Shown here: in pieces, positions 1-64,000 of the stretch | How positions within the stretch are numbered: position 1 is the first letter of the stretch | Layout of the letters: each line of letters starts with the position of its first letter | From: Wickerhamiella versatilis | Taxonomy: Eukaryota | DNA: 64,000 nt | Direction of reading: 5' to 3' | NCBI GenBank assembly: GCA_030867685.1 | Contig: JAQOWU010000008.1 | Span: 1-64,000, forward strand | Notes under the pieces: generated by a model | Database searches by the model: none | Told to the model about the DNA's origin: nothing | The model's input: the letters and a program-made list of their open reading frames with translations, nothing else | Program-made: the position numbers and the translations under genes

Positions 1-1061
1 CCCTGTCTCGCAGGTAGGCATGCGTATAAGTGAACAGAGCCATATATAACCAGCACAATAATAGTTGACAAGTAGACAAAGTATGTCAAGCTCTTGTCTT
101 CCATGAGATATTTCAGGCCGATAAAGTGATTTACAGTTATTTCTGGATATTTTCCAGAGATTTTTTCTAGGGATTGAGACTCATCGCGCCAAGCGCTCAA
201 AAAATTGAATGTAAACATGGTTGTAACACATATGATAATGGAATATAGCAGTGAATTACGATAATAAACACCACACATGAGTGGGTCATTGTGCCATGAA
301 AACCAATACCATGGTCTATAATTATAATCACCATGTAATCCATCTTTAAGTGGTGAAGTAGTGATAACAATACATGACCAGAAGAAATTGGATATATTGA
401 GTAGCATATCGAATTTGCTGGCTGTTATGTCTTGGAAACCAATCGCATTAAGCAGCATGACTATAACCGAAGTAGCACATAGTCCTCCTAAAGGCAGGAT
501 GTCCGCTAAGTACGTTCTGTTAAATTTCTCTTGCATCATTGAAACGACCCATAACAAACAGCACAAAAGGGTTATGATCGAGAAAATATAGCGCCAACAA
601 GACAAGTCAGCTTTCACTTCCGAAGGGAGAACGTTCAGTGTGACATAAGTTAACGCCGTGCATTCTAGCGTTTCACGTATCGCACCGGCACTACCCCCAG
701 ATATATCTATAAAAATAATAGTAGACGCGTACCCACATAATTGCATAGCGCAGAGCAGAAGCAAATTTACGAGAGGTGGCATGTCGCTGCCAAATATAAC
801 CAGTATTGCAGATAAAATACAGAAAGAAACTTGTAAAACTGTCAATAAGGAAAATACAATGGGACCCACTCGTAAAAAGAAACCTTTCCACCCGTAGTTT
901 ATCCATTTCCCTGTATAATGACCATCGGTGAGAGATCCTTGGTCATTGGTGAAAAGATGCTTGAATATCATCATTAAATAGAGCAACATGTAGAAAGATC
1001 GATCGCCTTGCTTAACCCATGCATAAATGCTTGTGGCCACAATTGACAAGCCCTCATACAT
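1..1061 (-). CDS. Orphan multi-pass membrane protein, partial (runs off the left edge; missing from the ORF track)
   Basis: Manual translation from ATG at 1061 (MYEGLSIVATSIYAWVKQGDRSFYMLLYLMMIFKHLF...) stays open for 353 codons to the window edge. It has many hydrophobic segments and no recognisable family motif. Confidence 0.6.
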   Translation of the reverse strand, partial: MYEGLSIVATSIYAWVKQGDRSFYMLLYLMMIFKHLFTNDQGSLTDGHYTGKWINYGWKGFFLRVGPIVFSLLTVLQVSFCILSAILVIFGSDMPPLVNLLLLCAMQLCGYASTIIFIDISGGSAGAIRETLECTALTYVTLNVLPSEVKADLSCWRYIFSIITLLCCLLWVVSMMQEKFNRTYLADILPLGGLCATSVIVMLLNAIGFQDITASKFDMLLNISNFFWSCIVITTSPLKDGLHGDYNYRPWYWFSWHNDPLMCGVYYRNSLLYSIIICVTTMFTFNFLSAWRDESQSLEKISGKYPEITVNHFIGLKYLMEDKSLTYFVYLSTIIVLVIYGSVHLYACLPARQ

Positions 1062-1482
1062 TGTTTAGGTTGTTCAAGACAAAGAAACAAAATGAGACGT
1101 AATGTAGCTGAGTAAGTAAGGAACGAAGTTCTCACTTATTAATATTGCAAGATGCAGTAATCTCGCATATCCCGTGGTCATGTTGCACGGTTTGAAAAAA
1201 TTCAGATCGCCTCGAATTGGTCAAGGTCAAAAACTTATAAGATAGGACTAAGTACTAAAAGATTAATTGGTCGCTTTTTAGTGGGATCCGTGTACTTCTA
1301 TGGACTTTTAAGAATCAACCGGCGTCGCAGGAATGGAAATTATGACAAAGCCACATGGGGAAGTCTGGGGTATGATGAAAAATGTGAAGCGGGTGATCTT
1401 AATCCATCATTCATTTATAATATATAGGCTGAAGAGATTTATATTGCCGACACAATCTCAAAGCATGCCAAGATGTTGTCGA

Positions 1483-1691
1483 CTATTCGTGGGGAATGCA
1501 GGCGTGGCATTGCGTAATACGTCATATATGTAAGCAACCGAAGCATGGCGCTAAAAGGGCAATACGAAGACTGTTCGTGATAGGGAACAGTGAATGTGTA
1601 TCCTTTATTTATAGAGAACACAACGTACGTACGGTATAACTTGACATTGATCTCAGGTGGGCTATCTTGCATTGTCCAACCAGTTTCAGGT
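1483..1691 (+). repeat. Dispersed repeat family A, copy 1 (about 200 bp, ending in a 41-bp unit at 1651-1691)
   Basis: Exact 25-bp match CTATTCGTGGGGAATGCAGGCGTGG with 12416-12440, patchy similarity downstream, then a 41-bp unit about 170 bp later in both copies. Confidence 0.8.
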
Positions 1692-1736
1692 TGTTATTAA
1701 TAATAAATATTAGGTGTTCGAGCGGGATTTGGTCAG

Positions 1737-2864
1737 ATGTCTGTGACTGGTGAATCGGACAAATGGGTATTCTCATGGTCTAACCAGCATCAGAGAACAG
1801 ACGAGGAGTGTCTACTACAGCTTACTCCTATGGCTACAATCGGTATCGTGTCCTTATTTTCAGGGATGCTCGTGCTTCTCCTTATATATATACATGAACG
1901 AAGTGGGTTTAACGACCCAGTGGCCTTCAAGAATGGATTTTTGCGGATATTAGATATTCGCTGCCAACCTGTTGACCATTTTCAAGCATTGTTCGCATCT
2001 GCAGTAGGAATTGGATCATGTAACTTGTTTACTGAATTATTATCTCCGGTAAAAGCATGGTTGGGGTTTTGGATTGATCACCAAAGATCACTAACTATCT
2101 CCATACTACTTTATTTGGCTTTAATATCTTTACACTTGATTACCTTTATCTCCAGGACGGCTATCATCCCAGCTGTATTAACACTTGTCTACAAGGCATC
2201 TGGAGGGGAAGGGCATCGCAACATCATTCTGGGAACCTTTGTAGTGAATGTTCTACTTCATATACTTTCAATATATTTTTCGAATGCTGAAATGAGAATA
2301 CCTACGGTATTTACAGTACTGATTAAAACGGTATCAATCCTTTCTTTAGCTGGTTTTTCGCTTTTGATACAAATGCCTATTGCTTTACGGGTAGCTAGGT
2401 TGCAAGTCAATACTACTAAACCATCGGTTACAAGCAAGAAGAAAACTATAATCATGCCGCTGTTAAAGGAAAAGCCAGTTGTCCTGGTTACTCTTGTCGT
2501 ATGCTTCTTCAATCAAGTTATTCGAACTGAGACATGTATTTCACACCTACTTGCTTCATGTACAAGCTGGATTCACATAGCTGCTTGTGGAATACTCGGA
2601 ATCCTTGGTGCAAAACATGGTATTTCTACTAGCGGTTTCCACTGGCATTGGCGGGCTTACTTGACCCCATTTATCTCGGTATTCGTTGTCAAAGTAATCC
2701 TTGCAAGTATAACTACGATGGCTGGTAAAATACCATCAAAACAGCAGTTAGATATGGCTATAACTGACATTGCAACTGGAGGTTCCTGCGGAGTCATATT
2801 CACTTATAGCTATTTCTTATTTGCGGAGCACTATGCAATACCAAGGGGATTTTGGGCTAATTGA
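1737..2864 (+). CDS. Orphan multi-pass membrane protein (375 aa)
   Basis: Long ATG-initiated ORF with many hydrophobic stretches and no recognisable motif. Confidence 0.6.
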   Translation: MSVTGESDKWVFSWSNQHQRTDEECLLQLTPMATIGIVSLFSGMLVLLLIYIHERSGFNDPVAFKNGFLRILDIRCQPVDHFQALFASAVGIGSCNLFTELLSPVKAWLGFWIDHQRSLTISILLYLALISLHLITFISRTAIIPAVLTLVYKASGGEGHRNIILGTFVVNVLLHILSIYFSNAEMRIPTVFTVLIKTVSILSLAGFSLLIQMPIALRVARLQVNTTKPSVTSKKKTIIMPLLKEKPVVLVTLVVCFFNQVIRTETCISHLLASCTSWIHIAACGILGILGAKHGISTSGFHWHWRAYLTPFISVFVVKVILASITTMAGKIPSKQQLDMAITDIATGGSCGVIFTYSYFLFAEHYAIPRGFWAN

Positions 2865-3141
2865 GACCTAATTCAATCTAGTCTATAGCAACCTTCTAAT
2901 GAGATTTAAGCTTCGTAAGACATATTAAATCTGATCCTATTGTTTCCATCTCGCCCAGTAAAGTATGTTTTCACTGGCAGTTCAGTTAAACTAGATGTAT
3001 ATGGTTCTAGGTGAAGAACGCTTAGCATTGCTTTTGAAACTGATTTATTACGGAATTAGCTTATACACCAGTGCAAGTGCGCATATTTATTCTGAAATGA
3101 TCTATGAATGCAAAGAAAAGTTGAGACATATCCTGTTATAT

Positions 3142-3635
3142 AGTGGGCTATCTTGCATTGTCCAACCGTCTCAGTAGTGAAGTGGGCTATCTTGCATTGT
3201 CCAACCAGTCTCAGGTAGTGAAGTGGGCTATCTTGCATTGTCCAACCAGTCTCAGGTAGTGAAGTGGGCTATCTTGCATTGTCCAACCAGTCTCAGGTAG
3301 TGAAGTGGGCTATCTTGCATTGTCCAACCAGTCTCAGGTAGTGAAGTGGGCTATCTTGCATTGTCCAACCAGTCTCAGGTAGTGAAGTGGGCTATCTTGC
3401 ATTGTCCAACCAGTCTCAGGTAGTTAGTGAAGTGGGCTATCTTGCATTGTCCAACCAGTCTCAGGTAGTGAAGTGGGCTATCTTGCATTGTCCAACCAGT
3501 CTCAGGTAGTGAAGTGGGCTATCTTGCATTGTCCAACCAGTCTCAGGTAGTGAAGTGGGCTATCTTGCATTGTCCAACCAGTCTCAGGTAGTGAAGTGGG
3601 CTATCTTGCATTGTCCAACCAGTCTCAGGTAGTGA
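3142..3635 (+). repeat. Tandem array of 12 x 41-bp unit AGTGGGCTATCTTGCATTGTCCAACCAGTCTCAGGTAGTGA (candidate interstitial telomeric array)
   Basis: Counted directly: 10 perfect 41-bp copies, a first copy of 39 bp (two 1-bp deletions), and a 7th copy of 45 bp (TAGT duplication). No spacers. Confidence 0.97.
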
Positions 3636-4192
3636 GAGAACACCGAGAATCATTATTCACTGAGTTACCTGCACCACTGGATTTCGCCATGAAAAATGGC
3701 TCGATAGGAGCTTTGGGGAAAATATTTTTTCGTTTTCAAAATCCTTGGTGGATAGAAGACCATCGCTTCCTTGTGATTGACCCCAATGGTGGATGTCCAG
3801 TAGCTTTTACTAATGCTTATAAGTTCAAAGGTGTTCCAGCGCTTGTAGCATTAGTTGCTCCACCGTTAACATATATGATCGAGGATAACCCTGATGAAGC
3901 CTTCCAGTTATTAAAGAAGTATTTGGAAGCTCTTCGAGTGGATGTTACACAGCCAATTCCGAACCCTAAACATATCGCTGTTACAGATTGGACTCTGAAT
4001 GAGTATTTTCTCGGGAGTTATTCTGGTATTGAAGTGGGACAATGCGCGGACGATTTGGTTACACCTTTTGAAGACGGAGCAGGTTCTATCAGGTTCGCAG
4101 GCGAACACACGACTTTAGAGGGTGTTGGTTGTATGCACGGTGCCTTCATATCAGGATAGCGAGAGGCAAATTTTATCTTGAATAGCATGTAA
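3636..4192 (+). pseudogene. C-terminal fragment of a flavin amine/polyamine oxidase (Fms1-like)
   Basis: Contains GALGKIFFRFQNPWW, VTDWTLNEYFLGSYS and FAGEHT...GCMHGAFISG*REA. The N-terminal FAD-binding half is replaced by the repeat array. An in-frame TAG at 4157-4159 falls inside the HGAxxSGxREA motif, and the frame continues to TAA at 4190-4192. Confidence 0.85.
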
Positions 4193-4280
4193 GTTCGTTC
4201 GCTCTAACAGAGTCGTCTAGAGAGTGAAGTATGTTGCACTGTAAAAGCAAGACAAAAGAGAAAAAAACTAAATTTTTCAT

Positions 4281-4349
4281 TGGACTACCTTGCATTGTTG
4301 CATGGTCCAACCAGTCTCAGGTAGTGAAGTGGACTATCTTGTACTGTCC
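4281..4349 (+). repeat. Degenerate 41-bp unit, about 1.6 copies
   Basis: TGGACTACCTTGCATTGTTGCATGGTCCAACCAGTCTCAGGTAGTGAAGTGGACTATCTTGTACTGTCC. Confidence 0.9.
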
Positions 4350-4785
4350 TTCATCCAATGAATATTTATTTCGTCAATATTATATGTACACGCGAATTAG
4401 CCTCACGACGCGCTAATCTGCATGATCTAATTACGTAGATTTTTATCTTATTATTCAGCGTTGGATTTTCCGCATGCTACATCGAGAATTCTGTAAATTA
4501 TTGTATTTTTTATAACCTATCTGTGTTTGTGGTTTATATTGTTCTCTTTAATGATTCCACTATGCGCCTTTTGAAAAGTCAATATATGTTATACTTTTAT
4601 ACTTTGTAATTTGGTAATGTAATGCTGGGATTTTTATCCAAGCTAATGTAAAATAATTCAACGCTCAAAGAAGAATAATAGAAAATAGAACCTATAGAAA
4701 ATAAAAAAAAACACAATATTCTTTGTATTCAATTCAGTAGCACTTAGATAGAATCTTATAGCATTCATCACATATTCTTGTCCAC

Positions 4786-5065
4786 CACTCGGAACTGGAG
4801 CACGAAGTCGCTAATGACTAAATTCAAGAGCTTTGATGGCATCTGAGATTGTCCAATTCATGTGGAGTTAGAATAGTTAGAATACCTTACTCAATAGAAC
4901 TTGACATTGTTTCAGGGCTGAACACATGCTTTTTTCTCATGGAAATCCCTTAGATGGTATATTCCTTATACATAAATATTCATCTCATAAGACCATAAAT
5001 GCACAATATTACTGTGGAATATCTTGCATTTTCCAACCAGTCTCAGGTAGTGAAGTGGGCTTTCT
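4786..5065 (+). repeat. Dispersed repeat family B, copy 1 (ending in a 41-bp unit at 5014-5065)
   Basis: Shares CACTCGGAACTGGAGCAC, GAGATTGTCCAA and AAATATTCAT..ATAAGACCAT..TACTGTGG with 59848-60053. Confidence 0.8.
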
Positions 5066-5297
5066 ATACATTAGGCGAACGATAGGCCTTGCTTAATCTA
5101 GTGAAGATATAAAGGACTGAGCAATCTGCTGATCACGGCCTGTATACATTCAAAACTGGCTGAATGAACGAATAGATAATTTCAGCTCAGTACTTGTAGC
5201 TGACAGCATTATGAAGCTTCTATTGTCTGGATATGGTTTTGCTGATATCTGGGAGGTCTGCATCATGATTGTGCTCCTCGATAGAATAGGATGAAGC

Positions 5298-5505
5298 TCA
5301 CATTGTATACCTGAATTCGGAGTTTTCCAAATCCGTCAAATCAGCGAACTCCGGATTTTCAATTTCGGGAGGGAGCTTAGCACCTTGCTTGTTCCTGACC
5401 CAATTACGCCAAGCATTAAGAGACACTAGTAGGAGTGTCAAAACAAACGCGGCCGCTGTTGTCGCCGCCATACTTGTCTTCCCTGTTTGATAGACAGGGC
5501 ATCAA
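5298..5505 (-). pseudogene. 3' remnant of a Dal5-like allantoate/MFS permease
   Basis: The minus strand reads PVYQTGKTSMAATTAAAFVLTLLLVSLNAWRNWVRNKQGAKLPPEIENPEFADLTDLENSEFRYTM*. This matches the C-terminus of the permease at 35064-36656 (HPEFADLTDMENPEFRYAY). The rest of the gene is absent. Confidence 0.8.
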
Positions 5506-5524
5506 AGAATTACATAGTTTCAGA

Positions 5525-7514
5525 TCAACACCAAAATCTATATATACGGTACAGAAGACCTTTGGACCTGACGTACTCAGCATCGTCAATTATTTGCTGC
5601 TTGGTTTGCTCTAGATCAATATCCCTCAAACCCGTGGTTAGATCAATTTTTGTCGACTTAATGTATGGGCTCCAATCTTTATAATGTACTTTACCAAAGA
5701 GATAGAATGCAAGTACTACTGGTAGAGATAAGTAGCCGCCCTTAAAAAAAACTTTCAGCATCTGCAGATTCCCCCATAGGCCACATAGAGGTCCACCAGT
5801 CCACAATAAGAATAAATACACTAATGCCAAATCCGACTAATGACCCCCATATACCTGTACCCGCTTTCCAAGCAAGCTCGTCTAGTGAATGCCCCTGGGC
5901 TTTCATTGCCACACGGAACCTGACATGAGCTAGGCATATTGAGCCCCATGTAAATATTTGAGCAAGGCCACTAAACGCTAGCATCCAATCAAAAACATCG
6001 GAATACTTATCGGATGCCACGAGGAAACATAGAAGACCAAAGGTCATCGAGAGTGCGACGGCAACCAACGGTCGACCCTCACGATCGATGTAAGAGACAA
6101 ATTGAGGGAAGGGTGTCATACCCTCGGTTGCAAGAGCGGTTAAAGTCCGTGTACATCCATATACCGCGGCATTTGCAACAGAAAGTAGAGCGAGGAGAAT
6201 CACTGTGTTAAAAACGCTGGGAAGACCGCTCACTCCCGCTCTTTGAATAGCAATCACAAATGGAGAGCCAGTGCCTCCATTTCCAGTCCCCAATCGAGGG
6301 TCATCATAGGGCAGCACACATCCAATTACGATGGTAGATACAACATAGAACAGTATGACTCGCCAAAATATCTGTTTGACAGCTGCTGGTAGTGATCTGG
6401 TAGGGTTATCGGCCTCGGCAGCCGCAAGCCCCGCGAGTTCCGTGCCAGAAAAAGCAAATGCTGCATTTACTAACACAGAAAACACGCCCTTGACCGAGTT
6501 AGCAAATGCACCAGGGTCATGCCAATATCTACCACCAATATAGCCCGTTCCATCTATAGGATATTTGTAACCTGGTGCAGGAAGTTGATACCAATACTGA
6601 CCAAGAGCATATTTAGAGTAAAAATTTGTCCCATTAGGATTTATTCCATTCATGTACCAACAGGGTTGACTTGTATTTACGGAGCCGTTGGCAAAGAGAT
6701 GCCCACTGGATACCAGAACACTATCACTAGTATCTGGAAGATATTGGCAGTGTGGTTTCCCATCCTGTGTCCATCCAGGAACACCTGGGGTTCCACCAGC
6801 AGCCTGAATAATTCCAAAGATGCAGAATCCCACAACAGCCATTACTTTAATAATACTGAGGATGAACTCGGCCTCTCCGTATCCTCGAACCCCAAATACA
6901 TTTATCATGAGGATGAGTGACCAGAACAGAGCCACCCAGCCTGATGCATTTTGCCTTAGCACTGCGCCATTATTGTCGGATTGCCAATAGCTAATAGTCA
7001 TAGCGGTACCAATTAGCTCTAAGGGGACGGTGACAAGTTGGCTTAACGCATAGTTCCAGCCCATAGCGAAGCCCCATGATTTATCAATGAACCGTGATGA
7101 AAAAATGGAGAATGCACCACTCACGGGGTAACGGACCGCTAGTTCTCCTAAGGCATGCATAGTGCAAAATAAAAGTATTCCCATGACACTAAAACCGATC
7201 ACGACTGCGGCTGGGCCTCCTGTTTGATAATTATTTGCCGAGCCGATGAATAGACCGCTACCAATACTGCCGCCAATAGCAATCATCTGCAAATGTCGAT
7301 TCTTCAATCTCCGTTTGAGAGGGGATCGAGCAATTAGGATAGCGTTGATCTCATCCGGTTTCATACCAGTAGTGTCAACATCATTTATGTTGGCACGTTT
7401 GAAACCGCTGATTAGATTCTGTAGCCATCCCGCTTCAACCACAGTTGTAGTCCCTTCGTCCCAGTGGGTATCTTTCTGCAGACGATGCGACATATCCTTC
7501 TCAGTGACGCTCAT
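5525..7514 (-). CDS. General amino acid permease (APC/YAT family, Gap1-like) with an apparent +1 frameshift in an 8-nt homopolymer near 5744-5751
   Basis: Motifs LKNRHLQMIAIGGSIGSGL, GYGEAEF and FAFSGTELAG. The C-terminus, ending in the family FWC motif, lies in the overlapping ORF 5525-5830. Removing one T gives ESFFKGGY. Likely start MSVTEK at 7514. Confidence 0.9.
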
Positions 7515-7902
7515 TCTGAATGAAAGGCAGCTTGTGCTAGCTGCAAGTCTAATTGCTAATATATATTTATTTCGGGCCAATCAGGCGCATAATGACAAGA
7601 AACCCTTCCCCGATATTAGATCAGATTAACTTTATAAGTACACGTAAATATGTGCTAAGGAATCATCACTCCAGCTTGGTGGTCTCAAAGAAAATACTTT
7701 TTTAAGGCTACTAGTTGGTGTTATCCATCACTGATTCCGAAGAAGTCAAAAAAGATTAGTGAAGAGATCAATTACAAAGCACGATATCGGAATATCGGAA
7801 GATTGGAATATCCACGCTCTCTACTTAGACTATCTAAGCATCCTACTCATGAATTTCGATAATTGAACAAGAATGATCCCTTAACATTTTGTATAAATTA
7901 TT

Positions 7903-7938
7903 TTCAGGTGGGTACCTTGTCATATCCAGCCAGTATCA
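7903..7938 (+). repeat. Degenerate 41-bp unit upstream of the metC-like gene
   Basis: TTCAGGTGGGTACCTTGTCATATCCAGCCAGTATCA aligns to the consensus GTGGGCTATCTTGCATTGTCCAACCAGTCTCA. Confidence 0.55.
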
Positions 7939-8106
7939 TACCACCATCACCTGTCTCACTCCACTCCGAGCCGTTCCGTTCCGTTCAATTGATAAGCTTA
8001 GGTTTATGCGTCACAGCGTGATAACCTCTCATCGTATTCCGATTGTCTCTCAGGGAAAATTGTTTGATTTGCAACTGACTCAGGTTCCTAAGATAGGATA
8101 CTGGAT

Positions 8107-9225
8107 ATGCAAACATATCGGCAGCTGAATCCTCCTATTTACAGAGCTTCAACGATACTCTTTGACACTGTGGATCAGTTCCTCGCACGGTCAAACTATT
8201 TGTATGACGGTTACACGTATGGAGTCGGTGGTACCCCAACCATGCGAGAATTGGAGACAGTAGTTGCTGATATTGAAGGGGGTACCAGGTCGCTAGTGGT
8301 GCCATCAGGCTTGGCAGCTCTCACTCACTCACTTTTGGCATTCTGCAAAGCCGGAGATCACGTACTCGTTGTGGACTGTACATACAGTGGAAACAGAGAC
8401 TTTTGTCAAACTACTTTATCAGATATAAATATTGATGTGGAATTAATCCCTTCTTCGGCCAATACTATTGCTTCCAGTCTACGTCCAGAAACTCGTCTGG
8501 TGGTTTTAGAGTCACCTGGTTATTATACTATGGAAATTCAGGATATAGATTCAATCACCAGGGAAGCACACAACGCAGGCGCATTAGTATTGATTGACAA
8601 TAGTTGGGGATTTGGATTCTCTAAAATGTTTGAGCACGGAGTCGATATTAGTTGTGTTGCGCTGTCAAAATACGCTAGCGGAGCAGGAGACCTTTGCTTA
8701 GGTGCGATTACAGTGAAAGACGAAGGCTTGTTCAAATCACTGAAACGTTTTCTATATAATATCGGTGCAGCTGTTTCGTCTGAAGATGCTTACCTCGTTT
8801 TGAGAAGCTTACCCTCCTTGCAAACTCGGGTGCATGAGCACGCTCGTCGGGCCCAAGAAGTATCAAAATACCTTGCAGCACTTCCTGGAGTCGAAGTGGT
8901 GTTAAATCCAGTAATTCCTAGTGCGCCTTACCACGAGCGCTTTAAGAAATACTTCAGCTCAGGAAATGGTCTCTTCTCTGTGAAGTTTAAGGATTGCTCC
9001 CTGAGTAACCTGCGCAAGATGATTGATAGCTTCAGCCTTATCCGCATAGGTGCAAGCTGGGGGAGTGCACATAGTCTGGTTTCGATTACTCGCCCAGCTT
9101 CCAGTCGAACAATCGATGAGCATCCACAGGACAATTATTTAGTTAGATTCCACATTGGCCTTGAAAACTTCCAATGCATAATGGAAGACATAAAGAAAGG
9201 TATCAAACTGCTAAATCAAGGGTAG
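8107..9225 (+). CDS. metC: Cystathionine beta-lyase / cysteine-S-conjugate lyase, bacterial MetC type (Irc7-like)
   Basis: NPPIYRASTILF, GTPTMRELE, LESPG, IDNSW, PLP lysine in ALSKY, IGASWG, VRFHIGLE. Confidence 0.85.
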   Translation: MQTYRQLNPPIYRASTILFDTVDQFLARSNYLYDGYTYGVGGTPTMRELETVVADIEGGTRSLVVPSGLAALTHSLLAFCKAGDHVLVVDCTYSGNRDFCQTTLSDINIDVELIPSSANTIASSLRPETRLVVLESPGYYTMEIQDIDSITREAHNAGALVLIDNSWGFGFSKMFEHGVDISCVALSKYASGAGDLCLGAITVKDEGLFKSLKRFLYNIGAAVSSEDAYLVLRSLPSLQTRVHEHARRAQEVSKYLAALPGVEVVLNPVIPSAPYHERFKKYFSSGNGLFSVKFKDCSLSNLRKMIDSFSLIRIGASWGSAHSLVSITRPASSRTIDEHPQDNYLVRFHIGLENFQCIMEDIKKGIKLLNQG

Positions 9226-9510
9226 AAGTTAGGATAATTATAACCTAGAAGAATAGTGATTAGTTTAAGAGAATTCTTGGTGTCCTTAATACGTTCTACC
9301 TACGCTGGCGAAAATACGAGCGCCACTCTATACTGCTGGCCAGAAACCGACTTAGGCAAATATTATTATTTGTCATCAAAGGTCATTGACGAGTAGCACT
9401 ACAAAAAGTTCCACTCCTGTATACAAAAAGTTATTTGAGCCATTAAGACCTAGATCATATGATGTCTTTCATGAGAATCATTTAAGCACAAAAAAAAGAA
9501 TTGTTTTAAG

Positions 9511-11268
9511 TCAAGCAAATCTTTCGTTCATCATAAGTAGTTCGTTAAGCAATAAATTATGATCAAAATCACCGGATGCAGATTCTGAATCATCCTTTCT
9601 TAACGCATTTTCTGCCTCAGAGATGCCACCTGAAAGAGAAGCTAGCTCTTTTTCCTTACGCTTCTTTAGAAGAGTAATGAGTTCCTTTGAAATTCCAATC
9701 GTATTCGAAACCTCTTGGGTGTTGAATTGCTGGCTCACTATATACATGGTTTTGATAATGTCCTGGATCTGTGATGTGAATTCAGGCTGATCAATCACGA
9801 TTACCATAGACAAAAGGTGGAACGGGACGTTGATGACCTGCCACCAAGGATGGGTCTTCGTGGCAAGCTCTTCACAGCAGGAAAGCGACTGCATTGCGAT
9901 TTTTACAAGGCCGCTAAGGGTTGATTCGCTCACATTAAAAACTTTCATACGACGGAATAACACAATTGCTAAGTAGCTTCGATCCAAAGAGACTACTGGG
10001 TCTGAAGTCTCAAATTCCATTAGGCTGTAAAGAGCATTATAGCATAACTCTGGTTCGATACCACCAGGCACGAAAATACTTTTAGTCTTGTCATAGATTT
10101 CTACAAGAGCAGGAGCCATGTCTCTTTCATCCGTTGCTACTGGATATTGACATCTGAGGCATGTGAAAGATATTCTAGGTAGGGCAATCTCCCGTGATAA
10201 CCAAGTGTTAAAAATTTCCAAGCACCAAAAAAGATGTCTCAAGTGATTAGGGTCCTGCTTGAGAGACCCCCATTTTCTCTCGTCGTTCAAGTTTATGAAG
10301 CTTGCTATTGTGGCCGACCGGGTGCATGCCACCCAGCAACTTATGGGTGTGGCAGTTAATCGGAGATATATCATGCGAAGCATCCATGCCATCACCTGAA
10401 ATACTCCAGCGGCATCAGCTGAGATATCGTCTACTGATCGTGGATGTTCCAGCGTATCTTGAACTTTCGAAAGGGTAATCTGCTCCAAATATGCTGTAAA
10501 TTCAGGATTGAAAACTTTATTTTTTCGAGAAAATAAACATCCAAGAGCTATAACACCACATATTACTGGCTTATAATAACTGGCTTCTCTGGAAATAGGT
10601 ACAGACCTATCATTATTATACTCAAACGTAACAAAATTTTCAAATTGATCCCTGTTGATGATACCATAGACCGGATTCACTGACTCGAAGAACGAACTAC
10701 TATAAATAAATAGTTGCTCAATCGAAATAAGAGAGGGTATTTCAGGAATATCTCCCCTCGGGAAATATTGTGGGCTTGGGATCCCAAAGTTAAAAGCAGG
10801 AGTTTGGAATTTGGATGAGTTCCTATAATCAAGCATCCCTATTAGTCTTTGAAAGGATGATGAGCTTGATATTGCATCAGATAATTCCTCCCTTAATCGC
10901 TCGCCACTCTCATCGTCCGAGCTACGAGAAGGTAACTCAATTCCAACCCTAACAATAGCTAGTACAGGCTTTTCGGTGCCATTCTGTCTAGTCTCCATAG
11001 TTAGATTTGATTCAGCTGTCCTATCTACATTTGGAGCGCAGTCTTGCACTTTATCAACTACCTCAACTGGCCTCGATGTCGACTCATAAATACACTCATA
11101 ATCGTAGCGAATACATGTACTGCAAGGCTTAAGTCCATTACAACGACGCCTACTTTTACGGCACCTGGTGCAGGCACCTCCATTCCGTATACGACGCGAA
11201 GTTTTGTTGAACGAAGGCTCGGATTTCCCCATAGCCAGTTGAACAAGATGACTCATCGTCGCCTCCAT
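9511..11268 (-). CDS. Zn(II)2Cys6 transcription factor (paralog of 24787-26577)
   Basis: CTRCRKSRRRCNGLKPCSTCIRYDYEC binuclear cluster plus a fungal TF middle region. Confidence 0.9.
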   Translation of the reverse strand: MEATMSHLVQLAMGKSEPSFNKTSRRIRNGGACTRCRKSRRRCNGLKPCSTCIRYDYECIYESTSRPVEVVDKVQDCAPNVDRTAESNLTMETRQNGTEKPVLAIVRVGIELPSRSSDDESGERLREELSDAISSSSSFQRLIGMLDYRNSSKFQTPAFNFGIPSPQYFPRGDIPEIPSLISIEQLFIYSSSFFESVNPVYGIINRDQFENFVTFEYNNDRSVPISREASYYKPVICGVIALGCLFSRKNKVFNPEFTAYLEQITLSKVQDTLEHPRSVDDISADAAGVFQVMAWMLRMIYLRLTATPISCWVACTRSATIASFINLNDERKWGSLKQDPNHLRHLFWCLEIFNTWLSREIALPRISFTCLRCQYPVATDERDMAPALVEIYDKTKSIFVPGGIEPELCYNALYSLMEFETSDPVVSLDRSYLAIVLFRRMKVFNVSESTLSGLVKIAMQSLSCCEELATKTHPWWQVINVPFHLLSMVIVIDQPEFTSQIQDIIKTMYIVSQQFNTQEVSNTIGISKELITLLKKRKEKELASLSGGISEAENALRKDDSESASGDFDHNLLLNELLMMNERFA

Positions 11269-11575
11269 TCCGTTCCGCTCCTATCATCGGGAGATGAATA
11301 GTTATGTTTCACAAGTCCAAATAGAGGACCTTAGATCTGTCTTGCTTAGGATCAAACGCCATGAGAGTAATATACTGGTTCTCTGTCAGGGTCGCGGAGC
11401 GAAGCTTAGATGATTAAAGAAACAGTAATGGCTGCTTTGATTGACCATGAAAGATAGCTCTAATGTGGTCATCTGATGACGCCTTTTCTGATTAAATTTT
11501 GAGAGGTTTGAACTTTACATTGGCGAGTTCTTCCGTCCTGATTCAAGTTCTTATTATGGTTTTTACGTTGATAGC

Positions 11576-11592
11576 AAGTGGACTATCTTGCA
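11576..11592 (+). repeat. Short relic of the 41-bp unit
   Basis: AAGTGGACTATCTTGCA (16/17 identity to the consensus). Confidence 0.65.
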
Positions 11593-11923
11593 CGTTTCTC
11601 GGGCTGGTCCGGGCTTGCTTTACGAGGGATCTTATCATCATCTGATTTCATTGTGAATGGAAGACCTTTCTGATCATAAAGATTCAAGAGTCCCTGAGAG
11701 CTACAGCATCGAGGGTGAGGCTACATACCTATATTTAACATATTGTCGACTTGTTATTCTCCCACTATAAGTTACGTTTCAAAGCTTTTTATATCCTTGC
11801 GTGCAAGATCACTGAATTCATTTTCAGAACGACCTTCAGTATTTATACTGTCAAATTAGGACATACATTTTAGTCATGATCAAGGCACAAAGTAATGGAA
11901 GGTGACGGGCAAATGGCAGCAGC

Positions 11924-11952
11924 AGTAGGCTATCTTGCATTGTCCAACCAGT
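11924..11952 (+). repeat. Partial 41-bp unit
   Basis: AGTAGGCTATCTTGCATTGTCCAACCAGT (28/29). Confidence 0.9.
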
Positions 11953-12415
11953 TCGGAATCTCCAGTCTTGCTGCAGACCACATGGCCATGTCCGTAGAGA
12001 AAAAACATCATTTTTCACATGATTTGCATTAACTCATTGCATGAAGAAATTTCCTTAGGCTTTGATGCGACTCACGTTGCTTTGCTTGTTTCAGCCACCA
12101 AAGTGAGCTATTCATTATATGACTGCAAAGTAATATTTTTTTTCTGTATATTCCTTTATATCTTTTTGTAATAGTAGACTATCGATGTATTATTCATACT
12201 AAGATACCTACTTAAATTTTATGTTGTCAAATCATGAAACATACTTTTCAGATCAGAATCAGCACATGAATAGGTGATTAATGAGATTATAAGTAGATGA
12301 TAAGTAGCGACTCCATACTCCATTCAGGTCAGCCAGGCGTAATATAACCGCCAAACTATGACCTACCTTTAGCATGTGATCAGTTCACCCACCCTGACTC
12401 CACCGCCAGAGCTGT

Positions 12416-12670
12416 CTATTCGTGGGGAATGCAGGCGTGGAATTGCGTCATATTTCATAACAGTAAGCAATTGGTGGCGCATAGTATAACACAAGGGCTA
12501 TTCGTGAGACCGGTAAATACGTATAATCTAATCGCGGAGAACATTAAGCGAATCATGTGCAATGTAAATTGATGTTAATCTTAAGTGGGCTTTCTTGTAT
12601 TGTCCAACCAGTCTCAGTATTGAAGTGACCAGTAGTATAAATTCTGAACCATCATCCTTATAGTGGGCTA
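12416..12670 (+). repeat. Dispersed repeat family A, copy 2, with a 41-bp unit at 12583-12627 and a stub at 12662-12670
   Basis: Match to 1483-1691; unit reads AAGTGGGCTTTCTTGTATTGTCCAACCAGTCTCAGTATTGAAGTG. Confidence 0.8.
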
Positions 12671-12818
12671 CAGATGCGAGCTGCACATTCAGTTGCACTT
12701 TGAGGCCATAGAGACCGTATTAAGATAAAAAGTCCTTTCTAGCATTTGATTTTATATTTATACAGGTAGTATGCTGCTCTTATGGCCTATAATGTAAGGA
12801 ATATTCCGTCCGACATTA

Positions 12819-12828
12819 TCCGATCGGA
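12819..12828. promoter_or_regulatory. Palindromic everted CGG site TCCGATCGGA (putative Zn2Cys6 binding site)
   Basis: About 117 bp upstream of ATG 12945 and upstream of TATAAA at 12891. The same core recurs upstream of three other nearby genes. Confidence 0.5.
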
Positions 12829-12944
12829 CATTGTCGCATACGCTCAAGCGGTATGGGTTTAAGGCTTGTATCCTCGGAGTTGATATGTCCTATAAATACG
12901 GCTTCAGGCTATGTAGACTATTCATAGAAGATCAGAATTGAGCA

Positions 12945-13880
12945 ATGGAGAACCGAGTTACAAAAGTGTTTGGACTTCGATATCCAGTGATCCAAGCTCC
13001 GCTTCTCTGGAACACGAATGCGGAGTTTGTAGCCGCCGTAAGTAGAGCAGGCGGATTGGGTGTGCTTGGTCCTAATGCGGGTCAAAACAAGAAACCGGCA
13101 AATCTCGATGAATTTAGTGAGAATTTACATGACCAAATTCGGAAAGTGCGAAGCCTGACTGAAAAACCATTTGGCGTAAACTTATTACCACCAGATGCTA
13201 CGCATGATAGTGGATTCACAGATGCAACCCAAAGAGTGATTCTTGAGGAGAAACCTCCAATAGCTGTTGTGGTTGCATCTAATCAAAGTATCGCAATGCC
13301 TTATGTCAAAGAATGCCGAGAGGCTAGGGTAAAAGTAATTTACCGTGATTTCAGTCCAACAGTTGACCTCGCAATTCAGGCTGAGAAGGCCGGAATTGAT
13401 GCCTATGTCGCAACAGGATTCGAGGAAGGTGGTGAGCTTCCTCGAAACCACATTTCTACCCTCGTTCTGGTACCTCAGATTGCTAAGGCGCTTAGCGTCC
13501 CCGTGATCGGATGTGGTGCTATTGTTTCGACAGAAACTGCGGCTGCCGTTAAGGTGCTAGGTGCTGAAGGTGTGTACGCTGGCACTCGTTTTATTACTAC
13601 ACACGAGTCTCCTACTGCAGGTAATGTCAAGGAGATTATACTGAAAGCTAAATCAGAAGACATGATAGAAGTGGGGGAGAACGTTATTCTGAACGAAGAA
13701 CGTATTGTGAAACGTGCTGATGGCCATGTACCAGAAAAGGTATGGGGTAAAGACTACTACGAGATGATGAATGGCGACCTCTCTAAGGGTAACGTTGTGG
13801 TGGACGAGGCGGTAGGCGCAATCAACGAGCTGTTGTCAGTTAAAGAGGTAGTGGAAATGTTGGGCATGCCATTTGTCTAA
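12945..13880 (+). CDS. Nitronate monooxygenase / 2-nitropropane dioxygenase-FabK family flavoprotein, bacterial type
   Basis: YPVIQAPL, AAVSRAGGLGVLG, KPFGVNLL, GFEEGG, LGAEGVYAGTRFITTHES. Confidence 0.85.
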   Translation: MENRVTKVFGLRYPVIQAPLLWNTNAEFVAAVSRAGGLGVLGPNAGQNKKPANLDEFSENLHDQIRKVRSLTEKPFGVNLLPPDATHDSGFTDATQRVILEEKPPIAVVVASNQSIAMPYVKECREARVKVIYRDFSPTVDLAIQAEKAGIDAYVATGFEEGGELPRNHISTLVLVPQIAKALSVPVIGCGAIVSTETAAAVKVLGAEGVYAGTRFITTHESPTAGNVKEIILKAKSEDMIEVGENVILNEERIVKRADGHVPEKVWGKDYYEMMNGDLSKGNVVVDEAVGAINELLSVKEVVEMLGMPFV

Positions 13881-13952
13881 AATTGCATATTACTAAATGA
13901 TAATGTATGTATGACTATCAAAAAATTACGAGTGAATCCTAATTCTGAGCGC

Positions 13953-13969
13953 TGCAAGATAGCCCACTT
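13953..13969 (-). repeat. Short relic of the 41-bp unit (inverted)
   Basis: TGCAAGATAGCCCACTT is the exact reverse complement of AAGTGGGCTATCTTGCA. Confidence 0.8.
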
Positions 13970-14353
13970 TTGCCCCACAGAACCTATTCCGCGTTAAATC
14001 ATGTGACTAAATTTATGAGGCTGGTTGGAGAGCTCTGTCGTGCTGCTAGGGCTTTGAAATGGATTTTGTATGAACTACAAGACTCCCAAATGGTATTCTA
14101 TTGCGATTTTCCATATTTAAGATGAATGTTTTTGTTATGAGTAAGGGATAAGCTTCCAAAATCTACTAAAGATACCAAGGTTTGCCCAAGGAAGAGAAGG
14201 GTCTAGCCACCATTGATATGTCATGGGACCACTGAGAGAATTTTCTCTTCAATTTGCCTTTGATTCACACTCAGGAATCATGCATACTGTGATACTTGCT
14301 CATTTACGAATAACTCTAAATTTTCTTATCAAAATAGTTAAATAATGTCGAAA

Positions 14354-16054
14354 TTAGGCATCTGGATCTCCTCCTCCGTATTTAGCATACGCTCGATTAC
14401 GAAGCTCGTTGCCCTTAATAAGAAGGTAGATGGGTAAGCCTAGTAGTGCCAACGCAATAATTCCCAAAATGGTGGATCCCCAGCCAATAGGAAAGTCATC
14501 AATTGATATGTTATGGAACAATGCTCTTCCAAATAGAGGAGCGGCACCTCCAAGCATAGCTCGGGCAATACCGTTACTGGCATAGGCTGATGCGACCCTA
14601 GAGGGGGGGTAAATTGAACCAATGAGCGACAAATAGGCCTGAAAAATCACCCAGCAGCCACTGCCCCATATGGTTAGTCCTATCAAAGGGACGATCCAAT
14701 GAATCCTTGGAGATGATGTCCATCCAAAAATCAGCATACCAACCGGAATCAGCAAGGAGGCCAATATCGCCACAGAAGAGAAAATAGCAATGGGATTAGC
14801 CTTTGTATCATTTTTGATCGGTTGGACTAGTTTTTTGTGGAGCAAAAGCCCGTAAGGACCGGCGGTAATTACTATGCCCACAACCATAGCCAAATAGGCG
14901 CATGTTTGAGTAATAGTGGTCCAGTGATAAGTTTCGTCAAAAACCAGTGGGAAAGATTCGAAAAAAAGGTAAAAAAGGAAGTACACAAGAGCCAAGTGTA
15001 TATCGAGAAGGGCTAATACTGGTTCCTTGATTGTGAGTTCAAGTGGTCTCCAGAAAATATGTTTCAAAACATGACTCGTCTTTTGGTTCTTTCCCAGGAT
15101 TTCCCATTCGGAAACGATGTTGGGATTGTTAAGGCGCTTACGAAGGTAGCGGGCCTTTTTCATAAGCAAAGCCTGCTCGTTCGTTTCAGGGAAAAGAAGT
15201 ACCAAGAAAATAAAGATAAATCCCGCCAGTATAGCAAGGAACCAGAAAATCATTCGCCAGCCACGAGCGACAAACATTGATGCACCTAAGATTGGGCCAA
15301 TAAAAGGTCCGGAAATCGCTGCCGCACCCCAAATAATGATGGCATATGCCAGCTGAGGAAATGCAAAAAGATCCGCGTATGTTGCCGCTCCGGTGTTAAG
15401 GCATGGTGCTGCCATGCATCCAGCAAGTAATCTTAGCACTGCAAACGGTGCTACGTGGTTTGTAAGTGCAGTGGGAATCTGGAAGATAATAAATAAGAAG
15501 TGGCTAGCCACATACACGTACAGGCGCCCCCCAAATATAGGGTTCTCGCTCATTGGCGCTACCCATAGCGATGAGATTCCATAACCCCAGATGAACAATG
15601 TTACACCTAATGCCAACTTGGTGGTAGTAGTACCGAAATGCTCGAGCATTGCACTTTGACCTGGAGTGTATATGGCTGCACCCATATACAGAGTCTGTGT
15701 GCATATTCCCATAATGAATGATACGATAGCTTTTTTAGATAGGCGCCAATTCCGCGGATGATGCTTATCATCTTCTGAGTCCCAGGTCACGATAATTGGT
15801 TGCGGCATCTTTTCATCTGTGGAGCTCGAATTCATCGGGTAGCATTCACTCTTTTTAGTGATACTCGTGTCATAGGTGGCAGGAGCCTCGGAGTCACTAC
15901 CATCATTACAATGTAAGTACCGAGAAGGAATCTCATAGTCATTTCGCAGATAATGAGGTTTGTTGAGTTTCCCACTACTCAGCCAATAAACGAGCTCTCC
16001 AGCAAAGCTTTCTTGAGCTAATTCAGATACGCTGTTGAATATCTGAGCTGGCAT
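14354..16054 (-). CDS. MFS drug:H+ antiporter (DHA1, Flr1/Mdr1-like)
   Basis: VTWDSEDDKHHPRNW, APMSENPIFGGR, GPFIGPILG, FPET, LYFLFFESFP; about 12 TM segments. Confidence 0.9.
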   Translation of the reverse strand: MPAQIFNSVSELAQESFAGELVYWLSSGKLNKPHYLRNDYEIPSRYLHCNDGSDSEAPATYDTSITKKSECYPMNSSSTDEKMPQPIIVTWDSEDDKHHPRNWRLSKKAIVSFIMGICTQTLYMGAAIYTPGQSAMLEHFGTTTTKLALGVTLFIWGYGISSLWVAPMSENPIFGGRLYVYVASHFLFIIFQIPTALTNHVAPFAVLRLLAGCMAAPCLNTGAATYADLFAFPQLAYAIIIWGAAAISGPFIGPILGASMFVARGWRMIFWFLAILAGFIFIFLVLLFPETNEQALLMKKARYLRKRLNNPNIVSEWEILGKNQKTSHVLKHIFWRPLELTIKEPVLALLDIHLALVYFLFYLFFESFPLVFDETYHWTTITQTCAYLAMVVGIVITAGPYGLLLHKKLVQPIKNDTKANPIAIFSSVAILASLLIPVGMLIFGWTSSPRIHWIVPLIGLTIWGSGCWVIFQAYLSLIGSIYPPSRVASAYASNGIARAMLGGAAPLFGRALFHNISIDDFPIGWGSTILGIIALALLGLPIYLLIKGNELRNRAYAKYGGGDPDA

Positions 16055-16646
16055 CAATCGGATAACTAGAGCTCTGGAGGCTGCAAAGTAAAAGCCTTTT
16101 AACCGTTATAATGTGGTTAGGGCATTTGTCATATTACATAACAACGGAGAGGGTAGTCTAGATTTTGCGGAACAAAAAGAGAAGATATACAGCTAACATA
16201 TGCCATTGAGAATTCATAAGCAGAAAAAATCGCATTAAGCGCGTGATTCACAAATTAAGACAAGATGGACTCAATGAAGTTACTGAACCTCCTAGAAAAA
16301 TCAGCTAAAAATCTTTCCAAAGCATGGTACGTAATCCATGCATGTCAGGCACGCGAATTCCAAATTGATGATCTTACTTCCTATCTTGACACCTATCAGG
16401 AGTTACAACAAATATTTGCTCTCCAGTATTTCACATCCCTTGATTTATTTACGTAGAATTTGACGGGAAAGAGAAAAGCACTAGGTACAAAGTAGCCGTA
16501 CTGGCCATTAATGATTACATCAGAAGAAGAATTCGAGCGGATAGGATCGGCATATCGGATATCGTGGATTATAAATCGTATTTACTGTGGGAGCCAATTC
16601 GCGAGGTGGGTATAATCTGAGTACCATCATTATCGCATAGTCTCGT

Positions 16647-16670
16647 GTTGGATAATACAAGATGCCCACT
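16647..16670 (-). repeat. Degenerate relic of the 41-bp unit (inverted)
   Basis: Reverse complement AGTGGGCATCTTGTATTATCCAAC versus consensus AGTGGGCTATCTTGCATTGTCCAAC. Confidence 0.7.
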
Positions 16671-16921
16671 GATCCCAAAATGATAACCAAATGCCTGTGC
16701 TGAGAGGCAGAGGCAGAGATTCACGAAGGTTCACATGCCAACTATACATAAACGCTCCTTTTTTTAAGCGCGGACTGCCATCAAATTCGTCATGCCAGCC
16801 GCACATCAAGTACGCATCAAAAATGCTGTTGTCGAAAAATCAATAACATATACACTGTATGATCAACTATTCTGGCTTCAACGTACTACGCTATGTAAAG
16901 CACTGCTTATAGAAACGCCAT

Positions 16922-17941
16922 TTACTTTTGCTGCGCCATAAGAACAGTCTCGTCTTCCCAACCGCTCTCAGTAAGAGAAATCCGCTCTTGTCTACGATTG
17001 TTGAAAAAAACACGGTAGACGTCGGGGCGTGAGTAGTGCCCTACAGGGTCAAGAACGGAACGAGCAAGGTCAATTTTACGGCTGTCGACAGTAGCGTATA
17101 AAACTCCCTCAGCAGTGGAGTCCTCCATCTTTGCGATAATTCCTCCATCAGGCCCATAGATATGCGAGAAAGCGCCACCAGGAGCAATAAGCTTCAGGCG
17201 TTCCTTATCACCTTCGCATAGAATATCAACCATCTCCTGGTTTACTAGCTGGAATGGTGAAAGTGTATAGACCCCGTTTTCGCAGGCAAGTGCCTGAGTG
17301 ACAGCACAATTGACTTTGCCGTCACAACCACCTTGGTAGGAGTCAGCCATATCATTATACCAGGCAAATCCGGGCCACGCTGCAATGTGGACTTGCTCTC
17401 CATGCGCACACAAAGTATAGCGGTTCAGGGAAAGAATGTTCTCCCAGCAACTAAGAGCACCTATTCTTCCCAGACCAGGGATCTCATCCACCCCAATATC
17501 GCTTCCATCTCCCTCACCAAAGACCCAGCGCTCACAATGAGTGGGACGGAGCTTTCTGCGGCGGCGAATAATTTCACCGTCAGGACCGACGATCCACTGG
17601 GCAATGAACAGGGTACTACCAATTTTTTCAGTGAGCCCGAGGACGACACAGATATCCAGCTCCTTAGCGGCATCTTGGATACGAATGGCATCCGGACTAC
17701 CATAAACGAGAGCATTGTCATAGTACTTGTTCACGAACCCTTCGTTGATGGCATGGGCCGGAGACTGGAGCCAGATCCAGTAGGGATAACCTGGAACAAA
17801 ACACTCAGGGAATGCTACCAGCTTACAGCCCTCAGCTGCGACTTCTTTCATATATGCGATAACCTTATCAACTGACTTGGCTCTGTCCAAGAAGGCAGGT
17901 GCGGCTTGTACGGCAGCTACTTTGTACTCGAAATGACTCAT
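16922..17941 (-). CDS. Nitrilase (carbon-nitrogen hydrolase family)
   Basis: KVAAVQAAPAFLD; catalytic triad E (FPEC), K (RRKLRPTHCER), C (LSCWEN); DPVGHYSRPDV. Likely ATG at 17941. Confidence 0.92.
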   Translation of the reverse strand: MSHFEYKVAAVQAAPAFLDRAKSVDKVIAYMKEVAAEGCKLVAFPECFVPGYPYWIWLQSPAHAINEGFVNKYYDNALVYGSPDAIRIQDAAKELDICVVLGLTEKIGSTLFIAQWIVGPDGEIIRRRRKLRPTHCERWVFGEGDGSDIGVDEIPGLGRIGALSCWENILSLNRYTLCAHGEQVHIAAWPGFAWYNDMADSYQGGCDGKVNCAVTQALACENGVYTLSPFQLVNQEMVDILCEGDKERLKLIAPGGAFSHIYGPDGGIIAKMEDSTAEGVLYATVDSRKIDLARSVLDPVGHYSRPDVYRVFFNNRRQERISLTESGWEDETVLMAQQK

Positions 17942-19091
17942 ATAGGGATAGGCGGTATGAAGTAAGGCGAAGTGGCCTAAAGAGAAGTGATTAATGTTGG
18001 CAGAGTAGAGAAGGTGGGCTGTATTTATAGTGCGATCTGGAATAGCGTGTTTATCATGAAGGCTTACCCTAAGGGTTGAGTACTTTTTTATCCTTACCCT
18101 CCTTCCATCGGACACTTAGACCAGGAATCCGCCCTGCCCCTTCCAATGGAATTTTCCTCTGTACTAATTCAAGAGTACTCCAATATGTGTCTATTTCTGA
18201 AAGGAATCGATCAGCTGTCTATAAAAGCTGCTAAATCGTTTTTACATTGAACACACTCTATCCCGAAGTGTCCCCAAATCCTGGGCGCAAGATATGGAGT
18301 GCGCGATGACTTAGCAGGAGAACTTAAGCCACTAATGCCGTCTCGATTATAGGACCAGTGGGTCAAAAGATCATGGGAATTTTTTAATAGAATGCAGTTT
18401 AACGCAGTATTATTGGCCTTATTTCTATATACTGCATTTATGTGGTGAATTATAACCACTTCTCAGGTGAACTTACAAAAGCCGACCGTTCCCGATAACA
18501 GGCTCGGCGATTTACATCGGGCATAAGATAAGAGATATCTGTGTCGCAATAGTGAAAATGCCAAATTAATTAATTGATTTGTTTGTAGTACGACACTTCT
18601 AAGGACTCCGAATATAAACGCAGTTATCATTTAAGTTATACATACCATCTGTGGTTATAGTACAAGTGGCAATATTTAAATGCCAGACAACGTAAATTGA
18701 ATAAACTGACCTACAGAATTCACTTCTATCCGGACTTTTTCTACCAGGACGGCTAGCTCTTCTCTTCTTGACAGACAACTATTAAAGTCTGAATATGTCG
18801 AAGCTCGTTGACGGGGTTATGTTGGCGTTTCCGGCTTTCTCAAGACAACTAATCGGACACTAGTCTCTAAATTCATCAATATCAAGTAAACATCTACTGA
18901 TCCTCTGAATCCTAGAAGAAATTCAGCACTTCAATCTTTCAATTGAGCATTTACCGATGAGGCCGATGATCTTTGACAATCTCAATTACGTGTTAAATAT
19001 GCATCTAGAAACCGCAATATTCCTAATTAATCGCATAATGCTGATTTCTTTCTCTTTAAATATCCAGCATAAGCCAGTTCATAATGCTAAG

Positions 19092-20688
19092 ATGGTCATG
19101 ACTGAAAAGTATTCTCACTCTGCTTCCACTCAGAAAAAGACTCACTATCAAGCAGAGAGCGAAATCGGTGTTGGAGAGGTTGTAGATGATTTTCATATCC
19201 CATCAAGAGAGGAAATTAATTCCCTGGTAGAAAAAATGGAGGTCGAATATGGGGTCAGCGACAAGAGGATCATGAGAAAAACATATTTCTGGATTATTAT
19301 CCCCTGTTTCCTCGTGTTTCTCATACAGTTCCTCGATGTTGTCAATGTGTCTAATGCTAATGCCTACGACTTTGGTGCGAAGCCTGACCCCAGTGTTTCG
19401 CGTTATATGAGAGGACTTGGACTCGTGGGAAAAGATTTCAACATAGGTATAGGCCTTTTCTACACGGCTTATACTATTTTCGATGTCCCAAACAATTTTT
19501 GCACCGAAAGATTGAAGCCACATATCTGGCTACCTGCCCTGATATTTGTATTTGGGGGGGGTAACAATAGCCCAAGGCTTCGTGACAAACAAGAGTGGTT
19601 ACTTCGGGGTAAGATTTGTCCTCGGGATGATTGATTCTGGACTTACTTGCGGGCCTTACTTTGTCTTAAGCACCTGGCTACGCCGAGATGAATGCCTGAA
19701 ACATTTTATGTTTGCTTTTTCGGGATGTTCCGTAGGGGGCGCGATCGCCGGAATCATAGCATATGGAATGCACACACTAGATGGAAAACTTGGAATTGCG
19801 CATTGGCGTTGGATATTTATAATTGAAGGTGCGATTATAAGTTTTCTCGCTATAGTGCTTTATTTCTGGATAGATGATTTCCCGGAGACCGCAAAATTCC
19901 TGTCCGAAAATGAAAGGGCTTTTGTCGTCCGTAAGCTTGAACTTGATCACGGAAAAAATGGTGATAAAAAAATCACATTGCCTGACGTACTGTCTGTATT
20001 CAGAGACTGGAGGCTATATGTTGCCGGTTTCATGTATTATGGAGGACTCACAGGTGCCTTCGGGTATGCCAATTTCGCCACAGCTATTCTGAAGCCCTTG
20101 GCCAGCGACCCTATGCAGATCCAAGTAAAATCAATCTATCCTTGGGTACTTTCCGCGGGGGGCAGTGTTCTGGTCGGTTTACTATCGGATTACCTGCGCC
20201 ACCGGTTCTTCTTCGTTTTTTCATCTGGTGCAGTCACTGTGGTTGGTTATGCAATGCTTCTTGGACTCGATGCTGCTGATTCCGACGGAAATCCTCTCAA
20301 CGTAGAGGCTCGTTATGCTGCCTTATTCCTTATAACTTTTGGGCTCTTTTGTAATCTTCCATTGACTGGATGCTGGGCGCTGATGAATGTCTCCGGGCAT
20401 CATCGTAAACTAGTAGTTGCCGGGTGGTACATGGGATTCTGCGCGACTGGGGGGATAATTTCGTCTTTTGACTACAGGACTCAAGACAGCCCACAGTTTT
20501 CTATTGGAATAGGAGTAAGCATGGCACTTATGATGTTTTCCATGCTTGTTGCATGTCTGAATTACGCTGTACTTCGTCGCATAAACAAATCTAGGAGAGA
20601 AGACGATTTTTCGACCTGGGATCAGCTAAATCACCATGAGAAATGTATGGCTGGAGATTTAAATCCAAAATTCACCTATCAGTTATAG
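19092..20688 (+). CDS. MFS anion:cation symporter (Tna1/Dal5 family) with an apparent +1 frameshift at the G8 run 19554-19561
   Basis: Two overlapping ORFs join into one transporter: FLDVVNVSNA...FDVPNN | RFVLG, WRWIFIIEG, DDFPETAKFLSENER, C-terminal DLNPKFTYQL. Confidence 0.85.
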
Positions 20689-20911
20689 TATAAGTACTTT
20701 ACGCTAATACCCCGAAAGACAATTAGGCTGGGTAGAACCGAATTGCTAAACAGGATACCGAGATACGCGTTGACCACTATCATGGAGCCTACTATTATAC
20801 TAGTCCGAAATCTTAATTTACGTTCTACGGCTGTTTTAGGCTGGGATATTTGTTCTGCCGAGGCGTATATGCAAATCTCCTCAGCCTCGGCCTGGTCTGC
20901 AGATATGATCT

Positions 20912-20919
20912 CCGATCGG
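20912..20919. promoter_or_regulatory. CCGATCGG site upstream of the nitroreductase
   Basis: Exact motif about 150 bp upstream of ATG 21070; TATATAAA near 21023. Confidence 0.45.
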
Positions 20920-21069
20920 GCATATGTTACTCATCCGTTCATCGGCCGCGACACCGGTCATTGTGTTGAGATCGAGCAAGGGTGCGTATATATTTGTGCT
21001 TACCTTTTATCAAGTCTTTCTATATATAAATAGCTTGTTACTAGAACATTTTTTGTGTCAGTTTCTAAA

Positions 21070-22068
21070 ATGGGTGATGAATTGATTCTCAATAGAAGAA
21101 GTTTCCCTCCGAAGACGGACCTGGGAGAGCTCCGGTCTAATTATGACTATGATCTTAGCCGTTTCTTCAAATACTCGAGCACAGTCAATTTGAACTCTGA
21201 TATTACGGCACTTAAGGCCTTTTGTGTTGAAATTGAGCATGCTATTGAAAAAGGACTTTCTTTTGAAACTCCCCGTCCAGCGTTCGGTGTGAAAAAGATA
21301 AATGCTGTGATCCTCGCAGTAAGGGAGCTAGAAAGTACTGGACACGCGGATGAGGCCACTCTAGCTGCACGTGGCTGTTTACAGCAATACGTAGACATGC
21401 ATGAGAGCCGGGGATGGGATCTTCCCCCGGAGTTAGGTTCATCTCTTAAAGTATTCTTGGAAGAAAGGCAAGCGAAGAATGCTGGAGGGACAAAGATTCT
21501 GACGCGAGGCGAAATCAATCGAGCAACTGACTTCGATTATGAGCGCTTTATTTCTGCGAGGCACAGTGTACGGCATTTCACAGGCGAGCCAGTCTCGCGT
21601 GAAGCAGCAGAAGAGGCTGTAAGACTTGCTATCAAGTCACCTAGACCTGAGAACAGGGAGTCTAGACATGTGTACGCTGCTCTTGATCCCATAACGCGTA
21701 CTAGGCTTATGAGCTATCATCATGGTCATGCTGGATTTGACAAGAAGTTGGGGGCCGTTTTCGTCATTACGGTTGACCTCCAACACTATGACAGAGTTGG
21801 TGAAAGAAACCAGGGATGGATAGATGGAGGTTTGTTTGCAATGTCATTGTGCTACGCTCTGCATTCGCAAAGGCTTGGCACTTGTATGCTGAATTGGTCA
21901 GAACCATGTGACCAGGACCGCAGGCTTCGACAAGCGTTTACCATTCCAGACAATGAGATAGTGATTACTTTCTTAGGGGCGGGTCATCTTCCTCCTCAAA
22001 TTAACGTTGCATACTCTATGCCTCCCTCTGTCGACAGCGTTTTCTCTGAAATAGAGGAGCGTAGGTAA
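21070..22068 (+). CDS. Nitroreductase family protein, bacterial type with an N-terminal extension
   Basis: ARHSVRHFTGEPVS (RxSxRxF), ERNQGWIDGGLFAMSLCYALHSQRLGTCMLNWS, and N-terminal HAIEKGLS. Confidence 0.85.
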   Translation: MGDELILNRRSFPPKTDLGELRSNYDYDLSRFFKYSSTVNLNSDITALKAFCVEIEHAIEKGLSFETPRPAFGVKKINAVILAVRELESTGHADEATLAARGCLQQYVDMHESRGWDLPPELGSSLKVFLEERQAKNAGGTKILTRGEINRATDFDYERFISARHSVRHFTGEPVSREAAEEAVRLAIKSPRPENRESRHVYAALDPITRTRLMSYHHGHAGFDKKLGAVFVITVDLQHYDRVGERNQGWIDGGLFAMSLCYALHSQRLGTCMLNWSEPCDQDRRLRQAFTIPDNEIVITFLGAGHLPPQINVAYSMPPSVDSVFSEIEERR

Positions 22069-22251
22069 GTGAGTGAGTAAGTAAGTAGTATTATGTAGAT
22101 ATAAGTGGGAATTGAGTGGAATAGAATGCACATATGACTAAATCTCGACTTCTCTAGTATAGGAACAGAAAATCATTTGGAAACGGGTTATTCTGCAATG
22201 CGATCTCTCATAGTCATAGGGCTTGGTTCATTACCCATCGCCCGATAATTC

Positions 22252-22259
22252 CCGATCGG
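22252..22259. promoter_or_regulatory. CCGATCGG site upstream of the monocarboxylate transporter
   Basis: Exact motif about 105 bp upstream of ATG 22364. Confidence 0.45.
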
Positions 22260-22363
22260 TGCTTACTGAGGTTGGCAGTACAAAAAAGGGTTAACCCCGC
22301 AAAACTTAACACGATTGTCCTTACTTTTGTGAATTTAGGAGTAAACTTTCAAAAAACTGTACA

Positions 22364-23728
22364 ATGCTGTTCAAAAATACCAAAATCACTATTAAAAGAG
22401 CTTGGAAAACAAGCAATGAGCCCTCAGATATCAAAGTCCAAGCCACAGGAAGTAGTTCCAGTGAGGAATACGGGGATAGTTTTGGTGATGATAATTACGA
22501 GAAAAATCTCCAAGATGAAACTGACATGGCTCCACCTCCTGATGGGGGACTAATAGCGTGGCTTCAGGTGGTTGCTTGTTGGATTCTTAATATGAATAGT
22601 TGGGGCATTGTAAACATGTTCGGTGTCTACCAAGAATACTACGAGTCTTCGTTCTTATCAGAAAGGTCTCCAGGTGATATATCGTGGATTGGAGCTCTTA
22701 CCCTAAGCATTGCGTTTTTTGGAACATTCATTTTTGCATACCCCATGGACCTTGGCTACATGAGAATACTGGTTATTAGCGCAAGTTTGTTACAATTCTT
22801 GGCATTGATGCTTCTTGCTAGCTTTTGTAGAAGCTTTTCGTCAATCATTCTTGTGCATGGTATGTTTATTGGTGTGAATAGCAGCATATTTTATATCGTC
22901 AGTCTTGGGTGCGTAGCCCCTTATTTTTCCAAGAAGCGTCCTCTAGCCATGAGTATTGGTACTTCAGGGGCGGCAATAGGCGCAGTCATCTATTCTTGCA
23001 TGGCACGAAAGCTTATAGACTCCGTTGGCTTCACCTGGGCCACTCGGGCTACAGCGTTCGTGGAGCTAGGATCGTCTTTAATTATGTGTGTCATAATAAG
23101 ACAGCGTTCTATTCCAACAAAAAGAGCTGGATTCATAGCATTTGAGTGCTTTAGGGAAGTAAAGTTCATGTTGTTCTCATTCGCCAATTTATTCGCATTT
23201 GCCGGTCTTATCACTTTTTACTTCCATTTTGAGTCATATGCTCTCTCGAAACATCCTGGAAGAACAGAAATGTATTATACTACAGCAATAGTGAATGCAG
23301 GCTCAACTGTTGGTAGAGTTGTGTTTGGTTTAATCTCAGGGTTATATGGTAAGGCTAATGTGCTTGTTGTCACATTGATCTGCTCTACGATACTTGCCTG
23401 GTGCTGGATACCAGCACAATCTGAAGGGGCAATTATTTCGCTAGGAATACTATTCGGGTGCACTACAGGGCCCACCATGAGCCTGCCAGGACCAATGGTT
23501 GCTTCGTTGACAGATGACTTTAGCCGCCTAGGTATTCGTATGGCCGTTTTATTTTTGTTTGAGGGAGTTGGTGTAATTATTGGTCCTTCATTTGCAGGAA
23601 TGATGGAGTTGAATGATGGCTGGTTTTGGGCTAAACTCTACTGTGCGTTACTCATGACAACAAGTGCCCTTGCACTGCTAAGTTGTCGGCAGCTACTCGC
23701 GCGCAATGATTTATTCGCTATCGTTTAA
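22364..23728 (+). CDS. MFS monocarboxylate transporter-like (Mch/MCT family)
   Basis: PPDGGLIAWLQV, WGIVNMFGVYQEYY, YFSKKRPLAMSIGTSGAAIG. Confidence 0.9.
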   Translation: MLFKNTKITIKRAWKTSNEPSDIKVQATGSSSSEEYGDSFGDDNYEKNLQDETDMAPPPDGGLIAWLQVVACWILNMNSWGIVNMFGVYQEYYESSFLSERSPGDISWIGALTLSIAFFGTFIFAYPMDLGYMRILVISASLLQFLALMLLASFCRSFSSIILVHGMFIGVNSSIFYIVSLGCVAPYFSKKRPLAMSIGTSGAAIGAVIYSCMARKLIDSVGFTWATRATAFVELGSSLIMCVIIRQRSIPTKRAGFIAFECFREVKFMLFSFANLFAFAGLITFYFHFESYALSKHPGRTEMYYTTAIVNAGSTVGRVVFGLISGLYGKANVLVVTLICSTILAWCWIPAQSEGAIISLGILFGCTTGPTMSLPGPMVASLTDDFSRLGIRMAVLFLFEGVGVIIGPSFAGMMELNDGWFWAKLYCALLMTTSALALLSCRQLLARNDLFAIV

Positions 23729-24342
23729 AGCACTATTTATAGCCGTTGACATAATTAAACGCCTATAGAGGCTTCAATCCTACGACGTTAGAAAAAACCA
23801 ATCTTGAGGCTTACCTCGTTGCTCTCAAAGTCAAATGACAAATATTCCGCCGGGGTAGTGCGCGCGCGCATTATCGTCCAATCTCCGACCTCCGGTCGGG
23901 TAAGATCCGATGACCTATGGCGGGGGTTTGCTCCATTTGCTTCATACAATGTTGAAAATCACAAATGCTTGCCATTATCATGGTGTAGTTTATGCTGCTA
24001 CTATTCATAACCTCGATATGCCAGTCGGCTTTGCCCCTCTATGTATAAACTACAACTCTGACACACATAGTAACTACCTTATTCTTTTCCCCACTAAGAG
24101 AGCCACTATAGTGCTACACCAGGCAGAACCATCAATCCTATCGCGTGCTTCTGGATTCAACTTCTCTCACGGAATGAATTCCAGATTTTCTATGAAATTC
24201 GCTGATGACTTACTTAGTGGTCTGGACCGGGAGATTCTGAATTAGTTTTCTTTTTTGTCATACCGACCACAAAAAACTACAAATATCACACTTTTTCTTT
24301 GGAAAGCAGTTGAAAAGGGAAGTAAAATCAGGAAGTCATAAG

Positions 24343-24651
24343 ATGGTAAGCCAAATCGCAAATCAAGAGCAGTTTCACTCGTCAATATCGTCAGGTGTAA
24401 CTTTTGTAGATTTTCATGCTGCATGGTGCGGACCGTGTCGAATGATTGCTCCTGTCCTGGAGAAGCTGGATCCAATATATCCAAACATAGATTTCTATGA
24501 GGTTGACATTGAGGAAGTGCCTGAAATTACTACAGAGTATGAAGTGACAGCAGTCCCCATGTTTATCCTATTCAAAGATGGAAAAGTTGAAGATGTCATA
24601 AAAGGGGCAGCCCCAGCCATAATCAAACAAACACTGGAGAAGTATAAGTGA
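24343..24651 (+). CDS. TRX: Thioredoxin
   Basis: VDFHAAWCGPCRMIAP active site; about 102 aa from ATG 24343. Confidence 0.95.
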   Translation: MVSQIANQEQFHSSISSGVTFVDFHAAWCGPCRMIAPVLEKLDPIYPNIDFYEVDIEEVPEITTEYEVTAVPMFILFKDGKVEDVIKGAAPAIIKQTLEKYK

Positions 24652-24786
24652 TCTAGGTAGAGCAGTCAATATATATATCATTTATGTACGAAGTAGTAAC
24701 TTTGAATGAGAGGTTAGAAAGTCTTAGAGTGTCCATTTATAGAGATAGTCTTAATCTCACGAAGCCCTGTGTTAGTATATAATTGT

Positions 24787-26577
24787 TTATGCCGCGAAAG
24801 CTGGATACATGTTGAAAGTGCTCTCTGACCACTGAAACTTCACTAGATCATCTAGTGCCCAGGGATAAACCTCTTCCTCAAGCAGCGACGTTACCGTTGG
24901 ACTGTTAACTGGTACGTGCGCTGGGATCTGTTTCGGTTCGAGAGCATTTTCGAAATCAGAGACTTTCTCTTCTAAACGTACAAGGTTTTGCTCCTTTCTT
25001 TGCTTGAAAAGAGAAAGTAGGGTCCTACTTACACGAATCATGCTCTCGGTACCTGCGTCGGGAAACTTCTGCGCCACAACCAGCATGGTGCCAAGGATAT
25101 CGGACAGACGAGGGGTATAGGTACAATCGTCAATCTTTAGCATCATGCACAAAAACTGAAATGGGAAGGTCACAATCTTCCACCACGGATGTCCGGATAA
25201 GGCTAGCTCGCGGCAATAACCTAACGAATGACAACATGCTTCGACTAGAGCATTAATTGTATGATTATTCATGCTGAAAAGGGACATACGCCGATAAAGC
25301 ATGATCAAAGTATAGCCCCAATGAACCCATACTTCTGGATGTACTGGCTTGTAGCTGAGAAGCTTGCTGAACGCTTCATACACAACTTCTGGTTCACACG
25401 ATCCCGCAGCCAAAGCCTTTTTTGTGATATCATATATGTCCATAACCGACGGGAAAAAATCTGTATCACTCTCTGCATTAGGATATGCAACACGGACATA
25501 CGATAGATTGGCTTTTGATTTGCCCATGTCTAGAGACCAGAAAGTGTTCAGGTTCTCTAATGACCAAAACACGTGCCTTAAATGATTTGGATCCAAGTCT
25601 ATCCTACCCCACTTTTGTTCGTCGTGCAAGTTCACAATCTCTGCTATACTCATGGCTCGGCAAGTGGCCAACCACGCATTATTGGGCGAACTGGTGGCCC
25701 GCAAGTAAAGCATTCGAAGGACCCATCCAACCGCAATATATAATCCTGACGTATTCGACTGTAATTTTTCCATCACCTGTGAATTGTCAAGTTGTTCATA
25801 TGCTCTGTTAATCAGGTTAGTTTCAAGAGCCACTCTATCTGTGAATGGCAAAATATTCTTCTTATTCCTCGAAAAAAGGGATCCAAGGGAGACAACTCCA
25901 CAAATTATTACCCTGAATGTTTCTAGTTCGTTCTTATTTTGTGAGTTAGGGACACCGTCAACACCCCTAGTAACCTCATACTCTCGGCGAACAAAGTCAT
26001 AATACATATCACGTGACACAATACCATAAACGGCGTTCATATCCTTGAAATAAACTTCGCTTAAGGAGTTAACTTGCTCCAATGAAATTATATCGCTCAC
26101 TTTCTGGAAAGCCACATTGCAGCTCTTGTTATCGAGACTATCTGCGAATCCTACGTTCCAAACTGCGGAAGATATTCCCAGGTCCTCAGAGCGATCTGTG
26201 GGACCGATTAGCCGTGAGAATGTACCGATTCCAGATGAAGCCTCCGCTACCTGTTGGTTCAAATTAGGCCTTGCCAGGTTATTATCACCAGAGTAGCATG
26301 AGCCTTCTGATGGCGCTCCGACTCGCAGCTGGGGATGCGGTTCACTGGGAATGCTAAAAGGCGACTGACCCTGTAGATCATGAACAGCTGTTTGTAACGA
26401 CCTACTTCTTCGGGTATTTTTCCTCACTGTGTTATAAGTGCATGCAAACCCATATCTCTTGCAGTTATAACACGGTGATATCCTATTGCACTTTCTCTTG
26501 CTTTTGTAGCATTGGTCGCATGATTGCCGATGTTGCGGGCTGCTGAATTGTCTTGATTCCGATCCGCCTCCATTCAT
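24787..26577 (-). CDS. Zn(II)2Cys6 transcription factor (paralog of 9511-11268)
   Basis: CDQCYKSKRKCNRISPCYNCKRYGFAC. Shares DPNHLRH.FW.LE and HPWW..V..PF blocks with the paralog. Confidence 0.9.
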   Translation of the reverse strand: MNGGGSESRQFSSPQHRQSCDQCYKSKRKCNRISPCYNCKRYGFACTYNTVRKNTRRSRSLQTAVHDLQGQSPFSIPSEPHPQLRVGAPSEGSCYSGDNNLARPNLNQQVAEASSGIGTFSRLIGPTDRSEDLGISSAVWNVGFADSLDNKSCNVAFQKVSDIISLEQVNSLSEVYFKDMNAVYGIVSRDMYYDFVRREYEVTRGVDGVPNSQNKNELETFRVIICGVVSLGSLFSRNKKNILPFTDRVALETNLINRAYEQLDNSQVMEKLQSNTSGLYIAVGWVLRMLYLRATSSPNNAWLATCRAMSIAEIVNLHDEQKWGRIDLDPNHLRHVFWSLENLNTFWSLDMGKSKANLSYVRVAYPNAESDTDFFPSVMDIYDITKKALAAGSCEPEVVYEAFSKLLSYKPVHPEVWVHWGYTLIMLYRRMSLFSMNNHTINALVEACCHSLGYCRELALSGHPWWKIVTFPFQFLCMMLKIDDCTYTPRLSDILGTMLVVAQKFPDAGTESMIRVSRTLLSLFKQRKEQNLVRLEEKVSDFENALEPKQIPAHVPVNSPTVTSLLEEEVYPWALDDLVKFQWSESTFNMYPAFAA

Positions 26578-26614
26578 TCCCAATGTGTAGCAATATGTGA
26601 TATTAGTTAATCAT

Positions 26615-26626
26615 GTCCGATCGGAC
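26615..26626. promoter_or_regulatory. 12-bp palindrome GTCCGATCGGAC upstream of the Zn2Cys6 gene (possible autoregulatory site)
   Basis: Exact palindrome about 40 bp upstream of ATG 26577. Confidence 0.45.
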
Positions 26627-27577
26627 TTTAACGGATACGATCATGTGGCTTTCGTCAGGTGTACACCTAAGCAATTCCTATCAGAATCCATGATTATTTA
26701 AGCTTTCCCAATTTTTTCTGGTAAGTATGGACGAGCTAATACGAAAATAATATTTGTATTAAAGTAGGTCGTAAGGTGTCCAACCGGTGAGTTTGAAGAG
26801 GTGTTTTATATAGGCCTTATCCGCAACGCTTTGCAGTATATACGATAATACCTCTTCATTTTCATGGGGCTCTCTGTATACATATCAGGACGGTGTCCCG
26901 TTGTTCGTGCTCTCTCATCAAAGTAAGTATGCGTGATTACCTGACTGCTTTTTGACCTCATCTCTCTTTTCAGTATTCACTGTATTGTAACACCGAAACG
27001 TGCAAGGCAACTATTGTGTACTATGTCAAAAGTATAAGGTGCCTATTACATCTATCCATGCGAAATACATCTTTTTTGTGACGACGTTAGCATTCCCACA
27101 TGAGGGTATATTCGAATATCCATTGAAATAGTTCCAACCACTCTTGTTATCTTGCATTATCCAGTTTGATATTCTAATTTTCCCTTGAAAGACCAAGTCT
27201 CCTCAGCTTGGCTGTGGTTTATGTTGAATCAGCCTAAAATCCTCGTTTAGTTTTAGAAAAACAATGTCGTGCCCATCAAAAAGCAAAGAAAGGACTTCCC
27301 GATTGGAGCTGTCTACCATTGTACCATAATCGATGAGACTGTGATAAATCAGAATAGCAGGCCTCTATCAACCTGAACATCTCTAGACATTACTAGTCAT
27401 CAGACCAATACAGACAAATCATACGTGGAATCTATATATATACATATATGGAGCCCTAGAAACGAGATAAACGTATCCACGTACTGCTATCTGTCATGTA
27501 GCGACATGCACAGTAGAATTAGCTCTTATTCACAAAATGCGCGATATATACATAATTTAATAACCGCTAGGTCTACG

Positions 27578-27615
27578 AGTGGGCTATCTTGCATTGTCCA
27601 ACCAGTCTCAGGTAG
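27578..27615 (+). repeat. Perfect partial 41-bp unit (38 bp)
   Basis: AGTGGGCTATCTTGCATTGTCCAACCAGTCTCAGGTAG. Confidence 0.95.
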
Positions 27616-28269
27616 CTGGATCTCGTTAAGGGATCCGTCGACTTCTGGCGCATCTCCCGTTGGAAGCTTCATATAGTCTGGCAACAGGGAGATAAAATAG
27701 TTTTAGGATATTCATAGCCTTGGTGCCTTTTTTGCAATATTTACTAACCTTTCTTAGGGTACTATAAATTTTAAAAATCATTGTTTTGATAACTTTGAAG
27801 TCGTATATTTTGTATTTACAATGCTGGAGCAATAGATATTCAAACGTTCCTAGTACCTGAGTTCGATAATTTCGGTAGGATCCAGGGGGCATCACCGAGA
27901 CCTTAAATTATAATGTTAGTATTGCATGAATGGGTAGTCGAGAATGCTTTCTCTAGTTTGATTTTTTTTTCTCTTCTCGTATTCCGAACATTCCCCGAAT
28001 TTGTTCTACTTGGCTATTTTGTGGCTGACCACGAGTCTCTGATAATAAAATGCTTGCCACTTTCAATTCGAAAAATACTTAGTCACCCAGATTGCTCTAC
28101 TCATGGTAGGGTATTCAATGCCCAATATATAATTTTATTCGCTATCATGTCTCTAATTAGTACATAATGAGAAATTGATTGGCTATTGCTGGTTTAGAAG
28201 TGAAATACCTTACCCATATTTATAATGTCAAATTATCATTCTTAAGATTGATTCTAAAGCGTTATGTCA

Positions 28270-29169
28270 TTAAGCTATAAAGATCAGTACAACACAAGGC
28301 CTGATAATACCAGAGAGTTCAGAGGTGTCACTAAAGGCAAAATTGGCTTCGTCTGGAGTGACAATACTAAAAAGGTAATTCGTGTCCAATTTACAGAATT
28401 CTCCTAGACAAAAAAGCTCAAACTTGTCGTCCATTTTCGAGGGTGCGATTCGTCCCCGTACAAGTAACATCCTTTTTTGCTCCTCATGAGCTTCTTTTAT
28501 CGTTTCAATTGATGGGATCATTTTTTCAGCGAGGTCAGGTTGTGATATTCTAGCACCAATTGATTGGAGGTTAGAACGCGTATTTAGCATTCCTAGGACA
28601 GAATTGGCGTAAAACGGAAACCCGTAATTGTCATGGAGGGGTCTTATATCGAATCTGAGTGGTCTTGGGTCCGCTAAACGTGTAAAATGATTATCTCGCT
28701 CTCTCAAATCTGCTTGTTCGTGTTCAATGTCTTGTGTGCTGGATACGCTTCTAGGCGGAGCTCCAGCATCTTTCTCGGTATTTAAAGATGCTGGTAGCTG
28801 TCCTGAACTACTGATATGTTGCAAGAGTCGTTCAAGTAATTGCTGAAGATACTGCAAACGAGACGTTGCGGTCTTCTCCATTCCGCACTCAGCATATACT
28901 GATGGCGATATTACCGGGTTATATTTACTGAAACACTGACCCAGTAGTTCCTCCATATCATCTAAAGCCTCCATTAGTTCTGGTTCCTGGTCAAGTAGTC
29001 TTTGGTTGTACTCTCTGGTATAGCTACATGTATACCCGGACCGGGTACATTGATTGCATCTGGGACGACTGGAATCACAGCGCACTTTCCTGTCGTGACA
29101 CTTATCACATGCTCCGGGGTGACGGCCCCTTTTCCTCGCCGGCTGTTCTGGTGACTTACTTGCCACCAT
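28270..29169 (-). pseudogene. C-terminally truncated Zn(II)2Cys6 transcription factor (paralog of 46641-48749)
   Basis: ACDKCHDRKVRCDSSRPRCNQCTRSGYTC. It aligns with the paralog up to IIRPCVVLIFIA and then stops, whereas the paralog continues about 400 aa further. Confidence 0.7.
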
Positions 29170-29828
29170 CAGGCGGAAGTGATATTAGTAATCGACAATC
29201 TTTCCATCCGTGGTTGCGGCGACATCTGAAATGCAGGAAATAACAATTAAATTGCTTTGATAGTGTATTGCAGCTTTTACGTATGTATTTATGTAATGTT
29301 TTAACGAATGCAGTGGTCGGCACAGACATAGAAGAGGCCCAAAACGACGTGTCTGAAGTGACCTCTTCAAATTCATAGACATAGAGTGAATCCACCCAAT
29401 CATTGAAAGTAGCTATTTTTACACCCTAATCGCCAATCAAAGAGTCTATTTCGGTGTCAGTCTCATCTGACTGACTCTTAGAAAACTTCTCGCACGAAAA
29501 TGTCAGTACAGTCCTTTTTCTGCCTGTCACTAGTTGGATACACTCCTTTCTGATCCACAATAACTAGAAAAGACTACAATGGAACGATAAACCTCGCCTT
29601 CCACATTTTTCTGGGCTATGCTGCTTACATGTATTAGTCCATGTCGGATCTAAAGTCTCCCGGTTGTACTAGAGGTTCAGACGAATGATTTGTTCTACTA
29701 TACATAGACTAAGACAAGTAAACTGCAATAAACCCAATCAAAGTACGCGAGGTCATTATTGCGACAGAACCCCGCAAGGTATGAGGTAAATAATAGCACT
29801 GCCCCATAAGTCCTGTTTGTAATCAACC

Positions 29829-29863
29829 AAGTGGGCTATCTTGCCTTGTCCAACCGGTCGCAG
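29829..29863 (+). repeat. Partial 41-bp unit
   Basis: AAGTGGGCTATCTTGCCTTGTCCAACCGGTCGCAG. Confidence 0.9.
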
Positions 29864-29940
29864 ACTAAAGGGAAGAGCCTGGTTAGACTATGGTCCATCT
29901 ATGAGTACAGAAGCGTAGATATTCTTGACATTTATAGCTG

Positions 29941-30073
29941 CTTTACATTCCCATACGCGTGTGAAGATGACATAGCACATCATACTTTACATTCCCAAAC
30001 GCATGCGAAGATGACATAGCAGAACATCATACTTTACATTCCCAAACGCATGTGAAGATGACATAGTACATTA
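29941..30073 (+). repeat. Three tandem copies of a 44-47 bp unit
   Basis: CTTTACATTCCCAAACGCATGTGAAGATGACATAGCACATCATA-like unit starting at 29941, 29985 and 30032. Confidence 0.9.
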
Positions 30074-30368
30074 TGTCTTAGTGATTCTAGTGGCTAAGCT
30101 GAATTTGAGGAAAGAAGCGCACTTACGCCTAGTACTGTGTAAAAACTGTAACCATTCTCACTAGGAATGAGATGGATGGCTCTATCATACGGTAACTCTG
30201 AGTAGTGAATCAATAGACAAGCCTTATGATATTTCTGCAAACTAGTGTGAGTTTCATATTTCACCTATGCCCAACCGGTACCAAGCAGTATATTCAGTAT
30301 TTCAGAGAACTAGCAAAAACTACTACGGAATATCTGGCAGATTTAGTCTTGAAAGTTGAGAAACTTTC

Positions 30369-30626
30369 TTAGGCGGACTCAGTAGCTTGCGGAGCCCACG
30401 TGAACGTCTCATGAGCATTTATATCATCAAGAGCTTCACTTAGCCACTTATTCACCTCTGTTGCCTGTGCAGTTTTAAAGAATGACAGCAACTCGGGATT
30501 TAAAGTAGTCACAGGGGGAATGGTCCTTGCGCCTGTTGGCTCCTGTGCATCAGAGCTTGTGACTGTTGTAGCTTGTGTAGTAGCAACCGTGTATCCGACA
30601 AGACAAAGCAGAGCTTTCACCTGCAT
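30369..30626 (-). CDS. Small putative secreted Thr-rich protein (85 aa)
   Basis: Signal-peptide-like N-terminus MQVKALLCLVGYTVA and Thr-rich composition; divergent from the GH3 gene. Confidence 0.35.
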   Translation of the reverse strand: MQVKALLCLVGYTVATTQATTVTSSDAQEPTGARTIPPVTTLNPELLSFFKTAQATEVNKWLSEALDDINAHETFTWAPQATESA

Positions 30627-30976
30627 CCTGCTGTTAAGGAGGAGAAACGAATTTCTTTAACTGGAAAGGGGTTAGGCGCGAATCCCGTATACGGTCGGAC
30701 TGACAAATCTCATGGAGGCTGCGACGCGCAGATCTTCGAAATAAAAGGGCCGGGGTTGAAGCCATAATTATCGATAATTATCGAGATCATGAAATTATGA
30801 AATTATGAAATTACAGAGAGAAATAATGCATCTTCCATGAAGCAGAGCTCCAAAATATCCATTGGATCTCCATTCTTCTTGATAACATAAGCTATACATA
30901 TGCACCGGTATGCATACCTCCTTACTGTTCCCATTTAAATCACTCCTAGCCACGAAAAAAGTGAAAATTGGTCGAG

Positions 30977-33334
30977 ATGGTAGGCTACTATCTTGTGTTG
31001 CATGCCATACTGGCCTCATGTGTTGCGAATATTGTGATAAACTCAATACCACCTTACACTTCATCGGCCCCACCAGCAAAGCCATCCTCATCCTCTAACA
31101 ATCCGGTGCCCAAAATAAAAGGTCACCCTCGTGCCGTCGATCTAGTTTCTAAATTGACCGTCGAGGAGAAAGCATCTATTGTTACTGGCGCTGGCCTCTT
31201 CACACTTAACGGGTGCTCTGGTCAAGTTGCTCCTCTTGCTAGGTTTTCAGAGACTTTCGGTGGGCTATGTATAAGAGATGGAACTAGTGGTGTTCGCGAT
31301 GTATCTGGTGTCACAGGATTTACCGGTGAAAATACACTTGGTGCTACGTGGGATAAAGATCTTGTACGTCGTTTCTATGAAGCAATGGCAGATGAGTTCA
31401 AAGACAAAGGAAGTCATGTTATGAATGGACCTGTTGCAGGCGGACCATTGGGACGCATTCCATATTCAGGCCGTTTATTCGAGAATTTTGGTAGTGATCC
31501 TGTGCTATCTGGAGAATTGGGATATGTAGCCATTAAGGCAATCCAGTCAAGAGGTGTGCAAGCTGTTGCAAAGCATTTCATTGCCTATGAGCAGGAAACA
31601 TTTAGGAACCCCTTCGCTTTTGGTCCTATAGGTCTTTTCTATCCCTTCGCCTTCTCAGCTTGGTCCCCACTCCCCCTTCTGCAGTCGCCTATTAGCAGTG
31701 ATGTCTCTGATAGAGCAATGCACGAAGTATACGCCTGGGGTTTTGCTGATGCTGTCAGGGCAGAAGTCTCCGGTGTAATGTGTGGTTATAATCAAATAAA
31801 TGGAACTCAATCATGTGAGAACGATGCGACACTGAATAAGCTTCTGAAGGATGAGTTGAATTTCCAGGGCTATGTTATATCTGATTGGGGTGCGGTATAC
31901 AGTACTGCTGAGTCGATAAATGCGGGCTTGGACATGGATATGCCTGGCCTTGAATTCAGTTTCCGGAAAGGAAACTTGTTTGACGTCACACTGGCTGGAA
32001 TGGTCCATCTGGGTCAGGTGTCAGAGTCTCGTTTAGATGATGCAGTGCTACGCATCCTTACTCCATATTTTAACCTCAATCAACATAGCATTTCGCAGAA
32101 GCACGGTGATGTTCGCTCAAACCATTCCGAAGTCGTACGAGAAGCAGGCGAGGGTGCTGCCACTTTGCTCAAAAACAATGTTGAATATATTCCTGGGACT
32201 AACAGCACAGGATCCTCTGGCCTGAGAGGTGGACTGCCTCTAAGCGGCGAAAGGCTAGGTATATTCGGTAGTGATTCTGGAACATCTCAATACGGTGCCA
32301 ACTGTCCTGGAAGCTATGCAATTTGCCCCGGTTTTTCAATAAACAACGGAACCGTATGGATCGGAGGAGGTTCAGGGACTGTGCAGGCTCAAAGCATTGT
32401 AGCACCCGTGGACGGGATAAAATCTCGTGCGCCTTCGTCCAAGACTGTTATCTCCAATAACGATGACCGCCTCTATCATACAAACCCCGTCCATTTCCAT
32501 CACATGGTGTCTGGTATTGATACCGCAATCGTCTTTGTGTCAATTAGAGCCGCGGAAGGTGCTGATCGGACTACTTTAAAGCTTGACAATGACGGTGATG
32601 AATTAATCAAGCGTGTTGCCTCAGAATGCTCCAACACTATAGTGGTTATGCACGTAACGAACCCACCCATGGTATCTGAATGGATAGACCACCCCAACGT
32701 TACTGCTGTGTTGACTGCCTATACGCCTGGTGAGCAAACAGGCAACTCTCTTGCCTCCGTTCTGTTCGGTGACGTTAACCCATCAGGAACGCTACCTTGG
32801 ACTATAGCTCAAAGCGAGGACGATTATATCAAGCCGATGTCTAAAGTCTCTGTAACCCCGAATGATGAGTTTTCAGACGATATCTTCGTAGACTACCGAC
32901 GTTTCGACAGGGACAACATAGAGCCACAATTTCCTTTCGGATATGGCCTTAGTTACACGAATTTCTCCTATGAGCAATTGTCAATCAATGGGAGCTCTAG
33001 CGACCTATCGTCTGCAGATATCTACGACACACCAATCCAAGTATCTGTGTCCGTTAAGAATACGGGAAATGTCACAGGAAGTGAAGCTGTGCAAATATAT
33101 ATTCAGTATCCTCAAGAGGCCAATGAGCCGCCGAGGGTTCTTAGGGGATTCGACAAGATCAAAGATATTTCCCCAGGACAGACGAAGACAGCTGAAATAT
33201 CACTCAGTCGTAAGTCATTTACGATTTGGGATACTGTGTCCCAAGACTGGGAGCTTCTTAAGGGAACTTATACGATATATGCTGCCGCCAGCTCACGAGA
33301 CTTGCGTCTCAACCAAACCATAACTGTTTCCTAG
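30977..33334 (+). CDS. Secreted beta-glucosidase, glycoside hydrolase family 3
   Basis: Signal peptide; GRLFENFGSDP, KHFIAYEQE, MCGYNQING, nucleophile ISDWG, FPFGYGLSYT, and an Fn3-like C-terminus. Confidence 0.95.
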   Translation: MVGYYLVLHAILASCVANIVINSIPPYTSSAPPAKPSSSSNNPVPKIKGHPRAVDLVSKLTVEEKASIVTGAGLFTLNGCSGQVAPLARFSETFGGLCIRDGTSGVRDVSGVTGFTGENTLGATWDKDLVRRFYEAMADEFKDKGSHVMNGPVAGGPLGRIPYSGRLFENFGSDPVLSGELGYVAIKAIQSRGVQAVAKHFIAYEQETFRNPFAFGPIGLFYPFAFSAWSPLPLLQSPISSDVSDRAMHEVYAWGFADAVRAEVSGVMCGYNQINGTQSCENDATLNKLLKDELNFQGYVISDWGAVYSTAESINAGLDMDMPGLEFSFRKGNLFDVTLAGMVHLGQVSESRLDDAVLRILTPYFNLNQHSISQKHGDVRSNHSEVVREAGEGAATLLKNNVEYIPGTNSTGSSGLRGGLPLSGERLGIFGSDSGTSQYGANCPGSYAICPGFSINNGTVWIGGGSGTVQAQSIVAPVDGIKSRAPSSKTVISNNDDRLYHTNPVHFHHMVSGIDTAIVFVSIRAAEGADRTTLKLDNDGDELIKRVASECSNTIVVMHVTNPPMVSEWIDHPNVTAVLTAYTPGEQTGNSLASVLFGDVNPSGTLPWTIAQSEDDYIKPMSKVSVTPNDEFSDDIFVDYRRFDRDNIEPQFPFGYGLSYTNFSYEQLSINGSSSDLSSADIYDTPIQVSVSVKNTGNVTGSEAVQIYIQYPQEANEPPRVLRGFDKIKDISPGQTKTAEISLSRKSFTIWDTVSQDWELLKGTYTIYAAASSRDLRLNQTITVS

Positions 33335-33452
33335 CCTTTTAAGCAAGTACTTGCATTATCAGGGTAATCTTCTGTGATATTATAGGATTAACAACTAGTC
33401 ATTAGTGAATTGTATAATGGTAAGAGGTTACGAGAATTTTTAAGGTCGTGAG

Positions 33453-33478
33453 TGCAAGATAGCCCATTTCACTTCCTG
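33453..33478 (-). repeat. Relic of the 41-bp unit (inverted)
   Basis: Reverse complement CAGGAAGTGAAATGGGCTATCTTGCA versus CAGGTAGTGAAGTGGGCTATCTTGCA (24/26). Confidence 0.85.
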
Positions 33479-33797
33479 TAATATCAGATATTATCAGGAT
33501 GTCAACTTAAAATTTACGCTGCCAAATCAAGTGACATAAAGGTTACAATCGAACAACATTATATAACACGGAAAACCGAATATCTATGGGACCAATAACA
33601 CAAGAATAACTGCAAAGCAGGCAACAGAGTAGCTCATAAATAGTCTAGCCATCAAATATTCTTCTCGGAAATATATAGGTACCTCTTCCAACAAGAAACG
33701 GATGGCCCCGATTACATAATCAGTCGTTCCGACTTTCGGTTCATTTTTATTATTACATAAACAGTTGATTCAAACATCAATTGACTCAAACAACAAA

Positions 33798-34742
33798 ATG
33801 TCTTCTGACTCTCACATCGAAGCCCTGAGAAAGTTTAATCGCTTCTTCACCTTCCATATCGATGCTTTAAATGAAAAATTCTTGGGATCCGACTTGAATC
33901 TATCTGAAGGGCGTGTGCTCTATGAAATTGGCAAACAAGAGCCTGTAACTGCCACCCATATCCAGAAAACTCTGAATCTCGACCGTGGTTATCTTAGTAG
34001 GATTCTCTCCCGCTTTCAGAAATATGGCTGGATCACTCGTGATGCGAATGAGAAGGACACTCGTGTTCATCCTATCTCTCTCACCACCGAAGGCCGCAAA
34101 GTGTACCACGAACAAAACAAAAAGCAGCATGACATCGTTTCTGATAACCTATCAAAGCTTGATACAGTGCAGCAGAACGACCTTGTAGAAGCACTGACAA
34201 CAGCTCGACTTCTTCTTGAGATATGTGAAGGTCAGGAGCCGACCTCGACTTATAGCATACGTTCTTTCCGCCCCGGTGAAGTGAGCTATATTGTGTCACG
34301 GCAGTCTAAATTGTACGAGTCCTCTAATGGATGGGGTGCGGGGATCGAACTATTGGACACCGCACAGGCTGCGACTTTCCTGCGTCAGTTGAATCGCGAT
34401 CGTGAAGACTGTTTTGTGGCAGAGATAGAAGGGATCATTGCCGGCGCCATATTCATCACCGATGAAGAAAGTGTAAGCCATGGTACAGCCCGAATCCGTA
34501 TGTTCTATGTGGAACCTCTCGCCAGACGACGCGGTATAGGTGATGCCCTGGTGCAACGGTGTATCGATTTTGCAACTGACAGAGGCTTCAGAGAAATTAT
34601 CCTCTGGACCCAGGCTGTACAAAAAGCCGCTCGAAGACTTTATGCGCGCCACGGGTTTGAAGTCACCAAGCAGTTTGTGCACGAGGAATTTGGAACGCCG
34701 GTGGAAGGAGAAATGTGGCGTGCAACATTGAATTCGAAGTAA
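33798..34742 (+). CDS. Bifunctional MarR-type winged-HTH / GNAT acetyltransferase, bacterial type
   Basis: LRKFNRFFT, LNLSEGRVLYEI, LDRGYLSRIL, DTRVHPISLTTEG (MarR part); FYVEPLARRRGIGDALV and AARRLYARHGF (GNAT motifs). Confidence 0.92.
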   Translation: MSSDSHIEALRKFNRFFTFHIDALNEKFLGSDLNLSEGRVLYEIGKQEPVTATHIQKTLNLDRGYLSRILSRFQKYGWITRDANEKDTRVHPISLTTEGRKVYHEQNKKQHDIVSDNLSKLDTVQQNDLVEALTTARLLLEICEGQEPTSTYSIRSFRPGEVSYIVSRQSKLYESSNGWGAGIELLDTAQAATFLRQLNRDREDCFVAEIEGIIAGAIFITDEESVSHGTARIRMFYVEPLARRRGIGDALVQRCIDFATDRGFREIILWTQAVQKAARRLYARHGFEVTKQFVHEEFGTPVEGEMWRATLNSK

Positions 34743-35063
34743 AAACTTTCTTGGCACAGTAAACCTACAACCAGTGTACATAATTAGTCCTCTTAAGTCG
34801 ACCTATAATGGACCACCTATAATGGAGTAATAGAACGGAGTCAGGTCGGACCGTCGGGCGGACCGTTGAAGGTAGGGTCTCATCTTAGTCGCTTACTTTT
34901 AATGCCTCGTCTATTGGATCTCGGTATAGTAACGACTCTTATGTGGCGAGGAATATATTAAGACAGATATGCCTGCGCATTAACTTAATTAAGTCGGCTA
35001 TCGAGGAACACCCTTACCCCGATAAAAGATAACGTAACGATAGAGTTCCAATCGAACGCCACA

Positions 35064-36656
35064 ATGGACAACGACGAAAAAAAGCATGCTGTGGAGCCTG
35101 TAGCTACGGACGTAGAGGAAGGCCGCATAATTCACCACGCTGAGGATGTTGACACTGCGATGAAATATGCTCATAACTGGCATGAATTCGATAAGATCCC
35201 GCCAAGCGTGGAACGCCGCCTGAGAATGAAAGCAGATTTATTGGTAACGCCACTGTTGGCACTGGTTTATGCGCTGCAGTTTGCCGATAAGGTATCAAAT
35301 GGCGGTGCATCGGTAATGGGCCTTCGCTCAGACCTAGACATGACGGCGAGCGATGGAAATGGTGACAAGTACTCATGGGTCGGTGTAGGCTTTTATTTAG
35401 GGGAAATTATCGGACTCATATTTGTGTGGGGTCTTATCCAGAAATTTCCACCTGCCAAGACCACGGCGCTGTTTATTGTAGCCTGGGGTATAATTATGGC
35501 ATGCTCTGCGGGTAGCCAATCTTATGGAGGGTATATTGCTTGCCGAGTGCTACTTGGATTAGTGGAAAGTGTGGTCACGCCGGCATTTTCTTTGGTGACA
35601 ACCCAATGGTATCGACGTGACGCTAGTGAGCAATTCTCGCGTACGAATTTTTGGTTTGGAGCGAACGGAATAGGTACAATTATTGGGACCTCTATCGCAT
35701 ATGGATTTTATGTTCGCGAATCATCTTCGATAGCCGGGTGGCGTGGTTTGTTTATCTGCCTTGGTTGCCTCACCATTGTTGTTGGACTCATATTCCTCTT
35801 TCATATTCCTGATGACCCGACTAAAGCGTGGTTTTTGACTGAAGATGAAAAGATGTGGCAAGTTGAACGTATCCGTAAGAATAATAAGGGCTTTGGGAGC
35901 CATCATGTCAAGAAATATCAGGCAGTGGAGTGCCTGAAAGATCCAAGATGGTACTTGTACGTCGCAATTATGTTCTTGGCCAGTATTCCTAATGGAGGTC
36001 TAACAAACTTTGGGACTATTACAATCAGCGGCATCATTAAGAACAATGGCGCCGTTCCAGTTGGTGAGGGGCCGAAGTCTAAGGATACAGCAGCTCAATC
36101 TTTGCTAATGCAGCTACCACAGGGTGGCACTGAATTCGTTGGATGCTTCTTAGTGGGTGTTATTTCCTTGTATATCCTTAAGAATTTTCGCATGGCTTAT
36201 GGAATCTTGTTTAGTTTGATAAACGTCTTGGCCTTATGCCTCCTCTCATGGGGTCCCAATGCAGGCAGTCAACTTTTTGGGCTCTATGCATTTGCATGGG
36301 TTGCACCAGTGTGCATGATTGCAGTTCTTTCTTCAATACAGTCGAATACAGGGGGAACAACCAAAACACTAGTTACTACCGCGACGTTTATGCAATTCTA
36401 TTGTGGCGGCAATGCCCTAGGTTCTAGCAGTGCTGTATTCAAAGCCTCAGAAGAGCCCGAGTACGGATCCGCAAAGGTCATAATGGCGGCCTGCGTTGCT
36501 GTGGAAGCTGTTCTCATGATTTGTCTAACCATAGTGTACGTGGTGGACAATAAATGGCGCGATAAGAAAAACCGGCACCTACCAGCAGACATGGATCATC
36601 CCGAATTCGCTGATCTTACTGACATGGAGAACCCTGAGTTCAGATATGCCTACTAG
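35064..36656 (+). CDS. Allantoate/ureidosuccinate permease-like MFS transporter (Dal5 family)
   Basis: ALQFADK, LLGLVESVVTPAF, TTQWYRR, IPDDPTKAWFLT, IPNGGLTNF, FADLTDMENPEFRY. Confidence 0.92.
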   Translation: MDNDEKKHAVEPVATDVEEGRIIHHAEDVDTAMKYAHNWHEFDKIPPSVERRLRMKADLLVTPLLALVYALQFADKVSNGGASVMGLRSDLDMTASDGNGDKYSWVGVGFYLGEIIGLIFVWGLIQKFPPAKTTALFIVAWGIIMACSAGSQSYGGYIACRVLLGLVESVVTPAFSLVTTQWYRRDASEQFSRTNFWFGANGIGTIIGTSIAYGFYVRESSSIAGWRGLFICLGCLTIVVGLIFLFHIPDDPTKAWFLTEDEKMWQVERIRKNNKGFGSHHVKKYQAVECLKDPRWYLYVAIMFLASIPNGGLTNFGTITISGIIKNNGAVPVGEGPKSKDTAAQSLLMQLPQGGTEFVGCFLVGVISLYILKNFRMAYGILFSLINVLALCLLSWGPNAGSQLFGLYAFAWVAPVCMIAVLSSIQSNTGGTTKTLVTTATFMQFYCGGNALGSSSAVFKASEEPEYGSAKVIMAACVAVEAVLMICLTIVYVVDNKWRDKKNRHLPADMDHPEFADLTDMENPEFRYAY

Positions 36657-37157
36657 AGCTCTTGTTACTTTCTTTGTTACTTACTGCTACGATGAGCTTA
36701 GACTCAATGAAATCTATCTCCCTAGTTGTCATCGACTACAGTTAATTTTTGTGTTTCTGTGGAGCACGCACTATTTTCAAATTATTCTTTTTGAAGTGGG
36801 TCACCCACATACGTGAGATTATAGAATATTATACTCACCTATTTAACAGCTACGGCCATATCCAGCAGGTAACTGGGCTTCCCGTCCGATCAGCCATACA
36901 TAAGCTGCTGAGAGCCTGATTCAGTATTACGGTGGGAGACCACGTGAGAACGGCAGGTGCTGTAGTTTTTTTTTCTTTTCACCTTAAAGATTTTCAGGTT
37001 GAATTTAGATGGCTTTTTTACTGCATAAAAAAGTGAATAGTTGTAAGTGCGGTAAACTTCTGGTGCTGGGAGAGAGTCGTTCAACCCGCACAATGGCTCT
37101 CGATACACAGCATCGACAAAGTAGGTCATCTTTCACTATACTAGATCAACTATAGAA

Positions 37158-37793
37158 TTACCAAAGTTTGCTATATAGACTCTCAAGATTGCTGATATCG
37201 TCCTGGTACTTTTTCGACAGGTCAGACCACTGGTCTGTGGCAGTCTTCGTACCATTCAGCAACCCACTGACAAGAGTCTTACCTTTCGAAGTAAGCTGTT
37301 TGACATTATTGTCAGTGCTATTCCCCCCGATAAAATCCTGAAGTTTCACCAAGTTCTGAGCGAGCGCAGTACCACCATGAATACCCTTCTCGACAGCATC
37401 TGCAACCTTTTTGGCCTCACTATCAAGATCATCACGCTTAGTTAGATACTGGCCATTGAAGCATCCAAAAGGAATAGCTGCGGAAGTGGCAGTTATCCCG
37501 TACGCTAGACCCAGAGATGAATCCACAATGCCCAAAACGCTGGCGGCACTAGCACCAAGACCAATAATATTTCCTGGCACGAATGAGGTTATAAGATTTA
37601 TAAGAAGTGAAGCGATACTCAAGCCAAGATTAACACCAGACCACGCAATTATGGAAATGTCATTGACGTAGCTTAAAACAATACTCACCAAGTCAAGACA
37701 GTCAACACGCTTTTCCAGACCTACTTCTTCCAGAGGAAGCCCTGCTACCAGAGATATCGAGGCCAATAGTAGAAACAACTTTTTGCAAAACAT
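37158..37793 (-). CDS. Secreted precursor protein with two Kex2 (KR) sites, preprotoxin-like (211 aa)
   Basis: Signal peptide MFCKKLFLLLASISLVAG, pro-region ending LEKR, a hydrophobic segment of about 90 aa ending TKR, then a charged helical tail. Confidence 0.65.
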   Translation of the reverse strand: MFCKKLFLLLASISLVAGLPLEEVGLEKRVDCLDLVSIVLSYVNDISIIAWSGVNLGLSIASLLINLITSFVPGNIIGLGASAASVLGIVDSSLGLAYGITATSAAIPFGCFNGQYLTKRDDLDSEAKKVADAVEKGIHGGTALAQNLVKLQDFIGGNSTDNNVKQLTSKGKTLVSGLLNGTKTATDQWSDLSKKYQDDISNLESLYSKLW

Positions 37794-39126
37794 TACTATA
37801 CGTATCACTGGCCACAAAAAAGCAAATTTATAGTGAAGTATGACGAATAAGTCATTACAGCAGCAATGCAAGATTTCTCACTAATGATTAATTCCAATTC
37901 TACTATGATACATACTTATAGACAGCCCACTGTATAGAATCTGTGATAATTTTCGGGGGAACCTAATTATTCAGGAAATATAATTTGCGTACTATATGTA
38001 AAAAAAACTCAATACTGTGGGATCTAGTGTACTTGTCCGTGTACAAGGTTTGTGGTATTAGAGATCTTCGTTACTATTATGCATTGAGTTAACTGTTTTG
38101 CTGAGTGGGCTACCTTGAAGTTGGCTGCAGGCAGTCCCGAAACGAATTGAACGGAAATTTTTTGTAACAACATGTACAATATACTTGTATAATGATGTTA
38201 ACTCAGTGGGCTTTAGATACAAACAGGCAATATTTAGATTGGGTGCCCTTGCCCTATATCCAAAGTAAGACAAGTAGGTGTGTTTACGCGAGCGGGACTT
38301 AGGCATGCTTATATGGCAGATTTGTTCTGTTATCTCGAAAGCAACTAAATAAAAAAGTAGCACTAAATGTGTTTACTACATTCAGATGGAACATTCTGTG
38401 TGTTCAGCATTCTTTAAACATGCAAGATAAGGAAGGTAGGATGACATACAATAAGATTTACTCCACTTCAAGCCAATTAGTCACCTTTTAAACCGGAGAG
38501 TAGTTCCAGATGAGATATGAAATATAGTGACAGTAAACCACTGATGATGATATAGCGGCGGGTGTCATTAGCTTCTTCATGACTTACTTCAGCGGGTACT
38601 TGTATATCTAACACAGTCGATCCGCCGCTAGCCCTAAGCTGTTCGACAAAGAAGATGTGACCTTTGGCTCCCTTGAAGACCTGGAAAATCGCATCGATGC
38701 CCATGATCTTGGTGTGACAGATTTGTTAACAATTGGTAGGCGACACTTCTCGAGTTTGTCGGTGTGCGTCCACAATCTCTTTATGTCCTGATATTTCTAT
38801 TGTAAATATCATGGAAGGGCTTAGATTTACTCATCATGATAGTGCATAAGAATCAACTATGAAGTCTGACATCCTATATTTTGCCACCAGTCTAGGCTAC
38901 CTGGTCTCAATAGGGTAAGGGCCAGGTTCCGACTGAGGCAAAATACTCATGGATATAGTACACAGTTCACTATCGGATTTATGATTCTATTTTGATGTTA
39001 GCTTGAAACTCTGTCTTCTTTTTTTTTAGTTTTGGTTTTCAAAATTTGCACCTTCATTTGATGTTGAGAAGATTCACAGCCATCTTGACAAGGTTATTAA
39101 CAAGCAAAGTTATTCCGTTCTCGACC

Positions 39127-40266
39127 ATGACGCCAGCAAAAATACTCTCAGCCCCTACTTCTGAAAGGTTTAGTGCTGCAGTAATACGTGAAAAGGGCGG
39201 ACCATTCATCATCGAGGATGTTGGTCTCAAGTCAATGCAAGATGAAGAAATTCGTGTTAAGGTCGTTGCAACAGGTATGTGCCATACTGACTTAGTTGCT
39301 CGCAATCAGATTTATCCAATACCTCATCCTATAGTGCTGGGACACGAAGGCTCAGGGATTGTTGAAGCTACCGGGGAAAAGGTGACCAAGGTATCCCCAG
39401 GTGACCGTGTTGTTATGACGTTCGATTCATGCAGTAGCTGTAGGGCATGTGAAGAAGATGCTCCCGCAAATTGTGAGGAATTTTGGACTTATAACTTTTC
39501 TGGTGCCCGACCAGATCATTCTCACTCTATTTTCTCCTCAAGTGGGCACACCCTAAATGATCGATTTTTTGGCCAGTCGTCATTTGCGCAATTTGCAATT
39601 GCGAATGCGCGAAATGTTGTTAAAGTTCGTGAGGACGCACCACTGGAGCTTCTTGGACCTCTGGGCTGTGGCGTTGTAACAGGGGCGGGTGCTGCTATCA
39701 ATGCTTTAAAAGTTAGCCCGGGATCTAGCTTTGCAGCATTCGGTGGAGGTGCAGTAGGTTTGAGTGCAGTGCTTGGTGCACGTGTTAGTGGTGCCAGCAC
39801 CATTTTTGCCGTCGACATTAACAACTCTCGATTGAAACTGGCCAAAGAATTGGGCGCGACTCACGTGATCAACAGCATGGAAACAGATGCTGTGGAAGAG
39901 ATCAGAAAGATGACTGGAAAGGGGGTTGATTCTTCCCTTGACTCTACAGGTAACTCCAAGGCACTTAGATCAGCGGTCGAGAGCTTACGTCCTCGAGGAA
40001 CCTGTGGCATTGTGGGCGTTTCGAAGCCAGGTACGGATATCGTGGTTGATATGAACGACGTGATGCTGAATTGCAAACGCATTATGGGAATCTCTCAAGG
40101 CAATGCAGTGCCTGATATTTTTATCCCAAAGCTTGTGGATCTCTATCTAGATGGCCGCTTTCCCTTCGACAAACTGGTAAAATACTACGAATTAAAAGAT
40201 ATCAATCATGCGGTGAAGGACACAATAAGCGGTGAAACTCTCAAGCCTATTATCAGGTTGAGCTGA
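39127..40266 (+). CDS. Zn-dependent aryl/benzyl-alcohol dehydrogenase (MDR family, XylB/AreB-like), bacterial type
   Basis: GMCHTD, LGHEGSG, structural Zn site CSSCRAC...C, FFGQSSFA, LGPLGCGVVTGAGA, GRFPFDKLVKYY. Confidence 0.9.
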   Translation: MTPAKILSAPTSERFSAAVIREKGGPFIIEDVGLKSMQDEEIRVKVVATGMCHTDLVARNQIYPIPHPIVLGHEGSGIVEATGEKVTKVSPGDRVVMTFDSCSSCRACEEDAPANCEEFWTYNFSGARPDHSHSIFSSSGHTLNDRFFGQSSFAQFAIANARNVVKVREDAPLELLGPLGCGVVTGAGAAINALKVSPGSSFAAFGGGAVGLSAVLGARVSGASTIFAVDINNSRLKLAKELGATHVINSMETDAVEEIRKMTGKGVDSSLDSTGNSKALRSAVESLRPRGTCGIVGVSKPGTDIVVDMNDVMLNCKRIMGISQGNAVPDIFIPKLVDLYLDGRFPFDKLVKYYELKDINHAVKDTISGETLKPIIRLS

Positions 40267-40394
40267 AGAGGTTTGGTTGGTGTAATTATACGGCGTTAAC
40301 CACGAAATGACGGCTTCTAATTTGTGTGGAGCCATGGCAGGATGTATCAGTAGTTCCGACGCGATTCTCAAGTCACTACTTCTCAAGTGGCATG

Positions 40395-40456
40395 CAACTT
40401 TGTAGTAAGCGACCGTTTATTCCTTATCAGCTGGATTAGTGAGAAGTTTCAGGTCA
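40395..40456 (+). repeat. About 60-bp direct repeat, left copy (flanks the adhesin gene)
   Basis: CAACTTTGTAGTAAGCGACCGTTTATTCCTTATCAGCTGGATTAGTGAGAAGTTTCAGGTCA matches 45592-45667. Confidence 0.8.
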
Positions 40457-40630
40457 ACTTTAGGTTTATCCAAAACAGAATTAGAAAATAATAAGACTAT
40501 CCGCGAGACAACGACAACACAATAGCATTCCCCATGAATGGCAATCACTTCCACTCAAATTATCGATGACGCTAGCTTCATATAGAGATAATTGAACTTA
40601 TACTACGAAATATATCTGATGGGATCCTAT

Positions 40631-43600
40631 CTAGATAAGAGCTGCGATAGCGAGACCAGCTACAGCAAGCAAACCCGCAGGTTTTAGCGCACTTCCTGAG
40701 TCTTTAGTCGAGGCAGCAGAAGTTTTATCTGTCCCATTCTTCACAGAACTCGAACTCGATAGCGTAGGTGCCGCGCGGGCCTTTAATGTCATTGTACCTG
40801 CGTGCAGATAAGATGTAGCTTGGGCCCTACCGGTTGCTGTGATCGTTCCTGTGATGAGAGAGCTTTCTGAGCAGGGGACCGAGAACACAGATGTCCATGA
40901 GGATTGAGAGCAAGTACGTGGAGTCGAGTTACAGGCAGACAACTTGGAAACATTGACAGCGTCTTTGTTTATATCCTTTCCAATTGAGTTGACAAGGGAA
41001 TTGAACACAAAGATGTAGCCATTGACACTCGATACCTCAGCACAGTCAATCAAACATGGCTGGTTTTCTAGCTTGGAGTCCAAACTCTTCATCAGCGATG
41101 AGAGCTTCGAGTTAACGTCATTGAATTCGGAAAAGCAAGTAGGACATTGTTCAAAACTATAATGTACCTGGCTTTGGGTCATAAGCTCAAGGTACGATCC
41201 GAAAATCACGCCTATGTAGTGGAGCAAATCCTGACTGTCATCACTCTTGAAACAGCTTACTGAAGAAACCAAAGAGTCCACATCGGAGATTTCCCCTGAA
41301 ATAGTTGACAAAAGCTGGGATATTTGGTCAGGACCGACTCCAGATAAAATTGCGCCCTGGAGCTTGGAGTTAGCTCTATTAAGCTTGTCTAATACAGAAT
41401 CTGGAAGATCCGATGAACAGCTACCACCAGCCGGTTCACTTCCTACCATGGTACAGTAGCAACTGCCTGAGGAAGTAAGTATAGAGGAGGAGGACGATCT
41501 AACAGGCCTTGATGTAGATGGGAAGTGTTCTGAGGTTGAGGATATTTCAGGTCCTGATGTAGATGGAGACACAGACGATCGACTGGGTTCTGGGTATTTC
41601 GACGATCCACTGTGTCCTGGAGTAGACGACTTAGCATTTCCTGAGGTAGACGGAGATACAGACGATCCACTGTGTCCTGGAGTAGACGACTTAGCAGTTC
41701 CTGAGGTAGATGGATATACAGAAGATCCGCTATGTCCTGGAATAGATGGTTTACCAGTTCCTGAGGTAGATGGAGAGACAGAAGATCCGCTATGTCCTTG
41801 GGTGGACGGTTTACCAGTTCCTGAGGTAGACGGAGACACAGACGATCGACTGGGTCCTGGGTATTTCGACGATCCGCTATGTCCTGGAGTAGATGGTTTA
41901 CCAGTTCCTGAGGTAGATGGAGATACAGATGATCTGACAGAGACAATCGAAGGGATATTTGTGGGCACAGAATCCGTAGGTCTACTCTTGCTTGACAATG
42001 TTATGACTAAGGTGCTAGTCTGTGAAGACGCACAAGGGAAGGGTATAATAGTTGTAACAGTTGATGCTTTGCACTTTGTCTTACCATCACTACAAACAGT
42101 AAATGGTGTAATAGCATCCACAGACATATCGAATATCGAGCCGAGCTGCTTGACAGTTGCTTCAAGGTGGCTGAGATCGGCGTTCACCTTACCGACTGCA
42201 TCACAGTCAACACAACACGGGTTCTGGGACAACCAGTCATTATAATTGGATACGAGCTTCCCAAGCTGCTGATCTGCGGAGTTGATTGTAGGCATCCATG
42301 TCTTGCACGAGTCAATCTCCTCAGAAGGAAGACTTGCTAGCTCGTCAAGTATCTTTGTGTACCATAAAATTAACTTGGCAAAATCACCAAGCAGGTAGTT
42401 GGACGCTTCTGCGCTGAGACAATCGATATCTTGCTTCACCTTTTGGAAATTGTCGATTCCCGACGCAACCTCAGAAACCTGTTTGGCTAAAGTCTGGTTG
42501 CTCACTCCTGCAGCAGCAGCATCCTGTAACAAGTTTTGGGTATCAGTCAACAGTTTAGTAGCAGTTTCACTAAGGCCCGAGGTACACTGACATACATCAC
42601 CCGACGAAACCACTTCAGTAGAATAGCATGTTACATTTGCAGAGGCAGCAGCACTAAAATTGGGTGCTTCCGAAGATACAGAGGTACTATGTGTGCTGGA
42701 AACTGTGGGAGGCGTACTAGTCCGCTGCAACGTACTACTTTCTCGCTTTGGTGTGGGAGTTTTGACAGTGACGTCAGGTACTGAATAAATTTGGGAACCG
42801 ATGGTGTGAATATCAGCAGTACTGACTGTGGTAGGGAACGAGCCAGTCCACTGCACAGTAGTAGTTTCTCCCTTTGGTTTGGGGGTTTTGACAGTGACGT
42901 CAGGTACTGAATAAATTTGAGAACCGATGGTGTGAACATCAGCAGTACTGACTGTGGTAGGGAATGAGCCAGTCCACTGCACCGTAGTAGTTTCTCCCTT
43001 TGGTGTGGGGGTCTCTACAGTGACTATTGGCTCGGTGAACGTCTCACCATAAGTGATAATTGTCTCCTTAGCACTTATTGTGGTAGGGAATGTACCAGTC
43101 CACGCGATTGTAGATGTTTCACCTTCAAACGTAGGGGTCTCTACAGTGACTGCTGGCTCGGTGAATATCCGATCATAAGAGCTAATTGTCTCCATACCAT
43201 TTATGGTGGTAGGGAACGTACCAGTCCACGCGATTGTAGATGTTTCACCACCTAGAGTAGGCGGCCTTATAATAATCTCACCTTGAGTTGTGTGCGGTCC
43301 TGTAGCTTCCGTGAAATATGTCGTCGTAAACGGCTCATACCAAGGTACGGTTTTAGTGGCTTCAGCGCAGCGCTCCTCGTCACTTCTAACTTGGTATATT
43401 TGTTCCAGTGGGGCATAAGTCTCACTGCCAGGGTATCGCACGCTGATATTAAGAGATGCCGTCCTCTCATAGTTGATATATACTATCTCCGTAGGATACA
43501 TCCAGCCAGCTTCCAAGTAGAATACGGCTTCACGGGCTCTGGTGTTGTCATGCTGCTCATCGTCCCCTTCACCGAACGTGTTCACTGCAATCTTAGTACC

Positions 43601-44101
43601 AGCGATTTCACTTACGGGTCCACAGCATGTGCCGCCATTTCCGAGGCGAAACCCTATCCCATCGTCAGCAGCGAACCTGAAGGCATATTGTCCGGTTGCA
43701 GGAGGGAAGAAAAAGCCCGTCATATTCATTGCAAAATCTGAGCTCACAATAGATTTACCGTACAAGAAGTCAAATTGTGTACCAGGTTTATAATCCGGAT
43801 TTAGCAAAAAGTTCACGTCAGATCCTTCTACTCCGCTTGATTTTACCACATCTCCGGCTGTATCCACCATGGCTCCATATTTTGTGAAGCCATCAACCAA
43901 TATCTGTTCATCGTTATTGACAGATTTGTCGTCATAGTCCCAATTCCAGAAATCTACATTGAAGCCTTTTGACCCAGTAGAGGTAGGTAGAGGACATCCA
44001 TTAGGGGTCAAAGTAGGTACAGCAGTAGATTGGGCATTCACCAAAGAGAATCCGAGAACTAGGACGGATATGGCCAAGCTTGGCATCCCAGTGACTGTCA
44101 T
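40631..44101 (-). CDS. GPI-anchored flocculin-like adhesin: PA14/GLEYA lectin domain, Flo-type Thr repeats, two Cys-rich domains and Ser/Gly/Pro repeats
   Basis: Signal peptide; GFFFPPATGQYAFRFAADDG (Ca-binding DD), YLEAGWMYP; 41-aa W-T-G-T/S-F-P-T-T repeats; hydrophobic C-terminal GPI-type signal. Confidence 0.9.
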   Translation of the reverse strand: MTVTGMPSLAISVLVLGFSLVNAQSTAVPTLTPNGCPLPTSTGSKGFNVDFWNWDYDDKSVNNDEQILVDGFTKYGAMVDTAGDVVKSSGVEGSDVNFLLNPDYKPGTQFDFLYGKSIVSSDFAMNMTGFFFPPATGQYAFRFAADDGIGFRLGNGGTCCGPVSEIAGTKIAVNTFGEGDDEQHDNTRAREAVFYLEAGWMYPTEIVYINYERTASLNISVRYPGSETYAPLEQIYQVRSDEERCAEATKTVPWYEPFTTTYFTEATGPHTTQGEIIIRPPTLGGETSTIAWTGTFPTTINGMETISSYDRIFTEPAVTVETPTFEGETSTIAWTGTFPTTISAKETIITYGETFTEPIVTVETPTPKGETTTVQWTGSFPTTVSTADVHTIGSQIYSVPDVTVKTPKPKGETTTVQWTGSFPTTVSTADIHTIGSQIYSVPDVTVKTPTPKRESSTLQRTSTPPTVSSTHSTSVSSEAPNFSAAASANVTCYSTEVVSSGDVCQCTSGLSETATKLLTDTQNLLQDAAAAGVSNQTLAKQVSEVASGIDNFQKVKQDIDCLSAEASNYLLGDFAKLILWYTKILDELASLPSEEIDSCKTWMPTINSADQQLGKLVSNYNDWLSQNPCCVDCDAVGKVNADLSHLEATVKQLGSIFDMSVDAITPFTVCSDGKTKCKASTVTTIIPFPCASSQTSTLVITLSSKSRPTDSVPTNIPSIVSVRSSVSPSTSGTGKPSTPGHSGSSKYPGPSRSSVSPSTSGTGKPSTQGHSGSSVSPSTSGTGKPSIPGHSGSSVYPSTSGTAKSSTPGHSGSSVSPSTSGNAKSSTPGHSGSSKYPEPSRSSVSPSTSGPEISSTSEHFPSTSRPVRSSSSSILTSSGSCYCTMVGSEPAGGSCSSDLPDSVLDKLNRANSKLQGAILSGVGPDQISQLLSTISGEISDVDSLVSSVSCFKSDDSQDLLHYIGVIFGSYLELMTQSQVHYSFEQCPTCFSEFNDVNSKLSSLMKSLDSKLENQPCLIDCAEVSSVNGYIFVFNSLVNSIGKDINKDAVNVSKLSACNSTPRTCSQSSWTSVFSVPCSESSLITGTITATGRAQATSYLHAGTMTLKARAAPTLSSSSSVKNGTDKTSAASTKDSGSALKPAGLLAVAGLAIAALI
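41550..41930 (-). repeat. Intragenic minisatellite (60-bp-based units; SSVSPSTSGTGKPSTPGHSG)
   Basis: Recurrent CCTGAGGTAGAYGGAGA..CAGA.GATC at about 60-bp spacing. Confidence 0.9.
42745..43255 (-). repeat. Intragenic 123-bp Flo-type repeats (about 4 copies)
   Basis: GETSTIAWTGTFPTTI twice and GETTTVQWTGSFPTTV twice. Confidence 0.9.
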
Positions 44102-45591
44102 AACGACAACTACATGGCAGGCAGCATGCGGTATTCTTTCTACATTACCCTTACCCTACAATCTTTTTCCAGTTCGTCTTTTCTTATCGTTCGAACCTCC
44201 AAAGTAAATTGACTCTAATTTTTTTTTCCTCAAAAGAAGATAATAACAATATCCTATAGTATTCTAAGTTACAGATACTGTGTTTGTCCCCAAAATATCT
44301 CAAGCAGTCCCGAAGGGATCTTCACAATAGCTGCACATGCGAGGTACCCTAGCCTTCGATGGCCCCGGTCAGTTTAAGCCACATACCACACAGTAATGGG
44401 ATACCTCAACTTTGCTCAAAATTCAACAAATGCGACGTCTTGTCATGTTCTGAAATGGAGCTAACTCCTGTTATGGTGTGTGGAAACTAATCCCACTCTC
44501 AAATCTTACCTCTGCCTATTTTCGACGTATGAGCTATTTATAGTGGAGTGGGCTTCCTACTGCTCTATATCTGCGGCTACTAAATGACTGTGATAATTGC
44601 TCTGTTAATGAAAAACAGGTTATTATTTACTCAGTTTGACTAATGGTTATTTATCTCGCATTGACAAACCAGAGGGTAAGGCAAGACGCAGTTGTACAAA
44701 ATTTTGCAGAGTGTTTAGGGTACAATGCCGTGCGGCTCGGTTGATCCGTGCATAGATGAGTGAATGTTGCATTTGAGCTAGAAAGAGGTGTAATGTCACA
44801 AACGCTATAAGCTTTATATGTAGTATACCACTGTCAGCTGTATAACCCGATCAGCTCCTCGGGCTGAGTGATCTTTTAGACTTTTATCATCTCGTAAAGG
44901 GCCTGTATCGAGTCATTTGCCGATCTATATCTATATTTATTGCTCCGCATTGTCCAAAATAGTTTATCCTGTACACAAAGCTGACACAAGAAGCTTCGTT
45001 GTGACGGTGCAAACCGAGCTGTTCGAGGTGTGAAGCCAAGATGACTTCATCGCGGGGTCTATCTGAATGATCTCAGCATGAATACGATCGCAAACACTGA
45101 TAATTGAAATATGCAGAAAGTCGTCAATCAAAAAATGCCACAATTTTCAAGATACTGCCTATAGAGATGTAAATAGGTGCAAGGGAAAGCTTGGACTCTT
45201 CATCGACATATAATAAGTCATTGTTACGTAATCAATAAACGTAGGTCCATAGCATTCGAAGCTAACTCTCAAATATATACCGTAACCGCTAAATACGGCA
45301 TATACAGAGCTTTTGCATTGTCATTAGATAGCAATTCTTCGTCTCTTCGGAACTTGAGAGGTTTATTTCTTTCTCATGGCATGTACGGAGGGCTATACAG
45401 AAGGCTATCTTATCTTGCATAGTCAGTAAAGCTTCTTCTTGTCCTTAAAGTAGCAAAGCAGCTATACCAGGGGATATCTAATGGAACGAATTCCGCTCAA
45501 AAGGAATATAGTACTTCAGCCGAAAGTATATCCGCCAAACTGATTTGCTGGTCGTAATGGAGTCAAATAATATATATAGATATATCGCGTC

Positions 45592-45711
45592 CAATTTTGT
45601 AGTGAGTGACCGCTTATTTCTTATTTCTTATTCCTTATTAGCTGGATTAATGAGAAGTTTCAGGTCAGGATGAGATCTAAGTCAGTTCCATCCAGTCTCA
45701 GGTAGCGAAGT
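45592..45711 (+). repeat. About 60-bp direct repeat, right copy (45592-45667), followed by a 41-bp unit relic (45687-45711)
   Basis: Matches 40395-40456 with an internal TTATTTC expansion, then TCCATCCAGTCTCAGGTAGCGAAGT. Confidence 0.8.
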
Positions 45712-45995
45712 TCGGTAATTTTCCGAATCATGCATTTGTATCTTTGATAAGCTGCACGTGTCTGCACTCTCATGTGTGTTTGCCGGAATACGCTGTCTTA
45801 TTGATTACAGACAGGTTTTGTTTTTGAAGGAACCGAGTTGAGATTTGTGAACAAAGGTAGATATCCATCCCTGTATTTGAGTTCTCTGAATTATAGTCAA
45901 CGAGACAAAGTGCTCCCTCAGCCCATAAACTAGTAAGAGCACATATAAACGGCCTTTTTCAAGTAAGATCTACGCAATTTTTTTTATCGCAATAT

Positions 45996-46412
45996 ATGCT
46001 TTTCTTCCTACCGCTTCTCGCTTCCTTGTCTGCTACAACTATTTCCCTGTTATTAACTTCAACAGATAGTCAAATTCCCCACCAGCTCGTTGGCGTCATT
46101 GATGGTAACAAAATAGGCGTTAAAGCAGCCCAGCCAGTGAGCCTAGAACTCAGCAATGCGGGAATCGCCTCTGTTGTCGGCAGTAACGGGAGCGTTCTCA
46201 ATAAGGCCGATGATAATTCCATTATTGTCTCGCCAAATACTGTTGGATCTAATTCATGGTCATTCACTATAGGATCTAGTCTTACCCCATTTGAATACCT
46301 GGGCGGTGATGTGTATTCTCTTTGTCTTGACAATGGCCTAGTTTATGTTTATCAGGCACCAGGAAATTGTACGCGTCCTGTAAGCGCCAGCCTGCTTGGC
46401 GAAACTATGTAA
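45996..46412 (+). CDS. Small secreted or cell-wall protein (138 aa)
   Basis: Signal peptide MLFFLPLLASLSA, Ser/Gly-rich, two C-terminal Cys; TATAAA at about 45944. Confidence 0.6.
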   Translation: MLFFLPLLASLSATTISLLLTSTDSQIPHQLVGVIDGNKIGVKAAQPVSLELSNAGIASVVGSNGSVLNKADDNSIIVSPNTVGSNSWSFTIGSSLTPFEYLGGDVYSLCLDNGLVYVYQAPGNCTRPVSASLLGETM

Positions 46413-46640
46413 AAAAAAATAAAAATATTATAGTGGTATAAAATTTATTCCTATCTTTACTGCGTACTGAAAAAGAGTAACAGACAGACAATAGATGGAA
46501 TCAAAGAAAAAAAAGCAGCAGTTTTGGTGTCCAGAAGAAGATTAATACTTTTCTCAATGAGTTTTGATAGGAATAGAACGCTGAATCATCCTATATAAAC
46601 ACATTTGCTATAAAGTCACTGCAACAAAGCCCCTCCAACA

Positions 46641-48749
46641 TCAAATTATTTGACAGGTTTCGGATGAAAACTCGTCAAGATTTTCTAGACAGATATCATC
46701 CCAAGCTACAAATTTTGAAGGTAACTCCGTATCAGACGGCGTGGATGTGGGAACTGAAGCGTTCATAGCTGGCAAACTTTTCTGTTGATCCTTACCTCGC
46801 CTCAAAAGAAGAAGACAATCCAGCTTTATATCGAATAGTTTATCGAAAACTGTAGGGTACCCTTCAGTCATAGCAGATTGGATTAAAGTTATGTCCTCTT
46901 CCAATGTTTCGTTCTTTGGAAACATCACATAATAAAGAAACAGTATATGATGTGCAGTGATCAAGCAGAAGTGATACAAAGGATGGTTTGGTCGCTTCAA
47001 AACCTTCCTGACTGTTTTCGTGAGGCAAAATATTTGTCGAGCAGCATCTGTCGCTATGTTGAGCGACTGGGTTGTCTTTAAATCTATGTCACTGGTATTG
47101 GCATCAACCGGAAAAGAGTAAACAAATGCAGGCAATGCATGAAGGTGCGCTTTCAAAGCAAAAAAATAAATATTCAAATTAAATAACATGAAACTGATAA
47201 CTGCTGGCGCCGGGGCCGGGGTCTCTGTTGAGGTAGCTAAGTAAAAGTAGCCATCTTCCGACGGAACTCTCATGCCTACTGGCAAAAGTGATCTCCAGGC
47301 ATCTAATTCGGCATCAAGAGATTGTATGCTTTCGAAAATTAGGGACTGCGGTCTCTCTAGAGCCTTTCGAGAAAGGACATTCTCATAACATTTCTGGTAA
47401 ATCTGACAAAGAGCCAACTGATAAGTGTGGAGCCGGATTTCTTGATTATCCTCCAAGCAGATATTTTTGAGAGGGTCAGAATTTCCATAGTCACGAATGT
47501 TTAGCGGCTGAGAAGTCCATAGCGATTGATGACAATCTAGTTTCCGTAATAATTGCCAAACAGTATGATTCCGAATCCATGACGCTACATCTGTGTTTCC
47601 AGGATTTTCCTTATTGTCAAGACCTAACAGCTGGCCAGTGGAATGAGCTAATGCCAAAGCTTGGACATTATGAGATATAGGAACAAACCAAGTTGTAACT
47701 AGAACATGCAATACAAGAACGCGGAATGAAGTTGAATTCTGTGGCAATATTCCAGCTAAGGACAAGCTCTGAGTGGATTTCATAAATGCACTGTGCAGTT
47801 GCTGTTCTATGAATTCCTTGGATAACCTGTGCTTTATATCTAGAAGTCGCATGTATCCAATTATAATTAGTACAATCGACGACTTTATGATTTCAGATAC
47901 TTCAGAAGTATCGTTAAATGCATAAGCGGCCTCTTCCGGGGTCACAATGCTATGAAATTCACCACTCTTCAACTTGCAGAATTCTTCGAAACAATAAAAT
48001 TTAAATTTGCTGTCCAGCTCCGAAGGTGCGGCTCGCCCTCGCAGAAGCAAAGCCTTTTTTTGGTCCTCATGGGTTTTCTGGGTTACTTCCATTAATCGAA
48101 ACATTTTCTCAGCTAGTCGAGGTTGTCCTATTTTGACAGCGGTCAACCGAATATTGGAACGTGTACATAGCAGTGCTAGAAGCGAATGGTTGTAAACCCA
48201 ACGGCCAGAATTCTCATTAGGGTCAGTTATTTCAAATCTCAGAGGTCGCAAGTCTTCTAAAGATTTGTAATTGTTACCTCTTTCTCTCGGATGCATTTGT
48301 GGGAGTCTAACGCTTTGATCAATACGTGTAGCTGTATTGAGTAAAGCAATAGGATCTCTCCTGCTATATTGTGGAATTACTGCCTGCTTCCTACTATCAA
48401 TATGGTGCATGATATATTCAAGCAATCCTTCAAGATGTTGCATACGCTTGTCTAGAGTTTTCTCCGGGCCAGAGTCATCATGGATGGATAGCATAGGTTT
48501 CAAGTTGAGTTTGTGAATTATACCGCCAATAAGTGCCTCTAGACGCCGTATAGACATCATAATATCCTGCACCAACAATACAAGATCCGATTTCGAATAA
48601 TGACAAACAAACCCTGACCGAACACATTGATCACATCTTGGACGGCTGGAATCACAGCGTATCTTGCGTTGGCGGCATTTATCGCACGCCTCAGGTGCCC
48701 GTTTCCTGTTTTTCTCTGACTGTCCTAGAGATTTCTTACTTGAAATCAT
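46641..48749 (-). CDS. Zn(II)2Cys6 transcription factor
   Basis: ACDKCRQRKIRCDSSRPRCDQCVRSGFVC; fungal TF domain (LDAELDAWRSLLP). Likely ATG at 48749. Confidence 0.9.
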   Translation of the reverse strand: MISSKKSLGQSEKNRKRAPEACDKCRQRKIRCDSSRPRCDQCVRSGFVCHYSKSDLVLLVQDIMMSIRRLEALIGGIIHKLNLKPMLSIHDDSGPEKTLDKRMQHLEGLLEYIMHHIDSRKQAVIPQYSRRDPIALLNTATRIDQSVRLPQMHPRERGNNYKSLEDLRPLRFEITDPNENSGRWVYNHSLLALLCTRSNIRLTAVKIGQPRLAEKMFRLMEVTQKTHEDQKKALLLRGRAAPSELDSKFKFYCFEEFCKLKSGEFHSIVTPEEAAYAFNDTSEVSEIIKSSIVLIIIGYMRLLDIKHRLSKEFIEQQLHSAFMKSTQSLSLAGILPQNSTSFRVLVLHVLVTTWFVPISHNVQALALAHSTGQLLGLDNKENPGNTDVASWIRNHTVWQLLRKLDCHQSLWTSQPLNIRDYGNSDPLKNICLEDNQEIRLHTYQLALCQIYQKCYENVLSRKALERPQSLIFESIQSLDAELDAWRSLLPVGMRVPSEDGYFYLATSTETPAPAPAVISFMLFNLNIYFFALKAHLHALPAFVYSFPVDANTSDIDLKTTQSLNIATDAARQIFCLTKTVRKVLKRPNHPLYHFCLITAHHILFLYYVMFPKNETLEEDITLIQSAMTEGYPTVFDKLFDIKLDCLLLLRRGKDQQKSLPAMNASVPTSTPSDTELPSKFVAWDDICLENLDEFSSETCQII

Positions 48750-49513
48750 GGACGCGGTGATTATTAAGCAACACAAAACGGTTAAATACGGCACATAAAT
48801 CAAGCATTTTTTCTGAATTTCGTTATTTAAATAGCACTTTTTGTTGAAATAACCTTCAACTAGCGTAATTAGTCTCAATATATGGCAATATCGAGCTCTG
48901 GAGTTTGCGGCTATCCATGAATGCAACAATACATCTGCTAAATATCCTCCAAAAAAAATTCTAGACGTACGCTGACTGGTTCTCTCAATTGATCTAGGAC
49001 AGTCTAATCACCTTTTTTAGCGTACAATGTCATAATGTGATCCGACGGGATAAAGTATTACTAGCAAATGTATGATTCGGCGGTTTGCCGAATGCTGCAG
49101 ATAGTATCCCGCGTAATATCGCGGTATGCAGTGCATGTGCGTGTGGGTAATGCCACTGATAAAGGCCTGAATTAGAAGTCCTCTGATCAGGCAGAGTATT
49201 TTTTAGAGATTAAATACGTGTGAGCTTGCGATGAATTATTATTCCTAGTTTTAATAAGACAAATATGACGGGTTATAATAATAGAGCTATAGAAAAGTGA
49301 AGAGCTTCAAAATTAGAGCTGCAAAGAATAAAATCTTTCGTACAGACTACACTATACTAGCGGGATTTAAGATCCCTTCTGAGTCTGATTGCACCCTAGA
49401 ATTTCATCGCCTGTGTTGTGTTATAGCTTATCATCCTCAGGTGAGGCATGTACCTCTACATTCGGCGTTATCGCCCAACCTATCGTCGCTGCTTGTGACG
49501 GCAAGCTAAACGA

Positions 49514-50782
49514 TTATCCCCCCACAATATTGTTCTCAAGATCAATGTCAGGGTCATGTTCATATAACCATGACAGACTCCTATGGTTAACTTCCTTGTA
49601 CCGGCTTCGATATTCTTGATCATTTTGAGCTGACCAAATGTACTTTCGTTTAATGGCATCCAGAGATAGTTGCTTCTCTATTCGATTTAATACACCTGTA
49701 CGTGTTTTGTTGAATATACTCAATGCCCAAGGGATGTTGTAATTATGAGTGTAATGTGGTAACTTCTCAGGAAGCTCCTGAGGCAGAGATCTTAGTAGAG
49801 CTTGATATAGAACCCAGACATCGTTAAAGCCAAAGTTTGCCCCACTGCCGTAAGCTCCCGATGTTGGATGTGCCGCATCGCCTATGAATGCTAAACGGTC
49901 CCCCATCACTAAATTCTTTAACCATGGGGCCGATTCAAGGGGATAAGCCTTGAAATGCTCCACACTTACTCGATCGAATACTTGTGAAACAAAGGGGTTC
50001 CATCCTTCCAGTCTCTGTCTTATGCGCTCTAAATCGTCGGGTTCGATTCTGCGACGTCTCGTGAATCGCTCAGCCACTCCAAATGGCTCCTGAAGTTGTG
50101 CACCGACATTGTAGATACCGGAATTACCGACTTTGGTGAGAAAGCAGACACCGGTTTTGCCAGGATAGATGCAATTCTCATCGGGTAATCCAGGTATATC
50201 CTGCACAAGCTTCAGGGGAACAATCGAGCGATAAGCGATAATACCACGATACTGCGCTCCACTCTCCGGATAAAATTGTTGCCTTATTTTGGAATGGATT
50301 CCATCCGCAGCAATAACTAAATCTGCGGAAATTCTTTCCGGTATATGACTAAAACACACTTCAGCATGGTCAGAGAAGATGTTAACGCTAGATGCGTTGT
50401 ATCCATAGGAGATTATACCTAGAGGAACAAATTTCAGTAATTTCTCATGTAGATCAGTTCTTAAGCATCGTCCACCATGCAACTTAGGTTTTCTGTAGGA
50501 CGACGACCTCTTGGTTCCGATAATATCGCCATACTTCCAGTGGCGCTCAGCAGTTACTCCACGATACAAAATAGGTTCTATATCGCTGATATTGAGAATA
50601 TCATTAAGTACCTGCATACCGCTGTCTGTAACACCTATAGATTCGCCAATCTCATGAGGCGACGGCGCTTTTTCGTACACGGCAACTCGCACATTCGGCA
50701 GTTTCGAGAAGGCAATAGCCGCAGCAGCGCCTACAAGACCACCACCAATAATAATGATTTTGAGTGCTCTCTCTTTTTCCAT
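49514..50782 (-). CDS. FAD-dependent monooxygenase (salicylate hydroxylase-like, group A)
   Basis: GGGLVG Rossmann motif, DLVIAADGIHSKIR (DG motif), FIGDAAHPTSGAYGSGA (GD motif). Confidence 0.92.
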   Translation of the reverse strand: MEKERALKIIIIGGGLVGAAAAIAFSKLPNVRVAVYEKAPSPHEIGESIGVTDSGMQVLNDILNISDIEPILYRGVTAERHWKYGDIIGTKRSSSYRKPKLHGGRCLRTDLHEKLLKFVPLGIISYGYNASSVNIFSDHAEVCFSHIPERISADLVIAADGIHSKIRQQFYPESGAQYRGIIAYRSIVPLKLVQDIPGLPDENCIYPGKTGVCFLTKVGNSGIYNVGAQLQEPFGVAERFTRRRRIEPDDLERIRQRLEGWNPFVSQVFDRVSVEHFKAYPLESAPWLKNLVMGDRLAFIGDAAHPTSGAYGSGANFGFNDVWVLYQALLRSLPQELPEKLPHYTHNYNIPWALSIFNKTRTGVLNRIEKQLSLDAIKRKYIWSAQNDQEYRSRYKEVNHRSLSWLYEHDPDIDLENNIVGG

Positions 50783-50909
50783 TACCGTATAAGACCTAAA
50801 CTTTTATCAAAAATAATCAGTTGTCATATACCTAACATAGCTGATTGATTATATCAGCTAATCACGCAAGAACCATGATAAAAACGTCATTAAACTTATT
50901 ATTCACGAT

Positions 50910-52190
50910 ATGGTTATTGAAGAAATGGCGGAGGTAGATAACTTGAGAGTCGCAATAGTCGGTAAGGGGCTTGTAGCGGCAGTAACAGCACTTGCCCTAA
51001 GCAAGCTTCCGAACGTAACGGTTAGCGTATTCGAGCTTGATGGTTCAGAATGCCTAGAACCGGTGTGGACCCGCGTGACACTCTCAGCCCTAATCGTTTT
51101 GGAAAAGTTAGGCATCAAATTAAGTGAAATTGACAAACTTCTCTACCGCAGCAATGGCAAATTAAATATTCACGATGCGTATACCAACAAGTTTCTACGA
51201 TCTGTATCGAGCTCTTCGTACGTCAGGGATGAATTTCTTCCAGGCGTGGCTCTTGAGAGTCAGCTACTTCATCTTATCCAGGATCTGCTACCAGAACAAC
51301 ATGTGGAACACTACAAGAAAACTGGTATAAAAGAAGTCCGGTCTTTTGATAACCGTGTTTTTATTGATTTCTCAGATGAAACCTCCGTCATCAATGACTT
51401 GCTAATTATCACGGATCCCACCCTCTTCAATGAACCAGCTCATCAATCTTTATTCAATTATCCTCAGTCTGACGTTAAAAATCGTAAAATTTACTATCAG
51501 AATATTCTTCCTCAACACTTGGTGAATGATGTCAGTGGCATTCCCGATGCACTTACTTTATGGTTGGGTAACGATGACAAGGCTGTTGTGCTCACCTCTC
51601 GTCTTGGTCCTGAGCAATTTGGAGTAAATGTTGTTCTTTCGGATAATAAGCAAGTGAAATTCGAGAGCCGTGCTGAAGTTCTTCGTCGAGTTGAAGAGGC
51701 CTTTAGAGACTGGAACCCAAAATTGAAGAGGCTAATTGGTCACTCTCCTAGCTACGTAGCTAGTTCGCAGATTTATCATGAGTGGCCGGAAGAAATCACG
51801 AAGCACAGTCGTGTCGTGTACACAGGTAGAGCAGCACATCCAGTGTCTAATGGCCATGTCATTGATTTTCCACTGGGAGTCGGGGACGCATGGGCTCTCT
51901 ATTTGGCTCTGAAGCATACCGCCCTTGAGAACAAATCAGGAAGTTCATATGTATATGATACCTTTCTTGCATTATTCTACTATAGCGAAACTCGCAGAAA
52001 GTTTCTCAACACAGTGAAGAAAACTACTAATAGAATTAACAATCCAGATGGCCACACTACCACTATGGAAAAGGAAATTTATTTGAAGAATAACAAATAT
52101 GGCCGTTGGATTACAGAAAATGATGTTGAAAAAGATTTTAAGGATGTTTCAGACTTGAATGTTGAGAATATCATTAATCGCAAATTATGA
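50910..52190 (+). CDS. Divergent FAD-monooxygenase homolog with degenerate cofactor motifs
   Basis: GKGLVAAVTALALSKLPNV resembles the neighbour's N-terminus. The DG motif is replaced by LIITDPT and GDAAH by GRAAH. Confidence 0.75.
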   Translation: MVIEEMAEVDNLRVAIVGKGLVAAVTALALSKLPNVTVSVFELDGSECLEPVWTRVTLSALIVLEKLGIKLSEIDKLLYRSNGKLNIHDAYTNKFLRSVSSSSYVRDEFLPGVALESQLLHLIQDLLPEQHVEHYKKTGIKEVRSFDNRVFIDFSDETSVINDLLIITDPTLFNEPAHQSLFNYPQSDVKNRKIYYQNILPQHLVNDVSGIPDALTLWLGNDDKAVVLTSRLGPEQFGVNVVLSDNKQVKFESRAEVLRRVEEAFRDWNPKLKRLIGHSPSYVASSQIYHEWPEEITKHSRVVYTGRAAHPVSNGHVIDFPLGVGDAWALYLALKHTALENKSGSSYVYDTFLALFYYSETRRKFLNTVKKTTNRINNPDGHTTTMEKEIYLKNNKYGRWITENDVEKDFKDVSDLNVENIINRKL

Positions 52191-52219
52191 CCTCCACCTT
52201 ATCGCCAGCACGTCTCCTC

Positions 52220-52252
52220 AAGCGGGCTATCTTGCGTTGTCCAGCCAATCTC
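52220..52252 (+). repeat. 41-bp unit relic overlapping the 3' end and stop codon of the Zn2Cys6 gene
   Basis: AAGCGGGCTATCTTGCGTTGTCCAGCCAATCTC (29/33 to the consensus). Confidence 0.85.
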
Positions 52253-54191
52253 TTTGGGTCATGGGATCGAAGAGCGTGAGCAATGTTTGTCTAACAATAT
52301 TAGCCTGATCATCGGGGTTCAAAATTGGATCATTGGTGGTATCAAGTACCAGCTCGCTTGGCACGACAGGAGGTTCCTGTAGTCGTTCACTGGCACGATA
52401 GAGTGACCATAAAACCTGAATGCTTTGGCTTGCAGTATCACGATATTCGCACATTTGATCTAACGTGTCGATTGCATTCTTGACCTGTTGCTGTAGCTTT
52501 TGCCTCAGAGCAGCATCGTATCGATACGCACTAAAGAGTGATATTACTGGTATGAGGGCAGCCTGAAACATGTACCATACCCCAGGCCAACAGCTCAGTA
52601 AATGAGGGCGCCATTCGCTAGATATATCCACAATAGCCTGTGCAGCAATCTCCCGGCATACGCTTACAACGGCCTCAGAGTGATTTGTCGTCGAGCAATT
52701 CGATAGAGCGCTGCGCAACAGAAATGGCCGATAAAGAGCAATTCTAATATTGTTATACTCCCATTTTAGGGCTCGTAGAGCCATATAGATACCAAGTGGT
52801 GCCCCTACTGGCTCATGCAGGTACAGAGGAGACTGGTTATACCAAGCTCGCAGCTCGGCGTCGAGGGATTCTGCGTCTGACTCTTTCGGAAGTCTCGTCA
52901 GCATAAACAAAGTCTCTACCCGTTCCATGATACGAGAGAGCCCTATACGGCATACCAAGACAGATGTAGGGGTAACATGTTCACCTGAATCTTCGCCTGA
53001 GATATCGTCGATGTTGCCAGGTTCCTCGATTGTGATTCCCTGTCCCGCGTACAAACTTGGCCTTCCCAGTGAAAAGCCGCCAGATACCTCTGCCGTATAT
53101 AGAGCAAACCACAAACGGCGCCGTTGTTCCTTTTGTAGCCAACTTACCTGCGATAAGGTTTTCGTTGATAACCGTCGATGCAACCCCAACCCACATGCAA
53201 TCTTAAAAGCTACCCCTGAGAGAACCATTGCAGTGTTTGGCATGTTCTTCAGATGAAGGTAGTGGCCACCTAGAAGTATTAGCGCTTGCAGAACCTGCTC
53301 ATTACCTCTCCCAAGGTCTCCAAGATAATAACGTGCTGCTCTATAGTATGGTCCCTCGTCACACGATCTTGAATCCAGAGACACCAGCTTCCCCCACATC
53401 AGAACGCTATAGAGCAAGGCGAGCCACTGTCTCTTTTGTGATTGAGTCGCATAGGCGTCCCGAAATGTTGCCTCATGCACTATAGGCACCATAGGGTGAA
53501 CATATAAGAAGTACGAATCAATCAGCAAATAGTTAGACCGTGCATACGGTGCTGGGAAATTCTGCTTCTGAAAACCACTGTAAGAGTCGCCCTCACTTGA
53601 ATATGTTTTTACTTGCTCACCTAAAGGTCGTATATCCTGACCGAGCTTGCGTAATTCAGAAAAAATAGTTGATAAGGAAGGCATACCTAGATACGAGGAG
53701 CTACTGCCCAGGCTCAATCCATTTACATCATCGGCAACACTAGCTTCTTCGGACCATGAATACCCTCTCGGACTGCTCTCAACATCAACCTCAAAGTCAG
53801 GCGGTGCAGGCGACACCTCGACATCAGCAGATCTTCGTTCCATCTCCATAGAGCTGAGATTAGCATTGAGAGTTGTAAGCAGCTGCTCCCGAGAATAGTT
53901 CACGACTTCAGTGATATCCTGTTCAGGGAACAGCTTGTGGAGAATAGCAACACACTGTGTGAGCTTAATCTCACTTTTTCTATCTATACAACGTTCAACA
54001 CATCGATAGCGTATGCAGGAGCTACATGGCCGCTGCGATGAGCAAGCAACTTTTCGTCGTTTACACTCGAGGCACGCAGTGCCCCTCGCTACCATTTGAC
54101 TAGTAGCTGGCCTCTTTCCTAAGACTTTTGATGGTAATTTTCTGCCTCGTACGAGTCGCTCGTCTTCATCTTGCTGATGAGACCCACGCAT
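52227..54191 (-). CDS. Zn(II)2Cys6 transcription factor with fungal-specific TF domain (start uncertain: 54260, 54191 or 54095)
   Basis: CLECKRRKVACSSQRPCSSCIRYRCVERC; YFLYVHPMVPIVHE, ACGLGLHR, EQRRRLWFALY. Confidence 0.9.
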   Translation of the reverse strand: MRGSHQQDEDERLVRGRKLPSKVLGKRPATSQMVARGTACLECKRRKVACSSQRPCSSCIRYRCVERCIDRKSEIKLTQCVAILHKLFPEQDITEVVNYSREQLLTTLNANLSSMEMERRSADVEVSPAPPDFEVDVESSPRGYSWSEEASVADDVNGLSLGSSSSYLGMPSLSTIFSELRKLGQDIRPLGEQVKTYSSEGDSYSGFQKQNFPAPYARSNYLLIDSYFLYVHPMVPIVHEATFRDAYATQSQKRQWLALLYSVLMWGKLVSLDSRSCDEGPYYRAARYYLGDLGRGNEQVLQALILLGGHYLHLKNMPNTAMVLSGVAFKIACGLGLHRRLSTKTLSQVSWLQKEQRRRLWFALYTAEVSGGFSLGRPSLYAGQGITIEEPGNIDDISGEDSGEHVTPTSVLVCRIGLSRIMERVETLFMLTRLPKESDAESLDAELRAWYNQSPLYLHEPVGAPLGIYMALRALKWEYNNIRIALYRPFLLRSALSNCSTTNHSEAVVSVCREIAAQAIVDISSEWRPHLLSCWPGVWYMFQAALIPVISLFSAYRYDAALRQKLQQQVKNAIDTLDQMCEYRDTASQSIQVLWSLYRASERLQEPPVVPSELVLDTTNDPILNPDDQANIVRQTLLTLFDPMTQRDWLDNAR

Positions 54192-54331
54192 TCCAAAAGT
54201 CCTTGCATACGCGGAGAATAACCCCGTCTCGTAATTGTATAAGGGCAAGGGTATCCACACGGAGTTGTTCTCCGTGAGGGGCGGAAGCCTTTTAAACAGG
54301 CTAGCGTTCCGCAGTTACTCCTAACGATATC

Positions 54332-56797
54332 ATGGAACTCAGTGGATGGAAATTCAGGAAAGCTGGTACCAGTCACTGGTATGCCGCAGATCCTCTTCGA
54401 ACGCGAACAGAGATTTATGCGGACCTTCTAGATAATAAGCTCATCCCTGACCCATTCTATGGACTCAATGAGCGTGCCGTTCAGTGGGTTGGTGATTCCA
54501 CTTGGGAATATAGAACAGATTTCGAATATGAGTCTAATGGACTGAGAGCACAGTTGGTTTTCCAAGGCCTTGATACTTACGCCGATGTGTACCTGAATGA
54601 TGAGCACTTGTTGTGCTCAGAAAACATGTTCCATATCCACAAAATAGATGTCACAGAGCGCCTTCGGTCAGGGACAAATGCAGTGCTGCTACGTTTTTCC
54701 CCTGCTCTTCGTGAGTCGCGTAAAGCTGAGAGCCAGCACGGCGGCGTCAAGCCCCAATGGAACGGTGATCCATCGCGTCTGTACGCTCGAAAAGCTCAGT
54801 ACCATTATGGCTGGGACTGGGGCCCGGTATTGCTAACTTGTGGGCCCTGGCGTCCTGTGATTTTTGAGGTTTTCTCTGCAAAAATAGATGATGTCTACGT
54901 AAACGCCAATGTGGATGAGTCTCTAGACTCGAAGGTTGATATCTCTGTGGAAGCTTCTCCCTTGGATTTCCATGAGGGAACCATTCAGATCGAACTCCGG
55001 GACCCAAAGGGTGAGATCGTATTTACTGACAGTGCGCCCACATCATCATCGGTAAAATTCTCAACCCATTTGCGCAAGCCTGACCTCTGGTATCCTAGAG
55101 GATATGGAAAACAGGCTATGTATAAAGTTTTTGCTAGTCTTCATGTGCCAGGTAAAGGTGTGTCGAGCATATTCGAGAGAACTGCTGGCTTTCGACGTGT
55201 AGAACTCATACAACATCGTTTGAGGGGCGAAAAAGGCCTTTCTTTTTTCTTTAAAGTGAATAACATTCCTATTTTTATGATGGGATCCAACTGGATTCCA
55301 GCACATAATTACCTGACACGCCTCACCCGACAGGATTATGAAGAGTGGGTGAAACTCGCCATAGATGGGAATCAGAACATGCTCCGAATATGGGGGGGTG
55401 GTGTTTACGAAGATGACGCACTGTACGATGCTTGTGATCGAGCTGGTATTCTAGTCTGGCAAGATTTTCTCTTTGGTTGTGGTGTTTACCCTTATTATCC
55501 TGAGCTTGTTTCCAGTGTGAAAAAAGAATGCGAAGATCAGCTGCGAAGGCTAAGACATTTTGCAAGCATTATCGTTTATGCTGGTAATAATGAGGATTAT
55601 CAAATCGCGGAAGAAGCTCATATTAAGTGGGACCCTAACGATACAGACTTTGAAAATTGTGAGTTCCCCGCTCGTGCATACTACGAGAAAATATTGCCTG
55701 AAATATTGGGTCGAATTGTGCCGGGATCCATTTATCGTTTTGGTTGTCCGTTTGGTGGATCTTTGTCAGGTGATCTTACGGTAGGTGATACGCATCAATG
55801 GAACGTGTGGCACGGGACACAGGAGAAATACCAGGATTGGGCCAAGCTGGCTGGTCGCTTTGTGAGTGAATTTGGAATGCTGGCACTGCCTTCAAAGGAG
55901 ACTCTCGCATCGGTAATTCCTCCTGATGAGCTGTTTCCCCAGTCAGAAACTATGGACCTCCATAACAAGGCTGATGGATTTGAAAGGCGTCTGGCGCTAT
56001 ATGTAATGGAAAATCTTCGTGTGGATAGTATGGATATTGACAGCTGGGTTTACCTAACTCAGCTGGTCCAGTCTGAGTGCTTGGCGTACGCATACCGCTG
56101 CTGGCGACGCAAGTGGACCGGCCCTCAAGGTGAATATGTAGGAGGAGCACTCGTATGGCAGCTCAATGACTGTTGGCCAGTTACTTCTTGGGCGATATGT
56201 GACCACTATAAGGTACCGAAGCTTTCGTATTTTGCTATCAAACGCGAGTCAGCACCTTTCGCACTTGGAATATCTCGATCCAGTTTTCAAATCAACGAGG
56301 ATCAAAGGGTAAGCTGGTTAAAAAAATATAGTCATCAAGTTGCTATATGGGCAGTAAACTCGACGCTTGAAGCACATGACTGTGATATCGAGATAGCAAA
56401 ATTTGACATTGAATCAGGGGCCAGAATTTATTCAGAACGACACACGAAAAAGCTAATCAAGTCGAATTGCACAACAGAACTACTAAAGAATATTTCTGTG
56501 GACCAAAATACTGTTGTGAGAGCCAGAATGCTCCAGAACGGAACAGAGTTATGTACCGCATTTGACTGGCCTCAACCTCTCAAGTATCTCAAGTTTCCAA
56601 ATCGCGGTGTGACTATTGAGGTTCTGGATGGCTCAGTTACTGTAAGAGTACGGCGTCCAGTGAAAGGGCTTCAACTTTCCTGTCCTGGTGTTCACTTCTC
56701 CGATAATGGGTTTGACGTCTGCCCTGGTGCGTCTGTGTTGGTTGAGGGAAATGTTAAGCCAACAAGCAACGTATCTTTTAGGTATTACTGTATGTAG
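54332..56797 (+). CDS. Beta-mannosidase, glycoside hydrolase family 2 (no signal peptide)
   Basis: FQGLDTYA, RKAQYHYGWDWGP, GSNWIP, RIWGGGVYE, GNNE (acid/base), FVSEFG (nucleophile), WQLNDCWP. Confidence 0.95.
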   Translation: MELSGWKFRKAGTSHWYAADPLRTRTEIYADLLDNKLIPDPFYGLNERAVQWVGDSTWEYRTDFEYESNGLRAQLVFQGLDTYADVYLNDEHLLCSENMFHIHKIDVTERLRSGTNAVLLRFSPALRESRKAESQHGGVKPQWNGDPSRLYARKAQYHYGWDWGPVLLTCGPWRPVIFEVFSAKIDDVYVNANVDESLDSKVDISVEASPLDFHEGTIQIELRDPKGEIVFTDSAPTSSSVKFSTHLRKPDLWYPRGYGKQAMYKVFASLHVPGKGVSSIFERTAGFRRVELIQHRLRGEKGLSFFFKVNNIPIFMMGSNWIPAHNYLTRLTRQDYEEWVKLAIDGNQNMLRIWGGGVYEDDALYDACDRAGILVWQDFLFGCGVYPYYPELVSSVKKECEDQLRRLRHFASIIVYAGNNEDYQIAEEAHIKWDPNDTDFENCEFPARAYYEKILPEILGRIVPGSIYRFGCPFGGSLSGDLTVGDTHQWNVWHGTQEKYQDWAKLAGRFVSEFGMLALPSKETLASVIPPDELFPQSETMDLHNKADGFERRLALYVMENLRVDSMDIDSWVYLTQLVQSECLAYAYRCWRRKWTGPQGEYVGGALVWQLNDCWPVTSWAICDHYKVPKLSYFAIKRESAPFALGISRSSFQINEDQRVSWLKKYSHQVAIWAVNSTLEAHDCDIEIAKFDIESGARIYSERHTKKLIKSNCTTELLKNISVDQNTVVRARMLQNGTELCTAFDWPQPLKYLKFPNRGVTIEVLDGSVTVRVRRPVKGLQLSCPGVHFSDNGFDVCPGASVLVEGNVKPTSNVSFRYYCM

Positions 56798-56882
56798 GTT
56801 CTGAGCTACTCCTCTTGAGTATGGGCAACGCAAGATTAGGAGAAAAAAATAAAGGTTTAATAAATTTATGTTAGATCTTCTG

Positions 56883-58517
56883 CTATCTCCTAGCCCTCCA
56901 TAATCTTCTGATACGATAAATCCGCCCCTTCTCTGAGTCATGCGTACTATATGTCTTCAATGAAGCTTTTACTGGGTTTTTTGATGCAAATATTTCATCC
57001 AGCTCTTCCAGAGTCCACCCTTTGGTCTCTGGAATAACAGCATAAACAATAAGAGCTTGTATGATACACCAAACCATAAGAATGATGTAAGTTTTCCATT
57101 GAATTTTTTCTAACGCCACTGGCATCCCATAGGAGATCAAAAGGGAAGACGCATTGACTGCCAAGGAGCTGACGGCCATTCCCTTGGCCCGAATCTCAAA
57201 TGATAGAACTTCCACAGGATATAGTCCCTGAATTGCGCTATATCCAACAGAGAAAACAGCAGAAAATATGTATATCATGGCGATAGTTGCCTGTGCTGCA
57301 GATTTCAAGTCTTTTTCATTGTACATGGCAGTGCATATTACCATAGCCATCCAACACAGAGCGAGAAGTTGATTCACATACAAAAGCATTGTTCTTCTCC
57401 CAAACACATCCACACATGTCGCACCGGCAACAGCACAGACTAGGGACATGCAGGCGATTCCTAGATTGATGTTAAGTTGCTTTGTTGTGTCGGTTATCCC
57501 TGCAGTATCCAACACTCCTGAGAGATAGTATGAAATAAGGCCATTACCGGCCCACTGGGCTAGTATTGACACTGTCACGCTGCACATTATTCTGTATAAA
57601 GATGCACGTGTGGAAAAAAGAGCTCTATAGTCCCACCATTTCTGGTCGCTGCCATTAATCTTGAGATAGTCTTGATACTCTTCTAGTTGCAACTTGACCC
57701 ATATGGAATCTTTCTTTCCCTTGCCATGATATTTCACTAGAAATTTGTTGGCCTCATTCTCTCGATTATGCGCATAGAGCCACCTGGGTGACTCAGGCAG
57801 CAGCCAGCTAAACACGGCAATTAACCCTGGAAATAACATCTGAAGCCACAATGGAATCAGCCATGATTGATTACCTTTCTGATTCAGTGATCCACGGACG
57901 ACACCTGCAGCCAATATTGACCCTGTATAATAGAACGTGTTATATATCCCGGTCTGAACCCCGCGGAAAGCAGGATGTGATATCTCAACCACGTAAGTGG
58001 GACCAGCGCTGGCACATACAGTATATCCAAATCCTAAAAAGAACCTCCCCGCCAAGAATTGGCCCAAACTCGGATTAATAGATGTGGTCGCTGCTATTAT
58101 TGTCCCTACCATAATGATGATGGCACCAATCAGCATCCCAACCCGCCGTCCCCATGTATCAGTAAGAGGACCTACAAAGACCAACGCGCTTACCCCTCCT
58201 ACCTGATACATACCTGTCAGTATCCCGGCCCTCACTCCGACATTGCTGGACCCAAAAAAGTCTCGAAACCATTCATTGGATAGTAGTGCGTTCATCAGGG
58301 ACCCGTCATACCCATTTATTGTAGAATTTAAAAATCCCAATAGACAAGCTAGGTTCAATGGAAGCATCTCTTTGCAGAATAATCTTGTCGGTTCGATTTT
58401 TTGGGCCGACTCCACCGTCAGCTGCTCACTCATGGATTCCTCGAATCCGCTACCGCCATCTTCGGTGACAGTGTGCTCTTCATGCTCAACCTCGACCTTC
58501 TTCTCGACTTCAAGCAT
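56883..58517 (-). CDS. Sugar porter, Lac12/cellodextrin-permease-like
   Basis: INGYDGSLM, DTWGRR, VEISHPAFRG, PESPRWL, QWAGNGLISYY, PETKGWTLEE. Confidence 0.92.
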   Translation of the reverse strand: MLEVEKKVEVEHEEHTVTEDGGSGFEESMSEQLTVESAQKIEPTRLFCKEMLPLNLACLLGFLNSTINGYDGSLMNALLSNEWFRDFFGSSNVGVRAGILTGMYQVGGVSALVFVGPLTDTWGRRVGMLIGAIIIMVGTIIAATTSINPSLGQFLAGRFFLGFGYTVCASAGPTYVVEISHPAFRGVQTGIYNTFYYTGSILAAGVVRGSLNQKGNQSWLIPLWLQMLFPGLIAVFSWLLPESPRWLYAHNRENEANKFLVKYHGKGKKDSIWVKLQLEEYQDYLKINGSDQKWWDYRALFSTRASLYRIMCSVTVSILAQWAGNGLISYYLSGVLDTAGITDTTKQLNINLGIACMSLVCAVAGATCVDVFGRRTMLLYVNQLLALCWMAMVICTAMYNEKDLKSAAQATIAMIYIFSAVFSVGYSAIQGLYPVEVLSFEIRAKGMAVSSLAVNASSLLISYGMPVALEKIQWKTYIILMVWCIIQALIVYAVIPETKGWTLEELDEIFASKNPVKASLKTYSTHDSEKGRIYRIRRLWRARR

Positions 58518-58822
58518 ACTGCAGCGCCTAGACTAGGGCTAGCTTATATGTTAGTTGCGCATGAGATTTAAGGGTTGGGGCCTCGTGCCCCCCGCATTCA
58601 TTCACGGAGTTGATCACCGTGTGCTTAATTTTTTAGGGTTTGGATAGTGAGACATTTGAATAAAGCCGGACGATTCAAAGTAATATAGCCCACTAAGAGC
58701 CAGAAAATATATAGCTATCTTCAGTTAAAGCATGTGTATGCTTTAAATAGATGGTATAGAAGTGTATCTCAGAGATATCCTTGTAGCGGTGCAGCAACTA
58801 CGCAATAGCAGATCAATAGCCA

Positions 58823-59308
58823 TCAAGAAATCTCGTATTCCTCTGCTTCCTCTGCGATTGTCTCGACATCGTCCTCTACTCCTGGTCCTTGCTTGGACAA
58901 AGGATTCGCCTTGACCTCCTTTATTTTGTCATGGGTATATTTGATTACAAAAAAGACATATGGAAAGACTGTAGATACGAACGCAATCCACACATTTGCA
59001 TTATGAAAAATTGGGCTATTTTTTACTGCCCAACCTATAATCAGCCACATGAAGAGCATCACTAGAAATGATTCTCCAATGCATATAGAGACGTTCAGCC
59101 CGATGCATATAGCAGAAAGACGGGGATCTTGGAGTATATCGGCTTTGAGGAATGTGAAAAGTACTAGTTCTGTGATAATAATTGCAGTAAGTGAGATGGA
59201 GAGAAATCTGAACCAAGAATGTGTTTGATAGGACAGAAGTATTGAATCTAATGCACAAATGATTCTTGATGCATAAATTACACAATCATTCTGCTTTAAA
59301 GGCAACAT
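58823..59308 (-). CDS. Small orphan membrane protein (3-4 TM segments, acidic tail)
   Basis: Hydrophobic segments followed by EDDVETIAEEAEEYEIS; ATG at 59308. Confidence 0.5.
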   Translation of the reverse strand: MLPLKQNDCVIYASRIICALDSILLSYQTHSWFRFLSISLTAIIITELVLFTFLKADILQDPRLSAICIGLNVSICIGESFLVMLFMWLIIGWAVKNSPIFHNANVWIAFVSTVFPYVFFVIKYTHDKIKEVKANPLSKQGPGVEDDVETIAEEAEEYEIS

Positions 59309-59847
59309 TTCGCGCAATTGATGTCGGTGGTGTTACTGCAACGATATGTTGCAGGTGGTATGGCTACCTTACAATGACGTAGAGTTAAAGTTTGAATCGT
59401 CGCAATTGTCTGTCTGCGCTCTTCCTAGTATTGTGGCTGGCTGCTTTGCTAGTTTGATTTGATTTACGTGTTATTTATAATATTTTCCTTAACAGTTTAA
59501 CTTCCATTTCAACGTATTAACATATACTGAGATAAATATCAGGGTTGTAATGTCAAATCATAAAGCATAATTTTATTACTTTGACAAAGACTTCTTGTTT
59601 ACTGGATACGATCACCATGGTCAATTACAATAAGTAGGCTTAAAATTAAAATCTGCTGACACGTGTGTGGTCTGATGCACGAGTCATATCCCACACAAGT
59701 TATGATATCTCGCGCTGCCCAAAAATATGGGAACAAGAGTCACTTTATTGATGGTTCTTCACTAGATAGACTACTAACTATCGATATACTGGGGCCTTCC
59801 AAAGCACCGGGCTCAGTAAGCACTAAAATCCAAAAAGGATTGTCTAT

Positions 59848-60053
59848 CACTCGGAACTGGAGCACAGAGCCGCTAATGATTTGATTTAAGAGCTTGAACG
59901 GATGCCAAAAAAGATATCGGCGTCAGAGATTGTCCAAATAAATGTACACAAATATTCATATTATAAGACCATGAACTCGATAATACTGTGGGCTATCCTG
60001 CATTGTCCAACCAGTCTCAGGTGGTGAAGTGAGGAGGCGGGCTATCTCGCATT
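59848..60053 (+). repeat. Dispersed repeat family B, copy 2, with a 41-bp unit at 59988-60053
   Basis: Match to 4786-5065; unit reads GTGGGCTATCCTGCATTGTCCAACCAGTCTCAGGTGGTGAAGTG...GCGGGCTATCTCGCATT. Confidence 0.85.
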
Positions 60054-60163
60054 CGTACCTGAAGGCATAATGTCACGTGATAATACATGACTGGAATATC
60101 CCATATATGTACGTGAAAAATCTATGCTTCATAGCTTAAATATTTTAGCGGTCGTTGCCCGAT

Positions 60164-62422
60164 ATGTTAGGTTTGAGGGCTTCAGATGATCCGAAGAAGA
60201 ACGATGTCATTCATTCGATTGAAACGCAGGTCAGTGTGAGCAAGTCAGACTCGTCGATTTCTTCGGACTTAGACGAGGATGTTGCTGAGCTCCCACTGGA
60301 AGTCCGCGACATTGTCCCACTAGAGGACGACCCTAATATCCCTGTTTCGACCTTTCGGTATTTCGTACTATCCATAATTTTTGTTATTCCTGGAGCCTTC
60401 ATAGACACCATGAATTCGTATAGAACTACCGCAGCAGCATACTCTATATTTTTTGTGCAAATTGCTTCACATTGGGTCGGAAAATGGCTGGCTAGAGTTC
60501 TTCCAAACAAGCGAGTTGGCTATGGTAAACTGTCATTCAATCTTAATCCTGGGCCCTGGAGTATCAAGGAGACTGCACTAATCACTATAACGGCCAGCAG
60601 CGGGGCTACTGGTAGCCAAGGCACTACGCCGTTGTCATTAGCTGAAATATTCTATGGAGAAACAGTAAACCCGGCAGTTGCTATCTTTTTCATGTGGGCA
60701 ATTGTATTCGTAGGGTACTCCTATGCAGCAATCGCACGGAACTTCTTGCTTTACGACAGCCAATTCACCTGGCCGCAAGCACTCATGCAGACTACACTTT
60801 TTCAAACTCAAAAGAGAGCAGACGATGATTCTCGGAAAGGTCGCAAGCACATGAGGATTTTCTTTGCAGTGCTTATAGGATTGACAGTCTGGCAGTTTTT
60901 CCCAGAATATATCTTTCCGATGACTTCATCGCTGGCCTTTTTATGTTGGGTAGCATCTAGAAATTCAACTGCCAATTTTATTGGTTCCGGAATGGGTGGC
61001 ATGGGCCTCCTGAACTTGACCTTAGACTGGTCAAATATTACGTCTTCCATTATGCTGTACCCTTATTGGATTCAAGTGATTCAGTTTGCGGCATTTATCT
61101 TGGGTGCATGGATATTAATCCCCGCGGTAAAGTGGGGCAACCTATCCAGCTATAAATTTGGCCTTATGTCTAATAGCTTGTTCACTAATAATGGCACCAA
61201 ATATCCTACGAGTGAATTGCTTACTCCGAGTCTACAGTTGAATACTGCCCGTTTTGAAGAGTTAGGTGATGTTCACATGGGAGCGCAAAAGGCTTGGAAC
61301 ATGTTTTTTGACTATGCGGCCTATGTCAGTGGGTTTGTATGGGTAGTATGTTTTGGCTGGGCTGGAATGAAATCGTCACTTATAAAGCTAATTAAGTCGA
61401 TCAAGGATCGGAGGGGTGATGTGAGACAGATAAACCTGCAATACACGGATCGGCTCAACAAAATCCAATCTGCATATAAGGAAGTACCATTCCTCTGGTA
61501 TGGTATACTTTTTGCAATTTCATTTATTATTCTAATTGTTATTCTTGCTACAGATAGCCTCTTCATGCCTTGGTGGTGTATGCTGGTGGGTCTTGCGTTC
61601 GGGGCAATTATCTGCACTCCTCTCGCATGGCTTTATGCACTCTCAAACTTCCAGCTGGCCATTGGAACTTTTAACGAGCTTCTCTATGGCTATATGGTTC
61701 AAAACTCTTCGAAGCGTCACCCGGCTGGAGCAACAGTCTACGGAGCAATTGCAGGAGATGCCTGGTACAGGTGTCAGTACATCCTTCAGGATCAAAAAAT
61801 AGGACATTACATGCATCTCCCGCCGCGATCAGTTTTTTTCTCACAGATATTCGGAGAGCTTATAGGTGTACCTATCAATTATGCTGCTCTTAGATGGGTT
61901 CTTAGTTCGAAGATGGACTATCTGAATGGAAGCAAACCCGACCCTTTACATCAATGGACTGGACAATCCATTGTATCATATAATACTAATGCAGTACAGT
62001 ATGTGATTCTTGGTCCATCGCGGCTATTCAAGAATTACCCTGTTCTGCCTTATGGGTTCCTGGTTGGTGCTGCAGCTCCTATTGTGTTCTATGGTCTCCA
62101 TAGACTATTCCCGAAATCTCACCTTAGATTTGATTTGTGGAACACCACAGTATTCTTCTCAAGCATGGCTACTTTCTATGGAAACTTGTCCACTGGATAC
62201 GTCTCCAAGTTTATCGGCGGAACAGTCACAATGTTTTGGGCTTATAGGTACCGTCACAACCTTTGGAAGACATATAATTATCTGTTGGCAGCAGCCTTGG
62301 ATACGGGGTTTAATTTGAGCACGTTGTTGATATTTTTGTTTTTCTCCGCCGGTAAAACCGTTACTATGCCTAACTGGTGGGGAAATAATGCTGATAGCGT
62401 CGAGCGTTGTTTTACTCTCTAG
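60164..62422 (+). CDS. Oligopeptide transporter (OPT family)
   Basis: DDPNIPVSTFR, NPGPWSIKE, FPEYIFP, YKEVPFLWY, QDQKIGHYMHLPPR, YNYLLAAALDTG, NWWGN. Confidence 0.95.
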   Translation: MLGLRASDDPKKNDVIHSIETQVSVSKSDSSISSDLDEDVAELPLEVRDIVPLEDDPNIPVSTFRYFVLSIIFVIPGAFIDTMNSYRTTAAAYSIFFVQIASHWVGKWLARVLPNKRVGYGKLSFNLNPGPWSIKETALITITASSGATGSQGTTPLSLAEIFYGETVNPAVAIFFMWAIVFVGYSYAAIARNFLLYDSQFTWPQALMQTTLFQTQKRADDDSRKGRKHMRIFFAVLIGLTVWQFFPEYIFPMTSSLAFLCWVASRNSTANFIGSGMGGMGLLNLTLDWSNITSSIMLYPYWIQVIQFAAFILGAWILIPAVKWGNLSSYKFGLMSNSLFTNNGTKYPTSELLTPSLQLNTARFEELGDVHMGAQKAWNMFFDYAAYVSGFVWVVCFGWAGMKSSLIKLIKSIKDRRGDVRQINLQYTDRLNKIQSAYKEVPFLWYGILFAISFIILIVILATDSLFMPWWCMLVGLAFGAIICTPLAWLYALSNFQLAIGTFNELLYGYMVQNSSKRHPAGATVYGAIAGDAWYRCQYILQDQKIGHYMHLPPRSVFFSQIFGELIGVPINYAALRWVLSSKMDYLNGSKPDPLHQWTGQSIVSYNTNAVQYVILGPSRLFKNYPVLPYGFLVGAAAPIVFYGLHRLFPKSHLRFDLWNTTVFFSSMATFYGNLSTGYVSKFIGGTVTMFWAYRYRHNLWKTYNYLLAAALDTGFNLSTLLIFLFFSAGKTVTMPNWWGNNADSVERCFTL

Positions 62423-62702
62423 ACTTGAGATCATAGATTCAATTTAAATATCCATAAGTGGGAATATACAAATATAAATTTATGTTTAGGATCATTTGTG
62501 AAGCGAAAGAAAATGCATTGGGCGTATGAAAAGAAAGATAAGGTACTATTTGCATATTTGTACTATGCGCTAACCTTAATCTTCGAATTTATCAGTCTTA
62601 AAGACTTGTAAATGCGGTAGCGGTGCCTGCTCCCGAATAAAAAGTCACGTGAGGTGATGTTTTCGTTACACTTCAAAGCTTTTCCTTCGCCGACAAGAGT
62701 GA

Positions 62703-63161
62703 ATGGTCACAAAGATCACAATGGATATCGAAAAGAACAAGTCACTACAAAATATAGCTCTATTAGATGATGGTGATTTCATGGATAATGATATCGATCC
62801 ACATGATGCCACCCTTCGTTACAAGACGCTCACCTGGCCCAAGGCAACCGTTCTCCTCTTATCAGTGTATATTTGCCTACCATTAATGTCTTTTCCTTGG
62901 GCTTTCTCGATTTTGGGCCTCGTCCCAGGCATAATAATCACAGCATTCATCACGTTCATCACATGGTACACAGGTCTCACTATTACAGAATACTCGATCG
63001 CTAATCCAGGAGTAACAGATGTTTGTGACATTGAAATACTCATGGGGCTTTACTTCTTTGGGCCGGGAGTCTATTCAACTGTACAGAGTATAGTCTGGAA
63101 CTACCAATCAGGAGAGTACGGCAGTCCCTTCAGTTGCGCAAGTACTGCATTTATACCATAA
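62703..63161 (+). pseudogene. Internally deleted neutral amino acid permease (Aa_trans, Mtr-like)
   Basis: N-terminal YKTLTW...SFPWAFSILGLVPG...VTDVCDI is joined directly to C-terminal GLYFFGPGVYSTVQSIVWNYQSG...FSCA. The product is only 152 aa. Confidence 0.75.
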
Positions 63162-63407
63162 GTATTGAGAGGCTGATAAGTAGCTGAGCTCAGTGGCTGG
63201 TGCTCAGTGCACTTGATATTGCAGTGTATATCTAAATCGTTGGTAACTAATATTAATATCGCCTGACTGGGCAGATCACATGCGTGCCATTGTTTACATA
63301 ATTACGGGTGCTAGTAAACGAAACCTTATAAAGTAGGGCAGGTGCCGCGATACCATGTGAATATATCATCAAATCTTCTCCTCATGAATTTTTATAATTT
63401 CATCTTG

Positions 63408-63456
63408 TGAAGTGATGTAAGCCTAACTTGCATTTTCCAACCATTCTCTAAAGTAG
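63408..63456 (+). repeat. Degenerate 41-bp unit
   Basis: TGAAGTG...CTAACTTGCATTTTCCAACCATTCTCTAAAGTAG. Confidence 0.65.
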
Positions 63457-63610
63457 ACTCACCGCGCAGAACAGTAATCCTTATCAGATAGTGTAAGTTC
63501 ATTATGCCCGTAAAGTTAGTCAAGTATGAAACTTTTCAGATGTGAAGAGAATATAATAATATTAAGACCCAGAACAACTATCAAATCTGCCACCAACTTA
63601 AGACTATCTT

Positions 63611-64000
63611 TTATTTCTTGCGACCAAAAAAATTTGCAACACTTTGAAGATTTTTACGGACCAACTCGTGCGTAGGCATCTCAAATACTTCATCCATCTC
63701 CTCCAGAGTTTTGTTCTTAGTTTCTGGCATGAAAAAAAGTTGATACAGAAACCCAAGAGCTGCGATACCCCCATAGAAACCTATCATTAGCCCTGTGGGC
63801 CTAAAATGGTTTTGCATATCATGAAAGTTGTAAGTTGCAATGAAAGAGAATAAATTCAGGCAGGTCAGTGTGACAGCCATGCCAGCCCCCCTAGTCCGGA
63901 TGTCAAAGCTCTCAGATGGTACTATCCATGACAAGCACCCATAGGCCCCAATAAAGCCCATATAGAGAACAAGCCCAGTGAAGAATAAGCCGAGTGCTAA
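63611..64000 (-). CDS. Sugar/polyol porter (MFS), C-terminal part; the gene continues beyond the window
   Basis: WIVPSESFDIRTRGAG and FMPETKNKTLEEMDEVF; the frame is open to position 64000. Confidence 0.88.
   Translation of the reverse strand, partial: LALGLFFTGLVLYMGFIGAYGCLSWIVPSESFDIRTRGAGMAVTLTCLNLFSFIATYNFHDMQNHFRPTGLMIGFYGGIAALGFLYQLFFMPETKNKTLEEMDEVFEMPTHELVRKNLQSVANFFGRKK

What the first reader, a model, noticed from the sequence alone, without database searches (positions are those of the whole stretch)
1651..63456. One 41-bp motif punctuates the whole region between genes, like junction scars of a gene-capture system
Seen: besides the array, partial copies occur at 1651, 4281, 5014, 7903, 11576, 11924, 12583, 12662, 27578, 29829, 45687, 52220, 59988 and 63408 on +, and at 13953, 16647 and 33453 on -. 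Weaker candidates lie at 27148, 38104, 44541 and 45403. That is roughly one every 3-4 kb. They are intergenic except where they cut or cap a gene, are biased to one strand, and range from perfect to highly decayed, implying different ages. Most share the left boundary (A)GTGGG while their right ends vary. They divide the window into blocks of one to several accessory genes, many of bacterial type. Knowledge: telomere relics at the borders of captured sequence are known in Pyricularia oryzae, and interstitial telomeric sequences can arise by telomerase acting at breaks. Inference: the region grew by repeated break, repeat addition and capture of new DNA, so it is a telomere-templated gene-accretion array. 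The alternative is a site-specific recombination or integration site resembling an integron attC; no recombinase gene is present in the window.
Basis: partly seen in the sequence, partly recalled or inferred. Interest (0 to 1): 0.88.

Follow-up and report, generated by a model that had tools for sequence, protein, structure and literature searches.

The report
Telomere-like 41-bp relics between yeast genes
A 41-base repeat that is probably this yeast's chromosome-end repeat has left about fifteen short, same-facing scars between genes in 64 kb, which marks the region as a patchwork built by repeated breakage and rejoining near a chromosome end.

Summary
Besides the 12-unit array (3142-3635), 15 of the 17 named partial copies are far above chance: 0 expected at their scores. 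7903 is borderline, and 12662 and the four "weaker" sites are at chance level. Twelve face +, three face -. Fourteen lie wholly outside ORFs. Eleven of 15 begin at unit phase 41/1/2, while right ends scatter.

The host is a budding yeast with standard CTG, probably Dipodascales. A Wickerhamiella/Starmerella identity is a lead only. Gene content is subtelomere-like, with at least three bacterial-type genes.

In four public runs the unit is strongly multi-copy, about 500x single copy in one run by my arithmetic, and joined to many different flanks. One 16-kb contig matches the window at about 99% starting exactly at relic 11576. Both internal duplications that include a relic end inside it. The array abuts a 5'-cut amine oxidase gene.

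Best reading (0.6): interstitial relics of a long telomerase-templated repeat, marking old ends or repair joints and later used for ectopic recombination. Terminal location of the unit was not shown, because no genome was held and supplements were closed.

An integron-like site, a transposon end and a regulatory site all fail tests. This is a new variant of a known kind.

The parts
3142..3635 (+). Tandem array of 12 units of the 41-bp repeat. Unit 1 has two 1-nt gaps and unit 7 a 4-nt insertion; the other ten are identical. It begins at phase 1 and ends at phase 41.
1657..1694 (+). Relic, phases 2-39, 43 nt upstream of ORF 1737-2864. It is preceded by CTCAG, giving a variant unit junction.
   Evidence: score 66
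4281..4349 (+). Composite relic: a partial unit (phases 3-19) followed by phases 12 to 22 of the next unit.
   Evidence: score 84
5014..5072 (+). Relic of 1.4 units, phases 2 to 18. Its left flank is paralogous to that of 59988.
7908..7938 (+). Borderline decayed copy (score 25; 0.6 per window expected by chance).
11576..11592 (+). 17-nt relic, phases 41-16. It is the exact start of likeness of a 16-kb contig from run X10.
   Evidence: score 29
11924..11952 (+). Relic, phases 1-29.
12583..12627 (+). Relic of 45 nt, phases 41 to 4. Its left flank is paralogous to that of 1657.
13953..13969 (-). 17-nt relic, phases 41-16, minus strand.
16647..16670 (-). Relic, phases 1-25 with one gap, minus strand. 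Together with 13953 it brackets the MFS gene 14354-16054(-).
   Evidence: score 33
27578..27615 (+). Perfect 38-nt relic, phases 1-38.
29829..29863 (+). Relic, phases 41-34.
33453..33478 (-). Relic, phases 32-16 across a unit junction, minus strand.
45687..45711 (+). Relic, phases 20-3. It is one of the four without the common left edge.
52220..52252 (+). Relic, phases 41-32, lying between two convergent ORFs. It supplies the stop codon of ORF 52227-54191(-).
   Evidence: read directly from the sequence
59988..60053 (+). Relic of 1.6 units with an irregular unit junction, 110 nt upstream of the OPT gene.
63411..63448 (+). Decayed relic, phases 37-32.
   Evidence: score 39
1483..1656 (+). Left flank shared with 12416-12582 (69% over 212 bp including the relic). 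Likeness stops at the right end of the relic.
4778..5013 (+). Left flank shared with 59840-59987 (about 84%, with indels). Likeness stops inside the relic.
3689..4159 (+). 3' third of an amine oxidase gene (Pfam profile positions 281-435 of 443). The reading frame and family-like residues run to within about 10 codons of the array edge.

Best explanation
**What it is.** The 41-bp unit is most likely the long, telomerase-templated chromosome-end repeat of this budding yeast. The scattered pieces are interstitial telomeric relics.

**Proposed mechanism (inferred).**
1. A break in a chromosome-end domain is extended by telomerase from a template about 41 nt long.
2. Extension runs for less than one to about 1.6 rounds, or for many rounds in the case of the array.
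3. Synthesis is tied to the template edge, so one edge of every tract falls at the same phase (the (A)AGTGGGC side). The other edge depends on where the broken end paired or where synthesis stopped.
4. The short tract is then joined to other DNA by end joining or break-induced replication, which buries it.
5. Buried tracts later serve as short homologies for ectopic exchange between chromosome-end regions. This swaps the DNA on one side.

**Result.** A mosaic of one- to five-gene blocks of accessory genes, some of bacterial type.

**Open point.** Which strand telomerase makes, and so on which side the chromosome end lies, is unresolved. I lean to the end lying to the left, with the minus strand as product.

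**Shown here:** the tracts, their phase rule, their multiplicity and their coincidence with boundaries.

**Inferred:** telomerase, terminal location, and the order of events.
For: 1. There is a near-perfect head-to-tail array of about 0.5 kb with both edges at unit boundaries.
2. Fifteen sub-unit to 1.6-unit copies are present, with 0 expected by chance. Flanks are unique for 11 of the 15.
3. Eleven of 15 start at phase 41/1/2, while right ends are spread over at least 11 phases. Across four runs, several contigs per run with unlike flanks diverge just before 3597-3602, and others diverge behind 3621-3635 (table 7; 220 rows not shown).
4. Twelve of 15 share an orientation, with no consistent relation to gene orientation.
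5. Irregular units cluster at the unit junction. Examples are the 4-nt insertion in unit 7, CTCAG|GTGGG at 1657 and 7908, the odd junction in 59988, and AGAGGG after 3635 in three runs. This is where telomerase translocates.
6. The unit is abundant. The bin holding one unit has a mean summed contig depth of 298-823, against 4-25 for unique bins. Bin values are means over the bin, because X10's 0.91 equals 24 nt x 25.2 / 667. The unit therefore sums to about 13,000 in X10, roughly 500x single copy, from at most 188 laid contigs. That implies collapsed tandem copies (the arithmetic is mine). In small budding-yeast genomes such tandem DNA is usually rDNA or telomeres (established knowledge).
7. 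Boundaries coincide with relics. Both relic-bearing duplications end in the relic. X10 record 4 fits 11576-23595 with 102 differences and has only 24 further letters. That is the length expected if the next sequence is repeated elsewhere, given 31-letter words and the relic's private A at 11581 (inference).
8. The array abuts a 5'-cut amine oxidase gene, and relic 52220 caps an ORF.
9. Gene content is subtelomere-like: permeases, MFS and sugar transporters, six Zn2Cys6 factors, a GLEYA adhesin and glycosidases.
10. Putative telomeric motifs of 5 to 43 nt are reported in yeasts (PMC7857110, passages and section 7 read).
Against: - The unit was never seen at a chromosome or contig end. No genome was held, and two scans of JGI metagenome contigs gave nothing usable.
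- The unit is barely strand-skewed (G 11, C 9 on +) and has no TTAGGG. It has only TCAGG and AGTGGG.
- The tandem-junction contigs that table 5 did list have only about 1-5x unique depth. The list is truncated, so this is weak.
- Decay of relics shows no gradient along the window, so simple one-directional accretion is not supported.
- Three relics face the other way, and four lack the common edge.
- The abundance estimate rests on my reading of how bins are averaged.
- Two pairs of relics are copies of each other, so there are fewer independent events than loci.
Confidence: 0.6

Rival explanations
1. The 41-mer is a non-telomeric satellite or minisatellite of the chromosome-end domains. Fragments of it are scattered by unequal or ectopic recombination and by templated insertion at breaks, without telomerase.
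For: There is a tandem array plus dispersed pieces, the copy number is high, and both relic-bearing duplications end in the motif. No terminal copy was observed. The unit is not G-rich.
Against: A satellite does not predict one fixed phase edge at 11 of 15 loci with unrelated flanks, seen again across four runs. It also does not predict pieces shorter than one unit standing alone. Satellites of this kind are unusual in small budding-yeast genomes (established knowledge).
Confidence: 0.2
2. The motif is the fixed end of a retroposed or transposable element, for example 5'-truncated copies of a retroelement tail or a telomere-targeted element like MoTeR. The relics are then dead insertions.
For: A fixed end combined with a variable end is the signature of truncated reverse-transcribed copies. 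Two pairs share 170-240 bp beyond the motif. MoTeR relics mark former ends in the blast fungus (PMC7367193, passages).
Against: No reverse transcriptase, transposase or integrase domain appears in 30 + 10 ORFs scanned. No inverted repeat of 40 nt or more was found (0 pairs). Eleven of 15 relics share nothing beyond the 41-mer. Copies of 17-38 nt and a 12-unit perfect array do not fit a discrete element. There is no poly(A) or target duplication at the edges (read, not tested formally).
Confidence: 0.1
3. The motif is a functional site: a target of a site-specific recombinase (integron attC-like cassette site), or a protein-binding regulatory or replication element kept between genes.
For: It lies strictly between genes and is in part well conserved. 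Blocks hold one to several accessory genes.
Against: Neither strand folds better than shuffles: z is +0.7 to +2.6, and 154-200 of 200 shuffles fold at least as well. No recombinase was found. Genes in the blocks face both ways, and the motif lies upstream, downstream or between convergent genes without rule. Copies are truncated to different lengths, down to 17 nt, which a binding site would not tolerate. A 12-unit array is also not expected.
Confidence: 0.05

Closest known systems
Interstitial telomeric tracts at subtelomeric duplication boundaries (TG1-3 tracts between X and Y' elements of Saccharomyces cerevisiae; human subtelomeric duplicon borders). Recalled, not read here.
   Same: These are short telomere-type tracts buried between blocks near chromosome ends. 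They share an orientation, sit at borders of duplicated segments, and serve as substrates for ectopic recombination.
   Different: Here the unit is 41 nt, so most tracts are less than one unit and reveal a phase rule (one fixed edge) that short repeats cannot show. Density is about one per 4 kb over at least 64 kb. Terminal identity of the unit is not yet shown.
Telomere-tagged MoTeR relics in Pyricularia (Magnaporthe) oryzae (PMC7367193; passages read).
   Same: Internal relics serve as tags of once-terminal sequence. Twelve of 19 such relics define duplication boundaries. The proposed routes are NHEJ and break-induced replication after telomere breakage.
   Different: Those relics are retrotransposon 3' ends plus TTAGGG. 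Here no retroelement sequence accompanies the motif, and no RT gene is in the window.
Bdelloid rotifer telomeric regions (PMC2861651, passages read; Gladyshev et al. 2008, recalled).
   Same: Chromosome-end regions combine ORFs of foreign origin with short stretches of telomeric repeats.
   Different: That case is an animal with a short repeat and abundant telomeric retroelements. A link between repeats and foreign genes is not tested here beyond three bacterial-type genes in the window.
AT-rich 'end' domains of Wickerhamiella/Starmerella yeasts that collect horizontally acquired genes (PMC13376923; passages read).
   Same: These are budding yeasts of the same order as the best named permease hits. 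They have very long telomere-adjacent domains with accessory and xenologous genes, and the window was found in food-fermentation runs.
   Different: That paper's main text does not contain the word 'interstitial'. It gives the telomere motifs only in a supplement I could not open. Whether this window comes from one of those species is a lead, not a result.
Telomerase-mediated insertion of telomeric repeats at double-strand-break repair sites (Nergadze et al. 2004, 2007). Recalled.
   Same: Short telomere-type insertions appear at repair joints away from the end.
   Different: Those are scattered genome-wide in mammals. Here the copies are concentrated in a subtelomere-like region and share an orientation.
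Integron attC sites.
   Same: A repeated short site lies between gene cassettes.
   Different: No hairpin symmetry, no integrase, genes in both orientations, and copies truncated to varying lengths.

Membership tests
Interstitial telomeric sequence (telomere relic) | Sequence is the same as the organism's terminal telomere repeat or telomerase RNA template. | not testable with these tools
   No whole genome was held. The motif is absent from searchable paper text and from JGI contigs.
Interstitial telomeric sequence (telomere relic) | Head-to-tail tandem organisation of the unit where more than one unit is present. | tested here: met
   The 12-unit array. The tracts at 4281, 5014, 12583, 33453 and 59988 cross a unit junction in register.
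Interstitial telomeric sequence (telomere relic) | Common orientation along a chromosome arm. | tested here: met
   Twelve of 15 secure relics, plus the array, are on +. Two of the three on - bracket one gene.
Interstitial telomeric sequence (telomere relic) | Sits at borders of duplications or of differences between strains. | tested here: met
   Two of 2 relic-bearing duplications end in the relic. X10 record 4 begins its match at 11576. The same contig passes colinearly through five other relics, so most relics are not current strain breakpoints.
Interstitial telomeric sequence (telomere relic) | Lies near a chromosome end. | tested here: inconclusive
   Gene content is subtelomere-like, but the window's position on its chromosome is unknown.
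Integron-like cassette site (attC) | Imperfect inverted repeats that fold into a hairpin. | tested here: not met
   The unit and the two-unit strand fold no better than shuffles on either strand.
Integron-like cassette site (attC) | Neighbouring site-specific recombinase. | tested here: not met
   No recombinase or integrase domain in 40 ORFs scanned, ten of them at E up to 1. This covers the window only.
Transposon or LTR terminus | Copies share sequence beyond the terminus, and termini are paired. | tested here: not met
   Eleven of 15 share only the 41-mer. There are 0 inverted-repeat pairs of 40 nt or more. No transposase or RT domain was found.
Cis-regulatory element | Constant position and orientation relative to the genes it serves, and intact length. 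| tested here: not met
   Copies lie upstream, downstream or between convergent genes, and lengths range from 17 to 66 nt.
5S rRNA-derived repeat | Significant likeness to the 5S gene. | tested here: not met
   Unit against the window's own 5S gene scores 13. The shuffle mean is 13.8, and 341 of 500 shuffles score as high.

The most novel reading that the evidence does not exclude
In this yeast lineage, telomerase with an unusually long template routinely 'seeds' broken chromosome ends with less than one repeat. These seeded ends are then joined to whatever DNA is at hand, including bacterial DNA. On this reading the dense, phase-locked 41-mer scars are the footprints of the process that builds the giant chromosome-end domains, and they would explain the exceptional load of horizontally acquired genes in Wickerhamiella/Starmerella-type yeasts.
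Probability: 0.2. Interest if true: 0.85.

Novelty: new variant of a known kind. Interest (0 to 1): 0.58.

Why it matters
- **A readable phase.** Buried telomere tracts are known markers of old chromosome ends, but with 6-8-nt repeats their phase carries no information. A 41-nt unit makes each scar readable. The fixed edge and the spread of the other edge record how the tract was made and how it was joined.
- **A mechanism to test.** If the unit is confirmed as the telomere repeat, this region offers a dense natural series of repair joints. These could be used to infer telomerase behaviour at breaks in a non-model yeast.
- **A link to horizontal gene transfer.** A genome-wide map of the scars against xenolog borders and strain breakpoints would test directly whether chromosome-end healing is the entry route for foreign genes. 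This matters in a lineage noted for horizontal gene transfer, where the mechanism is open (PMC13376923, passages read).
- **If it is not telomeric.** The phase-locked dispersal would then itself need a new explanation.

Tried and rejected
- **Whole genome.** None was held, so genome-wide density and distance from ends could not be mapped.
- **Earlier findings.** There were none for this genome or sequence. The word search gave only relics in other organisms.
- **Paper text search.** I searched six substrings of the unit on both strands. The only hit was an unrelated duck SPRN paper holding one 14-mer.
- **Telomere papers.** The papers I read give no motif for this lineage in their main text. 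The tables that may hold it are supplementary table 1 of PMC7857110 and Supplementary Data 12 of PMC13376923, which are supplements I could not see.
- **JGI metagenome contigs.** The 32-mer gave 0 hits. The 21-mer gave one hit inside a GC-rich, apparently bacterial coding region with no repeat. About one such hit is expected by chance, so I rejected it.
- **Sequencing runs.** No RNA holder was listed.
- **Parts without cover.** X10 has none at 5597-11575 and X7 none at 12934-19603. I do not use these as evidence of absence.
- **Tandem-junction contig depth.** I first read the low depth in table 5 as evidence against a telomere. I dropped that reading because the table is truncated and the bin depths imply high-depth contigs.
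- **5S rRNA origin of the unit.** Rejected.
- **Hairpin or attC-like fold.** Rejected.
- **Rfam and tRNA scans.** Nothing lies at the relics.
- **NCBIfam scan.** It did not settle which genes are of bacterial origin.
- **Truncated TF paralog 28270-29169.** Its likeness stops about 650 bp from the nearest relic, so no link is shown.
- **Aa_trans fragment 62703-63161.** The 250 bp between it and relic 63411 is stop-ridden in all frames, so 'cut by the relic' could not be shown.
- **Polarity of the telomerase strand.** Composition, array-edge phases, truncated genes and the position of variant units give conflicting or symmetric answers. It remains unresolved.
Full report
**What is there**

Tandem Repeats Finder reports a 41-bp repeat at 3142-3635 with 12.0 copies and 97% matches. 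Read directly, ten units are identical. The first has two single-base gaps and the seventh a 4-nt insertion. The array starts at unit phase 1 (AGTGGGC...) and ends at phase 41 (...GGTAGTGA).

Searching two halves of the unit with up to 3 mismatches gave 21 and 16 matches, with 0 expected.

Local alignment of every claimed site against three tandem units, together with a sliding scan of the whole window, gives 15 loci outside the array with scores of 29 or more. Ten block shuffles gave none at that score. An independent blastn-short scan gives 14 loci at 26 bits or more, against 0.03 expected from 30 dinucleotide shuffles.

- 7903/7908 (score 25) is borderline.
- 12662 is a bare 9-mer.
- The four 'weaker' sites score 23-27, where 0.2 to 2.1 chance loci per window are expected.

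**Anatomy of the copies**

- Orientation: twelve of the 15 are on + and three on -.
- Position: fourteen do not touch any listed ORF, although ORFs cover 67% of the window. The fifteenth, 52220-52252, overlaps the last 26 nt of ORF 52227-54191(-) and supplies its stop codon (and the sequence).
- Length: 17 to 66 nt, that is 0.4 to 1.6 units.
- Left edge: eleven of 15 begin at phase 41, 1 or 2, and 4281 begins at phase 3.
- Right edge: phases 16, 16, 16, 18, 18, 22, 25, 29, 32, 32, 34, 38, 39, 3 and 4.
- Left flank: the bases just left of the fixed edge show no common pattern.
- Gene relation: the motif lies upstream of genes, downstream of genes and between convergent genes, with no rule.
- Fold: neither strand of the unit folds better than shuffled sequence.
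- Other scans: no tRNA gene, and no Rfam match apart from a 5S rRNA gene at 36848-36968. The unit is not 5S-like.

**The surroundings**

Pfam scans of 40 ORFs show:
- amino-acid, oligopeptide, sugar and MFS transporters;
- six Zn2Cys6 factors;
- a GLEYA/PA14 adhesin with internal repeats;
- GH2 and GH3 glycosidases;
- oxidoreductases;
- gene fragments.

None shows a recombinase, transposase or reverse transcriptase. This is typical subtelomeric content for a yeast (established knowledge).

Evidence on the organism:
- CTG codons of the OPT gene sit at Leu-conserved columns in 9 of 13 cases, so the yeast is not in the CUG-Ser clade. This holds even though the best named OPT hits are Scheffersomyces (77%).
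- The amino-acid permease's best named hits are Wickerhamiella sorbophila (64% and 61%), then Magnusiomyces, Blastobotrys, Sugiyamaella and Starmerella.
- I take the organism to be a budding yeast, probably of the Dipodascales. A Wickerhamiella/Starmerella identity is a lead only.

Three genes look bacterial:
- the trans-sulfuration enzyme 8107-9225, whose named hits are all bacterial at 40-57% identity;
- the MarR-GNAT fusion 33798-34742;
- the NMO-type oxidoreductase 12945-13880.

The Atlas itself warns that its taxa are not proof of transfer.

**Evidence from elsewhere**

Runs holding 4200-14199 are mostly food-fermentation, food and sediment metagenomes. I laid Logan contigs of X5, X6, X7 and X10 on 3596-23595. 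Four things follow.

1. *The relic junctions are real.* Contigs from runs not flagged as the possible source bridge them:
   - 5014 is bridged by X6 record 18.
   - 7908 is bridged by X5 record 11, X6 record 20 and X7 record 26.
   - 11576 is bridged by X5 record 13, X6 record 21 and X7 record 29.
   - 11924, 12583, 13953 and 16647 are bridged by X10 record 4.

2. *The unit is strongly multi-copy.*
   - The first bin, which holds one unit, has mean summed depth 298, 421, 536 and 823. Unique bins have about 7, 4, 8 and 25.
   - Bin values are means over the bin, because X10's 0.91 for 10933-11599 equals 24 covered bases x 25.2 / 667.
   - The unit therefore sums to about 13,000 in X10, some 500 times single copy, from at most 188 laid contigs.
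   - Some contigs must then be collapsed tandem copies. This is my arithmetic, not a tool figure.

3. *The phase rule holds genome-wide.*
   - Several contigs per run with unlike flanks (agreement about 0.5) part from the unit just before 3597-3602.
   - Others part behind 3621-3635.
   - 220 rows of the table were not shown, and contigs running over the left end of my stretch are not counted as loose ends. I therefore draw no conclusion from the numbers on each side.

4. *One relic is a strain-level breakpoint.*
   - X10 record 4, a 16,058-bp contig, fits 11576-23595 with 102 differences and 17 gaps. It has only 24 letters beyond 11576.
   - Likeness starts exactly at a relic.
   - The contig stops where words of 31 letters cease to include the relic's private A at 11581. 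That is expected if the next sequence is repeated elsewhere in that genome (inference).
   - The same contig runs colinearly through five other relics, so most relics predate the split of these strains.
   - X10 records 2 and 3 (10.8 and 26 kb) carry 48-51-nt copies well inside them, so interstitial copies exist at other loci.

**Boundaries inside the window**

Self-comparison finds only two duplications that include a relic:
- 1483-1694 with 12416-12627 (69%);
- 4778-5057 with 59840-60031 (about 84%).

In both, likeness begins at a sharp point 170-240 bp to the left and ends inside the relic. The right flanks are unrelated.

At the right edge of the array, the reading frame of a 3' amine oxidase fragment (Pfam profile 281-435 of 443) runs into the array. 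Family-like residues extend to within about 10 codons of the edge. A break inside that gene was therefore sealed by the array.

Other gene fragments lie in the spacers: MFS C-termini at 5304-5498(-) and 1344-1424, and a truncated paralog of the factor 46641-48749 at 28270-29169. None of these abuts a relic.

**How it most likely works**

The simplest account is that the 41-mer is a telomerase-templated end repeat.

Telomerase copies a fixed template, and each round ends at the template boundary. A long template lets a broken end pair at many internal positions. A tract made in less than one round, or in a few rounds, therefore has one edge locked to the template boundary and one free edge. That is the pattern seen.

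Irregular units cluster at the 41/1 junction: the insertion in unit 7, CTCAG|GTGGG at 1657 and 7908, the junction in 59988, and AGAGGG after 3635 in three runs. This is where translocation occurs.

A tract joined to other DNA becomes a buried relic. Relics then act as short homologies for exchange, which explains duplications and strain differences that end in them.

Long putative telomeric motifs of up to 43 nt are reported in budding yeasts (PMC7857110).

Which strand is the product is not settled:
- For the + strand: it carries the only GGG and a TCAGG, and the one variant terminal unit is at the left.
- For the - strand, with the end lying to the left: the 'round ends at the boundary' logic, the gene remnants abutting the variable edges (3636 and 52252), and the X10 contig that shares the right side and differs on the left.
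- I lean to the second at about 60:40.

**What is not shown**

- No copy was seen at a chromosome end.
- The relics show no decay gradient along the window.
- Only three genes were shown to be bacterial-like.
- No test links foreign genes to relic borders.

The claims of ordered accretion and of a 'gene-capture system' are therefore not supported beyond what a dense subtelomeric patchwork implies.

**Comparison with known systems**

The closest kinds are:
- interstitial telomeric tracts at subtelomeric duplication borders in S. cerevisiae and humans (recalled);
- telomere-tagged MoTeR relics in the blast fungus, of which 12 of 19 define duplication borders (PMC7367193);
- bdelloid rotifer telomeric regions, where foreign ORFs and short telomeric stretches co-occur (PMC2861651).

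A 2026 paper describes very long AT-rich 'end' domains that gather xenologs in Wickerhamiella versatilis. It searched telomere motifs with word sizes 5-60. Its main text does not contain the word 'interstitial', and the motifs are in a supplement I could not open (PMC13376923).

What differs here is the long unit, the sub-unit relics with a readable phase rule, and the density.

Integron-like sites, transposon ends, regulatory sites and a 5S origin each fail a defining test.

**Verdict**

- The telomere-relic reading is the best supported (0.6), but terminal identity of the unit is unproven.
- The gene-capture framing is only partly supported.
- This is a new variant of a known kind, of moderate to good interest.

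Noticed in passing
window 36848-36968 (+): A lone 5S rRNA gene (Rfam 77.6 bits, full length) sits between an MFS gene and a short ORF. It is dispersed, not part of an rDNA unit.
   Followed up: partly
window 60164-62422 (+): The OPT transporter's best named relatives are CUG-clade yeasts (Scheffersomyces 77%). The gene nevertheless uses CTG at Leu-conserved columns (9 of 13), and the neighbouring permease points to Dipodascales. This may be yeast-to-yeast transfer or family complexity.
   Followed up: partly
window 40631-44101 (-): A 1156-aa GLEYA/PA14 adhesin-like ORF has 60-bp and 126-bp internal tandem repeats (41526-41977 and 42702-43261).
   Followed up: no
window 8107-9225 (+), 12945-13880 (+), 33798-34742 (+): Three genes resemble bacterial families. 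The trans-sulfuration enzyme has only bacterial named hits (40-57%). The NMO-type oxidoreductase and the MarR-GNAT fusion have nearest Atlas clusters that are 86-100% bacterial.
   Followed up: partly
window 18957-20688 (+): ORFs 18957-19634 and 19627-20688 overlap by 8 nt. The second matches positions 97-394 of a 399-position transporter model. This is probably one MFS gene split by a frameshift or sequencing error.
   Followed up: no
window 28270-29169 (-) and 46641-48749 (-): The 299-aa Zn-cluster ORF is a truncated paralog (43% identity over residues 1-299) of the 702-aa factor 18 kb away.
   Followed up: partly
window 5304-5498 (-) and 1344-1424 (+): Stray C-terminal fragments of MFS transporter genes lie in spacers (44.6% over 65 aa to ORF 35064-36656; 55.6% over 27 aa to ORF 19627-20688).
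   Followed up: no
window 29941-30071: An unrelated 44-47-bp tandem repeat (2.9 copies) lies 78 bp to the right of relic 29829-29863.
   Followed up: no
window 40417-40456 and 45628-45667: A 40-nt stretch is repeated at 95% identity on either side of the adhesin gene. The second copy ends 20 nt before relic 45687, and no relic follows the first copy.
   Followed up: partly
window 13953-16670: Two of the three minus-strand relics bracket the single MFS gene 14354-16054(-). This would fit one inverted block rather than two independent events.
   Followed up: no
L001 6927-6947: An exact 21-mer of the unit junction lies inside a GC-rich coding region of a JGI metagenome contig. It has no repeat, and I judged it a chance match.
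   Followed up: yes

What the first reader, a model, noticed from the sequence alone, without database searches (positions are those of the whole stretch)
3142..3635. Twelve-copy 41-bp perfect tandem array: candidate exceptionally long telomeric repeat unit
Seen: 10 identical 41-bp units plus two variants, with no spacers. One variant is a TAGT stutter (GGTAGTTAGTGA) right at the unit junction, where AGTG recurs (GTAGTGA-AGTGGG). This is the kind of error expected from template realignment. Knowledge: budding yeasts have long, complex telomeric units, for example 23 bp in Candida albicans and 25 bp in Kluyveromyces lactis; 41 bp is longer than any I know of. Inference: this is an internalised telomere. 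Polarity is unresolved. The degenerate first copy and the shared left flanks suggest + is the outward strand. The truncated gene on its right and the repeat-derived stop at 52227 suggest the opposite.
Basis: partly seen in the sequence, partly recalled or inferred. Interest (0 to 1): 0.8.

Follow-up and report, generated by a model that had tools for sequence, protein, structure and literature searches.

The report
41-base yeast telomere repeat, internal copy
This array is made of the chromosome-end repeat of a budding yeast, an unusually long 41-base unit that telomerase probably also pastes into broken DNA at many inner sites.

Summary
Observation confirmed. The 41-bp unit is this yeast's telomeric repeat. 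Arrays run to the last base of contigs C1 and C4 and lie near C7's left end, all in one polarity: the outward strand is the window's minus strand. An intact TERT is present. Telomerase synthesis is inferred: 56 of 110 dispersed fragments share one end, as a template boundary predicts, and one perfect 50-nt copy has an empty allele in another run, with a 7-bp duplication. That disqualifies my best telomerase-RNA candidate; the RNA gene was not found. The 3.1 kb outside the array duplicates C7's right end through a 50-bp repeat copy: real capture or misassembly, unresolved. Not a record: a putative 43-nt unit is listed for Pichia norvegensis (PMC7857110), and published Wickerhamiella versatilis telomere tract lengths fit a 41-bp period (PMC13376923), though I found no motif in print. 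The scan noted this repeat before on other DNA of this genome.

The parts
3142..3635 (-). 12-copy array of the 41-bp telomeric unit; outward (telomerase-product) strand is the minus strand
   Evidence: polarity from terminal arrays of C1 and C4
3142..3180 (.). first copy, 39 nt, two 1-nt deletions; the only two differences from C7's right end
3386..3430 (.). 45-nt copy with a 4-nt duplication; single occurrence, real variant or consensus error
   Evidence: not seen in the C1 or C4 arrays
91..3189 (.). segment identical at 3099 of 3101 columns to the right end of contig C7 (reverse complement); the match ends where C7's single 50-bp repeat copy ends
2996..3166 (.). flank plus 25 bp of repeat, with a third, 90%-identical copy at C7:2601215-2601385 that turns to unrelated DNA after the repeat piece
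3636..4159 (+). 3' remnant of a flavin amine oxidase gene, cut at the inner edge of the array; no other copy found in the genome
1657..1691 (+). dispersed repeat fragment inside the duplicated segment
4298..4349 (+). dispersed repeat fragment
5020..5065 (+). dispersed repeat fragment
11924..11952 (+). dispersed fragment starting at the anchored end
12583..12617 (+). dispersed fragment starting at the anchored end
13953..13969 (-). dispersed fragment, opposite orientation
27578..27615 (+). perfect 38-nt fragment starting at the anchored end
29829..29863 (+). dispersed fragment starting at the anchored end
33453..33478 (-). dispersed fragment, opposite orientation
45687..45711 (+). dispersed repeat fragment
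52220..52252 (+). dispersed fragment that supplies the last codons and the stop of the minus-strand ORF 52227-54191
59988..60031 (+). dispersed fragment of about one unit

Best explanation
The 41-bp unit is the telomeric repeat of a Wickerhamiella/Starmerella-clade yeast (W. versatilis or a close relative, by inference), made by telomerase from an RNA template of roughly 45-50 nt. Shown: terminal arrays, polarity, intact TERT, a shared end among dispersed fragments, one filled/empty site. Inferred: the template reads in the window's plus sense from the anchored AGTGGG end through one unit plus a short terminal repeat; telomerase extends 3' ends to that boundary, translocates and repeats. The window array is the telomere laid on the broken left arm of the largest chromosome, where it cut an amine oxidase gene (inferred). 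It sits 3.1 kb inside the contig because it is joined, through a 50-bp repeat copy, to a copy of another chromosome's subtelomere; I put a real recombination or break-induced copying event at about 55% and an assembly join at about 45%. Telomerase also patches inner breaks that are then rejoined, which leaves the dispersed fragments (inferred).
For: Arrays reach the last base of C1 (1115630-1115855) and C4 (85228-85695); C7 left has 3.4 units at 1760-1899 plus noisy units at 813-1453. Contig overlaps give three chromosomes, and 4 of their 6 ends carry an array, counting this one. TERT: 766 aa, one ORF, RBD and RT domains over Pfam cut-off, 73% identical to an unnamed relative's. 56 of 110 dispersed fragments start in 4 of 41 phases (binomial p 1e-27), against 6 of 110 for the other end; 7 of 11 in the window alone, 25 of 51 in end blocks. 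That end is the 3' end of the outward strand. At C8:309256-309305 one contig of run X19 lacks 53 bp; the filled allele is a 7-bp duplication around repeat DNA, with 3 host bases in register, the pattern described for telomerase insertions at staggered breaks (PMC7215372, passages). Published W. versatilis telomere tracts (410, 121, 329, 410, 206 bp) fit period 41 best among periods 5-60, and the same test returns 30 and 20 for two species whose listed motifs have those lengths. Ku70/Ku80-type genes are present.
Against: No telomerase RNA gene was found. Only 3 non-array sites match more than one unit perfectly: one is the polymorphic insertion, one has 76 nt before the next start codon, one folds no better than shuffles (z -0.18). 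2 of 6 ends (C7 right, C5 start) have no array in this assembly. The outward strand is not G-rich (9 G, 11 C). The empty allele rests on one contig in one run and could be a deletion between 7-bp repeats. All 3 fragments sampled inside C1 point against its terminal array. Many loci were fetched because they held a match. The species is inferred, and the published tract table gives lengths, not the motif.
Confidence: 0.85

Rival explanations
1. The unit is telomeric but kept up by recombination or circles (ALT-like); the fragments are captured pieces of telomeric DNA, not telomerase products.
For: No template-bearing RNA gene found; duplications often end at repeat fragments, so recombination acts there (12 of 33 ends against about 6% expected).
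Against: TERT is intact and conserved. Captured DNA pieces would not share one end in one phase. The known telomerase-negative yeasts lack Est2 and mostly have end-specific units (PMC13234504, abstract); here one unit serves all four ends that have arrays.
Confidence: 0.08
2. The unit is a subterminal satellite or element-derived minisatellite, and the true telomere is another, shorter repeat lost from the assembly.
For: This array lies 3.1 kb inside its contig, and C7's clean 3.4-unit array is internal too; contig ends need not be chromosome ends.
Against: Two contigs end inside the array; an independent long-read study lists tracts with a 41-bp period at 5 of 6 chromosome ends of W. versatilis; the inner junctions of the four arrays fall at different phases against unrelated DNA.
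Confidence: 0.05
3. Sub-question, position only: the window array is the true terminal telomere and bases 1-3141 are an assembly join to C7's right end through the shared 50-bp copy.
For: 0 mismatches over 3101 columns; join exactly at the 50-bp copy; array length (494 bp) like terminal arrays (468 bp at C4, a lower bound); only two full copies of the segment.
Against: An older, 10%-diverged copy of the same flank-repeat junction exists, so such switches happen in vivo; 12 of 33 duplication ends lie at repeat fragments; noisy contig ends and 1-2.5 kb contig overlaps suggest a long-read assembly, which seldom joins on 50 bp (own knowledge).
Confidence: 0.45

Closest known systems
Long telomerase-templated repeats of budding yeasts (C. 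albicans 23 nt, K. lactis 25 nt, L. kluyveri 26 nt, Tetrapisispora 25-29 nt; PMC7857110 table, PMC8211666 passages)
   Same: One complex unit in homogeneous terminal arrays, TERT present, template inferred to be one unit plus a short terminal repeat.
   Different: 41 nt, against 28-29 nt for the longest units tied to a candidate RNA in PMC8211666; outward strand not G-rich; RNA gene not identified here.
Putative telomere motifs from assemblies: Pichia norvegensis 43 nt, W. domercqiae 30 nt, S. bombicola 20 nt (PMC7857110 supplementary table)
   Same: Same kind of evidence (arrays at contig ends); the last two are in the same clade.
   Different: This unit is not in the Saccharomycotina rows I read; here the fragment-end pattern and a filled/empty site add mechanistic evidence.
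W. versatilis telomere tracts in PMC13376923, Supplementary Data 12
   Same: Tract lengths fit a 41-bp period; three chromosomes; large end domains rich in acquired genes.
   Different: The parts I could read give no motif, no unit length, and no mention of telomerase or interstitial copies; the main supplementary PDF was unreadable.
Short interstitial telomeric sequences inserted at double-strand breaks in mammals (PMC7215372, passages)
   Same: Empty and filled alleles, host bases in register at the break, target duplication, head-to-head pieces.
   Different: Here mostly one template pass or less of a long unit, at 110 sites in 397 kb sampled, so the template boundary can be read from the genome.
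Internal telomeric tracts at X-Y' junctions of S. cerevisiae (recalled, no call)
   Same: A telomeric tract with a segment shared between chromosome ends lying outside it.
   Different: The outer segment has only two full copies and its two ORFs match no Pfam family; no helicase element.

Membership tests
Telomerase-maintained telomeric repeat | Tandem arrays at two or more chromosome or contig ends | tested here: met
   C1 and C4 end inside the array; C7 left and C8 left carry near-terminal arrays
Telomerase-maintained telomeric repeat | Same strand points outward at all ends | tested here: met
   4 of 4 ends with arrays; one inverted noisy block at C7:813-1022 looks like a fold-back read
Telomerase-maintained telomeric repeat | Intact TERT | tested here: met
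   766-aa ORF with PF12009 and PF00078
Telomerase-maintained telomeric repeat | Single-copy RNA gene holding more than one unit as template | tested here: inconclusive
   3 perfect candidates; one rejected by an empty allele, two unconvincing; RF02462 search blank with no positive control
Telomerase-maintained telomeric repeat | Outward strand G-rich (usual, not universal in yeasts) | tested here: not met
   9 G, 11 C, 12 A, 9 T; several listed yeast motifs are also not G-rich
Telomerase-maintained telomeric repeat | Bal31 sensitivity and loss after TERT deletion | not testable with these tools
   bench tests
Telomerase-inserted interstitial telomeric sequence | Empty allele with host bases in register at the priming side | tested here: met
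   1 site, 1 contig of run X19; 3 bases in register, 7-bp duplication
Telomerase-inserted interstitial telomeric sequence | Product 3' ends cluster at a template boundary | tested here: met
   56 of 110 in 4 of 41 phases
Telomerase-negative (Microstromatales-type) arrays | No Est2 gene and end-specific units | tested here: not met
   TERT present, one unit at all ends with arrays
Genuine internalised telomere | Reads span the array and both flanks | not tested

The most novel reading that the evidence does not exclude
This yeast's telomerase copies a template of about 50 nt, longer than any I found tied to a candidate RNA, and acts as a routine break-patching enzyme: it leaves hundreds of one-pass scars across the chromosome-end domains, and these scars then serve as portable homology through which real telomeres and subtelomeric segments (such as window 91-3141) are captured and shuffled. 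That would give a mechanism for the gene-uptake zones of this clade.
Probability: 0.3. Interest if true: 0.82.

Novelty: new variant of a known kind. Interest (0 to 1): 0.6.

Why it matters
A telomerase that writes 41-nt units would extend the known range of template length well past the 28-29 nt units tied to a candidate RNA (PMC8211666), and makes the limits of template length and processivity testable. The dispersed fragments record where the enzyme stops in vivo and point to telomerase acting often at inner breaks in a clade reported to lack DNA-repair genes and to gather foreign genes near chromosome ends (PMC13376923, passages). The unit itself is not a length record, and a published tract table suggests software already detected it.

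Tried and rejected
C8:309256-309305 as the telomerase RNA gene: rejected; run X19 has an empty allele, and RNA run X24 covers the flanks at depth about 3-40 against about 320-460 for the neighbouring genes. C7:2634272-2634317 and C7:2636508-2636557: not excluded, but cramped or unstructured. Two single-consensus loose ends of X24 reads (158 and 48 reads) were sought in the genome with up to 3 mismatches: 0 matches each; 104 further loose-end rows were not shown. Rfam RF02462: blank, uninformative. No RNA holder was listed by the run index. JGI metagenomes: 0 matches to the unit, 0 TERT relatives. No look-alike windows in other genomes of the scan. No read-through base enrichment before the anchored end (10 C, 10 T, 8 G). 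Protein searches gave no named close relative; the clade rests on a bacterial-type EntE over cut-off, three chromosomes and the tract periods. The AGTG-realignment reading of the 4-nt stutter: not supported, as the recurrence has period 5. Literature: six searches and term look-ups in PMC12449055, PMC10100673 and PMC10767889 showed no statement of this motif; supplements of PMC12449055, the main PDF and files 10 and 13-15 of PMC13376923, and the TeloBase database itself were not seen.

Full report
Observation. Window 3142-3635 is 12 head-to-tail copies without spacers: 10 perfect 41-mers, a 39-nt first copy with two 1-nt deletions, and a 45-nt copy with a 4-nt duplication. The genome (9.88 Mb, 8 contigs; the window is the start of C8) holds 27 exact copies in this register and 0 of the reversed control: 10 here, 10 on C4, 3 on C1, 1 near C7's left end, 2 near C7's right end, 1 at C8:309 kb.

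It is the telomeric repeat. C1 ends inside an array (1115630-1115855) and so does C4 (85228-85695). C7's left end has a clean 3.4-unit array at 1760-1899 and noisy units at 813-1453, one block of them inverted like a fold-back read. Contig-end overlaps join C4, C3 and C1, and join C8 and C5, giving three chromosomes. Of six ends, four carry an array (C4, C1, C7 left, this one) and two do not (C7 right, C5 start). At right ends the unit lies on the minus strand and at left ends on the plus strand, so the strand that runs outward is the reverse complement of the window's plus strand. That strand is not G-rich (9 G, 11 C). The gene on the inner side is the last third of an amine oxidase with no second copy, as expected if the array was added at a break; that step is inference.

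Organism. A bacterial-type EntE passes its cut-off; PMC13376923 mentions a bacterial enterobactin operon in the Wickerhamiella/Starmerella clade (passage). Its Supplementary Data 12 (read whole) lists W. versatilis telomere tracts of 410, 121, 329, 410 and 206 bp at five chromosome ends. Among periods 5-60 these fit 41 best (largest deviation 2 bp; period 5 ranks second), and the same test gives 30 for W. domercqiae and 20 for S. bombicola, the lengths of their motifs in PMC7857110's table. So W. versatilis or a close relative is likely, and an independent long-read study probably detected the same unit. This is inference: no motif is given in the parts I could read.

Evidence for telomerase. 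TERT is one 766-aa ORF at C7:1.745 Mb with RBD and RT domains, 73% identical to an unnamed relative's. In 397,128 bases fetched, a scan found 126 matches of 17 nt or more; 16 in arrays or duplicated blocks were dropped, leaving 110. Thirty shuffled units gave 0 each. Of the 110, 56 begin at unit phase 41, 1, 2 or 3; only 6 end there, and the best four phases for the other end hold 16. The result holds in the window alone (7 of 11) and in end blocks (25 of 51), which matters because many other loci were fetched for holding a match. The shared end is the 3' end of the outward strand, where telomerase stops at its template boundary. Fragments mostly point like the nearest telomere (9 of 11 at C8 left, 8 of 9 at C7 left, 27 of 32 at C7 right, 4 of 5 at C8 right), but 3 of 3 inside C1 point against its terminal array. 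Two perfect 50-nt copies have identical borders, one unit plus 9 nt, and most long anchored fragments end at positions 43-50. I infer a template of about 45-50 nt.

The telomerase RNA was not found. A template must contain one of two motifs exactly; I examined the exact non-array hits of both. Only three match more than one unit perfectly. C8:309256-309305, between a glycogen phosphorylase gene and an aspartyl protease gene, looked best. Laying four runs on it rejected it: one contig of run X19 skips 53 bp, and RNA run X24 covers the flanks at depth about 3-40 against about 320-460 on the two genes. The filled allele is a 7-bp direct duplication around repeat DNA, with three host bases in register on the priming side and the far end at the anchored boundary. 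This is the pattern of telomerase insertion at a staggered break in PMC7215372 (passages). It rests on one contig, and a deletion between the 7-bp repeats is possible, but the insert is perfect while the strains differ at several per cent around it. The two C7 candidates are weak: one has 76 nt before the next start codon, the other folds like its shuffles. X24 also has 286 reads with a 41-nt go-back joint, so tandem arrays are in that RNA run; the library is unstranded and DNA carry-over is not excluded.

Why the array is 3.1 kb inside the contig. Window 91-3189 equals C7's right end at 3099 of 3101 columns; the two gaps are the deletions in the first copy, and the match ends where C7's lone 50-bp copy ends. 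Only these two full copies exist. An assembly join is possible. So is real recombination or break-induced copying from the telomere into that 50-bp copy: a third, 90%-identical copy of the same flank-repeat junction switches to unrelated DNA after the repeat piece, and 12 of 33 scorable ends of 19 duplicated segments lie at repeat fragments against about 6% expected (ends are not independent, loci are enriched for matches, and masking can force an end). I put real capture at 55%. No reads were laid on this junction.

The stutter. AGTG recurs with a period of 5, so realignment there predicts 5-nt slips, not a 4-nt duplication. The variant is absent from the C1 and C4 arrays, and 1-nt deletions occur in the C1 and C7 arrays, so consensus error is plausible. 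Three contigs of run X13 do show a 46-nt period, unverified.

Comparison with print. PMC7857110 (passages; supplementary table parts 1 and 2 of 3) gives 43 nt, putative, for Pichia norvegensis; this unit is not in those rows. PMC8211666 (passages) nt one of the longest units known and ties it to a candidate RNA. PMC13234504 (abstract, passages) describes telomerase-negative yeasts with end-specific arrays, which does not fit. PMC12983215 (passages) gives no motif in the passages shown. Six searches and term look-ups in three more papers showed no statement of this motif; unread supplements and TeloBase could hold it. Earlier notes of this scan proposed the same unit and the anchored fragments on other DNA of this genome; I retested the main points.

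Verdict. A real telomeric repeat of unusual length, very probably telomerase-made (0.85), not a record and probably already detected by software, with its RNA template still unlocated and its internal position here unresolved. New variant of a known kind; interest 0.6.

Noticed in passing
L038:6252-6304 (C8:309252-309304): Filled and empty alleles of a repeat insertion with a 7-bp duplication; the empty site itself resembles an older repeat piece in the opposite orientation.
   Followed up: partly
L038, run X24 loose ends at 6256 and 6261: Groups of 104 and 158 RNA-run reads join the repeat to unique flanks; the one sought (158 reads) is not in this assembly. Possibly transcribed chromosome ends of another strain, or the missing RNA.
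   Followed up: partly
L038, run X13 record 5: A 2101-bp contig at single-copy depth holds a perfect 49-nt match with no counterpart among the perfect matches of this assembly; a recent insertion or the RNA gene.
   Followed up: no
L038, run X13 joint 6306 to 6261: Three contigs show a 46-nt variant period of the repeat.
   Followed up: no
L034:813-1899 (C7 left end): A 3.4-unit array lies about 300 bp inside further noisy units; the outermost block is inverted.
   Followed up: partly
L044 and L085 (C7:2620076-2621992 and C8:4578095-4580001): A 1.9-kb duplication, 90% identical, with repeat fragments at both ends.
   Followed up: partly
window 8107-9225, 33798-34742; L037:3-308: Intronless genes that look bacterial: a cystathionine beta-lyase-like gene and a MarR-type regulator fused to a further domain (both below NCBIfam cut-offs); a UvrA-like start by eye at C7's right end.
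   Followed up: partly
L038:2924-5650: The glycogen phosphorylase's best named hits are Candida/Scheffersomyces-type proteins at 63-64%, with no close relative among those scored; possibly acquired.
   Followed up: no
window 29941-30071, 41574-41860, 42719-43261: Other tandem repeats: a 47-bp unit between genes, and 60-bp and 126-bp units inside a large secreted-type protein gene.
   Followed up: no
L059:274-2574: The TERT is short (766 aa) and only about 24% identical to named TERTs found; whether its structure differs to suit a long template was not examined.
   Followed up: no
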